The notes below the pieces were generated by a model. It was not told where the DNA came from and did no database searches. It was given only the letters and a program-made list of their open reading frames with translations. The position numbers and the translations under genes are program-made. This document shows, piece by piece, positions 1 through 64,000 of a stretch of DNA of 64,000 bases. Within the stretch, counting starts at the first letter, position 1; every line of letters begins with the position of its first letter. The stretch is from an uncultured Verrucomicrobiae bacterium (GTDB lineage: Bacteria > Chlamydiota > Chlamydiia > Chlamydiales > Rhabdochlamydiaceae): positions 1,613,802 through 1,677,801 of the forward strand of contig OY970364.1 of the NCBI GenBank assembly GCA_963718565.1, given 5' to 3'.

Positions 1-1278
1 ATGATTCAAGTTCAACAAAAACTTTTCGGAATTGGCGCTCAACTCCGCGATGATCTTAGCGGATTTACAATTGTTCGCATCGTGGAAGGCAGCCCAGCAA
101 GTCAAGGAAATAGGCTTAAAATCGGCGATAAGATCGTTGCCGTTGATCAAGAACCTGTGGTCGGAATGGACATCACAGAAGCGGTAGAATTGATCCGTGG
201 CCCCCAGGGATCCAGCATCACATTAACACTACTGCGGGAATCCAAAGAAAATGATCTGATCAAAGAAGAGAAATTTAATATCGAGATCGTCCGCGGCGAA
301 ATTGTTTTGCAAGAGAGCCGTCTGGAAACAACTTATGAACCCTATGGGGATGGAATCATCGCAATTTTGCATCTTTTTTCATTCTATCAAGATGAAAATA
401 GTTCTTCAGCCTCTGACATAGCCGCTGCTATTGAAAAATTAAAAAATGAACATCGCATTAAAGGAGTGATTCTCGACCTTAGAAATAATGCGGGAGGCCT
501 CCTGCCTCAAGCTGTTTCAGTCACTGGGCTCTTTATTTCCAATGGAGTGGTGGTCTCTGTTAAGGATAATACGGGAAAAGTTCAGCACTTACGCAATGTT
601 GAAAACCGCAAAGTTTGGGATGGACCTCTTGTTGTTTTGACCGCGCACACAAGCGCTTCAGCTGCAGAAATTGTCGCACAAACTCTTCAAGAGTACGGCC
701 GCGCTATCGTGATTGGCGACCCAAAAACATTCGGAAAAGGAACTTTCCAAACATTTACTCTTGAAAGCGCTAATTTTGGCAAGGTCAATCCAAAGGGAGA
801 ATATAAAGTAACACGTGGAAGATACTACACAGTTTCTGGAAAAAGCCCTCAACTTGTGGGTGTTAAGGCAGATATCGTGGTGCCCGGCATTTTCTCTGCA
901 ATGGAAATTGGAGAAAAATATTCAAAATTCCCTGTCGGAACTGATCAGATTCCTGCGAATTTCGACGATGATCTTTCTGACATTCCCGTCATGCATCGCG
1001 GCCAACTCAGAAAAATCTATAAGACAAATCTACAAACAGTCATGACAACCTACCAACCTTATTTGGAATCTCTTAAGAAAAACTCCACCGAGAGAATTGC
1101 TCAAAACAAGAATTATCAAAATCTTTTAAAAGAACTAGAAAAAAAAGACGAGTTTATCGACTCGACTGACTTTTTCGGACAAAACGATCTGCAATTGATC
1201 GAAACAAGCAATATCATGAAAGATCTCATTTATTTCATGGAACAAAACATCAAAGAGCAAAAAAAAGAAGCAGCCTAA
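1..1278 (+). CDS. tsp: Tail-specific/carboxy-terminal processing protease (PDZ + S41), 5' part lies outside the window
   Basis: PDZ (GIGAQL, LKIGDKIVAVD), DLRNNAGG, TSASAAEI catalytic Ser motif, TFGKGT. Confidence 0.9.
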   Translation: MIQVQQKLFGIGAQLRDDLSGFTIVRIVEGSPASQGNRLKIGDKIVAVDQEPVVGMDITEAVELIRGPQGSSITLTLLRESKENDLIKEEKFNIEIVRGEIVLQESRLETTYEPYGDGIIAILHLFSFYQDENSSSASDIAAAIEKLKNEHRIKGVILDLRNNAGGLLPQAVSVTGLFISNGVVVSVKDNTGKVQHLRNVENRKVWDGPLVVLTAHTSASAAEIVAQTLQEYGRAIVIGDPKTFGKGTFQTFTLESANFGKVNPKGEYKVTRGRYYTVSGKSPQLVGVKADIVVPGIFSAMEIGEKYSKFPVGTDQIPANFDDDLSDIPVMHRGQLRKIYKTNLQTVMTTYQPYLESLKKNSTERIAQNKNYQNLLKELEKKDEFIDSTDFFGQNDLQLIETSNIMKDLIYFMEQNIKEQKKEAA

Positions 1279-1281
1279 AAA

Positions 1282-1318
1282 CCTGAGTTTTGGGCTCCTT
1301 TCATATACTGTGCCCAGG
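1282..1318. repeat. Minimal 37-bp copy of repeat family A
   Basis: CCTGAGTTTTGGGCTCCTTTCAT matches the ends of 6310-6473 and 51760-51827; flanks CTAAAAA/TTAAAAA. Confidence 0.65.
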
Positions 1319-1324
1319 TTAAAA

Positions 1325-2002
1325 ATGAAAAAAATGTTTCTTATTCTTTTTGCGTGCGTTTTTTTCACAACAATAAAAGCAGAAAACATTAACTCAGATA
1401 AAAAAGCGATTGTGTTTGATTTTGGAGGCGTTATCGTTCATCCCAATAAAACGCTGTTCTTCGAGTTTATTAAAAGCATTTTTCAGATCGATGATGCTGT
1501 TCTGCAAAATATCCGAGAAAAGTTCAAAAATGCTAAAAACGCACACACGCCAGAAAGCGTATTCTGGAAACGCACTGCGGAGGAATTACATATTACCCTT
1601 CCTGAAGATTGGGAAATGCAATACGATGCTGCTGTACTGCGCTACTTGAATGAAAGCCAAGAGATGCGCGCTCTTGTTAAGTCCTACAAAGAACTAGGCT
1701 ATCGCGTGGCTCTTCTTTCCAATGTCACTGCTGAGCGTGCTATTTTTCTGCGCAATCAAGGATTTTATGAAGACTTCTTTCCTGTTTTGCTCTCCTGTGA
1801 AATCGGTATTGAAAAGCCCGATCCTAGAGCTTACCAGATGATGTTAACCTCGATTCAGGTCTTGCCAGAAAATTGCATCTTCATCGATGACAAACCCGTC
1901 AATATCGAAGCGGCAAAGGCTCAAGGCATCGATGCCATTCTTTTTCTGTCTCCCCAACAGGTCGAAGAAGAGTTGCGCATTCGCCTTAATCAAAACCGTT
2001 GA
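1325..2002 (+). CDS. HAD-superfamily hydrolase with N-terminal signal-like peptide
   Basis: FDFGGV motif I, LSN, EKPDP, FIDDK; hydrophobic MKKMFLILFACVFF start; ATG 1325 preferred over GTG 1310, which lies in the repeat. Confidence 0.85.
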   Translation: MKKMFLILFACVFFTTIKAENINSDKKAIVFDFGGVIVHPNKTLFFEFIKSIFQIDDAVLQNIREKFKNAKNAHTPESVFWKRTAEELHITLPEDWEMQYDAAVLRYLNESQEMRALVKSYKELGYRVALLSNVTAERAIFLRNQGFYEDFFPVLLSCEIGIEKPDPRAYQMMLTSIQVLPENCIFIDDKPVNIEAAKAQGIDAILFLSPQQVEEELRIRLNQNR

Positions 2003-2119
2003 TTATCAACTACTTAAGCATTTCTGGCGGTTTTCTTAAAGGAGTAGCCTTGCTTTCTATGCAGTAAACAGGAAAAATTAACGGATTCTTCTAAGAAAAG
2101 AGGTCAGGTGAATTGACTT

Positions 2120-3619
2120 ATGGACAACGTACGCGTCAGAATTGCTCCTTCTCCTACGGGCGACCCGCATGTCGGCACAGCATATATCGCTCTCTTTAAT
2201 CTCATTTTTGCCAGACACTTTAGCGGAACATTCATTCTCCGCATTGAAGACACAGATCGCACACGTTCGCGTCCTGAGTATGAAACCAACATTTTCGAGG
2301 CGCTTAAATGGGCGGGAATTCAATGGGACGAGGGACCAGATATCGGTGGACCTTACGGACCTTACCGCCAATCGGAACGTACGGAAATCTATCGTGAGCA
2401 CTGTCAAATGCTACTCGATAATGGGAAAGCCTACAAATGTTTTGCCACACCAGAAGAGTTAGCAGAAATGCGTGAAATGGCCGCAAAACTTGGCCAAAAA
2501 GTTGGCTACGATCGAAGATATCGCAACTTAAGCTCTGAAGAGGTGGCGGAGCGCGAAAAAGCTGGACAACCTTATGTCATTCGATTGAAAGTTCCTTTGA
2601 CAGGAGAATGCTCCTTCGAAGATGGAATTAAAGGGCGTATTACCTGTCCATGGGCAGATATCGATGATCAGGTATTGCTTAAATCCGATGGATTTCCAAC
2701 TTACCACCTTGCCAATGTCGTCGATGATTGCTTGATGAAAATCACCCATGTGATTCGTGGGGATGAATGGATAAGCTCGACGCCCAAACATCTGATGCTC
2801 TACGAAAGTTTTGGATGGAAGCCTCCTGCATTTATGCACATGCCTTTACTTTTGGGCAAAGACGGAAGGAAACTTTCTAAGCGCCGCAATCCAACCTCGA
2901 TCTTTTACTATCGGGATAGCGGATACTTACGCGAAGCATTTATCAACTTTCTCACTTTGATGGGCTATAGTATGCCAGAAGATAGAGAGATCTATCCTCT
3001 GGATGCAATTGTCCGAGAATTTGATCCTAAGCGCATCGGTGTCTCCGGCGCCTATTTCGATGTCCTCAAACTCGATTGGATCAATCAACAGTATCTGATT
3101 AATACGATTTCTGAAGATCAGCTCTGGCATAGGATGAAAGAATGGATTTACAATGATGCTTTCATGAAAAAACTCATGCCTCTATGTCACACGCGGATAA
3201 AAACATTCGGCGAATTCATGGAGTTGTGTAGTTTTTTCTTTGTCAACCACCTCATCTATACAGAAGAACTCCTTTGCCCTGCTCAACAACCAAAAGAAAA
3301 GATTGCTATGATGTTACAAGCGATCCTTTGGAGCATGGATGAACAAGAAAATTGGAAACGTTCTGGAATTGAAAAAGCTGCGCATGAAGCGGCAGAGGTC
3401 TTTGGCGTCCCACTGAAAAAAGTCATCATCCCACTCCTCTACGGATCTTTGACTGGGAAAAAACATGGACCTCCTTTGTATGATTCGGTTGAAATTTTGG
3501 GAAAAGACCGTGCACGAGCAAGGCTGTTAAATGGAATTGAATTTTTGGGAGGAATTTCTAACAAAAAAATGGACGCGCTAACAAAAGGATGGCAAAAGAA
3601 AGATTGTAAAGAGATTTAG
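2120..3619 (+). CDS. gltX: Glutamate--tRNA ligase
   Basis: [13 protein letters not shown] (HIGH-type), RIEDTD, PTYH, KLSKR. Confidence 0.97.
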
Positions 3620-3622
3620 CAA

Positions 3623-3642
3623 AAAGGAACCCAAAACTCAGG
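3623..3642. repeat. Isolated end of repeat family A
   Basis: AAAGGAACCCAAAACTCAGG identical to the right end of 6310-6473. Confidence 0.6.
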
Positions 3643-3645
3643 TTC

Positions 3646-3783
3646 TTAGCGTTTTTCGACAGGCTCGCTGCTGATCACTTCTTCTGTTGTGTCTGAAATA
3701 ATATAAGGTCGTCTATATCCTCCCCCGCCAGCACAGGCAGATAAGAAAAGCAGCACGAGAAGAAAGAAAGGGAGAAATTTCAT
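3646..3783 (-). CDS. Small putative lipoprotein (45 aa), not in the ORF track
   Basis: MKFLPFFLLVLLFLSACAGGGGYRRPYIISDTTEEVISSEPVEKR*; lipobox LSA-C; upstream AGGA. Confidence 0.65.
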   Translation of the reverse strand: MKFLPFFLLVLLFLSACAGGGGYRRPYIISDTTEEVISSEPVEKR

Positions 3784-3879
3784 AACTATCCTTAGAGTCA
3801 GCCCACAAACCTGTTACTAGACTTGTGGACTCACCCTTACGACCTGGCCTCTTTTTACAATTTTTTTTTACAACTGTCT

Positions 3880-5052
3880 ATGAAAAAGTCGGAATCTAAA
3901 GAAGACATCTCTGCAATTGATCGCCTTCATCCAGTGAAATCGGTCATTAAAGAACGTTATCCCCTCACTAAACCTGGATCGACAAAGAACACCTATCATG
4001 TTTCTCTGGATTTCCATGATGCGCCCATTCGATTTAAAGTAGGCGACTCCATTGGGATCTATCCTCAAAATGACCCGCACCTTGTTCAACATTTGATTGG
4101 AGCGATGAAAGCACGTGGCAGCGAACGTATTCATGACCCGCGTAGCGGAACAGACATGACGTTATGGGATTTCCTAAGTTTCAAAGCCAATCTTTCTCGG
4201 CTCAACAGTTCTTTTCTTAAACTCTTCTATGAGCGCGAGACGCTGCACGACAAAAAAAACCATCTCCATCGCCTTTTGCAGCAAGAGAATAAATCCCTCC
4301 TTTTACAATACTTAAACACGCACGACCCTCTCGATCTTTTTAAAGAGTACAGTAATATCCAAGCTCCGCTTCAAGAAGTCTGTACACAATTTGGGCCCTT
4401 GCTTCCCCGTTTTTATTCTGTCGCCTCATCACAGCTTGTTTTTAAAAATGAAGTGCATCTCACAGTAGCCCTTTTCAGTTTTTCTCATCAGGGAGAACAG
4501 CGCTATGGCGTTGGAAGTCATTTTCTCTGCCATCTTGCTGCCATCAAAGACACTGAAGTTCCCATCTACGTCCAACCTGCCCACTATTTCACTTTGCCCC
4601 CCGATGACGATGCGCCGATCATCATGATAGGCCCGGGAACAGGCGTTGCCCCTTATCGCGCATTCATGCAGGAAAGATCAGCCAAAAGAGCGCAAGGAAA
4701 AAACTGGCTCTTTTTTGGCGAGCGCAATTGTAAGACGGACTATTTTTATGAAGAAGACTGGACGCGATGGATAGCAGAAGGGAAATTAAGAGTAGACCTC
4801 GCTTTTTCTCGAGATCAACCCGATAAAATTTATGTTCAACACAGAATGCATGAAAATGCTAAAGAAATTTGGGCATGGCTGGAAGAAGGAGCATATTTTT
4901 ATGTCTGCGGAGATGCCCATCGCATGGCAAAAGATGTCGAGACGATGTTGCAGCAAATCGCCCAAGAGCAGGGGGGCATGAGCGAAGAAGCCGCAAAAGC
5001 CTATGTCAAAAATCTTCGATTACAGAAACGTTACCTTGCTGATGTTTATTAA
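3880..5052 (+). CDS. cysJ: Sulfite reductase flavoprotein (CysJ-like FAD/NADPH module, no flavodoxin domain)
   Basis: PRFYSVASS, MIGPGTGVAPYR, WLFFGER, LAFSRDQ, YVCGDA, terminal RYLADVY. Confidence 0.85.
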   Translation: MKKSESKEDISAIDRLHPVKSVIKERYPLTKPGSTKNTYHVSLDFHDAPIRFKVGDSIGIYPQNDPHLVQHLIGAMKARGSERIHDPRSGTDMTLWDFLSFKANLSRLNSSFLKLFYERETLHDKKNHLHRLLQQENKSLLLQYLNTHDPLDLFKEYSNIQAPLQEVCTQFGPLLPRFYSVASSQLVFKNEVHLTVALFSFSHQGEQRYGVGSHFLCHLAAIKDTEVPIYVQPAHYFTLPPDDDAPIIMIGPGTGVAPYRAFMQERSAKRAQGKNWLFFGERNCKTDYFYEEDWTRWIAEGKLRVDLAFSRDQPDKIYVQHRMHENAKEIWAWLEEGAYFYVCGDAHRMAKDVETMLQQIAQEQGGMSEEAAKAYVKNLRLQKRYLADVY

Positions 5053-5061
5053 TCCAAGTTG

Positions 5062-5167
5062 CTAATCGATCACCCTTGAAATTCGCTTGGAGGCGAATTT
5101 CAAGGGTGATCGATTGGGCAAGGCCGCAGCCAGTCTAAATTCACAAAACCTGACGGAGCGCGGTATA
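5062..5167. repeat. Long hairpin followed by the right end of repeat family H
   Basis: AATCGATCACCCTTGAAATTCGC..GCGAATTTCAAGGGTGATCGATT stem; the last ~60 nt are nearly identical to 19403-19462. Confidence 0.75.
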
Positions 5168-5176
5168 GGTTATCTC

Positions 5177-5739
5177 GTACGTCCTTAAAAACTCATGGCA
5201 AAAGTTGAAGACCATTTTGATCCATGCCAAACTTACCACTTATCGATCTTGATTGGGCACGGATCGAAATGGTCTTCAACTTTTGCCAGAGTCTTCAAGG
5301 AAGTTAATGTACGTGCTACCAGTCAAGGTGTGGCCGGAGAGGCTGTTTGAGTTCATGCCAGAGCAGTCTAAATATAGGGCGCTCTGTTATCAAGCGAAAG
5401 TTTTATTAAGGGTGTAAATAAAAGTGTTGAGGCTAGGCATTGAAATAATGCCTCCATTTCATATGTCGGAAACGCGGACACGCCAGTGCCGTGTTTCCGA
5501 CATATGAAATGGAGGCATTACTTCAATGCCTAGCCTCAACACTTTTATTTACACCCTTTTATTAATGGGTCTGGGCGTTTTGTTCTGACTTTACAAGCCG
5601 CTCAATTCATACTTCCTCGGAGACCTGTGGCAAACACTGAATGTCATTTGGATCCATGCCTGATTGAGATCGATAAATGCAAAGCCTGGCATGGATCCAA
5701 ATGACATTCAGTGCTTGCCATAGGTTTTTGAGGACGTAC
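5177..5739. mobile_element. Family C element, long form (563 bp), non-autonomous
   Basis: TIR GTACGTCCT(T/C)AAAAAC; 8-bp direct repeat GTTATCTC at 5169-5176 and 5740-5747; subterminal hairpins at both ends. Confidence 0.85.
5410..5556. mobile_element. Family B MITE (147-bp near-perfect palindrome) nested in the family C element
   Basis: Ends GGGTGTAAATAAAAGTGTTGAGGCTAGGCATTGAA; 9-bp TSD TTTTATTAA at 5401-5409 and 5557-5565. Confidence 0.9.
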
Positions 5740-5745
5740 GTTATC

Positions 5746-6243
5746 TCACTCTATTGTTGTCAAAATGCAGAAACATTGAAGACCATCGCCACAGCCAAAG
5801 TCGGTTAATCCATCTCCTGTTGTTGCAGTTAGTCCCACTTGATCCTTACGAATTTTCATCACTGCAGCAATTCTACTCCGTATCTCATCTATTCGCTTTT
5901 GGAAAAGAGGGCGTTTTCCTTCAATTGTCAAAGCGACGTGTTCAATTCTCTGGCGCCCGAGGGTCTCCATCGCCTTTTCTAAGTAGACTTGACTGTCGGT
6001 AATTCCATCTTTATGACAAAGATCCATAACGATTCCCGTAAGGATTGGCACACCTGAAACAGAGGTAATCGCATTGCAAATAGCATGAAAAACAACGTCT
6101 CCATCTGAATCGTCTGCGAGTCCTGGGACATCTTCGAAAATTAGGCCTGCAATAATACAAGGCTTTGTGGAATCGAGAGGAAGAAAACGATGGCTATCTT
6201 GTCCGATACCCACACGAACCCGAGGGAAAGATGCATGCTGCAT
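5746..6243 (-). CDS. ispF: 2-C-methyl-D-erythritol 2,4-cyclodiphosphate synthase
   Basis: RVGIGQDSH, SDGDVVFHA, ATTGDGL. Confidence 0.92.
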   Translation of the reverse strand: MQHASFPRVRVGIGQDSHRFLPLDSTKPCIIAGLIFEDVPGLADDSDGDVVFHAICNAITSVSGVPILTGIVMDLCHKDGITDSQVYLEKAMETLGRQRIEHVALTIEGKRPLFQKRIDEIRSRIAAVMKIRKDQVGLTATTGDGLTDFGCGDGLQCFCILTTIE

Positions 6244-6309
6244 GAAAACCGACCTCTTAAAAAAGAGAAAACGCTATACTGGCGCAGTATAGCAGAAAGG
6301 CTTTAAAAA

Positions 6310-6473
6310 CCTGAGTTTTGGATTCATTTTATAGTAGATTGTCATAGGTTTCGAGGCAATTTTTGCAAATTTTGGCGCATTCAATAGCTGGAGGCACCTA
6401 TGGACGCGCCAAAATTTGCAAAAAGTGCCCAAAAGATACGGCAAAGTACTATGAAAGGAACCCAAAACTCAGG
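6310..6473. mobile_element. Family A MITE (164 bp)
   Basis: TIR CCTGAGTTTTGG..CCAAAACTCAGG; 7-bp direct repeat TTAAAAA at 6303-6309 and 6474-6480; internal stem TTTGCAAATTTTGGCGC/GCGCCAAAATTTGCAAA. Confidence 0.8.
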
Positions 6474-7580
6474 TTAAAAAGTCGTCTTCAACCGAGATTC
6501 CTTTTCGTGACGCTCGAGAGCAAGCTCGATGAGCTTATCTAAAAGATTTGTGTAAGGAAGTCCGCTAGCCATCCAAAGTTTGGGATACATGCTGATCTTT
6601 GTAAAACCTGGAATCGTCTTGATCTCATTGATGATGATCTCCCCATTTTCTTTTAAAAAGAAATCGACGCGAGCCATCCCCTCGCAACACAAAGCACGGT
6701 ATGCGTCAATCGCTAACTGTTGAAGCTTTTCAATCACTTCGCACGGCAGTTCAACTGGAGTTTTGTAATTTGCACCTTCTTGATCAAGGTATTTCGCTTC
6801 ATAAGAATAAAACTCGTGATTTGGAATAATCTCTCCAGGTAAAGAAACAATAGGATCTTCATTTCCCAAAACAGAACAGACAATCTCTCTCCCAGAAATA
6901 AATTCCTCAACTAAGACTTTTCGATCGTATTGAAAGGCCTCTGCGATTGCTGCTTCGAAATTTTCTTGATTCTTAACCTTTGAGATCCCCACTGATGATC
7001 CCAGATTAGCCGGTTTTACAAAAAAGGGAAGCCCGAGCTCTTTAACAACATCCTCAAAACGGAATCGATTTTTCTGATGATCATGCAAAGTGATAAAATT
7101 GGCGATAGGAATTTTGGCATCGCGTAAAAGACGTTTCATCACATCTTTGTCCATACCGACGGCAGAGCCGAGGACCCCTGCCCCAACAAAGGGAATATTG
7201 GCAAGTTTTAACAGTCCTTGCACCGTTCCATCCTCTCCATAAGTGCCATGTAAAACTGGGAAAATCACATCCAATTGAAGAGATCCTTGCAGCTGATTGC
7301 CAGAATAGCTCACGATTTCTTTCCGATCTTGTTTTGGAACCAGAGCCAAGCTTTCCTTGGCCTCATTTAACCGAACAAGTTTTGGATTGTCAGCATTCAT
7401 TAGATAAGCATACCCATCGCGCAAACGCCATTCTCCAGTTTTATCAATTCCAATTAAGAAAATATCGTATTTTTGGGGATCAAGGGCTTCGACCACATTT
7501 TTTGCAGAGATCAAAGAAACTTCATGTTCAGCAGATTTTCCACCAAAAAGAATGCCGAGTCGGATTTTTTTATTTTTCAT
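6474..7580 (-). CDS. ddl: D-alanine--D-alanine ligase (DdlA-type)
   Basis: LFGGKSAEHEVS, HGTYGEDG, KPANLGSSVG, YSYEAKY, NEIKTIPGFT. Confidence 0.95.
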   Translation of the reverse strand: MKNKKIRLGILFGGKSAEHEVSLISAKNVVEALDPQKYDIFLIGIDKTGEWRLRDGYAYLMNADNPKLVRLNEAKESLALVPKQDRKEIVSYSGNQLQGSLQLDVIFPVLHGTYGEDGTVQGLLKLANIPFVGAGVLGSAVGMDKDVMKRLLRDAKIPIANFITLHDHQKNRFRFEDVVKELGLPFFVKPANLGSSVGISKVKNQENFEAAIAEAFQYDRKVLVEEFISGREIVCSVLGNEDPIVSLPGEIIPNHEFYSYEAKYLDQEGANYKTPVELPCEVIEKLQQLAIDAYRALCCEGMARVDFFLKENGEIIINEIKTIPGFTKISMYPKLWMASGLPYTNLLDKLIELALERHEKESRLKTTF

Positions 7581-7592
7581 TTTAGACCTTTA

Positions 7593-7675
7593 GAGGGAAT
7601 TGCGAAACTCTTCGCCACATAAAATCGTGCTTTTGGCACCTGTCGCCTTGGCGTCGGCTCTCCTACTTATCCAAG
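7593..7675. repeat. Half copy of family E
   Basis: Nearly identical to 59969-60051 (GAGGGAATTGC..CTCCTACTTATCCAAG). Confidence 0.8.
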
Positions 7676-7737
7676 ATTGACTCTTTAGTTATAAACTGTC
7701 AAACTCGCTTTGTCCATTCCAAAAAATGGTTGTTTGA

Positions 7738-8814
7738 TTGCCCAAACTACATATCGCCAACACCTTCTTTGAATGGGAATTAGAAACTCAGCCAAAAATA
7801 AGTGTGCGTGAGGCGTTTTTGCAACATGCGATTTTTCTGCAATTGCAATTCCTCCCTATTTTGTATGCGGATCCGAAGGATGCGCTTCTTTTTTCTGACC
7901 TCCCAGATCGGGAATATTGGACCTTTTTAAATGCGCACCACATCTCCACGCCCTCCTATTTTACTCTCGAAGAAAAAAGCTTTGATTCAATCAATGAAGT
8001 CGAAAGTTGGGGACCTTCTCAATTAATTGCAGAATGGGCGGAATCACGCGGCATCCTCTATTCAATCCCTGACTGGAAGGTCGTCCGGGAGGTTAATTCA
8101 AAACGTTTCTCCTTTGAAAATAGTCAACAGCTACCGAGAGCGGCTTTGCTGACGGAAGAGTTGGAAACGGAATATTGGCTCCGCTCTTTTCCAGGAATGA
8201 AAGTCTTGAAGACATGTTTCGGTGTTTCAGGAAAAGGCCACTTGCTCGTCGAAGCATCCACACCATGGGAGCGCATCCGTCCATTTCTTTATGATGAATG
8301 GAAAAAAAATCTTCCTGTCATTGCGGAACCTTGGGTAAATCGCGTCCTGGATTTCAGCACGCAATGGTTTATCGAAAAGAATCGCCAGGCCACTTATCTC
8401 GGATCCACGATTTGCCATAATGACCGTCTAGGGCAATATCAGTATAATGAAGTCGGTAAAGAAGAAGAATTATTCGGACAATATTTTTCCTATCTTTCTA
8501 AACATCGAGAGAAAATAGCATCTTTGCTGATGGCAATAGCGGCCAAAGGCTTTTTTGGCAACTTAGGAGTAGATACCATGTTGTATACGCTCCCTGAAGA
8601 CCCTGAAACGGTTCTTTTGCAACCCGTTGTCGAAATTAACGCGCGAAAAACAATGGGCTGGGCTGCGCTTGCTTTTCAACAGCAGTATTTCCCACAAAAC
8701 AACATTCGATTCAGTTACCTCAGCAGGCATGAAGGGTACCTCCCAAATTCTCTTGTCTTAAAGAACGGGAAAAGGGTAAGCTTCGCACGCAATTTAGGCA
8801 TCGCAAGCCAATAA
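7738..8814 (+). CDS. Hypothetical ATP-grasp-fold protein
   Basis: VLKTCFGVSGKG, VIAEPWV, GNLGVD, VVEINAR (E-x-N). Confidence 0.65.
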   Translation: MPKLHIANTFFEWELETQPKISVREAFLQHAIFLQLQFLPILYADPKDALLFSDLPDREYWTFLNAHHISTPSYFTLEEKSFDSINEVESWGPSQLIAEWAESRGILYSIPDWKVVREVNSKRFSFENSQQLPRAALLTEELETEYWLRSFPGMKVLKTCFGVSGKGHLLVEASTPWERIRPFLYDEWKKNLPVIAEPWVNRVLDFSTQWFIEKNRQATYLGSTICHNDRLGQYQYNEVGKEEELFGQYFSYLSKHREKIASLLMAIAAKGFFGNLGVDTMLYTLPEDPETVLLQPVVEINARKTMGWAALAFQQQYFPQNNIRFSYLSRHEGYLPNSLVLKNGKRVSFARNLGIASQ

Positions 8815-8967
8815 GCGTCGCGTCTCCGCTGCGCTAGCATCTTCACCTTTGCACCCAGCTGCATCGGCCATGTGCCTGCACATGGCCTGCTTCGCCGCCG
8901 GCGAAGCCTGATGCAAATCTGAAGCGCCAGCTTTGCGGAAACACGACGCTTATTGGCCTGCGATGCC
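8797..8967. mobile_element. Family J MITE (171 bp) overlapping the 3' end of the ATP-grasp gene
   Basis: TIR GGCATCGCA(A/G)GCCAATAAGCGTCG; TTA duplicated at 8794-8796 and 8968-8970. Confidence 0.8.
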
Positions 8968-9083
8968 TTAATGATTCAAGTTTACAATTAAATCTTATTC
9001 GCGATAAGAGTGAGATTGTTCTTCAAACACTTTTTCTAGACGCTTCAGAAGCTTAATGCGACAACAGCCTCTCAGGGACAATT

Positions 9084-18460: not shown

Positions 18461-19207
18461 ATGGCAGCGATTGAAATCTCGGAAACGCTTAAAGATGAAT
18501 TGCTTAAATTTTTAAAAAAAAGCAAAAAAGCAGATCTCATCACAACCTATCTCTTTTTTTTGGAAAAAAAATTTAATATCGACCCCGTCCTCTTCATTCG
18601 TGATAAAATGATTTTTCAAAGCGAGGACGAGTTAGTAGACAAGTTAGAGTCTCAGGGAAAGCTTTGGCGCGAGACAGAGATTAAGATCCAATACGGACAA
18701 CAAAGTGTCAATGAGCAAACAAAAAAAGTGTATATCTGTCCATTTACCGGCAAAGTTTTTGGCGACAATACTCACCCCAATCCGCAAGATGCCATTTACG
18801 ATTGGGTGTCAAAATGTCCAGAAAACAAGGAGCGTGTCGGAGGACTGAAGGCCAAGCGTTTTTTTGTCTCTGAAGATCTTGAAGTGATCAAAAACTACAT
18901 CGTCAAACGCAAAGAGCCAATCACAAAGATTGTTTATTCCTCTGCAGTTACAGGAAAACTATTCAACAGCAAGGAAGCCGTCCTCGACGATTTTGTCAAA
19001 AATCAACTGAAGCCAATTCCTTTAGAAGAAGTTCCTAATCAAAATCGTTTCCAAATCGAAGAAACCTTTCTCGCCTTCATTCAAAAACAGCTTGAAGAAG
19101 GTAAAATCAATTCATTTGTAGAATCTTTATCACAATACGATGAATTCTCATCCTACATCGATCAGTGGCTGGAGGAGGTCAAAGAAGAGTCTGAAGATGA
19201 AGGGTAA
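18461..19207 (+). CDS. Chlamydiae-specific conserved protein (DUF2709-like)
   Basis: YICPFTGKVF..NPQDAIYDW..CP signature; position upstream of tsaE. Confidence 0.8.
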   Translation: MAAIEISETLKDELLKFLKKSKKADLITTYLFFLEKKFNIDPVLFIRDKMIFQSEDELVDKLESQGKLWRETEIKIQYGQQSVNEQTKKVYICPFTGKVFGDNTHPNPQDAIYDWVSKCPENKERVGGLKAKRFFVSEDLEVIKNYIVKRKEPITKIVYSSAVTGKLFNSKEAVLDDFVKNQLKPIPLEEVPNQNRFQIEETFLAFIQKQLEEGKINSFVESLSQYDEFSSYIDQWLEEVKEESEDEG

Positions 19208-19231
19208 ACCTTTGGCCGTCTTTTTCAAGAT

Positions 19232-19882
19232 ATGTTATACCGCGCGCAGGAAGGTTTTGTGAATTTGGACTCAGCGAGGCAAAGCACAATCGAAGCTTGC
19301 GGTCCGAATGACGAAGCCATAGTGAAAACTATGGCTGCGGAGACACGAGAAGGTCTAGTAGACCTTCGCAGTGCAGAGCAGGTGAACGAAGCGAACGGGG
19401 AGGATCGATTGGGCAAAGCCGCAGCCAGTCCAAATTCACAAAACCTGACGGAGCGCGGTATATTTGCTAAACATACCACACACTCCCCCGAAGAAACTCA
19501 TCGTTTAGGAAAAGCCTTTGGCCAATCCCTAACTTCCGGTTCCATCATTGCTTTCTTTGGAGACCTCGGTGCAGGTAAAACGACTTTTATTCGCGGTCTT
19601 GTCGATGGGATCGGCTCAGTCGATATGAGAAACGTGTGCAGCCCAACGTTCACTCTCTTGAATATCTACAATGGGGACAAAATGGTATTTCATTTCGATC
19701 TTTATCGACTCCCTAGAGAAGAAGAATTTTTTGCCGCTGGATTTGATGAATATTTTAAAGCTGGGGGCATTTGTTGCTTGGAATGGGCTGAAAAAATTAC
19801 CTCCTCGCTCCCTACTCATACTTTCAAGGTCATTTTTTCTCACCTCGGAGAAAAAACAAGACAAATTGAGATTTTAAAATGA
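19232..19882 (+). CDS. tsaE: tRNA threonylcarbamoyladenosine biosynthesis ATPase TsaE with a MITE-derived 75-aa insertion after residue 2
   Basis: GDLGAGKTTF, CSPTFTL, HFDLYRL, LEWAE; N-terminal block coincides with repeat H. Confidence 0.92.
   Translation: MLYRAQEGFVNLDSARQSTIEACGPNDEAIVKTMAAETREGLVDLRSAEQVNEANGEDRLGKAAASPNSQNLTERGIFAKHTTHSPEETHRLGKAFGQSLTSGSIIAFFGDLGAGKTTFIRGLVDGIGSVDMRNVCSPTFTLLNIYNGDKMVFHFDLYRLPREEEFFAAGFDEYFKAGGICCLEWAEKITSSLPTHTFKVIFSHLGEKTRQIEILK
19236..19462. mobile_element. Family H MITE, in frame in tsaE
   Basis: TATACCGCGC..GCGCGGTATA ends, longer imperfect IR GGTTTTGTGAATTTGGACT/AGTCCAAATTCACAAAACC; net 225 bp after TA duplication; second partial copy at 5100-5167. 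Confidence 0.88.
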
Positions 19883-20526
19883 AAAAAAAAGCTGCATTTA
19901 CCCAAGCGCAATTTATCGCCTCGGCATATTCACAGGATTGTTTTCCCAAAATAGTCACCCCCTCTGGCCATCTGATGCCGGAAATTGCCGTTGTAGGTCG
20001 CTCGAATGTCGGAAAATCTTCCTTAATTAATCATCTTCTTAAGAGCAAGCTAGCAAAAACTTCATCCGCTCCTGGCAAGACGCGATCGATTAATTTTTTC
20101 TCTGTCGATGAGCAGTTTGTCCTTGTCGACCTCCCTGGTTATGGTTACGCTAAGGCGCCCAAACAAGTCAAAGCCCAATGGGTGGATATCATTGATCACT
20201 ATTTGCAAAACCGCTCCACATTGCAATTGATCTTGTTCTTGCTCGATTCCCGACGCCAACCCTCAGAAGAGGACCTCGCTTTTGTCCAATGGGCATCGTT
20301 TCATCAAAAGTCTCAGCTCATCATTTTTACTAAAACAGACAAGACGAGCGAAATGGAAAAAAAGAAAAATACCTTGGCCGCATTGGATTCCCTAAAAAAA
20401 ATTCAAAATTCAGCTTGCCCATGCTTTCTTCATTACTCAATTAAAGATCCGCACGCTAGAATAGAACTTATCCACAAAATTAATAATCTGTTATCTAAAG
20501 AGCGAGTTCAAAATGGGCCTAATTAA
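19879..20526 (+). CDS. engB: Ribosome biogenesis GTPase YihA/YsxC
   Basis: GRSNVGKSS, PGKT, DLPGYG, TKTD. Confidence 0.93.
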   Translation: MKKKAAFTQAQFIASAYSQDCFPKIVTPSGHLMPEIAVVGRSNVGKSSLINHLLKSKLAKTSSAPGKTRSINFFSVDEQFVLVDLPGYGYAKAPKQVKAQWVDIIDHYLQNRSTLQLILFLLDSRRQPSEEDLAFVQWASFHQKSQLIIFTKTDKTSEMEKKKNTLAALDSLKKIQNSACPCFLHYSIKDPHARIELIHKINNLLSKERVQNGPN

Positions 20527-21262
20527 CAAAGATGTGTTCGTCTGTTTAGACTGCGAAACTACCGGGCTCGAAACCGATAAAGATCGCATTATCGAAATCG
20601 CGATGGTGCGATTTGACTTCGATCAAACAGTGGAATCGTTTGAAACGCTGATCGATCCTCAGATGCCTATTCCAGAAGTTTCCATTGCCATTCACCATAT
20701 CAATGATATCATGGTGAAAGGGAAACCGAAAATTCAGGAAATTCTTCCAAAGGTTTTTGAGTTTGTTGGGAAATCCATCCTTGTAGGGCATGGCATCCCT
20801 AACGATATCGCTTTTCTCTGCGCCGCTGCAAAACAACATCAGATCCCTTGCAAGCTCGCTTCGCATCCCTATTTGGACACTTTGCGGTTGGCCCGACTTT
20901 ATGGCGAAAGCCCCATCAATTCTTTAGAAAAACTTCGCCAGCACTTCAACATTGCCGAAGAGGGAGCTCATCGCGCAATGAATGATGTGGTCGTGAACAT
21001 CGAAGTCTTCAAATATCTTGCCCGACGCTATAAAACGACAGAGCAAATCGTCAATCGACTTAAAAGCCCGATTCAGCTTAAAGCGATGCCTCTTGGAAAA
21101 CATAAGGGGCGTTTCTTTTCTGAAATTCCAGTGGAGTATTTACGCTGGGCTGTCAACCAGAACTTCGATCAAGATCTACTTTTCTCTTTGAAAACGGAAT
21201 TAAAAAAACGCAATAAAGGAATCCAATTCGGACAAGCAGCAAGTCCCTTTGCAAATCTTTAA
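20513..21262 (+). CDS. dnaQ: DnaQ-like DEDDh 3'-5' exonuclease with C-terminal extension
   Basis: LDCETTG, VGHGIPND, DTL, AHRAMND; MPLGKHKG tail domain. Confidence 0.85.
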   Translation: MGLINKDVFVCLDCETTGLETDKDRIIEIAMVRFDFDQTVESFETLIDPQMPIPEVSIAIHHINDIMVKGKPKIQEILPKVFEFVGKSILVGHGIPNDIAFLCAAAKQHQIPCKLASHPYLDTLRLARLYGESPINSLEKLRQHFNIAEEGAHRAMNDVVVNIEVFKYLARRYKTTEQIVNRLKSPIQLKAMPLGKHKGRFFSEIPVEYLRWAVNQNFDQDLLFSLKTELKKRNKGIQFGQAASPFANL

Positions 21263-22472
21263 GAGTGTGTTTGTGAAAAAATTGCAATTACAAGATTTAG
21301 ATCCCCAAGGAAAAAAAGTCCTGGTTCGCGTTGATTTCAATGTTCCTTTAAGCAAGGATGGTTCGGTTGTTGACGATACTCGAATTAGAGAATCCCTACC
21401 CACTATTCAATATATTTTAAAATCAGGCGGAAGCGCAATTTTGATGAGCCATTTGGGAAGGCCAAAGGGAACTCCTGATCCTCAATTTTCGCTAATTCCT
21501 TGCGCTAAAGCTCTTTCAAAATTGCTCGGAATACCCGTGCAAATGGCAGAAGATTGCATCGGCGAAAAAGTAGAAAAAATAGCGAGCGATTTGAAACCTG
21601 GGCAAGTTCTTCTCTTGGAAAATTTGCGTTTTCATCCCGCCGAAGAAAAACCTTCTATAGACCCCACTTTTGCAAAAAAGCTCGCACGTCTTGGCGATAT
21701 CTATGTCAACGACGCTTTTGGAACTGCGCATCGCATGCATGCTTCGACAGCGGCGATTGCACAGTATTTTCCAGGAAAATCCGCTGCAGGCTTTCTCATG
21801 CTAAAAGAGATCCATTTTCTCAGCTCACTGCTAAATCCCAAGCGTCCTTTTTACGCCATTATTGGAGGAGCAAAAATTTCTACGAAAATGGGAGTGCTTA
21901 AGTCTCTCCTTTCAAAAACAGATGGTATTTTCATCGGCGGAGGTATGGCCTTTACATGCTACCTTGCCCAAGGGATCAAGATTGGAAACTCTATTCATGA
22001 AGACGACCAGATTCCAGTTGCCACTGAATTTCTAAAAGCATGCGATGAAAAAAAAATTCCTTGCTGGCTGCCTGAAGACTTGATCATTGCAGATGCCTTC
22101 CGCGATGATGCGCAAAGTCAGTGCATTACCGCCTCTCAGGGAATTCCTGATGGCTGGCAAGGGATGGACATTGGACCTGAAACAGTGGAAAAATGGAGCA
22201 CAATCTTAAAAAATGCGGAAACTATTTTTTGGAATGGCCCTCTTGGCGTGTTCGAATTCCCCCATTTTGCTAAAGGGACAGAGCAGATTGCTAAAGTACT
22301 CTCATCTCTTAAGGCAATCACTGTGATTGGAGGCGGAGATTCTGTCGCTGCGGTTCATCAACTGGGGTTGATCTCATCATTTACCCATGTATCGACCGGT
22401 GGGGGAGCTTCATTAGAGTTTATTGAATACGGCCATCTTCCCGGCATCGAAGCTTTGACCGGAGTTAACTAG
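21249..22472 (+). CDS. pgk: Phosphoglycerate kinase (true start probably a few codons downstream)
   Basis: RVDFNVP, SHLGRP, LENLRF, NDAFGTAHR, GGAKISTK, WNGPLG, STGGGASL. Confidence 0.97.
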   Translation: MQIFKSVFVKKLQLQDLDPQGKKVLVRVDFNVPLSKDGSVVDDTRIRESLPTIQYILKSGGSAILMSHLGRPKGTPDPQFSLIPCAKALSKLLGIPVQMAEDCIGEKVEKIASDLKPGQVLLLENLRFHPAEEKPSIDPTFAKKLARLGDIYVNDAFGTAHRMHASTAAIAQYFPGKSAAGFLMLKEIHFLSSLLNPKRPFYAIIGGAKISTKMGVLKSLLSKTDGIFIGGGMAFTCYLAQGIKIGNSIHEDDQIPVATEFLKACDEKKIPCWLPEDLIIADAFRDDAQSQCITASQGIPDGWQGMDIGPETVEKWSTILKNAETIFWNGPLGVFEFPHFAKGTEQIAKVLSSLKAITVIGGGDSVAAVHQLGLISSFTHVSTGGGASLEFIEYGHLPGIEALTGVN

Positions 22473-22479
22473 TTTTAGA

Positions 22480-22733
22480 TTGACAGAGCAGGCAATAGAT
22501 GCTGCAATCGAGGCCCATCGAATTAGGATTGTTACTCAATTTTGGGCGGAAACTGCTTCGCGATGGTATAGAAAGGGTTGTTAATGGTACGTCCTTAAAA
22601 ACTCATGGCAAAAGTTGAAGACCATTTGGATCCATGCCTGATTGAGATCGATAAATGCAAAGCCTGGCATGGATCCAAATGACATTCAGTGCTTGCCATA
22701 GGTTTTTGAGGACGTACTGTTAATGATTTATAA
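22480..22733 (+). pseudogene. Internally deleted GxxExxY (PDDEXK_3-like) gene, further interrupted by a family C MITE
   Basis: LTEQAIDAAIEAHR joined out of frame to LGLLLNFGRKLLRDGIERVVN[MITE]DL*. Confidence 0.6.
22587..22717. mobile_element. Family C MITE, short form (131 bp)
   Basis: Same TIR as 5177-5739; 8-bp TSD TGTTAATG at 22579-22586 and 22718-22725; empty homologous site at 27423-27450 (minus strand). Confidence 0.92.
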
Positions 22734-22861
22734 CCTCCGCGGCTCTGCGTCTTTGCGTTGATCCCCTGCCGACTGTGTTCGTACAGGCGTTACAGGGGGC
22801 TAAAAGAACCAATTTTTGAAGTTTCTTCAGTGTATGCGGCGAGGAGTTTTGCAATTCCCTC
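22728..22861. repeat. Family F repeat followed by a family E end
   Basis: 22728-22834 is a near-perfect reverse complement of 27322-27428; GCGGCGAGGAGTTTTGCAATTCCCTC follows. Confidence 0.85.
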
Positions 22862-23041
22862 TTTAAATTAATTTAGAAAGTGTCTTCAAATTAAAATGAT
22901 TTGAACACACTCTCTTATCAATTTGAGAAAAATTTAATTTTTAGTTTCAAATACATCGGCTGGTTAATCGTTGTCAAATAAGGTAAAACCGCTATAATGG
23001 CCCCATCTTTTAAGAACTGCTCCATATAACCTAGGCGAGAT

Positions 23042-24619
23042 ATGTCTTCTGCGACAGGTTTTGGTAGAATCCGGGCTTTCCTTTGGCCGATCTACCGTCA
23101 TGAGCTGAAAAGGTTCGTTCCTTTACTCTTGATCTTCTTTCTCGTCGGATTTAACTACAGCCTTTTGCGCGGAACAAAGGATGCTCTTGTCGTTACCGCT
23201 CCTTCGTCTGGAGCAGAAGCATTGCCCTACTTGAAGGTCTGGGCGATTGTTCCGATGGCATTTCTTTTTACATTTATTTTTACACGCGTTTCAAACCGCC
23301 TATCCAGGGAAAAAATATTTTACGCGATGATGAGCATTTTCATCGCCTTTTTCTTGTTCTTCATGTTTGCCCTTTATCCCTTTCGAGATGCGCTTCACCC
23401 GCACTCTGTTTGCGATGAGATTCAAAAACTACTTCCTCAAGGTCTGCAGGGATTTGTCGCCATCTTTAGAAACTGGACCTTTACCCTGTTTTACATTATG
23501 GCTGAGATGTGGAGCACGATCATCATGACTGTGCTAGCCTGGGGGTTTGCAAATGATGTGACAAGCGTTAACGATGCCAAACGCTATTATGGGCTTTTAG
23601 GAATTGGAATCAACCTTTCCGGGGTTGTCGCTGGATCTGTCGCCACTTCGATGTCGCAAAACACATTCTACCCAGGCCTGCCCTTTGGAGCGACTGCTTG
23701 GGACCAGACAGTGTTCCTCTTATGTAGTATTTTTGTTCTCGCAGGTGGCTTATGCATGGCCCTCTTTCGCTATATCCATACCCAAGGTCATGGTTACAAC
23801 GCTCCCTCCTATCACGCTCAAAATAAGGGTATGGAAGAAGTAAAAATGGGATTGCGTAAAAATTTTGCTTATTTAGCCAAGTCCAAATATTTGATCTGCA
23901 TCGCGGTCATCGTCGTCATGTACAATATCGCGATTAATCTTGTTGAAGTTGTCTGGAAAGACCAGGTCAAACAACTTTACCCCAACCCTTCGGATTTCAA
24001 TGCCTATATGGGACAAGTTTTAACTTGGATCGGTATTGTAGCAACCATCATCAGCGTATTCATTTCCAGTACGATTATTCGTAAATTCAGCTGGACAACA
24101 AACGCTCTCATCTCGCCGATGATCCTGCTGACAACCGGCATTGCCTTCTTTTTCTTCTTCTTTTTCAAAGACTCTAGTTTTGCCTCCTTTGCTTCCTGGT
24201 TTGGCACAACCCCACTTGCCCTATGCGTCTTTTTTGGGTCCTTGCAAAATTGTCTTGCCCGCGCCTCTAAATATACTCTTTTTGATGCCACCAAAGAACT
24301 TGCCTTCATTCCTCTGAGTAAAGAATGCAAATTAAAAGGAAAAGCAGCGATCGATGGTGTCGGATCCCGCATTGGAAAATCAGGCGGATCGCTCATCCAT
24401 ACCAGCTTGCTCATGGTTTTTGGCACAGTTTCGCTCAGCACTCCCTATGTCGGCTTTCTGCTTTTATTCGTGATCGCGGCATGGACGACGGCTGCTTTTT
24501 CGCTTGGAAAACGCTTTAACGATCTCGTCTCTCATCAAGAAACTCTTAAAGATCCCGACGAAGAGCAAGAACCTGTTCTTCAGCCAGTGATGGCCGACTC
24601 TTCCGCTATACCGAAATGA
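23042..24619 (+). CDS. TLC-family nucleotide (ATP/ADP or NTP) translocase, in the Npt2-like genomic position
   Basis: FNYSLLRGTKDALVV, GAEALPYLKVW, AEMWS, WGFAND, KYTLFDATKE, KGKAAIDGVGSRIGKSGG. Confidence 0.95.
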   Translation: MSSATGFGRIRAFLWPIYRHELKRFVPLLLIFFLVGFNYSLLRGTKDALVVTAPSSGAEALPYLKVWAIVPMAFLFTFIFTRVSNRLSREKIFYAMMSIFIAFFLFFMFALYPFRDALHPHSVCDEIQKLLPQGLQGFVAIFRNWTFTLFYIMAEMWSTIIMTVLAWGFANDVTSVNDAKRYYGLLGIGINLSGVVAGSVATSMSQNTFYPGLPFGATAWDQTVFLLCSIFVLAGGLCMALFRYIHTQGHGYNAPSYHAQNKGMEEVKMGLRKNFAYLAKSKYLICIAVIVVMYNIAINLVEVVWKDQVKQLYPNPSDFNAYMGQVLTWIGIVATIISVFISSTIIRKFSWTTNALISPMILLTTGIAFFFFFFFKDSSFASFASWFGTTPLALCVFFGSLQNCLARASKYTLFDATKELAFIPLSKECKLKGKAAIDGVGSRIGKSGGSLIHTSLLMVFGTVSLSTPYVGFLLLFVIAAWTTAAFSLGKRFNDLVSHQETLKDPDEEQEPVLQPVMADSSAIPK

Positions 24620-24897
24620 ATTCAAGATTTGGAAATTTGGCAAGGCTGCGGATACTTTGAAAATGTCCAGTGGATATTTTCAAAGAGGAGCAGGTGAGCA
24701 AAGCGAACCGGCCCGGAGGGCGCCCTGAATTTGAGCCAGCATATGCGGCGCTGCTGCGGACACTTATCAAAAGAGCACGATTGCTCTTTTGTAAGAGAAG
24801 CAGGCACAACTTGAATAAGTTGTGCGATGCAGGCGGGCTCAAATACAGCGGCTGCCCGACGTAGCCAGAAACCAAATCCTGAGTTCATTTCGGTATA
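24607..24897. mobile_element. Family D MITE, long form (291 bp) overlapping the translocase stop
   Basis: TATACCGAAATGAA..TTCATTTCGGTATA; TA at both ends; homologous to 36317-36490 and 51522-51695. Confidence 0.9.
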
Positions 24898-24938
24898 AGT
24901 AATCAGATTAAATACGATGATATGTTATAAATAATATT

Positions 24939-25565
24939 ATGGAATACCTGACAGAAATCATTACTCGTCACGCCCATCATGCTCATTGGTATCTATTTAT
25001 TGCGATCATTCTAGCCGGATTTAATATTCCTTTTAGCGCGGATCTTCTCATATTGCTTGCAGCGATTTTAGCTGCGACAGTTGTCCCAGAGCACACATGG
25101 CTCCTTTTTTATAGTATTTTATTTGGCTGTTATTTTTCTGCGATGTGCGCATATTGGCTCGGCAGGTTAATTGGAACCGCGCTGAGCAAGAGAAAGTTTT
25201 TTTCAAAACTCCTCAGCGCTCACCGCCTCTCCAGGATTAAACAATTTTATGAGAAATATGGCCTTTGGACACTTGTCATTGGCCGGTTTATTCCATTTGG
25301 TGTGCGTAATTGCATCTTTATGTCTTCGGGAATGAGTAAACTGCACTTTGGAAAATTTGTTCTCATGGATGCCTTTGCCTGCATTCTTTGGTGCAGTACA
25401 TGCTTCTATTTGTTCTTCGCCCTCGGTCAAAACTATGAGGCCATTTGGCATTATCTTAAGACCTTTAATCTGTTAATTTTCGCTGCTTTCAGTGTGACGG
25501 TAATTGGCATTATTTGGTATAAAAGTAGGAAGAAGATACGGAAGAAAAACCTATCAACAAATTAG
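24939..25565 (+). CDS. dedA: DedA-family membrane protein
   Basis: AGFNIPFSADL, YWLGR, GRFIPFGVR. Confidence 0.88.
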   Translation: MEYLTEIITRHAHHAHWYLFIAIILAGFNIPFSADLLILLAAILAATVVPEHTWLLFYSILFGCYFSAMCAYWLGRLIGTALSKRKFFSKLLSAHRLSRIKQFYEKYGLWTLVIGRFIPFGVRNCIFMSSGMSKLHFGKFVLMDAFACILWCSTCFYLFFALGQNYEAIWHYLKTFNLLIFAAFSVTVIGIIWYKSRKKIRKKNLSTN

Positions 25566-25595
25566 TTTGATCATCTCATACAAATCGTTAGCAGA

Positions 25596-26135
25596 ATGTT
25601 AAGCTTACATAACAGTTTATCTTTTCTTAGAGCTCCGTTAGCTTTTTTGTTTTTGGTAGAAAACACGACATTTCGCATCATTGCCATTCTTTTAGCAATG
25701 CTTACTGATAGCATTGATGGATACTTAGCGCGTCGTTGTAAGGCTGTGACACGTTTTGGGGCGATCCTTGATCCCGCAATGGACAAATTCTTTGTCTTTT
25801 TTGCACTTGTCGTTTTGTTCCTAGAAGGGAAAATGGAGTTGTGGCAAGCACTCGCAATGATCTCTCGTGATTTTTTTCTTCTTCTGTTTGGACTCTATCT
25901 TAGCCTTACCGGACATTGGGAAAGCTACCGTTTTACCTCTATACGTTGGGGCAAAGTCACAACAGCGCTCCAATTTCTCGTCCTAATAGGGCTGACATTT
26001 GGTGTCTTTTTCCCAAGTTATCTCTATGGCATTTTCATTCTTTTTGGCATGCTTGCCTTTATTGAACTTTGGCAGATCAAGAGAAATTCTGCTCTCCCTC
26101 CGACCGCCAAAGCAGAAGATACCACTTCGAATTAA
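25596..26135 (+). CDS. pgsA: CDP-alcohol phosphatidyltransferase (PgsA-like)
   Basis: TDSIDGYLARR..FGAILDPAMDK. Confidence 0.9.
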   Translation: MLSLHNSLSFLRAPLAFLFLVENTTFRIIAILLAMLTDSIDGYLARRCKAVTRFGAILDPAMDKFFVFFALVVLFLEGKMELWQALAMISRDFFLLLFGLYLSLTGHWESYRFTSIRWGKVTTALQFLVLIGLTFGVFFPSYLYGIFILFGMLAFIELWQIKRNSALPPTAKAEDTTSN

Positions 26136-27220
26136 AGCGGAGCCTTTGTGGCTAGTCTGCCTTGAATGGAAAGCATCGGTATCGGCATTTCTGCACCAGC
26201 CTCTATCAATTCTCTATAAATCAACATCAAAATCTCCTGTTTGACCGTCAGATATTTGTCGTATCGCGTCTGAAGCGTATAAATGTCGATGTATAAGTCT
26301 AGTGTGAATTGGTTGAGTCCGTTTAAAACAACAAGAACCGGCAAATGGGCATCGATGTCCGGGTGATTAGCAATGGCAATTTTGAGTTTGTCTACAAGTT
26401 CAGGAATGCGCAGAAAGTCCTCGTAACGTACACCGAACTTCTCTTCAATGCGGCGATGAGTCATCCGGGAGGCGTTTATCACTTGAGCATGTGAAAAAAT
26501 CGAATTAGGAAGATAAACAGACCTTTTTTCTTTGTCGCGCACCGTTGTCAAAGACCAACCAATCTCTTCAACACTCCCTTCAAGGTTCTGTTCAGGAAGA
26601 GAAATAGAATCCCCGATCATAAATGGTCGATTGATGTGCAGCATTAGACCGCTGCAAAAATTAGCAATGACATCTTTGCTTGCAAAACCAATTGCAGCTG
26701 CCCCGATGCCGCCAAATGCGATGAGCGGCCCAATGTTCAATCCCCAGATTTGAAGGACGATCATCAAAGAAATGACGACGATCATCATCGACAAAATTCT
26801 ACCGGCAGCATACACAAAACCCGTATGGATTTTTTTGTGATGGTGCTCTTTGTTCAAAAAGTTTTTTTGAACGACACTTTTCCATCTTAGCAATACCCAA
26901 GCAAGGCAGAGGACAAATCCAGTACTGCGAAAGGCATTAATGTAATTCTCAAAAAAAGAAAAGTCAAATCGCCTTCCCAAAATTTCAATCACTAAGGTTC
27001 CCCCTAAAATCCATAATAAAATTTGAAAAGGCAGAAAGAGAACCTCATCGATCTTCTCTTTCCAATCATGCGACACCGAAAGAGAGCGATGCCGCACATG
27101 CTTAACAATTTTTTTAAAGACAAAATTAACGGCAACTAAAACGAGAATACCAACGATAATTTCAAAAAACCAAAGCCTGTCACCCATGACAAGTTCAGAA
27201 GGAGAGCTGGAAGCATCCAT
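26132..27220 (-). CDS. MscS-family mechanosensitive channel
   Basis: AIGFASKDVIANF, RPFMIGD, GSVEEIG, VYLPNS; ATG 27220 preferred. Confidence 0.9.
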   Translation of the reverse strand: MDASSSPSELVMGDRLWFFEIIVGILVLVAVNFVFKKIVKHVRHRSLSVSHDWKEKIDEVLFLPFQILLWILGGTLVIEILGRRFDFSFFENYINAFRSTGFVLCLAWVLLRWKSVVQKNFLNKEHHHKKIHTGFVYAAGRILSMMIVVISLMIVLQIWGLNIGPLIAFGGIGAAAIGFASKDVIANFCSGLMLHINRPFMIGDSISLPEQNLEGSVEEIGWSLTTVRDKEKRSVYLPNSIFSHAQVINASRMTHRRIEEKFGVRYEDFLRIPELVDKLKIAIANHPDIDAHLPVLVVLNGLNQFTLDLYIDIYTLQTRYDKYLTVKQEILMLIYRELIEAGAEMPIPMLSIQGRLATKAPL

Positions 27221-27285
27221 TTTTTTCCTCCGTTTTACCCCAAGGATAAGCCAAAACTTAAAAAAGAAAAAGGGTGAATCAAAGT

Positions 27286-27458
27286 GGGTGTAAATCAAAA
27301 TATTGAAGCTAGGCATTGAAATATACTGAAGAAACTTCAAAAATTGGTTTTTTTAGCCCCCTGTAGCGCCTGTACGAACACAGTCGGCAGGGGATCAACG
27401 CAAAGACGCAGAGCCGCGGAGGTTATAAATCGTTAACAACCCTTTCTATACCATCGCG
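27286..27458. repeat. Family B half + family F repeat + GxxExxY 3' tail (minus strand)
   Basis: GGGTGTAAATCAAAATATTGAAGCTAGGCATTGAA then the reverse complement of 22728-22834 and FRDGIERVVNDL*. Confidence 0.8.
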
Positions 27459-27630
27459 AAACAATGGATAGGCTTCCTCGATCTTTTGAAAAAAACGGAT
27501 CGTAGATTCTGCATTTAAAGTTTGGTCTTCCTGGATTACCACATTGTGGGAGACAACATCGATGGCCCCTGAAAGGTTGAGTCTTGAACGGCCTGTGTTA
27601 GTTGGGATCTCTTTACGAACCCTTTTTGAT
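27459..27630 (-). pseudogene. IS630-family transposase internal (DDE_3) fragment
   Basis: RKEIPTNTGRSRLNLSGAID..NAESTIRFFQKIEEAYP. Confidence 0.75.
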
Positions 27631-27699
27631 CCATCCAAAAGCATTAGTAGATCAAAATCCTCTTCTCTTTTAAGATTCTGTTTAAGACAGAGAGAATTG

Positions 27700-27740
27700 C
27701 AAAAGCGCGATTTTATGCGGCGAGGAGTTTTGCAGTTCCC
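27700..27740. repeat. Family E end fragment
   Basis: GCAAAAGCGCGATTTTATGCGGCGAGGAGTTTTGCAGTTCCCT. Confidence 0.75.
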
Positions 27741-27782
27741 TTGACATTCTAAAGTTTTTTCCGTCATTTTTGGAGCTAAATC

Positions 27783-28841
27783 ATGGAATACGCCAGAGAA
27801 TCGATTCTCATCTCAGCAATACGCATCTTGTGCAAAGCTTTTGCCGGAGTCATTGGTGTTTTGCTAGGCATACTATTAATTTTCCTTGCACTGATGATGT
27901 TTTCCTCGCCGGATATTTATCCTCCGAAAAGCTCTCTTGAAATTTCTCCTGATGCAAATGGCCAGCGCGAGCTTCTTCCTCATACCTCTCCAGTGCTTTT
28001 AAAAATGGATATCACAGGTGTGATTGGCCAAGGCGATTTGATAGCTAATAAATTTCAAAATTCTTTATTCGATTCCCACGAAGGCATGTTCTCGCCAGAT
28101 CGCGTTAAAGGCATTCTTCTGCATATCAATACACCTGGAGGAACCGTTGATGACGCGGACGGAATTTATCGCGCCCTTTTGAATTACAAGAAAAAATATC
28201 AAGTGCCGATTTACGCTTATGTTGATGGCATGTGCGCATCAGGCGGCATGTACATCGCTTCCTCTTGTGATAAAATTTTTGCTTCGCCCTCGAGCGTCAT
28301 CGGCTCTATCGGTGTGATTTTGGGCCCCGCGTTCAATTTCTCGGGGCTGATGGACAGGTATGGAGTCCAAGCCTTGACAATCACTCAAGGTAAGGACAAA
28401 GACATGCTTAACCCGTTTAGGCCATGGCAACCTGGGGAAGATGCTTCTTTACGCAATATCACCGCTGATCTCTATCAGCGCTTTGTTTCCATTGTGATAG
28501 CAGCACGGCCTAACTTAGATCAGGATAAACTGGTCAACGAATACGGCGCGCAAGTTTTTGTCGCAGGCGATGCGCAAAAGCTCGGCTATGTCGATGACGG
28601 CAATGCGGATTATACAGTTGCAGTTTCAGAGCTTGCAAAAGCGGCAAAAATCTCCGATAACCAAAGATATCAAGTGATGACCATTTCCCCCATGCGCCCA
28701 TTCCTTGCGGACATTACTCAGGGAAAACTTTCGCTGCTCTCTGGAAAAGTGACCCATCATTTTCAAATCAATGCATTTATGAACTCTGAATTAAGCGGAC
28801 GATTTCTCTATATGTATCAACCCGGCCTCGAATTTCAGTAA
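27783..28841 (+). CDS. sohB: S49-family peptidase (SppA/SohB-like)
   Basis: INTPGG, CASGGMYIA, GSIGV, GKDKD; position upstream of polA. Confidence 0.85.
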   Translation: MEYARESILISAIRILCKAFAGVIGVLLGILLIFLALMMFSSPDIYPPKSSLEISPDANGQRELLPHTSPVLLKMDITGVIGQGDLIANKFQNSLFDSHEGMFSPDRVKGILLHINTPGGTVDDADGIYRALLNYKKKYQVPIYAYVDGMCASGGMYIASSCDKIFASPSSVIGSIGVILGPAFNFSGLMDRYGVQALTITQGKDKDMLNPFRPWQPGEDASLRNITADLYQRFVSIVIAARPNLDQDKLVNEYGAQVFVAGDAQKLGYVDDGNADYTVAVSELAKAAKISDNQRYQVMTISPMRPFLADITQGKLSLLSGKVTHHFQINAFMNSELSGRFLYMYQPGLEFQ

Positions 28842-28899
28842 ACACCTTGTTTGTCCAAAAACATCCAGTTTGTCCAGAAATTTTTCAATTGAAAAAATT

Positions 28900-29007
28900 T
28901 AACCACCCGTTCGCTTCGCTCACTAGAGGGCACAGAGAGCACAGAGAAAAAAAATCCTCCCTCTGTGCTCTCTGTGCCCTCTAGTGAACGAAGCGAACGG
29001 GTGGTTA
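28900..29007. repeat. Family I palindrome (108 bp)
   Basis: About 46-bp arms AACCACCCGTTCGCTTCGCTCACTAGAGGGCACAGAGAGCACAGAG, one mismatch. Confidence 0.9.
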
Positions 29008-29037
29008 TAAAATTCAAAGAACGTCTCTTAACTTCTC

Positions 29038-31713
29038 ATGGAAAAAATTTACATCGTCGACGCTGTTAATTTCTTATTCCGATCCTACTATGCAATCGGG
29101 CCGATGACCAATGCAAAAGGGGAATCGACCAATGCCCTTTACGGATTCATCCGTTCCCTTTTCAAATTGATGAATGAATTCTCCCCGGATTATTTTGTGG
29201 CGGTCTTCGATGGTCCTGAAAACAAAAAGTCGCGGTCGGAGATTTATAGCGAATATAAGAGCCACCGCACAGGAATGCCCGAGGATCTTTTCCCCCAATT
29301 AAACCAGGCTCTGCATTTTTGCGAGATTGCGGGAATACCCTACCTTTCCGTGACTGGAGTCGAAGCAGATGATACCATGGGAAGCATTGCCCGATGGATG
29401 GAAAAAAAAGGCATTCAAGTTTTTCTCTGCACCAGCGATAAAGACCTTTGCCAACTCGTCTCGGATCATATTTTCATCATCAATCCTCATAAAGATAATC
29501 TCCTCATCGATCGGGAAAAAGTGAAAGAGCTATTCGGGGTGACTCCCGAACAGATTGTCGATCTTTTAGCAATGGTCGGTGATGCCTCTGACAACATTCC
29601 TGGACTTGAAGGATTTGGTCCAAAAACTGCTGCATCTCTTCTGAGCGAATTCGGTACACTAGAATACATTCTCGCACATCCCGAAAAATTGAGCGGTAAA
29701 AAGAAAGAGGTGATCATCAATGACAAAGAGATTGCCTTGATGAGTAAAAAATTGGCGATCATCCATACGGATATTCCTTTTCCTCACGAAGAAAGATTCT
29801 TTCACTTAAAGACTCCCGATTTGGAAAGAGTCAAAGAATTTTATCATGAAATGCGTTTCATGTCCCTTTTACGCGAACTGGGTATTGAAGAAGAAACCCC
29901 TTCAAAAGGGCGACCTATCAAAGAGCCTATTGCTTTCCATTATCATCTTATCGACGATGAAGAAACTCTTGAAGAATTAGTCCATCGCCTTGAAAAAGAA
30001 AAAGAGATTTGCCTCGATACCGAGACAACAGATATTCGTCCTATGCAGGCAAAACTTGTCGGAATCGGCCTCGGTATCCGTCCTGGTGAAGCTTGGTACA
30101 TCCCCCTTAATGGCAAACTCGGAAAAGAAAGGGGACTTAGCCTATTAAAGCCTTTACTGGAAAATGACCAGATTGGCTTTATCGGCCATAACATTAAGTA
30201 CGACCTTCATGTCCTGCGCAACGAAAACATCACCCTGCCGAACATTGCCTTCGACACCATCCTTGCTTCTTATTTAATCAGTCCACAAACTCAGCGGCAC
30301 AATCTCGATGGGCTTTCCTTGGAAAAATTTGGCGAGGTCAAAATTCCTATCGAAGATCTGATCGGCAAAGGGAAAAAACAGATCTCGATGAACGAGGTTC
30401 CCTTAGATAAAATCACCCATTATTGTTGCGAGGACGTCGATTTTACTCTAAGACTAAAGCAGCTCTTTGAAAAAGATTTAGAACTCATGGAATTGACCCC
30501 TCTTTTTGAGCAGATTGAGCTTCCTCTGATTCCCATCTTAGCACAAATGGAGAGAAATGGGATCTATGTCGATGTGAAAAAACTTGAGAAAATGTCCGAA
30601 GAACTCAAAAGAAAGATCAAAGAATTGGAGCATCAGATCTATGATCTTGCTGGAGAGCAATTCAATATCAATTCTCCAAGACAGCTAAGCGTGATTCTTT
30701 TTGAAAAAATGGGGATAAAAGCTCCAAAAAAAACAGCAACTGGCTATTCCACTGCGTTTGACGTCCTCGATTCTCTTAAAGAAGAGGCGCCGATCGTTAA
30801 AAAAATCATCGAATATAGAACTTTAGAGAAACTGCGCTCGACTTATGTCGATTCACTTCCTGAACAAATCAACCCTACTACTCATCGGATTCACTGCACA
30901 TTTAATCAATCCGTTGCCGCTACAGGACGGCTTTCCTGCCAAGATCCCAATCTGCAGAATATTCCCGTACGCACTGAAGAAGGAATGAAAATTCGCGAAG
31001 CCTTCAGACCTCAAAAGCCGCACTACAGTTTTGTCGCTGCCGATTATTCCCAGATTGAACTGCGCCTGCTTGCGCACCTTTCTGGAGATCCCTCCCTCCT
31101 CAAAGCTTTCCAGGAAGGAGAAGATGTCCATACTTATACGGCTGCGCTCGTCTTTGGCATTCCCCTGCAAGAAGTGACTCCCCAGATGCGCTATCGAGCC
31201 AAAGCCGTCAACTTTGGCATTATCTACGGTCAGCAAGCTTTCGGGCTCTCGCAGCAATTGGGGATCAGTTACAACGAAGCAGAAGAGTTTATTCATACTT
31301 ATTTTGAAAGATACGCAAAAGTAAAAGAATTTCTTAACTTCTGTAAAGAAAGCGTTCGCAAAACAGGACGAGCTGTCACTTTGACGGGCAGACAACGGCC
31401 GATTCCTGAGATCCATAGCAAAAACCCCACAATTCGCGCCGCTGCTGAAAGGCTGGCTATCAATACGCCATTACAAGGAACAGCTGCCGATTTGATTAAA
31501 ATGGCTATGGTCCAAGTGGATGCACATCTTAAAAAACATCCCGATGAAGGTAACATGATCCTGCAAATCCATGATGAGCTTTTGTTTGAAACAGCCGATG
31601 AACAAGCAAAAAAGCTCTCTAGTCAAGTAAAAAACATAATGGAAGGGATATTTGCCTTGAATATCCCCCTCATTGTTAATATTTCTATTGGAAAAAACTG
31701 GAGAGAATGTTAA
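29038..31713 (+). CDS. polA: DNA polymerase I
   Basis: 5'-3' exo (EADD, SDKD, GDASDNIPG), LDTETT, TGRLSCQDPNLQN, ADYSQIELR, KAVNFGIIYG, QIHDEL. Confidence 0.98.
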   Translation: MEKIYIVDAVNFLFRSYYAIGPMTNAKGESTNALYGFIRSLFKLMNEFSPDYFVAVFDGPENKKSRSEIYSEYKSHRTGMPEDLFPQLNQALHFCEIAGIPYLSVTGVEADDTMGSIARWMEKKGIQVFLCTSDKDLCQLVSDHIFIINPHKDNLLIDREKVKELFGVTPEQIVDLLAMVGDASDNIPGLEGFGPKTAASLLSEFGTLEYILAHPEKLSGKKKEVIINDKEIALMSKKLAIIHTDIPFPHEERFFHLKTPDLERVKEFYHEMRFMSLLRELGIEEETPSKGRPIKEPIAFHYHLIDDEETLEELVHRLEKEKEICLDTETTDIRPMQAKLVGIGLGIRPGEAWYIPLNGKLGKERGLSLLKPLLENDQIGFIGHNIKYDLHVLRNENITLPNIAFDTILASYLISPQTQRHNLDGLSLEKFGEVKIPIEDLIGKGKKQISMNEVPLDKITHYCCEDVDFTLRLKQLFEKDLELMELTPLFEQIELPLIPILAQMERNGIYVDVKKLEKMSEELKRKIKELEHQIYDLAGEQFNINSPRQLSVILFEKMGIKAPKKTATGYSTAFDVLDSLKEEAPIVKKIIEYRTLEKLRSTYVDSLPEQINPTTHRIHCTFNQSVAATGRLSCQDPNLQNIPVRTEEGMKIREAFRPQKPHYSFVAADYSQIELRLLAHLSGDPSLLKAFQEGEDVHTYTAALVFGIPLQEVTPQMRYRAKAVNFGIIYGQQAFGLSQQLGISYNEAEEFIHTYFERYAKVKEFLNFCKESVRKTGRAVTLTGRQRPIPEIHSKNPTIRAAAERLAINTPLQGTAADLIKMAMVQVDAHLKKHPDEGNMILQIHDELLFETADEQAKKLSSQVKNIMEGIFALNIPLIVNISIGKNWREC

Positions 31714-32312
31714 AACTAAGGAAAGTTGCTGTAACAGGTGGGTTAGCAGCCGGGAAAACTACCGTCTGCCAAATCTTTGAAGAACTCGGCGCCTATGTCG
31801 TAAGTGCCGATGAGATAGTCCACCAGTTGTTATCTCCAGGAACTACCGTTGGCCAGCAGGTCGTAAGATTACTAGGTTCAGATATTATCAGCGGTCAAGC
31901 GTTCGATCGAAAGAAGATCGGTGCTAAAGTGTTTTCTCAACCAGACCTCCTTCGTGCCCTGGAAGAAATTATTCATCCGGCTGTATTCGATGAAATTGAG
32001 CGAAAATATCAGCAGATCAATCGTGAAAAGAAATACTCTTTATTTGTTGCGGAAATTCCCCTTCTTTATGAGTCAGAAGGAGAAGGACGCTTTGATGCTG
32101 TCATCAGTATCTTTGCTGATCCCGAACTTTGCCGAAAAAGATTCGCGCAGCAAACCCATCAACCCGTTCAAGAATTCGACAAGCGAATGACACGACAGAT
32201 AGAACCGAAAGTAAAAGCCAATAAAGCGCATTATTCGATTGAAAACAATGGCGATGTTAAGCAGCTCAAACTCAAAGTCAAACCACTCTATTTCCAATTA
32301 ACAGAAAAGTAA
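31707..32312 (+). CDS. coaE: Dephospho-CoA kinase
   Basis: VTGGLAAGKT, SADEIVH, EIPLLYE. Confidence 0.93.
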   Translation: MLKLRKVAVTGGLAAGKTTVCQIFEELGAYVVSADEIVHQLLSPGTTVGQQVVRLLGSDIISGQAFDRKKIGAKVFSQPDLLRALEEIIHPAVFDEIERKYQQINREKKYSLFVAEIPLLYESEGEGRFDAVISIFADPELCRKRFAQQTHQPVQEFDKRMTRQIEPKVKANKAHYSIENNGDVKQLKLKVKPLYFQLTEK

Positions 32313-32347
32313 AAAATATCCTCGTTAACTAAGGAGTCTGATTTTCA

Positions 32348-33694
32348 ATGAATCAAGAAGACACCATTCAAGATGTCCAAGAACCTGGCAATGATAGAAC
32401 ACCTAAAGGGCCGACCGACAGGCCCCCACCCCAGGAAAATGTCACAAAAATTGCTGATCTCCAACGCATGAACGTCGATCAGCTCAATCACTTTGCGCGC
32501 AACCTCGGCTTGAAAAATCTCGGTGCTTTGGCCAAATCGCAAATTGTCTTCGAAATTGTCAAATACCTTTCTGAAAGGCCTGACGAGGTTCTCGTAGGTG
32601 AAGGGGTGCTCGAAGTTCTTCCTGACGGTTTCGGGTTTTTACGCTCCCCTAACTACAATTATCTCCCATCCGCAGAAGACATTTATGTTTCTCCGGCTCA
32701 AATCCGACGTTTCGATCTGAAAAAAGGCGATACCGTATACGGAACCATCCGCTCGCCTAAAGAAAAAGAAAAATACTTTGCTCTTTTAAAAGTCGAAAAA
32801 ATCAATAACAAACATCCTGATAAAGCACGAGACCGCGTCCTTTTCGAAAACCTTACCCCGCTTTATCCCAGCTCACGTCTTGTCATGGAAACGACGAAAG
32901 ACCGGATGACCACCCGTGTGCTGGATTTGACAGCACCTATCGGCAAAGGTCAACGATCGCTCATCGTAGCCCCTCCCCGCTCAGGAAAAACAATTATTTT
33001 GCAAAACATCGCCAATGCGATCTCGACCAACCATCCTGAGGTTGTGTTGATTGTCCTGCTGATCGATGAGAGGCCCGAAGAAGTGACGGACATGATCCGC
33101 AGCGTCAAAGGGGAAGTCGTGTCATCGACATTCGACGAACCCCCAGAAAGACACTGTCAAGTGGCCGAGATGGCCATCGAAAAAGCGCGCCGTCTCGTCG
33201 AATACGGTCACGATGTCGTTATCCTCCTTGACAATTTAACGCGACTCGCACGTGCCTACAATACAGTTCAGCCGCACTCAGGCAAGATCTTGTCTGGAGG
33301 TGTCGATGCTGGCGCACTTCACAAACCCAAACGCTTCTTTGGCGCAGCCCGTAATGTTGAAGAAGGCGGTTCGCTCACGATTATCGCTACAGCCTTAATT
33401 GACACAGGGTCGCGCATGGACGAGGTCATCTTCGAAGAGTTCAAGGGAACAGGAAATATGGAACTTGTTCTTGATCGACGTCTTGCTGATCGTAGAATCT
33501 TCCCAGCCATCGACATTATCAAGAGCGGTACGCGCAAAGAAGAGCTTCTTTATCATCCCGATGAACTTGAGAAAATCTATCTGATGCGGCAAGCTCTGGC
33601 CGATCTTTCTCCATTGGATGCGATGAATCTTTTGATCGGACGCCTTAAAAAGACAAATAGCAACGTCGAATTCCTTCTCACGATGAAAGAATAA
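32348..33694 (+). CDS. rho: Transcription termination factor Rho
   Basis: [40 protein letters not shown]. Confidence 0.98.
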
Positions 33695-33714
33695 GCGAGA
33701 AGAAAAACAAAGAC

Positions 33715-33789
33715 CGGACAGCAGAGTAGCGGAGGAATCCCTCCGCTCTCATAACCCGCTGGTCCTTGGTTCAAGTCCAAGTTGCCCCA
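33715..33789 (+). tRNA. Degenerate tRNA-Met(CAT), initiator-like; probably a pseudogene
   Basis: CTCATAA loop + CCCG, variable loop TGGTC, perfect T arm CTTGG-TTCAAGT-CCAAG; anticodon stem unpaired and acceptor stem 5/7. Confidence 0.5.
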
Positions 33790-33985
33790 CATTCTCAACC
33801 AGCGCATTCCATAGCACTTACGACACAACAAACTTGATCAAATATCAACTTCAAGTTTAAAAAGACACCCTTCTCAAGGTTTTTTAGACGGGCTCTGTGA
33901 GTCGACGCGAAAAGGAACCCGCCAATCGAGACGAAGTCCGGGCGGGAGTGAGCGCACGAACAGCCATACTAATTCAGTCTAACTA

Positions 33986-34492
33986 CTACCCGAGATGGTC
34001 GACGATAGCCTTGGCAAACACTGACAAATCTTCAGGATGGCGCGAGCTGATTAAATTTCCATCGATAACAACGTCCTTATCCTGCCAAATCGCCCCCGCA
34101 TTTTCTAAATCATCTTTGATCGCAATAAAGCTTGTGACTTTCTTTCCCTTGAGAATCTTTGCTGAAATCGGAACCCATCCTCCATGGCAAATAAAGGCAA
34201 TGACTTTTCCCTCATCGAACGACTTCTTCACGATCTGGAGAGCCTCTGGAGACCTGCGGATCCGATCCGGAGCATAACCACCGGGGATGACAACAGCAGC
34301 ACTCGAAACTGCAAGAGCTTCTTTAAAACTCATTTCGGCTTTGCAGGGGTAGCCATGTTTGCCATTGTACGTATGGCCTGCAAGGGGACCTGCAACGATC
34401 ACTTGACCACCGGCTTCTTCTAATCGAATTTTTGGATACCATAGCTCTAAATCTTCATAGAGCTCTTCTACAAGAATGATTACTTTTTTCAT
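33986..34492 (-). CDS. PfpI/DJ-1 family protein
   Basis: YEDLELWYP, IPGGYAPD, FICHG, ISSRHP. Confidence 0.9.
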   Translation of the reverse strand: MKKVIILVEELYEDLELWYPKIRLEEAGGQVIVAGPLAGHTYNGKHGYPCKAEMSFKEALAVSSAAVVIPGGYAPDRIRRSPEALQIVKKSFDEGKVIAFICHGGWVPISAKILKGKKVTSFIAIKDDLENAGAIWQDKDVVIDGNLISSRHPEDLSVFAKAIVDHLG

Positions 34493-34631
34493 TGCCTTTC
34501 TCTCCATGACAAACAACTGTGCAGTTTATACCAGAGATTTTGATTAAACCTAAATTCGATCTTTATGATTTACAAATATTCTCACCTTTGCCTATGTTGG
34601 CAAGCTAGCTTAATCATTTCGGAGGTGCATA

Positions 34632-36254
34632 ATGAGGTTCTGTTCTAGATTTGTCTTAGCGACCATGCTACTTTATTGTGCCTTCGGCCTTTTTGGAGCT
34701 TCCTGTCAAAAAAAAGAAGAAGCGATTCGAAAACAGATTCAATCTGTCCATCTCAATTTAAGAAACGAACCGCCCAGTCTCGATCCTCGCAAGGGCGGCG
34801 ATGTAATCTCTTCTCATTTGCATTTTCTTTTGTTCGAAGGACTGGTCAAATTGAACAAAGATGATTCGATTACCCCGGCTTTGGCAAAATCTTTCGAAAT
34901 ATCCCCGGACGGCACCGTTTACACCTTTTTTTTAAGAGATGCGGTCTGGTCTAATGGAACTCCGGTCACAGCTTTTGATTTCGAAAAATCCTGGAAAGAT
35001 ATTCTCGATCCTTCCTTTCCCAGCGTTAATGCCCACCTGCTTTATCCCATTAAAAATGCGGAGGCGGCTAAACAGGGGAAAGTCCCTTTGTGCGAGGTTG
35101 GCATCGCCGCTAAAGACGCCAACACCTTCGTCATCACACTGGGAACACCCACTCCGTATTTTCTCGATTTGGTCTCCTTTTGCGTCTTTTTCCCTGTCAA
35201 TCAGCGCATCGACGAGGAATATCCCGACTGGGCCCTTAACGCCGGAAAATTTTTTATTTCCAATGGCCCTTTTATATTGAAAGAATGGAAACACAACAAT
35301 GAAATTGTCGTCGTGAAAAATCCGCTGTATTGGGATCAAAACCGCGTCCGGCCCAACATCATTCACTTCAGTATGGTCGATAACGAGATGACCACATTAC
35401 AGATGTTTGAAAATGGCGAGTTGGATATGTTAGGCGACCCGCTTTCTCCTCTGCCGATCGATGCTCTGGCTTCGCTAAAGAAAAAAACTAAGGTGCACAC
35501 AAATCCTGTCGGAGGAACGACGATGATCACATTCAATGTCGATGCACCTCCCTTTAACAATGTCAACATTCGCAAAGCTTTTGCCTATGCTATCAATCGA
35601 GAATTGATTGTGAAGAATATCACCCAGATGGATGAGATTGTTGCGACTGGTGCTATTCCTCCTGTACTGAAAAACAATCGCAATCGAGCCTTTTTCAAAG
35701 ATGGGGATATTGCCCAAGCTAAGATCCTTTTAGAAGAAGGCATGAAAGAACTGGGAATCACAAGGGAAGCTTTCACTGATATCACCTACTATTATGCGAC
35801 ATCCGAACTCAACTATAAAATTGCCCAGGCGATTCAACAGCAGTGGCGAAACGCCTTAGGAGTGCACATCAACATCGAGAATCTGGAACAGAAGATTCTG
35901 ATGGACAAACTGATCAAGCGCAACTATCACTTCGCGCAGAGCCTTTGGCTAGCACAATACAACGATCAAATGAATATCCTCGAACGCTTTAAATCTAAAC
36001 GGAATGTTAAGAACTATCCTAACTGGGAGAACGCTGAATTCGCTTGCCTTCTGGAAGAATCTTTTCACGAAAATGGTTTTAAGCGTGCCGAGATTTTAGA
36101 AAAAGCAGAAGAAATCTTCCTCAGGGAGATGCCAATCTGCCCTATCTATCATTGGAACATGAAATACATTGTACAGCCCTATTTAAACAATGTGGGACTC
36201 ACCTCAATCGGAGATATTGTTTTTGAAAATCTCACCCTTGAGAGGGTGTTGTAA
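34632..36254 (+). CDS. oppA: Oligopeptide ABC transporter substrate-binding lipoprotein
   Basis: Lipobox GASC; EPPSLDP, LFEGL, YTFFLRDAVWSNG, ISNGPF. Confidence 0.92.
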   Translation: MRFCSRFVLATMLLYCAFGLFGASCQKKEEAIRKQIQSVHLNLRNEPPSLDPRKGGDVISSHLHFLLFEGLVKLNKDDSITPALAKSFEISPDGTVYTFFLRDAVWSNGTPVTAFDFEKSWKDILDPSFPSVNAHLLYPIKNAEAAKQGKVPLCEVGIAAKDANTFVITLGTPTPYFLDLVSFCVFFPVNQRIDEEYPDWALNAGKFFISNGPFILKEWKHNNEIVVVKNPLYWDQNRVRPNIIHFSMVDNEMTTLQMFENGELDMLGDPLSPLPIDALASLKKKTKVHTNPVGGTTMITFNVDAPPFNNVNIRKAFAYAINRELIVKNITQMDEIVATGAIPPVLKNNRNRAFFKDGDIAQAKILLEEGMKELGITREAFTDITYYYATSELNYKIAQAIQQQWRNALGVHINIENLEQKILMDKLIKRNYHFAQSLWLAQYNDQMNILERFKSKRNVKNYPNWENAEFACLLEESFHENGFKRAEILEKAEEIFLREMPICPIYHWNMKYIVQPYLNNVGLTSIGDIVFENLTLERVL

Positions 36255-36316
36255 AATTGGGTTTTAGGGATTTTTGATGCATTTTTTTGTAGGTTTAAAA
36301 GTAAATCCGAGTGACA

Positions 36317-36490
36317 TATACCGAAATGAATTCAAGATTTGGGAATTTGGCAAGGAGGCGCCCTGAATTTGAGCCAGTGTATGCGGCGCCGAAGCAGCAC
36401 AACTTGAATAAGTTGTGCGATGCAGGCGGGCTCAAATACAGCGGCTGCCCGACGTAGCCAAAAACCAAATCTTGAGTTCATTTCGGTATA
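36317..36490. mobile_element. Family D MITE (174 bp)
   Basis: Same ends as 24607-24897, lacks the two internal modules. Confidence 0.9.
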
Positions 36491-36595
36491 CTTGAATAAA
36501 GTAGGCCGAGGATTTACTTTTAAACATACGAAAAAAGGCGCAAAAAGCCCAAAACGGAATTTTATAACACCCTCTGAAAACAGGAAAACATCGCG

Positions 36596-38752
36596 ATGAA
36601 TACCGCGCTTCGCAAAGACAGTTTTACGAGCAATATCATTTTTCCACGACATTCCTTGGAGATGGAAAAGACGACCCATTTGATTAAGCCCGTCTATTCT
36701 TCCCGCGGGATCAGTCATCTCGAATTCGAGTCCTATATTACTTTCATCGAGCAAATTCTACGCACTGTACTTCCACAAGATCTGGTGATCACGCTATCGA
36801 CTTGCAAAGATCCTGTGCTCATTGAAAAAAGAGTTCTTGCTTTATGCGAAAGCTTGCCCCTTCTCGCTTGGAATAATCCGGATAGAGCACCTTGCACACT
36901 TTGTGTCAGTCTGCTTTGCCATTCCGAATTCACTCACGGCGTTGGGCGATACTTTTGCGACATTTTATCACGATGGCTTGTCCCGGGGAAATTTCTCAAC
37001 ATTAGCTCTGTCCGTTCTCTGAAATTTAATTTCATTTCCTGCCCAGGGCAGAATCTCTTTTTTAATCAAGTGCTTGTGGACATTGATAATGACCAACAAC
37101 TTGACTTGGTAAAAAATAATCAAGAAAACATTGAAAAAGAAATGCGATTAAGTATTCTCGCCATTCGCCATGCACGTCATGTCGTTTCTCTCAAACAATT
37201 ATCTCCAGAACAAAAAAAGGCGCTGATCGAAGAAAATATTGCTTCCGTACTTTCTCGTCCAGCCAGAACTCTCGAAAATAATGTCTTTGATCATATCCAA
37301 AATTTTTGGTTGCATATTAGCGCTGAAGATAAAATCAAGCAGCTTCAAGAACAATTTTCACCCTATGTCGAACAACGTCCAAAAATTTTTGACCGCGATA
37401 TTTTCCAAGAAATTAAACATTCCCTACTTCTTTTTAGCGACAGATTTACAGGGATGCGCGATTTACGCCACGTTAGTCGTCTCATTTCTTACCAATATCT
37501 CTTTCGCAAAACACTGATGCGTGTGTGCATGGAATCCCCGGAAGAGCGCCACCTCAGCCTTAAGTTTATCAAGCTGACGCTTCCCTCTCAGACAAGCCAA
37601 AAAAACAATGTCCTTGGGATTGTGGGAGCGATGAATGTTTTGAGAGAAAATGAACTGTTTGAAGAGCGTCATATCCTGGAAGCCATCTCCTGCTGTCTTC
37701 CCCATATTCGCAAGATCGAGAACTCTGTTGTCCTTGACCGCCGCAACCTTGACCCCATTCGCGTTTTTTACTTAGAAATTGAGAAAAAAGATGGGACAGG
37801 ATTCAGCTTAGATGAAATGAGAGAACTGAGGAAAAACCTTCCCCGCGAGCTTAAAGAAAGTGTTGAAAATATCTTGCACCCTGTTTTAATGCCTCGAAAT
37901 GAAGAAGAGATCATGCGCAACATCTTCTTGCTCAGCCAACAGTTAAAATATTTGAACGATCTTCCTCAAGTCATTATCTCATTCAATGCGCAAACAGAAC
38001 AGCAATTACAGTTTACCATCATCTTATTGCGGATTTTGCGTGATGATGATCCATCTTTAATAGACATTTTTTCCAAAACATCTACAGATTTGAAAATCGA
38101 AGATCTAGAAGTCAAAAAGGTCGGCCTTTTGCGAAAACGCTATCCCAAGGAGGCTAACGTCTTCAAAGTCTCCTTAGACAAAAAGCAATTCTTGCGCAAA
38201 GATTACACCATCGATTTATTTAAGGCGCGGCATTCTGTCTCTTTGGAGTTGAATAACATTTTTAAGGGAATCCGCGATTTCAATGGGGGCATTTTGTCTA
38301 AACAGCAAGAAGTTTTCCAGGAACTGCGCAGCCTGGTTAAGGAAACATCTTCTGATAACGATTTTCTACTCGAAAACTTTTTTTACTCCATCACTCCGCC
38401 ACTCAGGCAAACATTGATCATCCCCAGCTCTTTAAAAACCTTATTTTCGCTGATGCAAGAAGCCTTGGAAGCAGATTATAAAAAGGAATCCTTCTTCTTG
38501 AAGGCACAATTTGAGCCTGAACAATTATTTGTGATGGTCGCTTCGCCTCTCCACTCAATAAAAGATGAGCTTTTTTCTCTGATGATCAAGCTCAAAATTC
38601 CTACTCAGGACCTCTCTTACACCCACACCAATGCCTATGGAATCACATGCATTGGTTACATTTACCAAAACCGCGACTCCAATATTCGCAATTTGTTCCA
38701 TTTTACTCTTTTAAGTTATCTTCAGGAATGGCAAGTAAGATGTGATACATAA
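36596..38752 (+). CDS. Large hypothetical protein (start may be 36661)
   Basis: 718-codon ORF; no motif recognised with confidence. Confidence 0.75.
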   Translation: MNTALRKDSFTSNIIFPRHSLEMEKTTHLIKPVYSSRGISHLEFESYITFIEQILRTVLPQDLVITLSTCKDPVLIEKRVLALCESLPLLAWNNPDRAPCTLCVSLLCHSEFTHGVGRYFCDILSRWLVPGKFLNISSVRSLKFNFISCPGQNLFFNQVLVDIDNDQQLDLVKNNQENIEKEMRLSILAIRHARHVVSLKQLSPEQKKALIEENIASVLSRPARTLENNVFDHIQNFWLHISAEDKIKQLQEQFSPYVEQRPKIFDRDIFQEIKHSLLLFSDRFTGMRDLRHVSRLISYQYLFRKTLMRVCMESPEERHLSLKFIKLTLPSQTSQKNNVLGIVGAMNVLRENELFEERHILEAISCCLPHIRKIENSVVLDRRNLDPIRVFYLEIEKKDGTGFSLDEMRELRKNLPRELKESVENILHPVLMPRNEEEIMRNIFLLSQQLKYLNDLPQVIISFNAQTEQQLQFTIILLRILRDDDPSLIDIFSKTSTDLKIEDLEVKKVGLLRKRYPKEANVFKVSLDKKQFLRKDYTIDLFKARHSVSLELNNIFKGIRDFNGGILSKQQEVFQELRSLVKETSSDNDFLLENFFYSITPPLRQTLIIPSSLKTLFSLMQEALEADYKKESFFLKAQFEPEQLFVMVASPLHSIKDELFSLMIKLKIPTQDLSYTHTNAYGITCIGYIYQNRDSNIRNLFHFTLLSYLQEWQVRCDT

Positions 38753-38755
38753 TGT

Positions 38756-40504
38756 ATGAAATCGCTCTTTTCCAAAGCATGGATGGAATTCCTTGAGGCT
38801 CGCACTTCCACTTCGGGGAAAAGCTCTCCCGCCGTCTTAGAAGATATCTTCTGTCATGCACTTGATCCTACAGATCTTGAATCTCTCGGCTTGCCACAAT
38901 ATCTAGCCCCACCTTTAGGACGAGGCCTTCCCAAACGCTACTTGCAAACAGATCCATCGATCTGTGAGGTAAAAAACAGCTTTTCCGATGCTGCTTTACT
39001 GCGCAAATTGCGGATAGCAAAAGCGATTTTTTTTCTTTACCAGCAACACAAGTTCCCCAAGAGATCACAAGTTGCCATCTTCACTTGGATCATTGCCGAT
39101 GGAGCAGGGGATTACTATGCAGAGCAGGAAGCTGCCCATGTTTTATTAGGTCCATTTCCAGACCTTTATCTCATTTCGATGCTGCACAAAGATGCAAAAG
39201 TTCCCCCGCTTCATCGAAAATGTCCCCATCATCTTCTTCGCTACAATGGAAAGCTCAATCACCCCATCATCTACGAGGCATTTTCCTCTGAACTTCTCGC
39301 TAAACTCTCTCACACAGATCTCATCCTTGAATTTCCTACCGCCTTTCCATGGATGGCGCAATTGTTGGAAACATTGCGTAAAAATCATCCCACTTTAATT
39401 CACCAAAGAATCGGCGAGCACAGCTTGATCGACTCCCTTGACTTTGCTCCTTCCACAGGCGCTTATTGCATGGGACTCCATGCGCTTGAACTAGGAATTT
39501 TCAGTAAGAAAAATTCTTTTTGCAAAGATGCGATCCTTGGGCTGCAATATCAACCTCTTTTCCAACTTCTCTTCGCTGCGCGCACTCAAGAAGCGGTGGA
39601 AAACTATTTGCTTACGCATTCCTTTAACGTCAGCTATACAAAAACTTTTCGAGGAACCTATCTTTATCTCTACATGTTATGCAAAGGGTTGATCGACAAT
39701 CCCCAAGATATTGACATTTGCTTCTTTAATCTCGACCTTATGCTGAGAGTGCTCCGAGAACGCATCCAAAAAGAAGAACGTTATCCTTTATGGGAACAAT
39801 GCAAGATCGGAAAAGTGCTGATTTACACTCAAACTCATGTTGTACCTATCACCATTTCCAGCGCGCCAAAGACGCTTCGAATGATCCATTGTCCAGAACT
39901 TGCTCAAGAGGATGTGCACAGGCTCTTTTGCTTTACTGAGCATCTCATCGGATGCACCGGCGACCAAACCCTGTGCGAAGCGATTTGTTCGGGAGTTCCT
40001 TTTTTTTACGATCCTCCCCCTTTCAAAAGAGCCATTCTCAAAGACCTTTTGTTTATAGCACAATCGCGCATGCCCCAATACCCTTTCCTGGAGAAACTGT
40101 TCACACTTCTTCTGAAAAATCCCCATGTCATGCTTGAAGAATCTGACGGAGAATGGGTTTCTGAAGATTATATCCAGTCGGAAAACGACCGCCTCTCCCT
40201 AGATGAAGGCAGCGATGAAAACATTGGAGACGCCCTTTCCTCTTTACTTACGGATCCCCGTTTCAAAGAAGGGTTCTTACAATTGCGCGAAATCATCCAG
40301 CACGAGCATTCTTTTGACCCCATGCTCGAAGGAATCATCAACCGCCTGCTTTTCCACAAGCACTTCCCTGCCTTGATGCACTGGGAGCAAGCTGCTTTAT
40401 CCGAGTGCGCACAGGGGAATCTTTCACCCCTCAATTTCTTAGCTCTTCTCAAGGAAAAATTACTCTATACTGGGCGCAGTATATTTTATGGGAGATTGTC
40501 GTAG
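38756..40504 (+). CDS. Hypothetical protein with possible GT-B glycosyltransferase fold
   Basis: DGAGD near the N-terminus; GCTGDQTLCEAICSGVPFFY nucleotide-sugar-binding-like motif. Confidence 0.5.
   Translation: MKSLFSKAWMEFLEARTSTSGKSSPAVLEDIFCHALDPTDLESLGLPQYLAPPLGRGLPKRYLQTDPSICEVKNSFSDAALLRKLRIAKAIFFLYQQHKFPKRSQVAIFTWIIADGAGDYYAEQEAAHVLLGPFPDLYLISMLHKDAKVPPLHRKCPHHLLRYNGKLNHPIIYEAFSSELLAKLSHTDLILEFPTAFPWMAQLLETLRKNHPTLIHQRIGEHSLIDSLDFAPSTGAYCMGLHALELGIFSKKNSFCKDAILGLQYQPLFQLLFAARTQEAVENYLLTHSFNVSYTKTFRGTYLYLYMLCKGLIDNPQDIDICFFNLDLMLRVLRERIQKEERYPLWEQCKIGKVLIYTQTHVVPITISSAPKTLRMIHCPELAQEDVHRLFCFTEHLIGCTGDQTLCEAICSGVPFFYDPPPFKRAILKDLLFIAQSRMPQYPFLEKLFTLLLKNPHVMLEESDGEWVSEDYIQSENDRLSLDEGSDENIGDALSSLLTDPRFKEGFLQLREIIQHEHSFDPMLEGIINRLLFHKHFPALMHWEQAALSECAQGNLSPLNFLALLKEKLLYTGRSIFYGRLS
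40466..40483. repeat. 18-bp TA-flanked mini-palindrome (collapsed family M)
   Basis: TATACTGGGCGCAGTATA; similar at 6276-6292; matches the TIR of 48142-48385. Confidence 0.6.
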
Positions 40505-41623
40505 AGACGACACTTCAAATAGTTCCTAATTGCCTGAGCTTTTTCAGCAAACGTAGAACTTTGCCCATATTGGTCGTAAAAAGCATGTTCTCCGCATCCC
40601 CAATAATCATTGGCGAAAGTTTTGATCTTATATAGTTCTCCGTAGATTGCATTTCTTTTCGCTTCTGGCATCTTTGAAAATAGCTCAAGAGCTTCCCGAG
40701 TGGTATCCAAAATCCCTCTTTCAAACAAACTCGCTCTTTCTAACAACCCAGCAATCCTTTCAAACATCGTGCTGTAAGGTACTGCAAAGTTAAAGACCCT
40801 GATGATACTATCATTAGTAGTACCAAAAAAAACTTCTCCACCAGCAACAGCAACGTAGGGAGTCGAGTTTGCACGCCCATAAAAATCGGCGATGCATTCA
40901 TACTCATAAAGAGCGATGCAGTCATTTGTTTGTGTATCCCGGACATTGATGAAGGCGTAAGAAGCCACCAAATAGCTTGAAAAGAGCTTCTCGCGAAAAA
41001 GAGCAAAGGAATGAAAGCCGTCTCCTCCCTCACAAATAGTGATGAGGCATTGATGTGTTTGCGTATTCCAGACCTTGACTGTGTTATCAAAAGAGCTAGA
41101 AAAGAGTTTCTTCTCCTTGTCAATAACAGCAAGGCAGGAAACCGAGTTTTGATGCCCATTAAGAGTGGCGAGGCATTGATGTTTTCGTATATCCCAGGGC
41201 CTGATTGTGTTATCCTCAGAATTTGAAAATTGATGTTTTTGTGTATCCCAGACATTGATTGTGTGATCCTCAGAGCCTGAATAGAGTGTCCATCCATCAG
41301 CAGTAGTAGCGAGGCAGAGAACTGAGCGTTGATGTCCAACAAGAATGGCGAAGCATTGATGTGTTCGTGTATTCCAGACCCTGATTGTTTTATGCTCAGA
41401 ACCTGAATAGAGTGTCCCTCCATCAGCAGTAGTAGTGATGCAGCGAACTGCGAGTTGATGTCCATCGAGAGTGGTGATGTATTTATTTGTTCGCATATCC
41501 CAGACCTTGATTTCGCCATTCTGAGAACCTGAAAAGAGTTTCTTGCCCTTACCATCAGCAGCAAGGCAGCAAACTCCATGCGCATCAAGAGCGGCCATAC
41601 ATTGATTTGTTTGTATGTCACAG
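40486..41623 (-). pseudogene. 3' part (WD40 repeats + C-terminal domain) of the IS-disrupted F-box/WD40 gene
   Basis: Repeats such as LYSGSEDHTINVWD, LFSSSFDNTVKVWN; reads in frame with 43657-44123 once the IS and one TSD copy are removed. Confidence 0.9.
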
Positions 41624-41641
41624 TGGGGTGTAATCTTTCTT

Positions 41642-43060
41642 TCAGAAATTCACAACATTACCAGTAAAAAATCCAGTATGATCCAGTCCCCCATTATCTA
41701 GAGGCAGCTGCCCTCGTTTTTTCTTCCGTTTCCTAAAAGGATTAAAGAGCTGACGCCTTTGCGAATAAATTGTCTCGCCAATATTCATTGCGGCCCACGC
41801 TTTCACTTGTTTTTTGTTACAGGTTCCTAGTGCTGCTTGAACAGTTTCTAAGTCTAACTTTCCCAGACAGGCGGCCAATGACAGCACAAAAGGGGTAAAT
41901 CCGTCCTTTGAGTCTTCATCCATCAATTGCTTTAACTTACCAAAACTAGACTCAATAATTTCTGTGCTACCTAAAGCCACTTGATCGAGGTCTTTTGTCT
42001 GATCAATCACGAAATCAAGGATACTGCCTGCAAACTGATCAGCACGGACCCCTACTTGCAGGTTCTGTAGCTCTTTTTCCAACTCCTCTGCAGTTTTGTT
42101 GTGGAGGTGTTCTGTTCGAATTTTTTGTCTTACGATTCTCCCAATGAGCAACATCTCGGATATTTCCTTGATCATAGGCTCACTGGATCTGACCCATCCA
42201 AATTGCTCAAGCAATTCCCTCAAGTCCGCCTCGCTCTTTTCGACCTCACAATTCTTCTGTTCTATTTTTTTCTGATGTTCATTTTCCATTTTTTTGAGGT
42301 GATCTAGAATTTTATTTGCCCAGCCGGTTAGTTCGTCAAGATTCATATATCTAGCTTTACTCCTCTGACTCGGAGGGCATAGTGCTGCCCATTTCGTCCA
42401 TTGGAGTTTCTGCTTCATCTGAGAGGCTTTCGACGCAAATTCTGTCCATTCAAGTTCCGCAGCTTCCACCCCCAACAAGTTGGCTATTTTGTGAGCAATA
42501 TCATTCATTACGGGAATTTTTCTGCCTTCGGCTTCTTGGACGCTCTGCGTATACAATCTGGTTGCAGATACAATATCCGATCCTTGATCATGACAAAATT
42601 GTCTGTATTGACCTACTGTCTCTTCACTTTTCTTGAGAATCTCATAGATGATTGGGCCACTTGTTTTTTCCAAAACCTCCAGGTGCAGAACGTGTACGTC
42701 TTCAAATGTCAATGCCTTAGCTTTCAAAAAAGTCGTAGCCCGTACGCCCAGAATCAAAAGACATTTTTTTGAGCCAATCTGAATAGATAAATCGATCATC
42801 CCAATCCAATCATTTGATTTCTGAATTGAGGTCAGCTTGTAATAACCCACCTGCAAGATCCAATCGCGAATCGCAGTATGAGAGGGCATTTTGCATTGTA
42901 GCCAAAAATAACAGCGAATGAACGCCTCTCTGGCTCCGCGAAGGCTTAGTCCTCCTGAAAGAATCAATAGGAGCGATATCAGGATAACAGTTGCCGAATA
43001 GCGCCGACGAGGGATTTTTTTGTCTTGTTCCCCCGGGAGGCTTGTTGCTGCATCTGCCAT
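41642..43060 (-). CDS. DDE transposase catalytic ORF (orfB)
   Basis: IDLSIQIG (D1), HDQGSD (D2), DIAH ((C/D)xxH), IIESSFGKLK (E). Confidence 0.8.
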   Translation of the reverse strand: MADAATSLPGEQDKKIPRRRYSATVILISLLLILSGGLSLRGAREAFIRCYFWLQCKMPSHTAIRDWILQVGYYKLTSIQKSNDWIGMIDLSIQIGSKKCLLILGVRATTFLKAKALTFEDVHVLHLEVLEKTSGPIIYEILKKSEETVGQYRQFCHDQGSDIVSATRLYTQSVQEAEGRKIPVMNDIAHKIANLLGVEAAELEWTEFASKASQMKQKLQWTKWAALCPPSQRSKARYMNLDELTGWANKILDHLKKMENEHQKKIEQKNCEVEKSEADLRELLEQFGWVRSSEPMIKEISEMLLIGRIVRQKIRTEHLHNKTAEELEKELQNLQVGVRADQFAGSILDFVIDQTKDLDQVALGSTEIIESSFGKLKQLMDEDSKDGFTPFVLSLAACLGKLDLETVQAALGTCNKKQVKAWAAMNIGETIYSQRRQLFNPFRKRKKKRGQLPLDNGGLDHTGFFTGNVVNF

Positions 43061-43356
43061 TTTTTTTTAAGTTCTTCGAACTCTTTAGCATGGGTAACAG
43101 CCTCTTGTTCGCGTAATTTTCTTTCTGCCTCGATCAAAGCCTCTTTTTCTGCGATTTCATTTTTTAAGGCTTTATTTTCTTGAGTTTTTTCTTCACACTT
43201 CTTTTTCCACTGGGCTCTACTGTGCTCAAGATCTAATGCTTTACCCTCTAGTGCCTTAATTTTTTCTGCTTTCTCGCGATTTCTCGCTTTGAATTCATCG
43301 CGACTCTCGCAAAGACGATGGCTTCGCTTACGCCAATCTCGTGATGGAACATTCAT
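42979..43356 (-). CDS. IS orfA, coiled-coil; probably fused to orfB by a -1 frameshift
   Basis: Charged helical ORF; A9 run at 43060-43068 immediately before the orfB ATG, which is in the -1 frame. Confidence 0.7.
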   Translation of the reverse strand: MNVPSRDWRKRSHRLCESRDEFKARNREKAEKIKALEGKALDLEHSRAQWKKKCEEKTQENKALKNEIAEKEALIEAERKLREQEAVTHAKEFEELKKKWQMQQQASRGNKTKKSLVGAIRQLLS

Positions 43357-43656
43357 AGAGCTGCTCTCCTAAAATTAAGACGAGCCATTTTGCATGATTG
43401 TTTTAACAGAGTCAAAAAAATTTCCTTAGAAGAGAATTTTCAATATCCCCCTACAAAGTATTGCATCAATAAAGCCCGATACATCGAGAGCGGCTCTTCC
43501 TGAGCCGATCTCGATGTATCGGAACAGCGCCGTAGGACGCTGGGAATATAACTGGGATGAGTCAGAGGGTTTAATATCAGAGGGGGGATGTTACCGTTTC
43601 TTGCCGGAATTGTTGCTCAGAGAAAATTTCAAATATGGATCAAAGTTTACACCCCA

Positions 43657-44123
43657 ATGTCACAGACCTTGATTGTGTGATCTGAAAGGCCTAAAAAGAA
43701 TCTCTCGTCAGTAGCGGCAAAGCAGGTAATTGAGTTTTTATTAGTTGAGTTTTCACGCTCTTGAAGCATATAAAAATCATACACTCCATGTCTAAGATTT
43801 GAATCAAAACTTTGAAGGGCCTGATGAGCTTGGTAAGCCTCCTGAAAGTCTTTGTCTTTAATAGCATTTGGGTCCACATTTGAAAAATCCCTTTTAAACA
43901 GTACGCACCAAAGATACTTATCGTTTAGCATCAGGTTCCACTGCCTGCAGACCAATTTACACGTTCCAATTTTCAGTGCAGAAAAGTCTTTAAAAAATTG
44001 AAAGAATATCTCGAAGGGCACCCTTAAGGCTGGATCTGAGGATGCCACTAGAGCTGGAGCAGCCTGCGATATCGCAACGATAAAGTTTGAATCATTTTTT
44101 GAACAATTTATAGATGGGGTCAT
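43657..44123 (-). pseudogene. 5' part (F-box + first WD repeat) of the IS-disrupted gene
   Basis: VPFEIFFQFF..CKLVCRQWNLMLNDKYLW; ends LSDHTIKVCDI at the TSD. Confidence 0.88.
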
Positions 44124-44422
44124 AATTTAAATCTCTAATTAAAGTTTTTTATTTTAAATTTATAAATTACTGTTTTTTGAAAAAATCAAATTTTTCAAAC
44201 ATAATTGTATTGTAAATAAAAATTAGATTCAATATCTATTTTAATATGTTAGTAGGAAATAATCAGGCAAAGTCTGCATGTTAAATAAAATATTTACTTA
44301 ACAAAAAAAAGAGGAACCCCGCATTCTTCTTATTCATTCCTCTTTACACAACAAAATTAAACTGTTGTTGTCATTCGTTTTTATCTGTCAATACACTATA
44401 ATGGCTTGCTCAAACTACACGG

Positions 44423-45838
44423 ATGATTATGGATCTTAAAGTTCTCAATAACCCAACTCCAATCTCCTCTTCTCCGCAGAACAATCTCATTGAAGATCAT
44501 CCAAATGAGCCTCTCCACAAACAGCCTTTTGTATCAGCAATTCTTTATCTCAGAGAAATGCTTAAAGGATTATTCGTCACCCTTTATGAAACTCAAGAAA
44601 GTTCTGAGACAAGCAGTAATAGCAGTCTATTTAATTCGAGCGATCCCTCTTTGATTTCTACAAACACCTTTCGTTTCGGCGTTTTTTTAAAGGAGCTTGA
44701 GCGACTCAAAGAAGAAGGTCTCTTCTTGTCCACAATCAAAGAACGACGCGATGAAATTGAAAAGCAAAAAGAACATTGGCGCCCCTACATTGAAGAGCAA
44801 AAAAAAGGGGAAACCCAAGATTTTTATTCTGCAATCGACACCATGATCATCCAAGGGAAATTGATTCCTAATCCTTCCGGCTGCGGGAGCGCTTATTTCC
44901 TCGCCGATGGCGCTGGAATTCCTCGTTATGTGGTTAAACCTGTCGATGAAGATATTTTTTGTTTAAATAACCGCAAAGAGTTTGGTTCTATCTTTAATGA
45001 TTTCGAACATCGTGCGCGCGATGGGATTCCTTTATACCGATCGGCCCAGACGGATGCTTTCTGCTCAGAAATCGCCTCATTATCAGGCTTGGGGGGAACA
45101 ACCCCAAAAGCTGTGATGGGCATTGTCAAAGACGATGGGCTTTATGATTTCACCACTTGGATCGACGGGAAAAATAGAGAAAAATTTACCGAACAAACAG
45201 GCTTTCCCGATCGAGAAAAACTCGCATCGATCCAAGAATATATTCCTAATTCTCAAGATTTAATCGAACTGCTCCACGCGTTTTATAAAGAAGGTCTGTC
45301 CGACGAAGAAATCTCTTCGCGTTTTGATCAGAAAGACTTTGAAGAAGTCTGTATGTTCTTGTGGCTCTCTTACGATAACGATGGCCATGGAGGCAATTTC
45401 CTCACCTTTGTCAAAAGAACCGATGAGAATGGGAAAAAAATTTACGGGATCAAAAAAATCGATAATGGGCTTTCCTTTCCCGAAAAAAATACTCAATATA
45501 CCAATATTTTAGCATGGATTCCCAACGCAATTCAGCCAATTTCACCAAAGCTCAAACAAAAAATCGCTCAGCTCCCCATGGAACCGATTTTAAACCGCAT
45601 GGACGATTATGAACTTTTCAGCTGTAAGGATGCTTTCAAAGAACGCGTGGAAATTATCAAAGAACTCGCTCAAAGGGAGGGGATAACGATTGGTGAAATC
45701 GATCTTCGCTTGACTTTTCTATCCTACAATGGAGGAAAAACGCTCGCCTTAAGTCCCATGACGACCCAAGAAATCCTCGATTTGCTACTGACGAAAACTG
45801 CGACTGAATCGACGGCAGGACTAGATGAAGCAGTTTAA
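44423..45838 (+). CDS. Phosphatidylinositol 3/4-kinase-like (type II PI4K-like) candidate effector
   Basis: SGCGSAYF..VVKPVDED, LASIQEYI, DNDGHGGN, IDNGLSFP; Ser/Pro/Asn-rich N-terminus. Confidence 0.72.
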   Translation: MIMDLKVLNNPTPISSSPQNNLIEDHPNEPLHKQPFVSAILYLREMLKGLFVTLYETQESSETSSNSSLFNSSDPSLISTNTFRFGVFLKELERLKEEGLFLSTIKERRDEIEKQKEHWRPYIEEQKKGETQDFYSAIDTMIIQGKLIPNPSGCGSAYFLADGAGIPRYVVKPVDEDIFCLNNRKEFGSIFNDFEHRARDGIPLYRSAQTDAFCSEIASLSGLGGTTPKAVMGIVKDDGLYDFTTWIDGKNREKFTEQTGFPDREKLASIQEYIPNSQDLIELLHAFYKEGLSDEEISSRFDQKDFEEVCMFLWLSYDNDGHGGNFLTFVKRTDENGKKIYGIKKIDNGLSFPEKNTQYTNILAWIPNAIQPISPKLKQKIAQLPMEPILNRMDDYELFSCKDAFKERVEIIKELAQREGITIGEIDLRLTFLSYNGGKTLALSPMTTQEILDLLLTKTATESTAGLDEAV

Positions 45839-46160
45839 AACAATGTTTTCTTTTTTGATCATCCTGAGCATTCTTGGGATGGTTTTTATTAATCTACCTT
45901 CTCATGAGGAACAAGGAATGAAATTAATCAACATAAAATCCGGATTTGTCGTTGCTGAATATAAAGGGGAAAAAACAATTATCCATGATCGCTCCCTCGA
46001 AAAAGAAATGACGATCAGAGGAGTGATCATTCCCCCTGCATTGCGATCTGAGTACGGAGGGAAAGCCTCTGTGCGATTGAGCGATAAAGAATTCCAAAAA
46101 GCCTTTAAGGAGCTCTATTCAGAACAAGCTCTGAATCCCAAAAGTTATCATTGGGAATAG
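45825..46160 (+). CDS. Hypothetical protein with N-terminal TM/signal
   Basis: 111 aa ORF overlapping the kinase stop. Confidence 0.7.
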   Translation: MKQFKTMFSFLIILSILGMVFINLPSHEEQGMKLINIKSGFVVAEYKGEKTIIHDRSLEKEMTIRGVIIPPALRSEYGGKASVRLSDKEFQKAFKELYSEQALNPKSYHWE

Positions 46161-46802
46161 TTATATCCGCTTGCTACTGGCAAGAAGATGCATGACTTCT
46201 TCATCAGATGTTTGCTCGAATACTCTGTAAAATGCTCCAACAGCTTCAAAGAAGACAGGTGAGGAGAGGCAGACAACCTCATCAACCTCTTTTTGAATCT
46301 TGCGTAGAGAATCCGGTGCGGCTACGGGAACAGCTAAAACGATCTTTTTAGCCCCCGCATCGCGAACAGATTGAATAGCGACAAGCATACTCGCACCGGT
46401 AGCGATGCCATCATCGACCAAAATGATCGTTTTACCCTTTAAGCTAGGAGTTGGCGTATTTCCGCGATACCGATCCAGACGGATTTTAAGAATCTTCTTT
46501 TGGCGTTCGACTTCTTGTTTCAAATAGTCTGACGAGACATCGAAAATGCCGATGAGATGTTCGTTGAAAACTCCTTGGCCATGTTCAGCGATGGCTCCTA
46601 TGGCTAGCTCTTCATTGCCGGGCGCGCCAATCTTGCGAACAACAACGACGTTCAGTAGCACATTGAGGCCAGAGGCAACTTCATAAGCAGTGACTACCCC
46701 TCCTCTTGCAAGACCTAAAACAATGATATCTTTTTGATCTTTATATTTGTCCAAGTGCGGGACAAGTTGCTTTCCTGCATCACGTCGATCTTTAAAAAGC
46801 AT
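46161..46802 (-). CDS. Phosphoribosyltransferase-family protein
   Basis: LFKDRRDAG, GLARGG, RKIGAP, ILVDDGIATGAS. Confidence 0.9.
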   Translation of the reverse strand: MLFKDRRDAGKQLVPHLDKYKDQKDIIVLGLARGGVVTAYEVASGLNVLLNVVVVRKIGAPGNEELAIGAIAEHGQGVFNEHLIGIFDVSSDYLKQEVERQKKILKIRLDRYRGNTPTPSLKGKTIILVDDGIATGASMLVAIQSVRDAGAKKIVLAVPVAAPDSLRKIQKEVDEVVCLSSPVFFEAVGAFYRVFEQTSDEEVMHLLASSKRI

Positions 46803-46805
46803 GAA

Positions 46806-47258
46806 TCAGTTCCGCTCTTTATTTTGAATTCCTTCATTGCGAATTAAGGTGCGCTGATTGACGACTTTTGGTTTCAAGTAGGCACGCATCTCTGCGTCAA
46901 ATTTTTCTGCAGAACATTCTTCTCCGCAAGTGAATAAATCGACAAAACAGGCACCGTGTTCTGGATAAGTGTGTATGCTGGCATGGCTTTCAGCAAGCAA
47001 AAAAACCATTGTCAACCCACTAGGAGGAAACACCTTGCTAGAAATTTCTACAATTATCGCGCCGCTTTTCTCAACTGCCTGATGCATTGCAATGGCAAGG
47101 TTTTCTAAATCACTCAAAGCCTGAGTATCGCATTCGCAATAACTGGCAAGAAAATGCACTCCTCTAAATTGATGAAGGGATTCCTCATGGCTTTCTAACG
47201 CGAGTGTAAAAGAAAATAATAGACCAAAAAAAACAGATGTTTTATGAACCCAGCTCAT
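46806..47258 (-). CDS. speD: S-adenosylmethionine decarboxylase proenzyme with an N-terminal signal-like extension
   Basis: GVHFLAS, LAE-SHASIHTYPE, DLFTCG; hydrophobic FFGLLFSFTLA. Confidence 0.85.
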   Translation of the reverse strand: MSWVHKTSVFFGLLFSFTLALESHEESLHQFRGVHFLASYCECDTQALSDLENLAIAMHQAVEKSGAIIVEISSKVFPPSGLTMVFLLAESHASIHTYPEHGACFVDLFTCGEECSAEKFDAEMRAYLKPKVVNQRTLIRNEGIQNKERN

Positions 47259-48111
47259 GTGATTTCTTCCAATAAATAAAATAATCTCGATTGCTCAATG
47301 TCCCTTGCAGTTCCCATTCGCTCAAACTCTTAAGTTTCTCAAAACGCTCTCTAATCTCGTTCAGATTCATAGCAATCACACCAAAATGCTTGGGGAATTC
47401 ATGTCCTAAAATATAGCCAGAAAGAGATCGCGAAAGAATATTTTCAAAAAACAGATCCTGATAAGCACGATTAAATTCAGAAAAACTCATATCCGAAATC
47501 ACTAAATCATAAACGGCTTGCCTAGGAAGCTGTTCCGGTGTACAAAAGTTCACATTGTTTACACCCAATTTCTCTAAGCATTTTTTAGCTAAGGCGAGCT
47601 GCTCAGGAAGATCTACCAGCGTATAACTTTTGAAACCAAGTACATCATTCAGAATTTTACATAGATTTCCACATCCCGCTCCGATCTGAACAATGTGCGA
47701 TGGCTCAAAATTGCCAAGCTTAGAGCGCACTTCTCCTACCATAGCAATTAAACGCAATGTCGAAGGAGAAAAAAGACCGGCATCACCAAAATGATATGTT
47801 CTTGGAGAACCGATCTGATCAATGTTGCGGAATTGCTCAAATTGTGTTTTAAGAAAGACATATTCATGATCAATTTTTCTTAGGTAGAGTTCCCCTTCCT
47901 CAAAGGTAAGATTTTCCCAGATCAGATTGAAAAAAGGATTCTGTTTAAATTGGGAAAAATAGTGTTCATCAGTGGCCGCCTTTGCTGAAATTTCAGAGAA
48001 AACAGCATGGTCGTAGATACAGCGCTGAGAATGCTTGGCCTCATTTCTCTTGCAGCCAGACACTACAAAGCAACAAATAACCAAATAAATGATAAGCTGT
48101 AAGATTTTCAT
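47242..48111 (-). CDS. Putative sugar O-methyltransferase, lipoprotein
   Basis: IVQIGAGCG, YTLVDLPEQ, ISDMSFSE; lipobox VSG-C. Confidence 0.7.
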   Translation of the reverse strand: MKILQLIIYLVICCFVVSGCKRNEAKHSQRCIYDHAVFSEISAKAATDEHYFSQFKQNPFFNLIWENLTFEEGELYLRKIDHEYVFLKTQFEQFRNIDQIGSPRTYHFGDAGLFSPSTLRLIAMVGEVRSKLGNFEPSHIVQIGAGCGNLCKILNDVLGFKSYTLVDLPEQLALAKKCLEKLGVNNVNFCTPEQLPRQAVYDLVISDMSFSEFNRAYQDLFFENILSRSLSGYILGHEFPKHFGVIAMNLNEIRERFEKLKSLSEWELQGTLSNRDYFIYWKKSHELGS

Positions 48112-48141
48112 GGAAAAATGCAATCAAAACGACTTTCATGT

Positions 48142-48385
48142 TATACTGCGCCCAGCCTAAAAATATGAATTTAGGGAGTCTTAGAACAGCCCAGGCTTGA
48201 GCGAAGCAAAGCGCTCGTGACGAGGAGGTACTAAATTAATACCTCCGAGGCTGCGGACACTTTGCAAATGTCCGGTGGACATTTGCGAAGGGAAGCAAGT
48301 GAGCGAAGCGAACCGGGAAGATCGTTCAAAAATGGGCTGTTATAATGGCCCCGTAAATTCACATTTTTAGGCTGGACGCAGTATA
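48142..48385. mobile_element. Family M MITE containing a nested family K element
   Basis: About 33-bp TIR TATACTGCG(C/T)CCAGCCTAAAAAT(A/G)TGAATTTA; TA ends. Confidence 0.85.
48182..48344. mobile_element. Family K MITE (163 bp)
   Basis: TA(G/T)AACAGCCCA ends; carries the GGCTGCG..GCGAACCGG module. Confidence 0.7.
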
Positions 48386-48480
48386 TCTCTAATGCTTTTT
48401 TCTTAAAAGTTAGAAAGTTGGCTTTCTTCCAAAAAAAGCTTGGAAATAGCACAATGAAAGTAAATTGAGGTCGTGTCCGT

Positions 48481-49314
48481 ATGCGCATTCTTTTTACTTT
48501 GCTCAGTTTAGGCGCTGCTTGTTACGGGATATGGTGGCTTACTTCCACAAACCCCGAAGTGAAGACCAAAGTCGAAGACATTCTCAATACAGGCTCTTTT
48601 AATACCCTCGAGATCCGCTATACAGCCAATCAAATCATGGACGCTCATCGCAAGCATCTTCTCAAAGACAACCGTCACCGATATCTTGAACCTTCGATGA
48701 AATTTTATCCCTATCTTCTACTCGAGGTAAAATATACTGTTTCGGACAAGAAAACGAGAGAAGGTGTCATCTTATGGGATTTAATCGATGGCGAGATGGT
48801 CATCGACACCAAGCAATGGGAAAAAACGCACGGGTTTAGCGATTGCATCAATGCAAATACAGATCCGCATGAATTCAAGGTCATCAATACTTTGGCCTAT
48901 AAAGGCGGATCGGCCGACCGAGAAGCTCTGATCAAAGCGCTGCACGTCGAAAACGATGTGTTAGATGCTTGGCTCGAAAGCTGTCGACGTAAAAAATTAA
49001 TTGTACAATCCGGCAATCGATACCGCCTTCATCTAGAAAATCCCCATCTTAAAATGCTTCCTGCCACCAAACTCGACGAACGTTTGGTGACTAAGCCCCA
49101 CCGCAATGCCGACCGCATTCCTAACCGCTATTCTCTTTCGCAAATTGAGAAAATCACTCGGGCCGCCTTCGGCAATGAATTTGCGATCCGCAAAACAACG
49201 GATATCTATCTGCCTGTCCATTGCATCGTCGTGCAAAACCCTGATGGATCGATACATACTAGTCTCTGGAATGCCCTCAATGGCAAACGCTTGCAATCCC
49301 ATTCCATTGAATGA
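48481..49314 (+). CDS. Hypothetical membrane-anchored protein
   Basis: 277 aa, N-terminal TM, clean coding ORF. Confidence 0.8.
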   Translation: MRILFTLLSLGAACYGIWWLTSTNPEVKTKVEDILNTGSFNTLEIRYTANQIMDAHRKHLLKDNRHRYLEPSMKFYPYLLLEVKYTVSDKKTREGVILWDLIDGEMVIDTKQWEKTHGFSDCINANTDPHEFKVINTLAYKGGSADREALIKALHVENDVLDAWLESCRRKKLIVQSGNRYRLHLENPHLKMLPATKLDERLVTKPHRNADRIPNRYSLSQIEKITRAAFGNEFAIRKTTDIYLPVHCIVVQNPDGSIHTSLWNALNGKRLQSHSIE

Positions 49315-49357
49315 TCCTTGCCCGGAAAATCCTAAAGCGAGTAAACTTTTGCTCCTT

Positions 49358-49447
49358 GGAAAGATGGCTGAGTGGCCGAAGGCACGTCCCTGCTAAGGAC
49401 GCGTACCCGCTAAACGGGTACCGAGGGTTCAAATCCCTCTCTTTCCG
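49358..49447 (+). tRNA. tRNA-Ser(GCT)
   Basis: GGAAAGA/TCTTTCC acceptor, CGTCC-CTGCTAA-GGACG, long variable arm, GAGGG-TTCAAAT-CCCTC. Confidence 0.97.
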
Positions 49448-49456
49448 AAACTTCCT

Positions 49457-49484
49457 GAGCCCTGAAATCTTTCAGGGTTTTTTT
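49457..49484 (+). terminator. Intrinsic terminator after tRNA-Ser
   Basis: CCCTGAAA-TC-TTTCAGGG followed by a T run. Confidence 0.75.
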
Positions 49485-49514
49485 ATCTTATAGAGCCTAT
49501 AAAAGGAGATTGCT

Positions 49515-49634
49515 ATGTTCTGCAAAGTCTTATTTATCATGCTTTTCTCGGTTTTCACCACTTTTTCCTATGCAAATTTTAGCGCATGCGATTTATCTCA
49601 CAAAGATGTTCCCTCAATTATACATTCTTCTTAG
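49515..49634 (+). CDS. Possible 39-aa secreted peptide or gene remnant
   Basis: AAGGAG RBS; MFCKVLFIMLFSVFTTFSYA signal-like sequence. Confidence 0.35.
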   Translation: MFCKVLFIMLFSVFTTFSYANFSACDLSHKDVPSIIHSS

Positions 49635-49694
49635 AAGATTGCATAAATATCCCTAAGTCACAATACTTCAAAGATACTTCCCACCAGGTGCCCT

Positions 49695-51146
49695 ATGTCT
49701 GAAGAGCTCGCTTCAAAAGATAAAGTCAGAATCGCCCCCAATTCTAAAGAGTCAGAAATGATCGTGCTCGGCTCAATGCTTACAAGCATTAATAGTTTAA
49801 ACATAGGAGCCGATGGACTTGATGAGGGAGATTTTTACTTCACCGAACATAGAATCATTTTTCAGGCTTTAAAGAATGCTTATCGCAATGACAAGCCTGC
49901 GGATGTGCACCTGATCGGTGAAGAGCTCAAAAGGCAGGACAAACTTAAAGCCATCGGTGGCTTAGGCTATCTGACGACGTTGGCACAATACGCCGGAACT
50001 TCAGCCTATATTGAAGAATATATCGAACTTGTTCGAGATAAATCCATTCTTCGCAGAATGATCAATGTCGCACAAGAAGTAGAGCGAGAGGCCCTCAATA
50101 ATCCCGAAGATGTGCATGTTCTTCTCGACGACACTCAAGCCAAATTTTTCCTCATTAGCCAGGCTGCTAATTTCAATGCCGGTATTTTAATCAAAGATCT
50201 TCTCTCCGGGGTGAAGGCATCTTCTCAGTTGCCTTACCTCAAGGAACTCCAAGAGCGCCAAGAGCGCTTTCAGAAAAAGGGACCTGATGAATTAGGAATC
50301 ACGGGAATCCCCACACACTTTGTCGATTTGGATAAATTGACCAACGGCCTTGGCGCCTCCAACTTAATGATCCTCGCGGCGCGGCCCGCAATGGGAAAGA
50401 CCGCCCTTGCACTCAATGTTGTTGAAAATGTCGCTTTTAAAAATTCACTTCCCGTAGGTATCTTCTCTTTGGAAATGACCGCCGAGCAGCTTCTCCATCG
50501 CATGATCTGCAGTCAGGCAGAAGTCGAATCGGATAAAATTCGGACAGGTTCGGTCAACGGCATCGAATACCAACGCATCGTCGCTGCTGTCAATTCCATG
50601 ATGAAAGGAATTGTGATTATCGACGACCAGCCTGGATTGAAAATCACTGATTTACGCGCCCGTGCACGCCGTATGAAAGAAAGTCATAACATCCAACTTC
50701 TCGTCGTCGACTACCTGCAGCTGATCTCAGGTTCGGGACTTTCGCGTAGCGGGGAAAATCGTCAAAATGAAATTTCTGAAATTTCGCGTATGATGAAAAC
50801 TTTAGCACGCGAATTGAATTTGCCCATCCTCTGTTTATCCCAGCTCTCCCGTAAAGTCGAAGAAAGGCAAGGCCATCGTCCTATGATGAGTGATTTGAGA
50901 GAAAGCGGCGCGATCGAGCAGGATAGCGATATCGTGATGTTCTTATTGCGCCGGGAATACTATGATCCTTATGACAAACCGGGAATGGCAGAGTTGATTG
51001 TTGCTAAAAACCGTCATGGAGCTGTGGGAAGTGTGAACCTGACTTACCGAAAAGAACTTGCACAGTTTGCCAACTATTCGCCCATGCATGCAAGTGCTAG
51101 CCCTTCTGCAGATAACGATGAGGCTTTCGCTGCTTTTTCTCATTGA
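49695..51146 (+). CDS. dnaB: Replicative DNA helicase
   Basis: AARPAMGKT, SLEM, VDYLQL, LSQLSR, SDLRESGAIEQD, KNRHG. Confidence 0.98.
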   Translation: MSEELASKDKVRIAPNSKESEMIVLGSMLTSINSLNIGADGLDEGDFYFTEHRIIFQALKNAYRNDKPADVHLIGEELKRQDKLKAIGGLGYLTTLAQYAGTSAYIEEYIELVRDKSILRRMINVAQEVEREALNNPEDVHVLLDDTQAKFFLISQAANFNAGILIKDLLSGVKASSQLPYLKELQERQERFQKKGPDELGITGIPTHFVDLDKLTNGLGASNLMILAARPAMGKTALALNVVENVAFKNSLPVGIFSLEMTAEQLLHRMICSQAEVESDKIRTGSVNGIEYQRIVAAVNSMMKGIVIIDDQPGLKITDLRARARRMKESHNIQLLVVDYLQLISGSGLSRSGENRQNEISEISRMMKTLARELNLPILCLSQLSRKVEERQGHRPMMSDLRESGAIEQDSDIVMFLLRREYYDPYDKPGMAELIVAKNRHGAVGSVNLTYRKELAQFANYSPMHASASPSADNDEAFAAFSH

Positions 51147-51206
51147 TTACCAATGGGTTACACGAAAAATCTCCCGAGCATTGGCCTCTGCTAATTTTTT
51201 ATTTTA

Positions 51207-51297
51207 GAGGGAATTGCAAAACTCCTCGCTGCATAAAACGGCAAGCCAAGATTTGAACTGATTTCGCGAGCGAAGCGAGTGAAATTAGTCCAAACCC
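51207..51297. repeat. Family E end plus a GCGAAGC-containing hairpin
   Basis: GAGGGAATTGCAAAACTCCTCGC; ACTGATTTCGC-GAGCGAAGCGA-GTGAAATTAGT. Confidence 0.65.
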
Positions 51298-51401
51298 AAG
51301 TATAATCCCTTTACTTTTTCTTATTTTGCTTATAAACTCGCCATTTACTTTTTAATAGACCCTTTTTAAGTTGATATTTAGATCAGGGAGCATTATTCTC
51401 T

Positions 51402-51488
51402 ATGGCATCTGTAAAGAAAAAACGCCGTGCTAAGATCGCAAAGCACAAAAGAAAAAAAAGACGCCGCCGTGATCGGCACAAAAAATAA
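51402..51488 (+). CDS. 28-aa basic protein, AURKAIP1/COX24 (bS22/mS38-like) family; not in the ORF track
   Basis: MASVKKKRRAKIAKHKRKKRRRRDRHKK; GGGAG upstream. Confidence 0.8.
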   Translation: MASVKKKRRAKIAKHKRKKRRRRDRHKK

Positions 51489-51521
51489 CTCTAAAAATTA
51501 GAGTTGTTTCGAGAGGGCCTC

Positions 51522-51695
51522 TATACCGAAACAACATGAAGAATTGAAATTTTGGCAAAGCTGGCGCCCAAAGTTTGAACCAGCGAAGCGGCGACGAAGC
51601 AGCACAACTTGAACAAGTTGTGCGATGCAGGCGGGATCAAAATCTGGGATGTCCAGCGCAGCCAAAAAACCGATTCTTCATGTTGTTTCGGTATA
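51522..51695. mobile_element. Family D MITE, diverged copy (174 bp)
   Basis: TATACCGAAACAACATGAAGAA..TTCTTCATGTTGTTTCGGTATA; shares GCACAACTTGAA(C/T)AAGTTGTGCGATGCAGGCGGG core. Confidence 0.88.
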
Positions 51696-51759
51696 AACTT
51701 AAGCAATGAAAGTCTATTGCAGTAGGGGTTTTTGTCATTACTCAATCCGTTCTTTTTGA

Positions 51760-51827
51760 CCTGAGTTTTGGACTTTTTTTATAGTAAACTGGGCGCAGTA
51801 TGGTATGAAATGAACCCAAAACTCAGG
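51760..51827. repeat. Family A MITE (68 bp)
   Basis: CCTGAGTTTTGG..CCAAAACTCAGG; flanks TTTTTGA/TTTTTTA. Confidence 0.78.
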
Positions 51828-51838
51828 TTTTTTAAATC

Positions 51839-53671
51839 ATGTGGACATACCCAGAAGAATTTGATGTCATTGTCGTAGGTGCCGGACACTCGGGTTGTGA
51901 AGCTGCACATGCAGCTGCAAAAATGGGAGCCAAAACTCTCCTATTGACAATGAATCTGGACACGATCGCCAAGATGAGTTGCAATCCGGCTGTTGGGGGG
52001 ACCGCGAAGGGACATATCGTCCGTGAAATCGATGCTCTTGGCGGGATCATGGGAAAAGTGACGGATCAAACAGGAATTCAGTTTCGGATGCTGAATGCCT
52101 CCAAAGGGCCAGCTGTCTGGTCTCCACGAGCGCAAACGGATAAGTTCGCTTACGCAGCCGCCATGAAACATCGCCTCGAGAAAGCCCCCAACTTGTTGAT
52201 TAAGCAAGGGACCACGGAATCTCTTGTTGTTGCAGGAAATAAGATCTGCGGACTCGCAACCCTGGAAGGGATTGGCTATCAAGGTAAAACCCTTATCATT
52301 TCCTCTGGGACATTTATGCGAGGCTTGATCCATATTGGACAGGCCCAATTTCCAGGCGGAAGGGCGGGAGATAAGCCTTCCGTGGGTTTGTCTGCCCATT
52401 TAGAATCGCTTGGGTTTAGATTAGGACGGTTAAAAACAGGCACACCACCGCGCATCAACCGACGCAGTATCGACTTTTCTCAAATGCAAGAGCAGCCTGG
52501 AGAAGAAGGCATCCGTTTTTCTTACGATGAAGCGGAAGGTCCAGGCCTTCCCCAAGTCCCATGCCACATCACTTATACTAACGAGGAGACCAAGAAAGTC
52601 ATCCGCGAAAATCTCCATCTTTCTCCGATGTACTCCGGACAAATCAAAAGTATTGGTCCAAGATACTGTCCTTCCATTGAAGATAAAATCGTCCGATTTG
52701 CAGATAAAGAGCGGCATCAATTGTTCCTCGAACCCGAAGGTTTAAACACGGAAGAAATTTACGTTAACGGAATTTCATCCTCTCTTCCTTTCGATGTCCA
52801 GCTCCGCATGCTGCATACGATTCAAGGACTGGAAAAAGCAGAAGTCATGCGCCCCGCTTATGCGATCGAATACGACTACGTGAAAAGCGGACAGCTTTAT
52901 TCCACTTTAGAAACTCAACTTATCGAAGGTTTGTTCTTCGCGGGACAAATCAATGGGACAACAGGATATGAGGAGGCGGCGGGGCAAGGCCTCATTGCTG
53001 GAATCAATGCCGCATTGAAAGTTGCTAGCAAACCTCCTTTTGTCCTCAAGCGCTCTGAGGCATACATCGGCGTCATGATCGATGAGCTCATTTCTAAAGA
53101 ACTCGATGAGCCTTATCGCATGTTCACAAGCCGTGCAGAGCATCGTCTGCTGCTTCGTCAAGATAATGCCGATCTGCGTTTGCGCGAATTTGGGTACCAT
53201 TTGGGATTGATTGACTCCGGACGTTATCAACGGCTCCAAGAAAAGAAAACATGCATAGAATCTGAAATTGCCCGACTGACCAAAACGTACTGTCAAGTTA
53301 ATGGAAAATCGATATCTCTTGCACAGCTTCTCTGTCGTCCAGAATTTACCTGCCAAAAAATTTTGGAAGAATTCTCCGATCGTGTCACTGATTACGGCCC
53401 AGAGATCAACTTCCAAATTGAGCTGAACTTAAAGTATGCAGGATATATTGAAAGGCAGACGCAAGAAGCGGCCAAATTGGAAACGATCGAACGTTTTCTG
53501 ATTCCCAAAAATTTTAATTTTTTAGAAGTCACAGGATTAAGCAATGAGGCACGTGAAAAACTCCATCGTATTCAACCTTCCAATCTCGGGCAAGCTTCCC
53601 GCGTTTCCGGTGTTTCCCCAGCAGATATCTCCGTTTTAATGGTTGCACTCAAACAAAATCAAAAAAGGTGA
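51839..53671 (+). CDS. mnmG: tRNA uridine 5-carboxymethylaminomethyl modification enzyme
   Basis: [45 protein letters not shown]. Confidence 0.98.
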
Positions 53672-53674
53672 TTC

Positions 53675-54616
53675 ATGACCAGCTCAGATTCACTCCCGAT
53701 CATTTTGGTCGTTTCTGCGGACAGCTACAAAAGCGCTTTTTTTAAACGCACGCTGCAAGGGTTATTTTATGTGATCGATGCCACTGATAGTTTTACAGCC
53801 GTTGATTGGCTGAAAGGCGTGCACGCTTCCCTCATTATTCTCGATGAAAAAACTCTCTCAAACACATGGCCCATTATCGCCGATCATATTAGAACCTTAA
53901 GCGGCTATCGCGAGGTTCCTCTTTTATTGATCACTAATAACCTTAAAAAAAATTTTCTCGTTAAAGCGCTAAATATGGGGATTACCGATTTTCTCAATGA
54001 GCCTTTCGATGCGGATGAAGTATTTCAGCGTATTCTTGTCGCTACTCAATCAAAGCCCGTGACAAAAAAAATCACTCTAATGGCTAAAAAATTCAAAAAA
54101 ACGCCCTCCATATCCCCTGCTAAACTCTCTTCACCTCAACGTTTTGTCATTACTGAAGATGCCATCAAAGAAATTGCGACAGTGCAGCGAAAACATCAAT
54201 CGATGTGTTTGCTGCTCTTAGAAATGGATGGCTTTCAAAAAATCGCCCAGGAAGTTGGCGAGGGAGGGGCGCAGAAACTCCTCTCGCATATTCAACATCT
54301 GTTCAAAACTCATCAACGGCGCCTAGACGTCATCTTACCTCAAGGCAATGGCCGGTTTTTATGGATGTTGCCCAATACTTCTCATCGCGCCGCAATGACA
54401 ATAGCGGAGACTTTGCGCAAAGAGATTCAAGAAAAACCGTTTCCTATCAAATCGCATTCCATTCCGCTCTCTTTATCGATTGGAGTCGTCACTCTCGATA
54501 AAAACTCTGTCTTGTCTCAAAGCGCCTATGACCAATTCGGCTCTTTACTAGGAAAAGTTGACCGTGCTCTTAATAAAGCCAAGCAAAAAGGCAATCAAAT
54601 TATTTCGGAGAAGTAA
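53675..54616 (+). CDS. Receiver + degenerate GGDEF protein
   Basis: LIILD receiver; LEMDGF, RRLD I-site, GNGRF in place of GG(D/E)EF, SLSIGV, KQKGN. Confidence 0.75.
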   Translation: MTSSDSLPIILVVSADSYKSAFFKRTLQGLFYVIDATDSFTAVDWLKGVHASLIILDEKTLSNTWPIIADHIRTLSGYREVPLLLITNNLKKNFLVKALNMGITDFLNEPFDADEVFQRILVATQSKPVTKKITLMAKKFKKTPSISPAKLSSPQRFVITEDAIKEIATVQRKHQSMCLLLLEMDGFQKIAQEVGEGGAQKLLSHIQHLFKTHQRRLDVILPQGNGRFLWMLPNTSHRAAMTIAETLRKEIQEKPFPIKSHSIPLSLSIGVVTLDKNSVLSQSAYDQFGSLLGKVDRALNKAKQKGNQIISEK

Positions 54617-54629
54617 TACTTGGAAAAAT

Positions 54630-55331
54630 ATGTTTCAGGTGCTTCGATTAAAATCTTATCCCATTTTTGACCAACTTCTCCTCGAAGAGAAACTCTTGCG
54701 TTCTGATTCAGGCAATTGGTGTCTGATCAATGAAGGCTCAACACCTGCGATTGTGATGGGCATTTCTGGGAAAAAGGAGGAATGGGTCGATTGTGCAAGA
54801 GTTGCAGAAGATAAGATCCCTTTGATTAAACGATTCAGTGGTGGCGGGACCGTCTTTGTCGATGAGGACACTTTGTTCATTACTTTCATTTGTCAAAAGC
54901 AGCTTCACAATTTTCCTGCTTATCCCGAGCCAATCATGCGATGGACAGAACAGATTTATGCGCAAGCGTTCCAACACCCTGGATTTTGCCTAAAAGAAAA
55001 TGATTATGTCATCGAAGATCGAAAATTCGGCGGTAATGCACAATACATCAAAAAAGATAGGTGGCTGCATCACACTTCCCTTTTATGGAATTTCTCTTCC
55101 GAAAAGATGCAGTATCTGCTTCATCCTAAAAAAACGCCTTCCTACCGCTCTGGACGCCCGCATGAGGAATTCCTTTGCCGGCTCTCGGAATATTTTGCTG
55201 ATAAGGAAGAATTCATTGAACGGGTTATCCATGAAATTGGGAAACGCTTCCCTATTCAGAAAATTTCTCTGGAAGAAGCGCAATCCATCCCTCAACATTC
55301 CACTCGTCAATCAACTAAAAGATATGGGTAA
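54630..55331 (+). CDS. lplA: Lipoate-protein ligase A family protein
   Basis: KRFSGGGTVFVD, KFGGNAQ, HHTSLL. Confidence 0.9.
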   Translation: MFQVLRLKSYPIFDQLLLEEKLLRSDSGNWCLINEGSTPAIVMGISGKKEEWVDCARVAEDKIPLIKRFSGGGTVFVDEDTLFITFICQKQLHNFPAYPEPIMRWTEQIYAQAFQHPGFCLKENDYVIEDRKFGGNAQYIKKDRWLHHTSLLWNFSSEKMQYLLHPKKTPSYRSGRPHEEFLCRLSEYFADKEEFIERVIHEIGKRFPIQKISLEEAQSIPQHSTRQSTKRYG

Positions 55332-55337
55332 TAACAT

Positions 55338-55409
55338 GTGTCCGCGTTTCCGACATATGAAATGGAGGCATTACTTCAATGCCTAGCCTCAACACTTTGA
55401 TTTACACCC
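55338..55409. repeat. Family B half copy
   Basis: Reverse complement of the left arm of 5410-5556. Confidence 0.85.
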
Positions 55410-55455
55410 CCAAAATTTACAAAAATTGCCTCAAAATCTAAGACAATTTACTATA

Positions 55456-55684
55456 GAGGGAATTGCAAAACTCCTCGCCAGCAGAAAATCGATGATTTTG
55501 GCACCTGTTGCCAGAACCCGCACAGCGGGTTCGGTTGGCGGCGGCGAAAGCATACTTGGATAAGTTGGCTGCGAAGACACGAAAAGGTCCGGGGAACCTT
55601 CGTAAGTAGCAAAGCAGGTGAGCGAAGAGCGAACCGGGGCCGAAGGCAGCCGCCGCCAAGGCAACAGGTGCCAAAAGCGCGATT
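55456..55684. mobile_element. Family E copy carrying the extra ~80-nt module, one end truncated
   Basis: Aligns to the reverse complement of 59969-60150 apart from the insert at 55566-55647. Confidence 0.85.
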
Positions 55685-55709
55685 AGAGAACCCAAACTTT
55701 GAGGCTTTT

Positions 55710-56159
55710 ATGTCATCACTTGATGTCCGTCTTCATGACTGTATTGAAAAATACAACGTTCTACAGAAACCAACAGAGCAAATTAACGCATATTTCCAAG
55801 AACACCCTAATTTCTATAAGGTCGCTCTACTTGTAAATCACGTTTGTCGCGCCCTTGCCATGGCCGCTTTCTGTTCAATGCTCCCCTTTTCAGGTGCGAT
55901 CAACGTCGCTATTTGTTTTGCAGGATCGCTCTTTTACCGCCTCACTGTGGAAACGAATTGCGCCTATAAATTTGCTCTTCCAGCTTTTGCTGGATCGATC
56001 GCAATCCCGATGGCAATGACGGCACTAAATCCTATCATCACTGGCGTGGCTCTTGCTTCATTAACCGGCCTTGGCCCCGCCTTTGTTTCCCTCATTCCAC
56101 TCGCTGCTTATATCACTTACATTGTCTTGACGGTGAACTATGACGTGGACAATCGCTAG
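55710..56159 (+). CDS. Hypothetical multi-pass membrane protein
   Basis: Several hydrophobic segments; the ORF-track start at 55668 lies in the repeat. Confidence 0.7.
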   Translation: MSSLDVRLHDCIEKYNVLQKPTEQINAYFQEHPNFYKVALLVNHVCRALAMAAFCSMLPFSGAINVAICFAGSLFYRLTVETNCAYKFALPAFAGSIAIPMAMTALNPIITGVALASLTGLGPAFVSLIPLAAYITYIVLTVNYDVDNR

Positions 56160-56180
56160 AGGGAGTTGCAAAACTCCTCG

Positions 56181-56957
56181 CTAACTATCTGGAAGGCTAA
56201 TCATTTCCTTGAGGGCTTGTTTAACAACAGAGCGTCCCATCAGCGCAATTGATTCGGTCAAAGGGATCTTTTTGGGGCAGACCGCAGCACAATTTTGCGC
56301 ATTACCGCAATCTGTGACTCCCCCTTCTTCCATCAAAGGACGAAGACGCTCACCTTCCATCAACTTACCGACCGGATGCGAGTTGAAAAGACGCACTTGA
56401 GAAATAGGCGCAGGACCGATGAATTTGGAGCGCGCATTCACTTGAGGGCAAGCTTCGGTGCAGCAGCCACAAGTCATGCAGGTAGAGAGGACGTACATCG
56501 CTTCTTGAACTTTGGGACTGATTTTAGGTCCAAACCCGCGATCAAGCGCATCGTCCACTTCAACCCAGGCTCTGATTCGCTTAAGACTCTCGAACATGAG
56601 ATCGCGATTGATGACAAGATCTTTGACAAGAGGAAATTTTGTCAACGGGGCAATGGCTACGGTATTGCTTGCAGTGGATTCAAGCAATTGATGGATCAAG
56701 GCCGTACAACCCTGTCTTGGGCGGCCATTGATCAACATGGAACACGATCCGCAAACCTCTTCCAAGCACCCTTGTTCCCAAGCAACGGGAGTGACTTTTT
56801 CTCCTTTGTGATTGATGGGATTTTTTTGAACCTCCATCAACGCTGCGGTGATATTAAAATAAGGCTTGAGTTCCAGTTCAAATTCTTCCCAATATTGCTT
56901 TCCAGAAACGCCGCGATACACTTTAAGAATAAATGTTCTTTTTGGCTTGTTTTCCAT
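56181..56957 (-). CDS. sdhB: Succinate dehydrogenase Fe-S subunit
   Basis: CLEEVCGSC, CMTCGCC, CGNAQNC..CP. Confidence 0.97.
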   Translation of the reverse strand: MENKPKRTFILKVYRGVSGKQYWEEFELELKPYFNITAALMEVQKNPINHKGEKVTPVAWEQGCLEEVCGSCSMLINGRPRQGCTALIHQLLESTASNTVAIAPLTKFPLVKDLVINRDLMFESLKRIRAWVEVDDALDRGFGPKISPKVQEAMYVLSTCMTCGCCTEACPQVNARSKFIGPAPISQVRLFNSHPVGKLMEGERLRPLMEEGGVTDCGNAQNCAAVCPKKIPLTESIALMGRSVVKQALKEMISLPDS

Positions 56958-56969
56958 GCTTTCTTCTAC

Positions 56970-58853
56970 TCAGATAGGCAATTTGATGTTGGCTGGCACA
57001 TTTTCAAAATGGGGAACGACTTTCTTCGCTTTGCTATAATCGCGAGCCACCGGTTTCAAGTAACGCAGGTCAACAGGGAGGTAACTGATCACAGGCTCGT
57101 CTTGATTCGGATCATATGTTGCCAGGGTGGTTTTCAACCAGTTTTGATCTTCGCGCTGAGAAAATTCAGGTTTATAATGCGAACCTCGGAACTCATCGCG
57201 CAACAATGCGCCTTTTGTGATCACGAGCGCAATTTCTAGCATGGGACCAAATTGACTCGCAAAAGCATACGTTTGATTGACAGTAGAGCCGCGGTCATCG
57301 AGACTGATCTGCTTGTAGCGTTCTCGAATTTCTTTAATTAGATTCACTGTTTTTTTCAGATCGGCATTATTGCGCTTCACCGTGACGTTCTTGATCATCA
57401 CATCTGCAAGCTCATCGTGCAATCGGTGGACGTTTTCCTTTCCTTCTCGTGTCATCAAATCCTGTTTCAAAGTCTCTTCACTAGTCAGTGCGTCCGCAAA
57501 TAGGCGCGAAGGTAAGTTGCCGTAACTCGCGCTCAACGTTTCGAGATAACGAGGAACTTCCATTCCTGCGACAAGCCCGCCAAAAATGCAAGAAAGCAAA
57601 GAGTTGGCGCCAAGACGATTAGCCCCATGATACTGAAATTCTGATTCGCCAACGTTAAAACAGCCTGGAATATTGGTCATTTGTCGAAAACGCTGCATGC
57701 GATCAGGATCATCTGCCGCCGGCCAGTCGACCCAAGCGCCTCCCATCGAATAATGGACAGCAGGAAAGATCTTCATCGGAACTCGGTGGGGATCGTCACC
57801 TGTAAACTTCCGATAGATATCGAGGACCGATTCAATCTTATGTTGAATTTTAGCAGAAAGATGAGAGACGTCGAGATAGACCTGCATGCTGCCATCGATG
57901 CCAAGGCCGAGCTCGCAAATGCGCAAGACCTCGCGAGCGCCAATGTCGCGTGGCACAAGGTTGCCAAAGGCAGGGTACATCTCTTCGAGGAAATACCACG
58001 GCTGTCCAGTAAGACCGCAAGGAATCGTTCTCCCATCTGGGGCCATGATCGATTTTGAGGAGTCGCCATAGACCCAAACTCTTCCCCCCTCGCCGCGTGC
58101 TGACTCCGAGATTAAACGCAATTTATCTTCGCCAGGGATCGCCGTCGGATGGATCTGGATGAATTCCCCATTGGCGTATTTCATCCCTTGCATATAAAGA
58201 CGACCATTGGCAGCCCCGGTGCAAAAAGTCGAGTTAGTCGATTTTTTAAAAATAAGACCTGGACCGCCGGTCCCAAAAACAACAGCATCCGCTTTCAATA
58301 CATCGAGCTTTAAATTGTTGAGGTCCATGATCACGATGCCGCGCGCGCACCCTTCTTCATCGAGAACAAGTCGCATAAATTCGTGATGTTCAAATTTTTC
58401 GACTTGCCCGTGTGCTTCATAGCGGCGGACTTGTTCATCTAAGGAATAAAGCAGCTGTTGCCCCGTGGAAGCACCACAAAAAGCTGTACGGTGATAGAGA
58501 GTTCCTCCAAATCGACGAAAATCAACATTACCTTCGGGAGTTCGGTTGAAAGTGCAACCAAATCGATCCAGCATTCGAATGATCCCCGGAGCAGCAAGAC
58601 ACATCTCGAGCACAGGGGGTTGATCGGCGAGGAAATCACCTCCCTTAATTGTATCGTAAGCATGAATGAGCGGTGAGTCTTCCTCATTTTTTAAATTCAT
58701 CGCGGCATTGATTCCGCCTTGAGCACATACAGAATGGGATCGTTTGACTTTCGTTACGGAGACGATCTTGACATGACATCCATTTTCAGCCAGTTTCATT
58801 GCACAGCTTAAGCCCGCAAGGCCTCCGCCAACTACGATGACTTCTTTTCCCAT
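56970..58853 (-). CDS. sdhA: Succinate dehydrogenase flavoprotein
   Basis: GGGLAG, SHSVCAQGG, QIHPT, SESARGEG, HYSMGG, HGANRLGANSL. Confidence 0.98.
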   Translation of the reverse strand: MGKEVIVVGGGLAGLSCAMKLAENGCHVKIVSVTKVKRSHSVCAQGGINAAMNLKNEEDSPLIHAYDTIKGGDFLADQPPVLEMCLAAPGIIRMLDRFGCTFNRTPEGNVDFRRFGGTLYHRTAFCGASTGQQLLYSLDEQVRRYEAHGQVEKFEHHEFMRLVLDEEGCARGIVIMDLNNLKLDVLKADAVVFGTGGPGLIFKKSTNSTFCTGAANGRLYMQGMKYANGEFIQIHPTAIPGEDKLRLISESARGEGGRVWVYGDSSKSIMAPDGRTIPCGLTGQPWYFLEEMYPAFGNLVPRDIGAREVLRICELGLGIDGSMQVYLDVSHLSAKIQHKIESVLDIYRKFTGDDPHRVPMKIFPAVHYSMGGAWVDWPAADDPDRMQRFRQMTNIPGCFNVGESEFQYHGANRLGANSLLSCIFGGLVAGMEVPRYLETLSASYGNLPSRLFADALTSEETLKQDLMTREGKENVHRLHDELADVMIKNVTVKRNNADLKKTVNLIKEIRERYKQISLDDRGSTVNQTYAFASQFGPMLEIALVITKGALLRDEFRGSHYKPEFSQREDQNWLKTTLATYDPNQDEPVISYLPVDLRYLKPVARDYSKAKKVVPHFENVPANIKLPI

Positions 58854-58862
58854 CTTAAGTCC

Positions 58863-59891
58863 TTAGAGACGTTCTCTTAAATTAATCCAATAAGTTCCCC
58901 ATACAGCAATCAATCCGAGGAAGAGAAGAACTGCCATAAAAACAATGGAGACCATCACCCATGCTCTTTGTGCGGCCATTTTTAGCACCCATCCCCAAGT
59001 GATGAGAAATGTCCAAAACCCATTGCAGGCATGAAAACAAGCTGCAATGACAAAAATTGTGTACAGCGCAATGTAAATAGGATTTTTAAAAGTATTGCGC
59101 ACCGCTAACAGTGACGCTGTGCCAAATTCTTTAGCGCAAGCAATGACATGTCCTGGAGACAACTTTTCTGTTTCTAGCGCTTGTACAAAATTGAGATGCG
59201 CTTGGTAGTTTTGTGCGGATCCTAATACGAGTGCTTTTTGCGAGTTATACTCTTGTGCTACAGGCCCTGTCCAAGGGTTAAACTTTTCTCCTTCTATCCT
59301 CTTTGCAACTTCTAACAAAGTTCGCTCTTTGCCACGCGCATCCAGAGCGACTCTTTCCTTTGCGACTGCATTCGCGTCAAAGAGAACAATATTCAGGCGA
59401 TCTGCCAATGTGTAAAGCCCATTGTCCATCGAAATGTCCACGAGATACACTGTCTGATCACCTACATGAACCTTATTCGGATATTCTAAAAATCGAAATT
59501 TTGCGACGTGTAAAACGATCCCAATCAGCAAAATCCATGACGTGATGCGCTGCCAAGTATAGGCTTGATTGCGTCCTAAAGGTAAATGAGGCGCGCTCCC
59601 ATCGCTGCGGTTGCTATTAAATCTCGCAGTCAACAAATACTTCACTCCCCAACAGGCATGAATGAAAATCGGTACTCCAATCAACATGATTTCAATCACT
59701 TCGAGATAAGGCAGATTGTGAATGGCGTTGACCATTTCGACAAAACCTTTCCCATCATCCCCAAGCCAAAGGGCAGCCTGCGAATTGGTAAGCAAGTGTT
59801 CCATTAAAAACAGCACAATCCAAAGGCCCATCAAGGAATGGATTCTTCGCCAGATAAATGCCTTGGGTATTGCAGCAGACGCTACAGTCAT
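58863..59891 (-). CDS. sdhC: Succinate dehydrogenase cytochrome b subunit (single-anchor type with a long central loop)
   Basis: RRIHSLMG, EHL, IHA, WQRITS, FHACNG. Confidence 0.9.
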   Translation of the reverse strand: MTVASAAIPKAFIWRRIHSLMGLWIVLFLMEHLLTNSQAALWLGDDGKGFVEMVNAIHNLPYLEVIEIMLIGVPIFIHACWGVKYLLTARFNSNRSDGSAPHLPLGRNQAYTWQRITSWILLIGIVLHVAKFRFLEYPNKVHVGDQTVYLVDISMDNGLYTLADRLNIVLFDANAVAKERVALDARGKERTLLEVAKRIEGEKFNPWTGPVAQEYNSQKALVLGSAQNYQAHLNFVQALETEKLSPGHVIACAKEFGTASLLAVRNTFKNPIYIALYTIFVIAACFHACNGFWTFLITWGWVLKMAAQRAWVMVSIVFMAVLLFLGLIAVWGTYWINLRERL

Positions 59892-59968
59892 GAAAAAATC
59901 CTTAAGATAAAACGGCTTTATACCCAAGTTGTCTCAAAATTTGGGTATACATTCGATGATTAACACTT

Positions 59969-60150
59969 GAGGGAATTGCAAAACTCCTCGCCGCATAAAA
60001 TCGCGCTTTTGGCACCTGTCGCCTTGGCGGCGGCTCTCCTACTTATCCAAGTATGCTTTCGCCGCCGCCAACCGAACCCGCTGTGCGTGTTCTGGCAACA
60101 GGTGCCAAAATCATCGATTTTCTGCTGGCGAGGGATTTTGCAATTTCCTC
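59969..60150. mobile_element. Family E MITE, complete (182 bp)
   Basis: GAGGGAATTGCAAAA..TTTTGCAATTTCCTC; ACTT duplicated at 59965-59968 and 60151-60154. Confidence 0.85.
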
Positions 60151-60164
60151 ACTTGTTTTACAAG

Positions 60165-60944
60165 TTATATCACTTTAGAAAAAGAAAAAAACGCTTCCGC
60201 ATTTTTCACAGTGGCCAATGCGAGTTTTTCAAGTGAAATTCTCTTAGCGTGAGCAATGATCTGCGCTGTTTCTTGAAGATAAGAGGGTTCATTCCTTTTG
60301 CCACGATGACTTTGTGGAGCAAGATAAGGAGAATCTGTTTCGATGAGCAATCGATCCAATGGAACATATTGCGCGACTTCCCTCAATCCTTCCGATTTTT
60401 TAAATGTCACAATGCCGCTAAGAGAGAGATACCATCCGCGATCTAAAACAGCTTTTGCTTCTTCAAGAGTTCCCGTGAAACAATGTAGAACTGCAGGAAA
60501 GCCGTGATATTCTTGATCTGCCATTGAAAAAAGGTCCGTAAAGGCATCTCGGCAATGAAAGATGAGTGGAAGTTTCACCTGTGTTGCGAGCGAAAAGTAC
60601 AACGATAGGTATTTCTGTTGTTCTTCACGGTTGGAATGCTCATAAAAATAATCCAATCCTGTTTCTCCAATCGCAATTAATTTTCCTTCCACAGCACAGC
60701 GCTCGACAAGAGGAAAAAAGGATGCCCCTTCGAGTTCCACATCATGCGGTGTCGTCGCGGCAGCATTAAAGACCCAGGGGTAATTGCCCCGCAGCAACAG
60801 CCCTTCTTTTAAGCTATTTTCATCCGTGCAAATATTGACGATTGTGCAGATCCCTTTTTCTTGTGCGCGACCCAACACGCCCTCGATAAGAGGAAGAATC
60901 TGTTCCGATGTGAGATGGGCATGCGTGTCAATAAACTGCATCAA
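60165..60944 (-). CDS. tatD: TatD-family hydrolase
   Basis: DTHAH, GETGLD, HCR, HCFTG, ETDSP. Confidence 0.95.
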   Translation of the reverse strand: MMQFIDTHAHLTSEQILPLIEGVLGRAQEKGICTIVNICTDENSLKEGLLLRGNYPWVFNAAATTPHDVELEGASFFPLVERCAVEGKLIAIGETGLDYFYEHSNREEQQKYLSLYFSLATQVKLPLIFHCRDAFTDLFSMADQEYHGFPAVLHCFTGTLEEAKAVLDRGWYLSLSGIVTFKKSEGLREVAQYVPLDRLLIETDSPYLAPQSHRGKRNEPSYLQETAQIIAHAKRISLEKLALATVKNAEAFFSFSKVI

Positions 60945-60962
60945 AACCCAGGTTGTAAATAT

Positions 60963-61127
60963 TAGACCTCTTGCATAACCTTATTTACCTGCTAAAATCG
61001 CCCTTTTTCCGGCCTTTTGATCCTCTGCTGCATCGCCTACTTCCTTAAGTATGTCTCGCAGCAGAGGATCAAAAGGCCGGGAAAATCATCGATTTTTTCA
61101 AGTAAAGCAGGTTATGCAAGAGGTCTA
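60963..61127. mobile_element. Family L MITE (165 bp)
   Basis: 18-bp perfect TIR TAGACCTCTTGCATAACC; internal 23-bp stem CCGGCCTTTTGATCCTCTGCTGC; TSD reads as TA or ATT. Confidence 0.85.
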
Positions 61128-61362
61128 TTTAAGCGGGCTTATACCGTTCAGCATACACTTCACCACAGTTTTTATGCACCCTTCCATTCGCAGAGCTATG
61201 GCTTTGTTGCATAAATGTTTGAATTTTACCACAGGGAATTGCAAAACTCCTAGTCACTAAGGGTGATATATTTATGTTGAAATAATGGGGCAAGCTAAAT
61301 TTTACTCATTGCATTGAGTGAAATTACTCAGTATATTGAGTAAAAAAGATATTAAGAGCCTT

Positions 61363-62559
61363 ATGCAAAAGCGACCCATCTTCTCCGAACTTATCAAGCG
61401 CCTTCAAGAGCCGCGTGGGTTTATTCAAGTTTTACTCGGACCGAGACAGGTAGGAAAAACTACGTTGGCATTGCAGGTCTCAGAAGTCATTAAAAGGCCT
61501 ACACACTATATTTCGGCAGATTTAGCCACATTGCAAAATTTGGCATGGATTCAGCAACAGTGGGAAGTCGCAAGGAGTAAAGTTGCCTCATCTGAGGGTG
61601 CATTGTTAATTATCGACGAGGTGCAAAAGATTCCACATTGGTCAGATGCGATTAAGGCGCTTTGGGATTATGACACACGAAATCAAATCAATTTATCGGT
61701 GATGATTCTTGGCTCTTCTCCTTGGTTGATGCAAAAAGGATTGTTCGAAAGCCTAGCGGGCCGTTTTGAGATTATTCCAATCACACATTGGTCGTTTGGA
61801 GAAATGCATGAGCTTTTTGGGTGGACTTTAGATAAATACCTTTATTTTGGAGGATATCCAGGCGCTGCTTTATTAGCTGATGAAGATGATCCCTCGCGTT
61901 GGGGATATTACATCAATGAATCACTGATTGAAACAACGATTTCACGGGATATTCTTTTAATGACTCAGGTTAATAAGCCAGCTTTGCTGCGACGGCTATT
62001 TCAATTAGGCTGTAACTATTCTGGGCAGATTCTTTCGTATTCTAAAATGTTAGGTGAACTGCAAGAAGCCGGAAACACAACTACTTTGGCCCACTATCTC
62101 GATTTATTGTCAGGCGCAGGATTACTCAGTGGCATACAAAAATTTGCAAAACAGCAAATAAGGCAAAAAGCATCTAGCCCAAAATTTTCTGTACTTAATA
62201 CAGCCCTAATGTCGGCCCTATCGGGAAAAACTTTTAAACAGGCTCGCGAAGATCATGTTTTTTGGGGAAGACTTGTCGAATCTGCTATAGGAGCTTATCT
62301 TTTGAATGCTACTCGAGGCACACAAATAGAAGTTTTTTATTGGCGAGAAGGGGACAAGGAAGTTGATTTTGTTCTTAGCCGTGGAAATTCCATTACGGCA
62401 ATTGAAGTCAAAAGCGGAAAAGAATCCATAAATAATTCAGGAATTGATCTTTTTGTCAGCAAATTCAAGCCAGAGCGTATTTTGTTGATTGGGAATCAGG
62501 GCATATCTATTGAACAATTCTTATTAACCCCTCTTTCAAATTTTATATCCAAGATCTAA
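61363..62559 (+). CDS. AAA_14 ATPase with DUF4143-type C-terminus
   Basis: GPRQVGKTT, IDEVQ, LGSS, SLAGR, GGYP, EVDFV..AIEVKS. Confidence 0.9.
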   Translation: MQKRPIFSELIKRLQEPRGFIQVLLGPRQVGKTTLALQVSEVIKRPTHYISADLATLQNLAWIQQQWEVARSKVASSEGALLIIDEVQKIPHWSDAIKALWDYDTRNQINLSVMILGSSPWLMQKGLFESLAGRFEIIPITHWSFGEMHELFGWTLDKYLYFGGYPGAALLADEDDPSRWGYYINESLIETTISRDILLMTQVNKPALLRRLFQLGCNYSGQILSYSKMLGELQEAGNTTTLAHYLDLLSGAGLLSGIQKFAKQQIRQKASSPKFSVLNTALMSALSGKTFKQAREDHVFWGRLVESAIGAYLLNATRGTQIEVFYWREGDKEVDFVLSRGNSITAIEVKSGKESINNSGIDLFVSKFKPERILLIGNQGISIEQFLLTPLSNFISKI

Positions 62560-63447
62560 AGGAATCTGATAGGTCAGAGAAACATCGATTTTGACGACTT
62601 CTTCATGAGACAATTTGCGCACATGCGAAAAATCGCAGCGTGAAAAAGCTTTGGGCTTTTTGAGAATATCAATCAAAATATAAGGGGCAACTGTGATAAA
62701 TTCATATCCATGGACAAAATCAGTCCCGTTGAAATCATGAGAAAATTCTTCTTCGATTTGTGCTGTCCAATCCCGCTCCCAATTATGACTCCAGCTCACG
62801 ACCTTTCGAATGAGCTGTTCTTTAGTCCTTACCCAACTATAATGATGAAACATCGGATTGCCATCATTGCCAAGCATTCTCTTCGTCTTATTTCCGGGAA
62901 TCTCATCGTAGATTCCAGACCTTTCCAGCTCCGTCATTAAAAGGGTGCCATCCAAGATCTCTTTTTTCACTAAGAGCGGAGAATTTTCCCAAGTTTTAGC
63001 CTGCAACCGGCTTTCGCGAAAATACCAATAATTGCAAAACCGAATTGCCTCATAATCAGGATATGGAAATATCTTTAGCCACTCGGAAAAGCGCGGAATG
63101 TCTGCGATCTCATCGCAATCCAGGAAAAAAGCATAACGGATATCACTTTTAAGAAAAAATCTTCCAATCATTCGCGCTAAATTATGCCAATACACTGAAG
63201 AATGGGATCCATATAAACTTTTGTCTGGATCGAAAGGGAACTCAATAAACTGAACATCAGGATGTTCAGCATAAATCCGATCCAGCGTTTCACGGTCTTC
63301 TTTCTTGCCATCAAAAAAATGGTCGCAAACAGGAATAATCACTTGTGCCGAAACGGGTTTTATGGAATCGATGCAATGACGCAAAAAAGGGTAATCGTTG
63401 CTGCAGAAGTTAATGACTGTGCCGAGAGGCGCCAAGCATGAGTTCAT
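62536..63447 (-). CDS. GT-A/GT2-like glycosyltransferase
   Basis: FLDCDE (DxD), HHYSWVR. Confidence 0.65.
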   Translation of the reverse strand: MNSCLAPLGTVINFCSNDYPFLRHCIDSIKPVSAQVIIPVCDHFFDGKKEDRETLDRIYAEHPDVQFIEFPFDPDKSLYGSHSSVYWHNLARMIGRFFLKSDIRYAFFLDCDEIADIPRFSEWLKIFPYPDYEAIRFCNYWYFRESRLQAKTWENSPLLVKKEILDGTLLMTELERSGIYDEIPGNKTKRMLGNDGNPMFHHYSWVRTKEQLIRKVVSWSHNWERDWTAQIEEEFSHDFNGTDFVHGYEFITVAPYILIDILKKPKAFSRCDFSHVRKLSHEEVVKIDVSLTYQIPLDLGYKI

Positions 63448-64000
63448 ATTCGATCTGTCTTTTAAAAGCTTCTTTTTTGCTCACCATAATGACATTGGGA
63501 AAGCGATGCAAGCCCTTTAAATGCTCTTGATAAGACAGATCCGCGACATGAGGAACAGGCTCGATTAGGGGGTCAAAACTAGGCTCTACTTCGCGATAGC
63601 GATAGCAGCGGATAAAATCTTTACCATTAAAAGGGCGAGAAAATTCTTCCCGAATGAGACGTTTCCAATCCCGTTCCCAATAATGTCCCCATGAAGTAAA
63701 TTTTTTAATCAATTCTTCTTCCGTCCGTACTCCGCTGTAATGGCGAACCATCGGAGCGCCATCGCAACCGTGCACGCCAGGATCTTTTTTACCGGGAAGA
63801 GATTGAAAGACTCCCATCCTTTCGTCTTCATCCCACAAAACATGGGGTTCCATTGCCGTTTTTTTGACAAGTAAACTCAAGTCAGCGCACGTCAGCGCTT
63901 CATATTTGGCTTCGCGGAAATGCCAGAGTCCTGCAAACCGATAGGCAGAATGACCTTTAAAATCTGCTTTTGTGAGCCAATCCTTGAAACGCTCACTATC
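63410..64000 (-). CDS. Paralogous GT2-like protein, 5' part lies outside the window
   Basis: Frame is open to the window edge; RHYSGVR..KFTSWGH..RDW..EEFSRPFNGKDF parallels the downstream gene. Confidence 0.65.
   Translation of the reverse strand, partial: DSERFKDWLTKADFKGHSAYRFAGLWHFREAKYEALTCADLSLLVKKTAMEPHVLWDEDERMGVFQSLPGKKDPGVHGCDGAPMVRHYSGVRTEEELIKKFTSWGHYWERDWKRLIREEFSRPFNGKDFIRCYRYREVEPSFDPLIEPVPHVADLSYQEHLKGLHRFPNVIMVSKKEAFKRQIEYELMLGASRHSH

Follow-up and report, generated by a model that had tools for sequence, protein, structure and literature searches.

In the window, by which we mean the whole 64,000-nt stretch of DNA analysed here, from a soil chlamydia, two housekeeping genes, a cysJ-like flavoprotein gene and ispF, converge on a spacer of 693 nt (Table 1). 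Mobile-element DNA makes up 97% of this spacer, and about 18 nt remain once the three elements found there, called H, C and B, are subtracted. The gene order murA-like, ddl, ispF, cysJ-like and tRNA synthetase is common to the window and four related loci, in which ispF is 85 to 88% identical and the cysJ-like/ispF spacers measure 1, 31, 49 and 49 bp. The initial annotation had proposed comparing this interval in related genomes, and the comparison found none of the three elements in any of the four spacers. An ancestral spacer of about 20 nt would then have been filled by separate transposition events. Most of the neighboring ispF-ddl spacer (230 nt) is taken up by a 168-nt palindrome at 6308-6475, which is 79% self-complementary and related to 55410-55473; in relatives this spacer measures 76 nt (L028) and 242 nt (L030).

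Table 1. Features of the cysJ-like/ispF spacer and related elements elsewhere in the window (positions are those of the window; TSD, target site duplication; tnp, transposase gene)
Feature	Position	Strand	Description
cysJ-like flavoprotein gene	3823-5052	+	Pfam PF00667 FAD_binding_1 and PF00175 NAD_binding_1; 3' end same in relatives; left border
Element H remnant	5064-5167		perfect 23-bp-stem hairpin 5064-5115 and complete right arm ending GCGGTATA
C TSD, left copy	5169-5176		GTTATCTC; sequence read and repeat finder
Putative defective IS66-family element (C), left part	5177-5350	-	terminus GTACGTCCTTAAAAAC; sub-palindrome ~5177-5304; tnp stop 5321-5323; last 9 codons 5324-5350
TGTTTGA microhomology at tnp deletion junction	5344-5350		7 nt; present in both full-length flanks
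tnp first codons and proximal 5'UTR	5351-5400	-	ATG 5356-5354; M-N-S-N with 5344-5353; promoter-like hexamers 5393/5365
B TSD, left copy	5401-5409		TTTTATTAA; sequence read and repeat finder
Element B, 147-bp palindromic MITE	5410-5556		ends GGGTGTAAAT...ATTTACACCC
B TSD, right copy	5557-5565		TTTTATTAA; sequence read and repeat finder
Putative defective IS66-family element (C), right part	5566-5739	-	distal 5'UTR and sub-palindrome 5610-5739, ending ...GGACGTAC
C TSD, right copy	5740-5747		GTTATCTC; last two bases within ispF stop codon 5746-5748
ispF (YgbB family)	5746-6243	-	Pfam PF02542; right border of spacer
131-bp MITE (C-short) from the parent IS of C	22587-22717		left-end outer arm, loop and right-end outer arm; TSD TGTTAATG; inside another repeat
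2,033-bp IS, candidate family of B's transposase	41624-43656	-	ends TG-GGGTGTAA; 9-bp TSD ATGTCACAG

Element C is directly bordered by an exact 8-bp repeat and B by an exact 9-bp repeat, so that the coordinates and the two perfect TSDs given by the initial annotation were confirmed by direct reading and by the repeat finder. Since these 8- and 9-mers are placed exactly at the element ends and precise empty sites exist for B and for C-short, they are not chance matches. The empty site of B was seen in metagenome contigs that jump exactly 156 nt, from 5400 to 5557 with 9 shared letters, at a depth of 10 to 20; these contigs are other, B-free copies of the insertion sequence. The empty site of C-short is an uninterrupted paralogue near 27421-27443. 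The contigs come from soil and freshwater metagenome runs that hold the same strain, as unique pieces show 0 differences at depths of 2 to 5, and these runs are not independent strains. What had been described as a nest of three layers proved to be two layers and a truncated neighbor: B lies in C, and C is not inside H, because H ends at 5167 and the target of C begins beyond it, after one further base. With two of its bases that target reaches into the ispF stop codon, which is made whole again by the 8-bp duplication; the insertion is about as near to ispF as is possible without a change in the protein.

The H remnant belongs to a family represented elsewhere in the window by a 225-bp palindromic element within tsaE (19236-19462), whose right end (19403-19462) is 96.7% identical to positions 5108-5167. 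Its hairpin folds with a z score of -12. The copy in the spacer keeps the right arm (5116-5167) and the inner hairpin, and the left outer arm, TATACCGCG..., is missing, which leaves one terminus in place of the two inverted termini of an H-type palindromic MITE.

The inverted ends of C extend over 116 nt, are 75% complementary and begin GTACGTCCT; they read GTACGTCCT(T/C)AAAAAC, the two ends agree at 22 of 25 positions, and each is itself a sub-palindrome of about 130 nt. Without B, C is a 407-bp shell that keeps both ends, the tnp promoter region and, of tnp itself, 4 codons at the start and 9 codons with the stop at the end. The interior that separates these remnants in other copies was recovered from same-strain contigs. 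Contigs identical over 5199-5350 continue into TAACGCTCATGAAC... at a depth of 16 to 27, and in contigs that match 5344-5409 exactly the preceding sequence is ...GCAGTTCTGAAGGGATCTTAGAAAGGCATT, at a depth of 5 to 12; against the right part of C (5557-5657 and 5691-5739) the differences number 0 or 1. Read on the minus strand, the extensions encode DLAQFVHERYQTASPATP followed by a stop codon, and MNSNKCLSKIPSEL, which are the C- and N-termini of a transposase (blastx E = 8e-6 and 4e-5, respectively). The former is 72 to 78% identical to IS66-type transposase C-termini, and the latter corresponds to residues 1-14 of protein P0163. The heptamer TGTTTGA occurs in both full-length flanks, as ...GGCTGTTTGA/TAACGC and ...GGCATT/TGTTTGAGTTCAT. 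Read in this way, C is the full-length insertion sequence (IS) minus tnp codons 5 to -10 (~1.6 kb), removed by one deletion between the two TGTTTGA repeats.

Two other readings of this stretch were rejected. A 30-mer from a loose contig end had suggested that the tnp N-terminus lies at 5562, which blastx ruled out, the start codon being 5356-5354. This 30-mer, TAGCTCCTCTGGGAAAGCCGCGAACTTGGG, adjoins 5562 in one run, on a contig of 1,998 nt with a depth of 17.5, and 5185 in another (runs X1 and X3); it probably comes from an IS subfamily that has diverged or from a further rearranged derivative. Furthermore, C is not a pair of separate MITEs of about 130 bp, since full-length copies of the IS have the same sub-palindrome at each end.

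The terminus GTACGTCCTYAAAAAC... was scanned in species-representative genomes and was found at 26 loci, all of them in Chlamydiota MAGs. Many matches lie 66 to 99 nt from contig ends, as expected for an assembly-breaking repeat. Elements bounded by this terminus in Chlamydiota MAGs carry a single open reading frame (ORF) of 531 to 547 aa that matches PF03050 DDE_Tnp_IS66. At L025, for instance, a 537-aa ORF beyond the terminus scores 58.7 bits against PF03050 (cut-off 23.1) and 101 bits against the NCBIfam IS66 model NF033517, which is below its cut-off of 180. This transposase has more than 1,400 relatives, mostly on contigs of about 2 kb. Complete copies were found in L033 (positions 6-2019, 2,014 bp) and L031 (positions 1041-2805, 1,765 bp), each with one 547-aa ORF and with the same inverted ends and terminal sub-palindromes as C. 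The 5'UTR of C can be aligned with that of the L033 copy up to ATGAACTCAAAC, and the geometry is also that of L033, with about 220 nt from the terminus to the ATG and about 150 nt from the stop to the other terminus. No TSD was found at the complete copy in L031. No DNA match to the element was found in the plasmid collection, where the transposase matches those of rhizobial plasmids, with only about 35% identity.

C is thus best described as a tnp-deleted copy of a ~2-kb, single-ORF insertion sequence of the IS66 family. The DDE_Tnp_IS66 domain is present in the full-length relatives, the copy in the window retaining tnp remnants only. A single tnp ORF, in place of a tnpA-tnpB-tnpC set, is found in L033 and L031. 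The duplications are of 8 bp at C and at C-short (TGTTAATG) and of at least 8 bp at L015, a derivative in a different Chlamydiota MAG. Compared with the GTAA... type of IS66 end, the ends of C agree in the first three bases only. The 8-bp duplication, the single ORF and the GTA... ends together fit the ISBst12 group of IS66, of which ISDge4 has a single ORF, GTGAC/GTAAC ends and an 8-bp direct repeat (PMC12898284).

This family has left its mark on other chlamydial assemblies. Most of the terminus matches that the 26-locus scan (L001-L026) gave in the MAGs of Simkania sp. IP30a and SZUA-160 lie 66 to 99 nt from a contig end. The IS66-type family is a main cause of assembly breaks in these MAGs and is probably under-counted there. 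In another chlamydial MAG, a truncated IS66-type end with a remnant of the tnp C-terminus (L014, 45-2179) lies directly upstream of a gene for a 531-aa F-box/leucine-rich-repeat protein.

It is important to consider how many copies of each junction the strain carries, and the estimates that follow are contig depths from thin metagenome coverage, depth not being copy number. The TGTTTGA deletion junction is absent in six runs (X1-X4, X21 and X22) in which the full-length IS junctions reach depths of 6 to 27, and its one appearance is in run X7, where a contig of 260 nt with a depth of 2.1 contains it and continues into B. C therefore looks single-copy, and the deletion most likely took place at the locus. 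The "family C" of the initial annotation was a misreading, the element being apparently a single-copy, tnp-deleted IS and not the long form of a MITE or repeat family. The junction filled by B is likewise about single-copy, with a depth of about 5 in X21 and X22 and of 2.1 in X7. On the contrary, C-short, in which position 5212 is joined to 5645, is a real multi-copy MITE of the IS66-type element, its junction reaching a depth of 31 in run X22. A scan of metagenome contigs with a 23-mer from the interior of the IS gave no match.

These depths also bear on another reading of the nest, in which the unit 5177-5739 arrived with B already inside it, as a mobile composite MITE, B being older than the arrival of C. 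In that case the perfect TSD of B would say nothing about recency at this locus. A full-length copy could move such a unit in trans, given its two IS termini and its perfect 8-bp TSD; C-short, which comes from the same IS, clearly exists in multiple copies; and the depth of about 5 at the B-filled junction is at the upper end of the range of unique pieces (2 to 5), which would allow for two copies. Against it stand the single sighting of the deletion junction and the fact that every other contig through the target of B is B-free, and we consider a composite arrival unlikely. The view that perfect TSDs denote recent events is plausible, with 0 or 1 differences between the C ends and the full-length IS contigs of the same strain and only about one copy-equivalent carrying B.

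Element B has the characters of a MITE, being short and non-coding, with terminal inverted repeats and a TSD. Its arms of 70 nt are 97% complementary, and the DNA folds with -82 kcal/mol (z = -25). The Rfam scan gave no family at threshold, generic hairpin (miRNA-precursor) matches being sub-threshold, and a search of RNA runs gave no match to the stretch. Further copies or fragments at 12940-13008, 55338-55409 and 27286-27323 bring the number in the window to four, at unrelated sites, and in same-strain contigs B also has unrelated flanks. In C it entered the tnp 5'UTR, at a target that precedes the ATG by 45 nt and a promoter-like -35 hexamer by 8 nt.

The source of the enzyme that moves B may be sought in a second family. 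The only intact IS in the window, at 41624-43656, has ends TGGGGTGTAA(T/A)C, and its relatives in L035, L037 and L038 have TG-GGGTGTAAAC ends and 9-bp TSDs (ATGTCGAGG, GACTAATGG and AGCTAGGCA), so that 9-bp TSDs are found in this family at four loci with ends TG-GGGTGTAA(A/T)C. B shares with this family GGGTGTAAA and the length of the TSD, the match being confined to 8 or 9 terminal bases and B being without the outer TG/CA. An autonomous IS with the exact ends of B (GGGTGTAAAT) was not found, and a metagenome scan for the B terminus was empty. The enzyme that mobilizes B would come from the TG-GGGTGTAAAC family or be closely related to it. The claim that TSDs of different length imply different transposases is supported, since C, with 8 bp, carries IS66-family tnp remnants and B, with 9 bp, has the GGGTGTAAA ends and TSD length of an unrelated IS family. 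At L040 (889-1066) a small palindromic element with the GGGTGTAAAC terminus adjoins a full-length TG-GGGTGTAAAC IS, which suggests that this family spawns MITEs in other genomes too.

The question of whether nesting is special here depends on the space in which insertions survive. About 12.8% of the window is intergenic. The spacers of at least 150 nt sum to 7,328 nt, of which at least 3,066 nt (42%) are repeat or palindrome as detectable within the window alone, and nearly every spacer longer than 200 nt holds a MITE-like palindrome. About eight insertions in the window have defined targets: two in genes (one in frame in tsaE and one that knocked out an F-box/WD40 gene), three in unique intergenic DNA and two or three in other repeats, these being B in C, C-short in its repeat and half a B that meets another element at 55409/55410. 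Nesting thus accounts for two or three of about six intergenic insertions, an excess over the whole sequence but none over intergenic DNA. Because at least 42% of the DNA of the larger spacers is already repeat, nesting is as frequent as the available space predicts. In a genome that is about 87% coding, selection would remove insertions in genes and leave those in the little DNA that is neutral; as nearly half of this DNA already consists of mobile elements, nesting would arise passively. The idea in the initial annotation that existing elements act as safe landing sites holds in this passive sense only, and a preference for them is not seen by the standard that the initial annotation itself had set, nesting not being above the expectation from intergenic space.

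A more specific form of that idea is that B-type or other elements prefer repeats generally or, in the IS66-type element, the hairpin- or AT-rich region that runs from the terminal sub-palindrome to the tnp promoter. An independent deletion derivative in another genome (L015, 1820-2443) has a palindromic element unlike B in the corresponding part of its 5'UTR, and two or three of the roughly eight insertions in the window lie in repeats that cover only about 5% of the sequence. The L015 derivative keeps the last ~40 tnp codons and is flanked by TAAAATATTT, and its inner element (~1966-2125) has 38-nt arms that are 95% complementary, with CTTAG flanks. However, the excess disappears against an intergenic DNA that is 42% repeat, the other copies of B have unrelated, non-repeat flanks, B and the TG-GGGTGTAAAC family have no TSD motif in common (TTTTATTAA, ATGTCACAG, ATGTCGAGG, GACTAATGG and AGCTAGGCA), and the site is empty in most copies of the IS66-type element. 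We therefore find targeted nesting in general improbable, and it seems just as doubtful that the stretch from terminal hairpin to promoter is a preferred target for unrelated small palindromic elements. If it were, insertions would separate the terminus of a rival element from its promoter, which would mean element-versus-element interference or structure-guided targeting, beyond neutral survival.

An assembly artefact, with repeats collapsed or mis-joined, is extremely improbable: although nearly all of the region is repeat DNA, on which short-read assemblies break, and many MAG contigs end 66 to 99 nt inside the IS terminus, exact TSDs at both levels would not come from a mis-join, the source contig measures 2.28 Mb, contigs of three other public runs (X7, X21 and X22) cover the C/B junction with 0 or 1 differences, and the X7 contig (5221-5477) spans the tnp deletion junction together with B. 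This support from contigs concerns the C/B and deletion junctions, and at the thin coverage available no contig crosses the H/C or C/ispF junctions.

Taken together, the observations favor a succession of three steps. First, an H-type palindromic MITE would have landed in the spacer and later lost its left arm. In the second step, a ~2-kb single-ORF IS of the IS66 family would have inserted 1 nt past the end of H, duplicating GTTATCTC; the stretch from tnp codon 5 to codon -10 would then have been lost between the TGTTTGA repeats, most likely in place, leaving the 407-bp non-autonomous shell. In the third, B would have inserted into the tnp 5'UTR of the shell, 45 nt upstream of the ATG, duplicating TTTTATTAA, presumably through a transposase that a member, or a near relative, of the TG-GGGTGTAAAC family with 9-bp TSDs supplied in trans. 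These insertions would have persisted because nothing essential lies between the two stop codons, which would make the spacer neutral ground. We regard this account as a whole, with the order H, tnp-deleted IS66-family element and B, and with passive nesting, as likely.

An ordinary pile-up of mobile elements occupies this presumably neutral space between convergent genes, with a defective IS66-family element, a MITE nested in it and a truncated MITE beside it, and no new mechanism is revealed. Its value is that of a clean, datable example of intergenic growth in a compact intracellular bacterium, from about 20 nt to 693 nt. Furthermore, the elements compared here indicate that environmental chlamydiae have a single-ORF IS66 lineage that is active and has given rise to a 131-bp MITE, and a second MITE, B, has a candidate link to an IS family that annotation pipelines miss. 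There is also a warning for annotation, as "repeat family C" is what remains of a dead IS, in which small ORFs or structured RNAs could be wrongly called. For the Rhabdochlamydiaceae, IS expansion and nested insertions are already on record (PMC9723776).

Among known systems, the closest to C is the ISBst12 group (ISBst12 and ISDge4), which its full-length relatives resemble in having one DDE_Tnp_IS66 ORF of about 540 aa, GTA ends and 8-bp duplications. The copy in the window differs from that group in having no transposase gene, and the chlamydial lineage differs in its hairpin-forming sub-palindromes of about 130 bp at each end. Classical IS66 ends are of the GTAAGCG type, whereas the chlamydial ends are GTACGTCC. 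B resembles bacterial MITEs such as Nezha, Chunjie and Correia (PMC3184786) in its small size, lack of coding sequence, long terminal inverted repeats, perfect TSD, several copies and empty site, but its ends match an uncatalogued IS family over 8 or 9 bases only, without the outermost TG/CA; C-short is the classic case of a MITE derived from its parent IS by deletion. H-type repeats may be likened to the Rickettsia palindromic elements, in that those of an obligate intracellular bacterium sit both between and inside genes, although the copy described here is intergenic and truncated. Finally, mobile elements inside dispensable repeats of compact or IS-rich genomes are familiar from the insertion of ISs into REP/BIME and other repeats (Tobes and Pareja 2006, PMC1525189) and from the IS-in-IS interruptions of Rhabdochlamydia oedothoracis (PMC9723776). 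In contrast to the REP-targeting ISs, which recognize their target specifically, no specificity is seen at the cysJ-like/ispF spacer, where neutral space would explain the nest.

Follow-up and report, generated by a model that had tools for sequence, protein, structure and literature searches.

A family of in-frame palindromic elements in environmental Chlamydiota, with a copy lying within tsaE

Palindromic elements inside bacterial genes

In-frame palindromic repeats have so far been treated as near-unique to Rickettsia, and the title of the 2002 report by Ogata and co-workers reportedly calls them 'unique but recurrent'. The Rickettsia elements, or RPEs, are numbered RPE-1 to RPE-10 in the work of Ogata et al. 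(2000, 2002), as summarised in PMC10969869 and PMC1458961, and the same summaries give 526 RPEs for R. bellii, 53 of them in genes. A 2024 review of MITEs singles out RPEs as an extreme case and nowhere mentions Chlamydia (PMC10969869).

A TA target-site duplication and terminal inverted repeats characterise MITEs derived from IS630/Tc1-mariner elements. The Correia elements (CREE) of Neisseria carry a terminal repeat of the TATAGCGGATTAACAAAAATCAGGAC type and are overwhelmingly intergenic; their known effects involve promoters, IHF sites and RNase III rather than in-frame coding, and to our knowledge no rule that lengths be multiples of three (3n) has been described for them. Another example is found in Coxiella burnetii, where the MITEs QMITE1 and QMITE2 extend into annotated ORFs, supplying or changing the ends of the encoded proteins (PMC5896051). 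QMITE1 measures 300-400 bp, its direct repeats vary from 2 to 4 bp, and the peptides that it encodes (Pfam DUF1658) are strongly basic, with a pI of about 12; its overlaps with functional genes are mostly C-terminal, spanning a few to about 50 bp (PMC5896051).

The window analysed here, the 64-kb stretch of a 2.28-Mb chlamydial genome within which tsaE was examined, holds an imperfect palindrome of 227 bp at 19236-19462, between codons 2 and 3 of tsaE. It belongs to a palindrome family of environmental chlamydiae that is previously undescribed and has no match in Pfam, NCBIfam or Rfam; a literature search found no paper describing it.

Like RPEs, the members of this family are short palindromes repeated in the genomes of obligate intracellular bacteria. 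They often lie inside unrelated housekeeping genes, in frame and with a conserved peptide in one frame, and they have genic and intergenic copies alike; to judge from the model of TsaE, the host protein fold may be left intact. The members differ from RPEs in being carried by Chlamydiota rather than Alphaproteobacteria, in having clear terminal inverted repeats, a TA target duplication and two end types, and in possessing a nested second-order module and a wider size range (164-299 bp). Sequence relationship to RPEs is undetectable when element peptides are compared with Pfam and with NCBIfam, which holds RPE domain models, the comparison being one of peptides. Peptide profiles and the chlamydial carriers both place the family outside the Rickettsia RPE sequence families. 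Judged from its sequence, the chlamydial element appears to work like an RPE without detectable homology to one.

Correia elements share with it a TA target duplication, termini starting TATA, a scale of 100-250 bp, a long hairpin transcript and the lack of a known cognate transposase (for the Correia features in part PMC10969869), and in both an outward promoter-like -35/-10 pair is formed at a terminus. The inverted-repeat sequences are unrelated, however: the chlamydial termini read TATACCGCGCGCAGGAAGGTTTTGTGAATTTGGACT, the Correia terminal repeat is absent, and only the leading TATA is common to both. QMITEs are likewise MITEs of an intracellular bacterium, and QMITE1 also encodes a peptide, but the chlamydial family differs in its acidic peptide (pI 4.6), its TA target and the placement of entire elements within domains and linkers. 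As for IS630, the likeness in target and termini is a lead only, since no IS630-type or other transposase and no autonomous partner with matching ends was present in the approximately 0.7 Mb of loci examined, a small sample. No transposase-sized ORF lies between arm pairs, the most widely spaced of which (L093, 715 bp) is too short for one, and the ORFs beside the mid-locus solo arms of loci L055 and L058 do not have transposase sequences.

The insertion in tsaE

The features of the window are given below; L001 to L003 are syntenic loci from related metagenomes.

5108-5167, plus strand: truncated second copy holding the right arm only, 60 nt, 96.7% identical to the right arm (blastn)
19232-19882, plus strand: tsaE ORF with the insertion, 216 aa including 75 inserted codons, stop at 19880-19882 (ORF list)
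19236-19237, no strand: left copy of the duplicated TA target, present as one TA in the empty site of L001 and L002
19236-19306, plus strand: left inverted-repeat arm, 71 nt, 73% complementary to 19392-19462 (repeat search)
19238-19460, plus strand: element proper, 223 bp, TACCGCGC...GCGCGGTA, its left-to-right (L to R) direction being the sense orientation of the encoded peptide
19248-19261, plus strand: SD-like AGGAAGG (19248-19254), TTTT and in-frame GTG 19259, a candidate element-borne start
19342-19398, plus strand: nested 57-bp module, a hairpin GAAGGTCTA/TAGACCTTC with a GCAGGTGAACGAAGCGAAC tail, encoding roughly ETREGLVDLRSAEQVNEAN
19392-19462, plus strand: right inverted-repeat arm, which recurs alone at 5108-5167
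19461-19462, no strand: right copy of the duplicated TA target, forming the last two bases of a new ATA (Ile) codon
19463-19879, plus strand: TsaE core, unaltered, 139 codons, with Walker A GAGKT at 19568-19582

An earlier note on this DNA had proposed a 227-bp element lying in frame within tsaE, and both of the termini that it named are in place, TATACCGCGC at 19236-19245 and GCGCGGTATA at 19453-19462. As the note had also said, the insert lacks an in-frame stop: the frame that begins with the ATG at 19232 stays open for 216 aa, and the peptide AAASPNSQNLTER is part of its translation. Excision of 225 bp (75 codons) restores a normal TsaE start, ATG TTA TTT GCT AAA CAT, or MLFAKHTT, where the nearest homologues begin MLFTKHTT. 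An alignment with relatives had been expected to reveal an empty TA site, and all three syntenic loci hold one with a single TA, reading ATG TTA TTT ACC in L001 and L002 and ATG CTA TTT ACC in L003. Compared with these sites, the window carries a net insertion of 225 bp with duplication of the TA target.

The insert shows several marks of a MITE: terminal inverted repeats, a target-site duplication (two TA in the window, one in L001-L003), small size, no transposase ORF and many dispersed copies. A further mark, a cognate autonomous IS with the same ends, was absent from the small sample of loci. The account that we consider probable is that a non-autonomous, TA-targeting palindromic transposon (a MITE of 223 bp plus the duplicated TA), presumably mobilised by a trans-acting transposase, entered the TTA that is codon 2 of tsaE, which still encodes the TsaE ATPase. 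With the target TA at codon positions 2-3 and the element in L to R orientation, the host codon is preserved and followed by 74 element codons (TAC CGC GCG ... GGT), after which the element's last A and the second TA form the new ATA codon and leave the downstream frame unshifted. It is this geometry, shared by the family, that makes the insertion harmless to the reading frame. The predicted product is a complete TsaE ATPase with an acidic, hydrophilic and probably flexible N-terminal appendage of 75 residues, or about 66 if initiation takes place at the element's SD-like AGGAAGG and GTG 19259. The insert is presumably translated and the extended TsaE presumably active.

The TsaE core is intact. 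Residues 84-212 score 126.7 bits with the Pfam TsaE profile (PF02367; E = 7e-37), for which the curated cut-off is 26.6, and the core is 81-85% identical to its closest homologues, with GAGKT and all invariant columns kept. The alignment with PDB TsaE chains (matches to E = 1e-25) starts no earlier than query residue 80, and AlphaFold pLDDT is 91-98 over residues 81-216 and 33-59 over the insert, which lies N-terminal to the first strand of the TsaE fold and forms a low-confidence N-terminal appendage in the model. The dN/dS ratio is about 0.09 against L001 and L003, a value averaged over the whole divergence and thus silent on constraint after the insertion. Relatives do not share the extension, a possibility that the earlier note had raised against itself: the 119 other TsaE homologues listed, most of them near 144 aa in length, cover only 51-75% of the 216-aa query, corresponding to the core, and the insert region is unmatched in all 14 aligned homologues, the closest eight among them.

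Reads also support the insert, contrary to a second reservation of the note. Short-read contigs from two independent soil studies cross both junctions without differences, with exact contigs over 19184-19334 and 19430-19623 (run X2) and over 19363-19545 (run X5, from a different study), and neither X2 nor X5 contains the empty-site joint. The tsaE allele is identical in runs from the two studies, dated 2020 and 2024. In soil metagenomes the arms reach a depth of 30-50 against about 3 in the flanks.

A repeat family with open frames

As RNA, the element has a minimum free energy of -110.7 kcal/mol against -64.1 +/- 4.0 for 200 shuffles (z = -11.7), none of which was as stable. Its two ends are distinct, L being TACCGCGC-GCAGGA-AGG and R TACCGCGC-TCCGTC-AGG, and the terminal 36 nt, TA-TACCGCGC-N6-AGGTTTTGTGAATTTGGACT, are conserved at both ends of 44 copies. 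The nested module amounts to one clean 57-bp indel which separates the window copy and L043 (227 bp) from L005, L017, L040 and L045 (170 bp), near-identical copies that lack it. Metagenome contigs at 2-4x higher depth jump from 19341 to 19400 and so bypass the module, which is found outside the element too. A second partial copy had been reported in the window from position 5100; the copy is real, but its match begins slightly later, at 5108. This truncated copy is intergenic, 3' of the ORF at 3823-5052, and is joined at its left to an unrelated 19-bp perfect hairpin.

Other identities were considered for the insert. An intein, intron or other self-removing insert was rejected, as the peptide starts with Y and ends with GI, has no intein-type junction residues and matches no intron family. 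Catalogued RNAs were likewise set aside, since neither the element nor the nested module has an Rfam family; a search of the whole window at gathering score, and of two regions at E <= 10, returned tRNA-Ser and chance-level matches only.

A census with one 20-nt arm pattern as query gave 57 loci in chlamydial genome bins, several of them Rhabdochlamydiaceae, and 39 in metagenome contigs; viral contigs had no matches to the element. The statistics that follow are drawn from the 44 complete copies in chlamydial genome bins, more than half of which are intergenic. TA flanks 32 of the 44 on the left and 39 on the right, with both present in 28. Net length is 3n in 40 of the 44 (P = 2e-15 against 1/3), and in 12 of 16 when each distinct length class is counted once (P = 8e-4). 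The same holds for 20 of the 24 non-genic copies, which makes 3n a property of element lineages and not a filter acting at each insertion site. Of the 44 copies, 32 have an open sense frame, compared with 3.8% of shuffles, and this frame encodes a conserved hydrophilic peptide, YRAQEGFVNLDSARQS...ASPNSQNLTERGI; two antisense frames are open in 29 and 20 copies. The third codon position is modestly more variable in the left arm but not in the right, which gives no clear coding signature, and this measure is confounded by hairpin pairing of position 3 with position 2 and by the selection of loci through an exact 20-mer.

Twenty of the 44 copies lie inside long ORFs, in the sense frame and in the same orientation, inserted into unrelated genes with a conserved peptide as RPEs are. 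All 20 use the sense frame although antisense frames are often open, and a codon for L, I or V precedes 16 of them, as expected for a TA at codon positions 2-3. One apparent antisense-frame genic copy (L032) probably sits upstream of the true start and was left out of the count. Nine host genes besides tsaE have Pfam domains that run across the insert or border it, and they encode a P-type ATPase, an E1 dehydrogenase, a SpoU methylase, an NTase_sub_bind protein, PriA, LpxK, a MenF-like protein, a FolC-like protein and an ABC ATPase; further hosts are ThiF, DapB and a formyltransferase. In PriA, two different bins have one insertion site in common, with an open copy of 173 bp in one bin and of 299 bp in the other, in N-terminal parts that are 48% identical overall with insert and gaps included.

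These counts (44 complete copies, 40 of them 3n and 20 in frame in long ORFs) bear out the suggestion of an RPE-like protein-coding repeat family in a chlamydial lineage. The family is shaped for life in coding sequence, with its 3n lengths, its conserved, stop-free hydrophilic frame and genic copies that use that frame. In compact, gene-dense genomes, copies would thereby persist at the ends of proteins, behind signal peptides and in the linkers between domains. A peptide search of a word-indexed protein database returned 19 short ORFs only, which are intergenic copies called as genes. An exhaustive representative search returned 53 proteins including long hosts, an undercount, since most clusters at 50% identity have an insert-free member as their representative. 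Four element peptides had no match in Pfam or NCBIfam at E <= 10.

Translation start, alternative readings and implications

Between 19463 and the Walker A codons there is no ATG, GTG or TTG in frame, and GTG 19322 and ATG 19331 are present as internal in-frame starts, both as previously described; GTG 19259, TTG 19265, GTG 19382 and TTG 19409 can be added. Initiation inside the element, at GTG 19259 behind the SD-like AGGAAGG or at ATG 19331 instead of ATG 19232, is a possible but doubtful alternative, in which the element would act as a portable 5' end supplying ribosome-binding site and start codon. The AGGAAGG-TTTT-GTG string speaks for it, as do the database gene call that begins there (P0001, 207 aa, MNLDS start) and the absence of an obvious SD upstream of ATG 19232. 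Many genic copies moreover lie only 10-36 codons from the 5' limit of their ORF, and in L055 a half element provides the annotated N-terminus of a 350-aa ORF. Against it, both candidate starts sit in stable stems, the 4-nt spacing from SD to GTG is short, and N-terminal copies elsewhere, such as those in L034, L052 and L060, lie behind a native upstream start, often with a signal peptide in between, from which the element is read through. The ATG at 19232 lies 4 nt before the base of the -110 kcal/mol hairpin, whose first 10 pairs are GC-rich, and the hairpin should hinder initiation at 19232 and 19259. In the single RNA run, a metatranscriptome, other copies of the family are seen and the tsaE locus is not.

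The position of this very stable hairpin just past the start codon also allows that the allele is crippled, with initiation or transcription blocked and tsaE reduced to a young pseudogene or strongly down-regulated, the organism coping through a second tsaE or low demand. TsaE acts catalytically, and little of it may be needed. This is nevertheless improbable, as all 216 codons form an intact ORF in which no invariant TsaE residue has been lost, and the same allele recurs without differences in the 2020 and 2024 studies. Chlamydiae normally have one tsaE, and the family is in frame in other single-copy housekeeping genes (priA, lpxK, E1 dehydrogenase, P-type ATPase); with in-frame copies in so many such genes, the hosts cannot all be dead.

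The primary role could also lie at the level of nucleic acid, the RNA or DNA hairpin acting, for example, in regulation, as a source of sRNA, in protein binding or by donating a promoter, and translatability being only a condition of survival for a peptide without a role. The strong fold would suit this, as would the nested module, whose flanks are invariant and which has compensatory changes in 9 of 19 pairs, the outward-facing promoter-like TTCACA-18-TATATT at the right end, the copies present in a metatranscriptome and the intergenic majority. Yet covariation is expected of any DNA palindrome, Rfam gives no match, and promoter and terminator scans gave counts no higher than in shuffles. A primary role of this kind would leave the 3n lengths and the strict sense orientation in genes unexplained and is rated quite unlikely, although it is compatible with the in-frame MITE insertion rather than opposed to it. 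That the feature is an assembly artefact, or an ancestral N-terminal extension lost by relatives, can be dismissed: assemblers can misplace repeats, but the homologue lengths, the single TA of the empty sites, the exact junction-spanning contigs and near-identical copies in unrelated genes of other genomes rule it out.

On balance, we lean slightly towards the view that environmental Chlamydiota, with Rhabdochlamydiaceae prominent among the carriers, own protein-coding palindromes of an origin independent of RPEs, in lineages selected for translatability, with a nested module mobile among other palindromes and with some copies, such as those in PriA, kept open long enough to be acquired protein segments. 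That another obligate intracellular phylum has a second, unrelated family of its own suggests convergence, with gene-dense genomes as the driving force. In-frame palindromes would then be no Rickettsia oddity but a strategy on which selfish DNA has converged in compact intracellular genomes. The family amounts to a natural experiment on the places at which proteins can accommodate 55-100 extra residues, and the tsaE allele to a ready-made test of the N-terminal cargo tolerated by the TsaBDE system.

The family also affects annotation and assembly of chlamydial genome bins. Many arms lie at contig ends, which indicates that short-read assemblies are broken by family copies. Gene calls are lengthened or split: that for tsaE starts at an internal GTG and has 207 aa, where the ancestral ATG would give 216 aa, and intergenic copies appear in annotations as hypothetical proteins of 76-118 aa.

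An in-frame palindromic insertion in tsaE

The tsaE gene of this Rhabdochlamydiaceae contig carries a palindromic element near its 5' end, and part of a second copy lies elsewhere in the window.

Features of the tsaE locus and the partial copy
19232-19882, + strand: tsaE ORF with the insertion, 216 aa in the ORF list
19236-19462: palindromic stretch of 227 bp, directly after ATG TTA, starting TATACCGCGC and ending GCGCGGTATA
5108-5167: partial second copy of the element

The outer 71 nt of either side of the 227-bp stretch are 73% complementary, its G+C content is 53% against 43.5% in the window, and its predicted RNA fold reaches -110.7 kcal/mol, compared with -64.1 +/- 4.0 for 200 dinucleotide shuffles (z = -11.7). 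The Pfam model PF02367 matches residues 84-212 of the product (E = 7e-37), and alignment with solved TsaE chains begins at query residue 80. Read from the sequence, no ATG, GTG or TTG lies in frame from 19463 to the Walker A codons. Since the ORF, the palindrome and its ends, the ordinary TsaE core downstream and this start-codon gap are all found as an earlier note had described them, its sequence statements on tsaE and the element are correct. The partial copy that it had placed from 5100 also exists, but spans 5108-5167. Adjoining this truncated right arm, and directly 3' of the ORF 3823-5052, is a perfect 19-bp hairpin (5060-5107; GATCACCCTTGAAATTCGC-TTGGAG-GCGAATTTCAAGGGTGATC), which may be either a terminator-like structure or what is left of another palindrome that replaced the left half.

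Three syntenic metagenome loci (L001-L003) have the gene order DUF2709, tsaE, engB-like GTPase, RNase T, pgk and ATP/ADP translocase in common; this order, DUF2709 and the translocase included, marks a chlamydial source organism. The proposal that tsaE bears an in-frame insertion is borne out by these relatives, in which the site is empty and TA occurs once (ATG TTA TTT ACC in L001 and L002, ATG CTA TTT ACC in L003), whereas the window has TA twice, as ATG T-TA-[TACCGCGC...GCGCGGTA]-TA-TTT. The insertion is a 223-bp element plus the duplicated TA, a net gain of 225 bp or 75 codons. The close homologues that were aligned begin MLFTKHTT or similar and have no extension. The 119 other TsaE homologues listed, 45-87% identical to the 216-aa protein and mostly ~144 aa long, cover only 51-75% of it, which corresponds to the core. 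The empty sites and the restriction of homologues to the core rule out an ancestral N-terminal extension.

Read support came from exact matches to the window among Logan contigs of public soil-metagenome runs. Contigs of run X2 cross both junctions exactly (19184-19334 and 19430-19623), and run X5, from another study and another year, matches 19363-19545. Exact contigs over both junctions in independent studies, together with the TA duplication, rule out an assembly artefact. None of the contigs in these runs connects 19237 directly with 19463, and the empty allele was thus not observed; as contigs of this kind drop rare variants, this is no proof of fixation. Depth in the soil runs is 30-50 in the arms and ~3 in the flanks, as expected of a multi-copy repeat.

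The predicted extended TsaE and its candidate translation starts

An AlphaFold2 model of the 216-aa protein, built on a 67-sequence alignment, has pLDDT values of 91-98 at residues 81-216 and 33-59 at residues 1-70. The insert lies ahead of the first strand of the TsaE fold and is thus an N-terminal appendage; the peptide it encodes has an acidic, hydrophilic character (pI 4.55, GRAVY -0.70) and matches no Pfam or NCBIfam model. The most likely reading is a MITE insertion that yields a functional extended TsaE. A TA-targeting MITE, probably mobilised in trans, entered codon 2 of tsaE, and its length and frame preserved the ORF; the insertion, the TA duplication and the open frame are shown at the DNA level. 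The TsaE made from this ORF would have a flexible, acidic extension at its N-terminus and probably still function. No transposase with matching ends was found in the loci examined.

Where translation begins bears on this reading. The ancestral ATG at 19232 has no clear SD, and the hairpin begins 4 nt after it; the L (left) end of the element offers AGGAAGG-TTTT-GTG at 19248-19261, and the database gene call (P0001, 207 aa) begins at that internal GTG (19259). ATG 19331 is likewise in frame. Translation from a start inside the element is accordingly worth keeping in view, if unlikely. As all three codons lie within or beside stable stems, an expression cost of the hairpin is plausible. That the allele is crippled outright is considerably more doubtful: the TsaE core keeps every invariant column. 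The dN/dS of the core against L001 and L003 is 0.09, a value that spans the whole divergence and not just the time since insertion.

An outward promoter-like sequence (TTCACA-18 nt-TATATT, 10/12 matches) lies at 19435-19464, with its -35 in the right arm, while element terminus, TA duplication and flank together make up its -10. The count of promoter-like sequences in the region is not above shuffled expectation.

A translatable repeat family and its host genes

The family was sampled by an exact scan with one 20-nt arm motif, AGGTTTTGTGAATTTRGACT, which found 57 loci in a one-genome-per-species collection, 39 in metagenome contigs and none in viral contigs. Carrier bins are labelled Chlamydiae, Rhabdochlamydiaceae, Candidatus Rhabdochlamydia or Candidatus Acheromyda (a genus of Rhabdochlamydiaceae), and some Verrucomicrobia or plain bacterium. 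Arm pairing yielded 44 copies that are complete and measure 164-299 bp, with a left end of the type TACCGCGC-GCAGGA-AGG... and a right end of the type TACCGCGC-TCCGTC-AGG...; the dinucleotide next to the left end is TA in 32 copies and that next to the right end in 39. Four near-identical 170-bp copies in one bin (L005, L017, L040, L045), three of them in genes, point to recent mobility. At L055 (3734-4786, - strand) a 350-aa ORF takes its first 18 residues (MDKVAASPNSQNLTERGI) from a half element consisting of the right arm only; here a truncated copy has been joined in frame to a gene at its 5' end.

The observation of the earlier note is confirmed, and its interpretation as a protein-coding repeat family in a chlamydial lineage, resembling the Rickettsia palindromic elements (RPEs), is supported by the length and frame of these copies. 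The net number of bases added is divisible by three for 40 of the 44 (P = 2e-15 against 1/3) and for 12/16 distinct length classes (P = 8e-4); the remaining four copies lie outside genes and contain stops. Among further non-duplicate metagenome copies the figure is 8/13. Read left to right from the third base, copies encode a conserved peptide, YRAQEGFVNLDSARQS-IEA...[variable]...EEDRFGKVAASPNSQNLTERGI, and this frame is stop-free in 32/44, compared with 3.8% of shuffled copies. All 20 copies in long ORFs, the window copy being the twentieth, are in the sense frame, and the host residue before the insert is L, I or V in 16 of them, as would be expected of a target TA at codon positions 2-3. 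Two antisense frames are likewise open (29 and 20 of the 44 copies), the antisense reading being rich in W, C and L. A primary role of the family at the RNA or DNA level, with which the stable fold would agree, seems improbable beside this sense-frame record. Gene-dense chlamydial genomes probably keep the family because its lineages are translatable.

Genic status is Pfam-confirmed for ten hosts only. The insert lies within a domain match in a heavy-metal P-type ATPase (474-529 within HAD 418-679) and an E1 dehydrogenase (152-205 within 30-379), between the two domains of a SpoU methylase, and in a NTase_sub_bind protein whose domain it divides in two. Copies are N- or C-terminal in PriA, a FolC-like ligase, an LptB-like ABC ATPase, LpxK and a chorismate-binding enzyme. 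Several N-terminal copies (L034, L052, L060) come after a native start and a signal peptide. In PriA, two different chlamydial bins (L004, L031) share one insertion position, after MPDA(Q/K)(R/K) and before AEV(I/V)LD, where their open copies measure 173 and 299 bp; the two N-terminal regions, inserts included, are 48% identical, and either an open insert was retained vertically over a long time or the site is a hot spot for insertion.

An exhaustive HMMER search of the window peptide against 1.84 billion cluster representatives (E <= 0.001) matched 53 proteins, including ThiF-family, DapB, formyltransferase and GrpB-GNAT proteins. In the last of these (P0170, 500 aa) the element peptide (318-359) stands between GrpB (7-144) and a GNAT acetyltransferase (413-490), perhaps because two adjacent genes were joined into a single ORF through an intergenic copy. 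Copies in intergenic DNA elsewhere are annotated as hypothetical proteins of 76-118 aa (P0121-P0139). With these calls and the internal-GTG call for tsaE, the repeat family therefore distorts the annotation of chlamydial bins.

Comparable known elements and a nested module

RPEs are alike in function, since they too are palindromes that sit in frame in unrelated genes and encode a conserved peptide, but the tsaE element differs from them in sequence and host. Correia elements and IS630-derived MITEs share its TA duplication and TATA termini, although its inverted repeats differ; promoter creation by Correia elements resembles the promoter-like sequence at its right end. Encoded peptides and overlap with ORFs are features of Coxiella QMITE1 as well, but it is unlike the tsaE element in size, repeats, peptide chemistry and position. 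A MITE review of 2024 does not include Chlamydia (PMC10969869), and the main Rhabdochlamydiaceae genomics paper describes transposase-bearing insertion sequences only. In the literature searched, no report of chlamydial repeats of the palindromic, MITE or RPE type was found; as subscription-only papers lay outside it, the family is provisionally regarded as unreported. It would add a new family to a known kind of repeat, this time in a second intracellular phylum, and the statistical case for its compatibility with coding is unusually clean.

The window copy consists of the 170-bp form seen four times in one bin and a clean 57-bp internal block (19342-19398), and metagenome contigs without the block have 2-4 times the depth of those with it. 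With the left-hand motif GGCTGCGGA, the block forms a module of its own, a hairpin between invariant flanks (GGCTGCGGA ... AGCAGGTGARCGAAGYGAAC), of the form GGCTGCGGA-nAC-[12-14 bp hairpin]-AGCAGGTGARCGAAGYGAACCGG and ~63 nt long.

Other copies of the nested module
24644-24712, + strand: within an intergenic palindrome of the window
48249-48317, + strand: within an intergenic palindrome of the window
55567-55638, + strand: within an intergenic palindrome of the window
L006 (family locus), 6709-6772 and 6812-6875: two copies

The three window palindromes have the module at their centre and are otherwise unrelated and mutually different, and all four window copies of the module are on the + strand. 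It is nested in further family copies at L031, L043 and L048. Across nine module copies, 9/19 predicted hairpin pairs show compensatory changes, and no Rfam match was found; the module is treated as a second-order repeat. Between the ORFs 27783-28841 and 29038-31713, a near-perfect palindrome of ~100 bp (28905-29005), with arms of CCACCCGTTCGCTTCGCTCACTAGAGGGCACAGAGAGCACAGAG and its complement, has the motif GTGAACGAAGCGAACGGG in common with the module and may therefore belong to the same repeat system.

Follow-up and report, generated by a model that had tools for sequence, protein, structure and literature searches.

Why should one short structured sequence lie inside four different families of MITEs along a single stretch of bacterial DNA, and is it a part of those repeats or a unit in its own right? 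The sequence is a non-coding cassette of 68-85 nt made of two hairpins and fixed joining sequences, which runs 5'-GGCTGCGRA-NAC, the P2 hairpin (11-14 bp), RRAGCAG and directly GTGA, the P3 hairpin (2-6 bp) and GAACYGG, with CCC-GNA-GGG sometimes next. A short helix, P1, closes P2 by pairing CTGC with GCAG. The blocks GGCTGCG(R)A, AGCAGGTGA and GAAC(Y)GG are invariant, and the two ends of the module, GGCTGCG... and ...GAACYGG, do not form an inverted repeat; one hairpin is near each.

The window, by which we mean the whole 64-kb stretch of DNA analyzed, holds four full copies, one short variant and one palindrome. All four full copies are on the plus strand, where an earlier sequence-only reading had placed them. 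The first (19333-19400) occupies the center of an H-family MITE (19236-19462, plus strand, ends TATACCGCGC...GCGCGGTATA); its P2 is of subtype A (GAAGGTCT-AGT-AGACCTTC), and its P3, GTGA-AC-GAA-GC-GAAC, has a single A.C mismatch. A D-family MITE (24607-24897, plus strand, ends TATACCGAAATGAA...TTCATTTCGGTATA) carries two cassettes. At site 1 is a full module (24644-24720) with P2 of subtype B on a 14-bp stem, P3 GC-AAA-GC and, next to it on the 3' side, the optional mini-hairpin (CCC-GGA-GGG); at site 2 is the short variant, previously read as 24753-24804 and located by us at 24752-24804 (plus strand), which consists of P1 and P2 only (GCTGCGGACAC-hairpin-GAGAAGCAGG; folding z = -5.0). The K-family copy (48249-48317; P2 subtype B, P3 GC-GAA-GC) stands directly 3' of the apical hairpin of its MITE (48142-48385, plus strand, ends TATACTGCGCCC...GGACGCAGTATA). 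Near the apex of an E-family MITE (55452-55684, plus strand, left end TATAGAGGGAATTGCAAAACTCC, right terminus absent) lies a full, decayed copy (55567-55647), with mismatches in its subtype A P2, a pentaloop P3 (GC-GAAGA-GC) and folding no better than that of shuffles (z = +0.47).

With filters off, a covariance model built on 25 distinct copies scores the D, K, H and E copies at 87.5, 83.7, 72.1 and 55.3 bits, values that are partly due to construction, as these four are among the training copies. The short variant reaches 28.9 bits, and the model finds no further credible copies in the window. The palindrome, 108 nt long and near perfect (28900-29007), scores 30.2 and 25.9 bits, one value per strand, over 28906-29001. 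As proposed earlier, its arms contain the motif, with GTGAGCGAAGCGAAC exact on the minus strand and GTGAACGAAGCGAAC on the plus strand. Each strand reads as a hairpin and then GTGA(G/A)CGAAGCGAACGGG, which puts a P3 motif at both outer ends, and this is the only place where P3 motifs form an inverted pair.

Covariation is strong in both hairpins. Among 25 copies with a short P3, 87% of cells pair, compared to 35-44% in slid controls; the covariation score of 0.272, compared to 0.100 in shuffles, is reached by none of 500 shuffles. For 30 copies with a long P3, pairing is 92.9% against 84.2% in shuffles (again 0 of 500 as high) and 31-45% in slid controls, with two-sided changes at five of six P3-stem pairs and 7 of 14 P2 pairs. 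The claim that the inner stems vary yet pair is borne out, save that AAAAGAGCA/TGCTCTTTT is the stem of the short variant and not that of the E copy, which is AAGGTCC/GAACCTT with mismatches. Whether structural selection is responsible, as had been suggested, is a separate matter: changes on both sides do preserve pairing in both hairpins, but template-switch correction could also have this effect. G.T mismatches in the stems are as frequent as A.C (11 each) and hence do not indicate a single folded strand.

A particular role had also been envisaged for d(GCGAAGC) as an unusually stable mini-hairpin. The high stability of d(GCGNAGC)/d(GCGNNAGC) in DNA is documented (PMC13037366). As the defining core of the module, however, the GCGAAGC type is rejected, since across genomes the position accepts any hairpin between GGTGA and GAAC. 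It is occupied by GCAAAGC (16 copies), ACGAAGT (5), GCGAATAGC (7) or, in ~30, a TT loop on a 6-bp stem, and the P3 stems that pair perfectly between invariant GGTGA and GAAC are of at least 12 kinds.

Could the four host families simply be one module-bearing ancestor that has undergone deletions, or could the recurrence be due to chance? H, K and D do have ~8-10 nt of terminal sequence in common (TATACYG...). Outside the module, however, BLAST with 9-nt words does not relate H, D, K and E to one another, and the hosts have two unrelated types of end, TA-flanked TATACYG... in H, K and D and an ISAs1-type end, GAGGGAATTGC, in E. The only transposase in the window is in fact of ISAs1 type: an insertion sequence on the minus strand (10472-11895; ORF 10553-11821 with DDE_Tnp_1 and DDE_Tnp_1_assoc) whose inverted ends start with GAGGGAATTGCAAAAC, the terminus of E-family MITEs, and match those of no other host family; it likely mobilizes the E host and not the module. 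Chance is countered by the 15-mer GTGAGCGAAGCGAAC, which at up to two mismatches has five matches in the window against 0.16 expected, a number reached in 0 of 100 shuffles. That one host site accepts different stem subtypes and both orientations also argues against common ancestry, and we regard the idea that there is no separate entity as extremely improbable. In all, at least five host families with the two unrelated end types harbor the module, and such comparisons support its being a unit apart from its hosts, probably not ancestral to them.

All four host families are known in filled and in empty form, D and E from the window itself and K and H from other genomes, and the boundaries are sharp in each. 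The two sister copies that had been reported without the module lack exactly that: a D MITE at 36317-36490 (plus strand) has two empty sites, GGCAAGG^AGGCGCC and GGCGC-CGAAGCAG-CACAAC, and an E MITE at 59969-60150 (minus strand) has one, at which GGATAAGT adjoins AGGAGAGCC. A diverged third D MITE without the module (51522-51695, plus strand) likewise has two empty sites. A composite host with two independent sites occurs in three of four possible states (both filled, first only, second only), at one D-host site the subtype differs between genomes (A in one, B in others), and the module is forward or reversed at equivalent D-host positions. Unrelated hosts, filled and empty states, and different subtypes and both orientations at one site support the earlier proposal of a separate cassette. 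The entry point in all four empty hosts is the unpaired center, directly 3' of a small hairpin. Six filled/empty pairs show no consistent target duplication, and the left junctions (CGAG^, GCGAG^, CAAG^ and GTAG^) have just ...AG^ in common. Copies are single or form direct tandems in one host (loci L009 and L079); nested modules and partial duplications of the 3' half occur.

The module is not confined to this genome, which is that of an uncultured soil chlamydia with a PolA 91% identical to that of a 'Ca. Rhabdochlamydia' MAG. Two scans recover the module from at least 25 genomes at species level, and all that could be placed are chlamydial; one small module-bearing contig has been assigned to a Pseudobdellovibrionaceae bin. 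Distinct copies number more than 90, most of them intergenic, within MITEs among housekeeping genes. Across the at least 25 genomes, with PolA ~60-90% identical, the junction sequences (5', middle and 3') do not vary, while host flanks diverge. In Omnitrophota, Planctomycetota, Lentisphaerota, Acidobacteriota, Lacticaseibacillus, Prevotellamassilia and some viral contigs there are repeats whose covarying stems have the 20-mer AGCAAGTGAGCGAAGCGAAC at the tip; conceivably, the module is part of a far wider class of 'helix - TGA[hairpin]GAAC' motifs.

The explanation that we tentatively prefer, and to which we give somewhat less than an even chance, is a non-autonomous cassette that is recognized as a folded single strand, mobilized in trans and then carried by MITEs. 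The cassette would enter several unrelated MITE families at their unpaired center, in either orientation, usually right behind a small apical hairpin after ...AG, without TIRs or detectable target duplication, and the MITEs would then spread it by means of their own DDE transposases. The copying agent would read hairpin shape together with fixed junction bases, with the enzyme encoded elsewhere in the genome. As the junction bases alone are invariant and both stems vary yet pair, the copier most likely recognizes a folded single strand, as happens with REP/RAYT, IS200/IS605 ends and integron attC. Single-strand recognition, mobilization in trans and the enzyme itself are what we infer from these patterns. 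Conceivably, although we think it unlikely, we are dealing with a new type of miniature mobile element, defined by two hairpins and three short invariant junctions and served in trans by a single-strand-specific enzyme favoring the unpaired tips of hairpins in other repeats.

Some entry points invite a more passive account. In this, the module, lacking a dedicated enzyme, is one interchangeable block among several in a recombining MITE superfamily and moves by gene conversion or microhomology-mediated template switching; intrastrand template-switch correction during replication, and not selection, keeps its stems paired. Certain empty D-host sites already resemble joined module ends. In the right arm, GGCTGC^CCGACG reads GGCTGC[...]CCGG when filled, and GCAG(G) is kept at site 2 (CGAAGCAG when empty) and at site 3 (CGATGCAGG when empty). 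These sites fit homology-guided copying as well as insertion. Chimeric MITEs exist, such as one in MAG JOPF242 with a D-type interior and K/H-type ends; the partial 3'-half duplications and modules within modules look like products of unequal recombination, and the equal numbers of G.T and A.C also fit. Nor has an enzyme come to light. An HUH/Y1 gene, for which the sequence-only reading had advised looking next to the module, was found neither in the window (Pfam) nor near 96 module-bearing loci, among which no module-adjacent protein recurs; a full-length relative was likewise not seen in the window or at module loci. On the other hand, the entry sites of the K, H, E and F/G hosts resemble module ends by 1-2 nt at most, and junctions that are invariant over at least 25 genomes, despite diverging host flanks, point to constraint beyond mere correction. 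Moreover, unpaired junction bases cannot be held fixed by palindrome correction. Passive exchange is, in our judgment, rather unlikely.

Covarying helices, of which the module has two, and conserved bases that join them are also what usually marks structured RNA, and the module could be a protein-binding, processing or transcript-stabilizing motif that is selected as RNA and hitchhikes in MITEs. Among the P3 loops are tetraloops of the GNRA type and pentaloops that resemble GNRA (GAAA, GUAA, GAAGA, GAAUA), as well as C-UU-G, and tandem G.A pairs flank P3. Between co-directional genes there is a slight, non-significant excess of the sense orientation (25 versus 16). We nevertheless consider this doubtful. 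Rfam returns tRNAs alone at the gathering score and noise alone at E up to 10 (D copy, K copy and one long-P3 copy), and no catalogued RNA or repeat family, REP included, matches the module; among the Rfam families compared are hammerhead, twister and further ribozymes associated with repeats. At the D and K copies promoter signals do not exceed shuffle expectation and terminator-like signals are absent; the sequence 3' of P3 is CCGG(CCCGNAGGG) and not a T run. Furthermore, G.U is no commoner than A.C, orientation relative to neighboring genes is not significantly biased, one host can hold the module in both orientations, and dozens of copies lie in selfish repeats at arbitrary intergenic spots.

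If the module is indeed mobilized as a folded single strand, as in the explanation that we prefer, this would point to an unrecognized enzyme system in environmental chlamydiae, and the cassette would be selfish DNA parasitizing selfish DNA. With its two covarying helices and over 90 distinct copies, the module could serve to tell selection on structure from mutational palindrome correction. There are practical consequences as well: the module breaks short-read assemblies (many copies are at contig ends in JOPF242), makes spurious ORFs and can lie in frame inside real genes. In a single instance (L009), an ORF of 972 aa reads through one module-bearing element in frame.

Small structured repeats such as REP, BIME, ERIC and the Rickettsia palindromic elements (RPE) are known mainly from proteobacteria, and neither full-text literature searches nor genome papers revealed comparable repeats for Chlamydiota. 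REP/BIME (RAYT) resemble the module as short, multicopy extragenic hairpins with variable stems and a short conserved tag, in mosaic combination with other motifs and presumably recognized in trans as folded single strands. REP, however, is one hairpin, a 20-40-nt palindrome with GTAG or CGTC at one end, whereas the module has two hairpins and neither tag; REPs form inverted pairs or alternating clusters and have a RAYT (Y1 HUH) gene in the genome, typically with REPs on its flanks, whereas modules are mostly single copies inside MITEs, with no such gene in the window or at the 96 loci. IS200/IS605 ends and PATEs likewise lack TIRs and target duplication, have hairpins near both ends and show sharp filled and empty states. 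PATEs are much longer and, like IS200/IS605, belong with a Y1 gene of the kind not found with the module in the window or at its loci; IS200/IS605 insert 3' of a fixed 4-5-nt target, and the left junctions of the module share a loose ...AG^. The orientation of IS200/IS605 elements is biased by replication strand, toward the lagging strand. For the module, GC skew reveals no such bias (20 copies on the G-rich strand versus 21 on the C-rich), in a test that is weak because local skew is noisy and because modules travel in MITEs, which would erase the bias. DDE-type MITEs have TIRs and target duplication; the module has neither, although its hosts have inverted ends.

Integron attC sites also combine free sequence, kept pairing and short conserved boxes at the base, and are read as folded ssDNA, but they involve RYYYAAC/GTTRRRY boxes, arrays of ORF cassettes and IntI, whereas the module has no such boxes or arrays and the window no integrase. 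RPEs are small, palindromic and likewise from an obligate intracellular bacterium, and the in-frame read-through at L009 recalls them; RPEs are whole elements, in contrast to a cassette nested in other repeats and in frame once. ERIC/IRU are palindromic intergenic repeats of enterobacteria, of which some copies are reported by Sharp 1997 and Wilson and Sharp 2006 to contain ~70-bp internal insertions: these too are hairpin-forming blocks at specific internal sites, missing from sister copies. What distinguishes the chlamydial module is that the same block, with two covarying hairpins and invariant junctions, recurs in at least five host families, in both orientations and in at least 25 genomes.

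The module, a non-coding block of 70 to 85 nt with a short closing helix (P1) and two hairpins (P2 and P3), occurs in full on the plus strand of the window inside MITEs of four families: H (element 19236..19462, module 19333-19400), D (24607..24897, module 24644-24716), K (48142..48385, module 48249-48317) and E (55452..55684, module 55567-55647). These copies, located by sequence search, align with one another end to end, and the recurrence proposed in the sequence-only reading is well above chance, as the 15-mer GTGAGCGAAGCGAAC, allowed at most two mismatches, matches five times in the window against 0.16 expected, a count that no shuffle attains. A covariance model of 25 distinct copies, run without filters on the entire window, scored the four at 87.5, 83.7, 72.1 and 55.3 bits, values partly set by construction because the four are among the 25. 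The same scan gave 28.9 bits for a short variant at 24752-24804 and 30.2 and 25.9 bits, one per strand, for a palindrome at 28906-29001, with no further credible match. Folding is better than in shuffles for the D copy (z = -3.7), the K copy (z = -3.1) and the short variant (z = -5.0); the E copy folds no better than shuffled sequence (z = +0.47) and is a decayed module.

The palindrome is part of a single-copy, near-perfect 108-nt structure (28900-29007) between an SppA-like peptidase gene and polA, with the P3 motif at both outer ends and arms separated by an A-rich 14-nt center. In a relative (L086), an empty D-type MITE is found at the matching intergenic location. A listed 216-aa ORF (19232-19882) overlaps the H MITE, but its TsaE domain begins only at residue 84, so that the true start of the gene is probably near 19480 and the H repeat therefore intergenic.

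The module consensus reads GGCTGCGRA-NAC-P2-RRAGCAG followed by GTGA-P3-GAACYGG, with P1 formed by CTGC and GCAG. Inner stems were said to stay paired while their sequence changes, and both hairpins do covary. Among 25 copies with a short P3, aligned by MAFFT and hence not fitted to structure, 87% of cells pair against 35-44% in slid controls, two-sided changes occur in 12 pairs, and covariation scores 0.272 where shuffles give 0.100 and 0/500 attain the observed value. Among 30 copies with a long P3, 92.9% of cells pair against 84.2% in shuffles (0/500) and 31-45% in slid controls, with two-sided changes in 5/6 pairs of the P3 stem and 7/14 of P2, while P1 and the GGT/ACC frame of P3 are invariant. 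The commonest P2 type retains one A.G mismatch and one bulged A. Emphasis on a GCGAAGC mini-hairpin does not survive the wider scan, in which P3 takes two forms rather than one fixed sequence. Short P3 is a 2-bp stem with a 3-5-nt loop (GC-GAA-GC, GC-AAA-GC, AC-GAA-GT, GC-GAAA-GC, GC-GAATA-GC and others), and long P3 adds an A before a 6-bp stem capped by a TT loop; at least 12 distinct stems, all perfectly paired, were found for this form. An optional 3' mini-hairpin, CCC-GNA-GGG, is present in some hosts, with all four bases seen at N.

Filled and empty forms of the hosts support the view that the module is a cassette which moves, or is exchanged, separately. When the D element is aligned with its two sisters (36317-36490 and 51522-51695), the module stands out as a sharply bounded block flanked by GGCAAGG and AGGCGCC, and the short variant in the same element stands where the empty copies have CGAAGCAG. 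In family E, what sets the element at 55452 apart from its sister at 59969-60150 is precisely the module, located after GGATAAGT. Module-free K and H-like elements are found in other genomes (L002 5260-5445 and L072 7033-7205, respectively), and a composite host with two sites in other MAGs shows three of the four possible fill states: both filled (L009, L079), the first only (L007) and the second only (L021, L055). A sensitive BLAST detects nothing that the H, D, K and E elements have in common outside the module. Their termini are of two unrelated kinds, TATACYG... in H, K and D and GAGGGAATTGCAAAAC in E, the latter also ending an ISAs1-type insertion sequence at 10472-11895, which indicates that the hosts represent two or more transposition systems and argues against the descent of all of them from one ancestral element.

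Several features of the module look like insertion. In predicted folds, each of the four empty hosts is a long DNA hairpin (-48 to -72 kcal/mol) with the entry point in its unpaired center, immediately 3' of a small apical hairpin. The module itself has no inverted ends and no consistent target duplication in six filled/empty pairs, with left junctions CGAG^, GCGAG^, CAAG^ and GTAG^. At one D-host site, the window and the MAG JOPF242 have P2 subtype B, and MFD00008.bin.2.72 has subtype A. D-type hosts of other genomes hold the module in reverse at this same arm position, or at the mirror position of the opposite arm. Modules within modules and duplicated 3' halves also occur (L025, L052). We tentatively favor a non-autonomous cassette that would be recognized as a folded single strand, mobilized in trans and then carried by MITEs. 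Less likely is the reading as a passive mosaic block, which microhomology or recombination would spread and whose stems palindrome correction would keep paired, though it draws on signs of its own: the empty D right arm, GGCTGC^CCGACG, already resembles two module ends brought together, GCAG(G) is retained at sites 2 and 3 when they are empty, and whole MITEs are chimeric, with a D interior and K/H-type ends in JOPF242. Such end-like sites and chimeras fit short-homology-guided copying and insertion equally well. Logan contigs from four soil runs are fragments of 150-440 nt at roughly 2-6x word depth, too fragmentary for joints to be visible.

The sequence-only reading proposed either a single-stranded DNA recognition site or an RNA motif, and the latter appears improbable. 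Between co-directional genes, 25 of the 108 copies used in gene-orientation tests are sense and 16 antisense, without significant bias; a further 23 lie between convergent and 12 between divergent genes. In a separate count, orientation relative to local GC skew splits 20 to 21. The well-aligned long-P3 set has 11 G.T pairs and 11 A.C pairs, so neither strand is favored as the folded strand. The D and K copies have no promoter signal above shuffle expectation and no terminator-like signal, and none of the public runs containing the window sequence is an RNA run. GAAA, GUAA, GAAGA and C-UU-G are classic RNA loops too. GNA and GNNA loops are documented as stable DNA mini-hairpins (PMC13037366). 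This repertoire of loops does not decide between DNA and RNA. A host-selected RNA function is the less likely reading because there is no transcription-strand bias and many copies sit inside selfish repeats.

Beyond the window, a complete scan of one genome per species with the 3' 20-mer as query found full modules in 14 chlamydial MAGs and none in cultured chlamydiae. A second scan, requiring only the 5' tag and AGCAGGTGA, listed more than 101 stretches and raised the total to at least 25 genomes. Closed or near-closed genomes are among the carriers (OY969554.1, CAVSUE010000001.1, JAHCAX010000001.1 and that of the window). Among the matches listed, all placeable module-bearing genomes are chlamydial, and one small contig is binned as Pseudobdellovibrionaceae, perhaps wrongly. 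Plasmid and phage collections gave no module match, and viral contigs have no full module, only the 20-mer in other contexts. This 20-mer, AGCAAGTGAGCGAAGCGAAC, stands at the tip of longer stems, differing between copies yet paired, in repeats of Omnitrophota, Planctomycetota, Kiritimatiellia, Lentisphaerota, Acidobacteriota, an alphaproteobacterium, Clostridia, Lacticaseibacillus, Prevotellamassilia and some viral contigs (L006, L011, L013, L026, L029, L030, L032, L039, L043, L046, L059, L061, L065, L077, L078, L083; viral L137, L139, L140), usually as ...CCTG-AGCAAGTGAGCGAAGCGAAC-GCGTCGAAGG.... The likeness to the chlamydial P3 may reflect either homology or convergence; the 20 common bases were forced by the search pattern itself. 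In JOPF242, 12 copies with identical module sequence all lie in the same D-like MITE, and many copies are within about 100-150 nt of contig ends (L005, L008, L045, L056, L058, L076 and others), which suggests that the element multiplied in a recent burst and so breaks short-read assembly.

The genome in which these repeats lie is chlamydial in its gene content, with hallmarks including an Ntt-type ATP/ADP translocase (TLC) and DUF2709 beside ordinary housekeeping genes, and has a G+C of about 43% in the window; public runs containing the window sequence are soil metagenomes only. A 'Candidatus Rhabdochlamydia sp.' MAG has a PolA 91% identical to the one encoded in the window, and the PolA of MFD09671.bin.1.113, a MAG labeled 'Verrucomicrobiae' at NCBI, is 80% identical to it. 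Given this 80% identity, the label most likely marks a chlamydia, here and by extension in several module-bearing MAGs, whose placement is judged by common repeats only; the label seems to follow a broader phylum concept, and MFD09671.bin.1.113 looks chlamydial. Several MAGs with the same chlamydial repeats are deposited as 'Verrucomicrobiae' or 'Verrucomicrobia' (L002, L010, L025, L052, L086, L143, L150 and others). Eukaryote-like proteins of F-box and WD40 type are typical of protist-dwelling chlamydiae, and the window encodes two F-box proteins and one WD40-repeat protein (13084-13950, 43647-44123, 40486-41598), the WD40-repeat gene containing 126-nt tandem repeats. Intergenic space is densely filled with small repeats, among them at least three more palindromic families without the module (5108-5740, 12940-13009, 22581-22835, 27321-27438, 55338-55463, 6308-6475), such as GGGTGTAAATAAAAGTGTTGAGGCTAGGCATTGAA... 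and GTACGTCCTTAAAAACTCATGGCAAAAG....

No candidate for the adjacent HUH/Y1 or other enzyme gene that the sequence-only reading had raised was found in the window or beside modules in 96 loci. By Pfam, the 50 main window ORFs include no HUH/Y1 gene, only housekeeping genes, the F-box/WD40 proteins and one DDE transposase, that of the ISAs1-type element (minus strand, ORF 10553-11821, DDE_Tnp_1 and DDE_Tnp_1_assoc), whose 49-nt inverted ends start GAGGGAATTGCAAAAC. This terminus recurs at about ten more places in the window (7589, 12183, 22833, 27714, 51203, 55452, 56155, 59965, 60122), and because it is common to both, the E-type repeats look like miniature derivatives of the insertion sequence. 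All-against-all ORF clustering of 44 and then 96 module loci yielded no recurrent neighbor protein, solely syntenic housekeeping genes and translations of the repeats themselves.

Nor does the module match a known family. Rfam at gathering thresholds found only tRNAs in the window and 18 module-bearing loci, and at E up to 10 only noise in three module regions. Two resemblances noted by eye, one to a K-turn at the P1/P2 junction and one to the core of the hammerhead (CAGGUGA[helix]GAAC here, CUGAUGA[helix]GAAA there), were dropped, as key invariant positions differ and the ribozyme models of Rfam give no match. Full-text searches on genome repeats of Waddlia and Rhabdochlamydia, and the genome papers drawn from them, yielded no description of such repeats, and a text search found the 12-mer GAGCGAAGCGAA in none of the relevant papers. 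A 972-aa ORF in another MAG (L009 5081-7999, minus strand, contig DASUCX010000067.1) runs in frame and stop-free through a two-module repeat (residues ~347-472), and its homologue in L071 aligns on either side of this segment and lacks the segment itself; the arrangement is reminiscent of how Rickettsia palindromic elements are inserted in frame. REP sequences carry GTAG or CGTC tags, and those of the module are neither. Although it stands outside the membership criteria of REP/BIME, IS200/IS605 ends and attC, the module would work like them, and it is a small structured non-autonomous repeat nested in other repeats.
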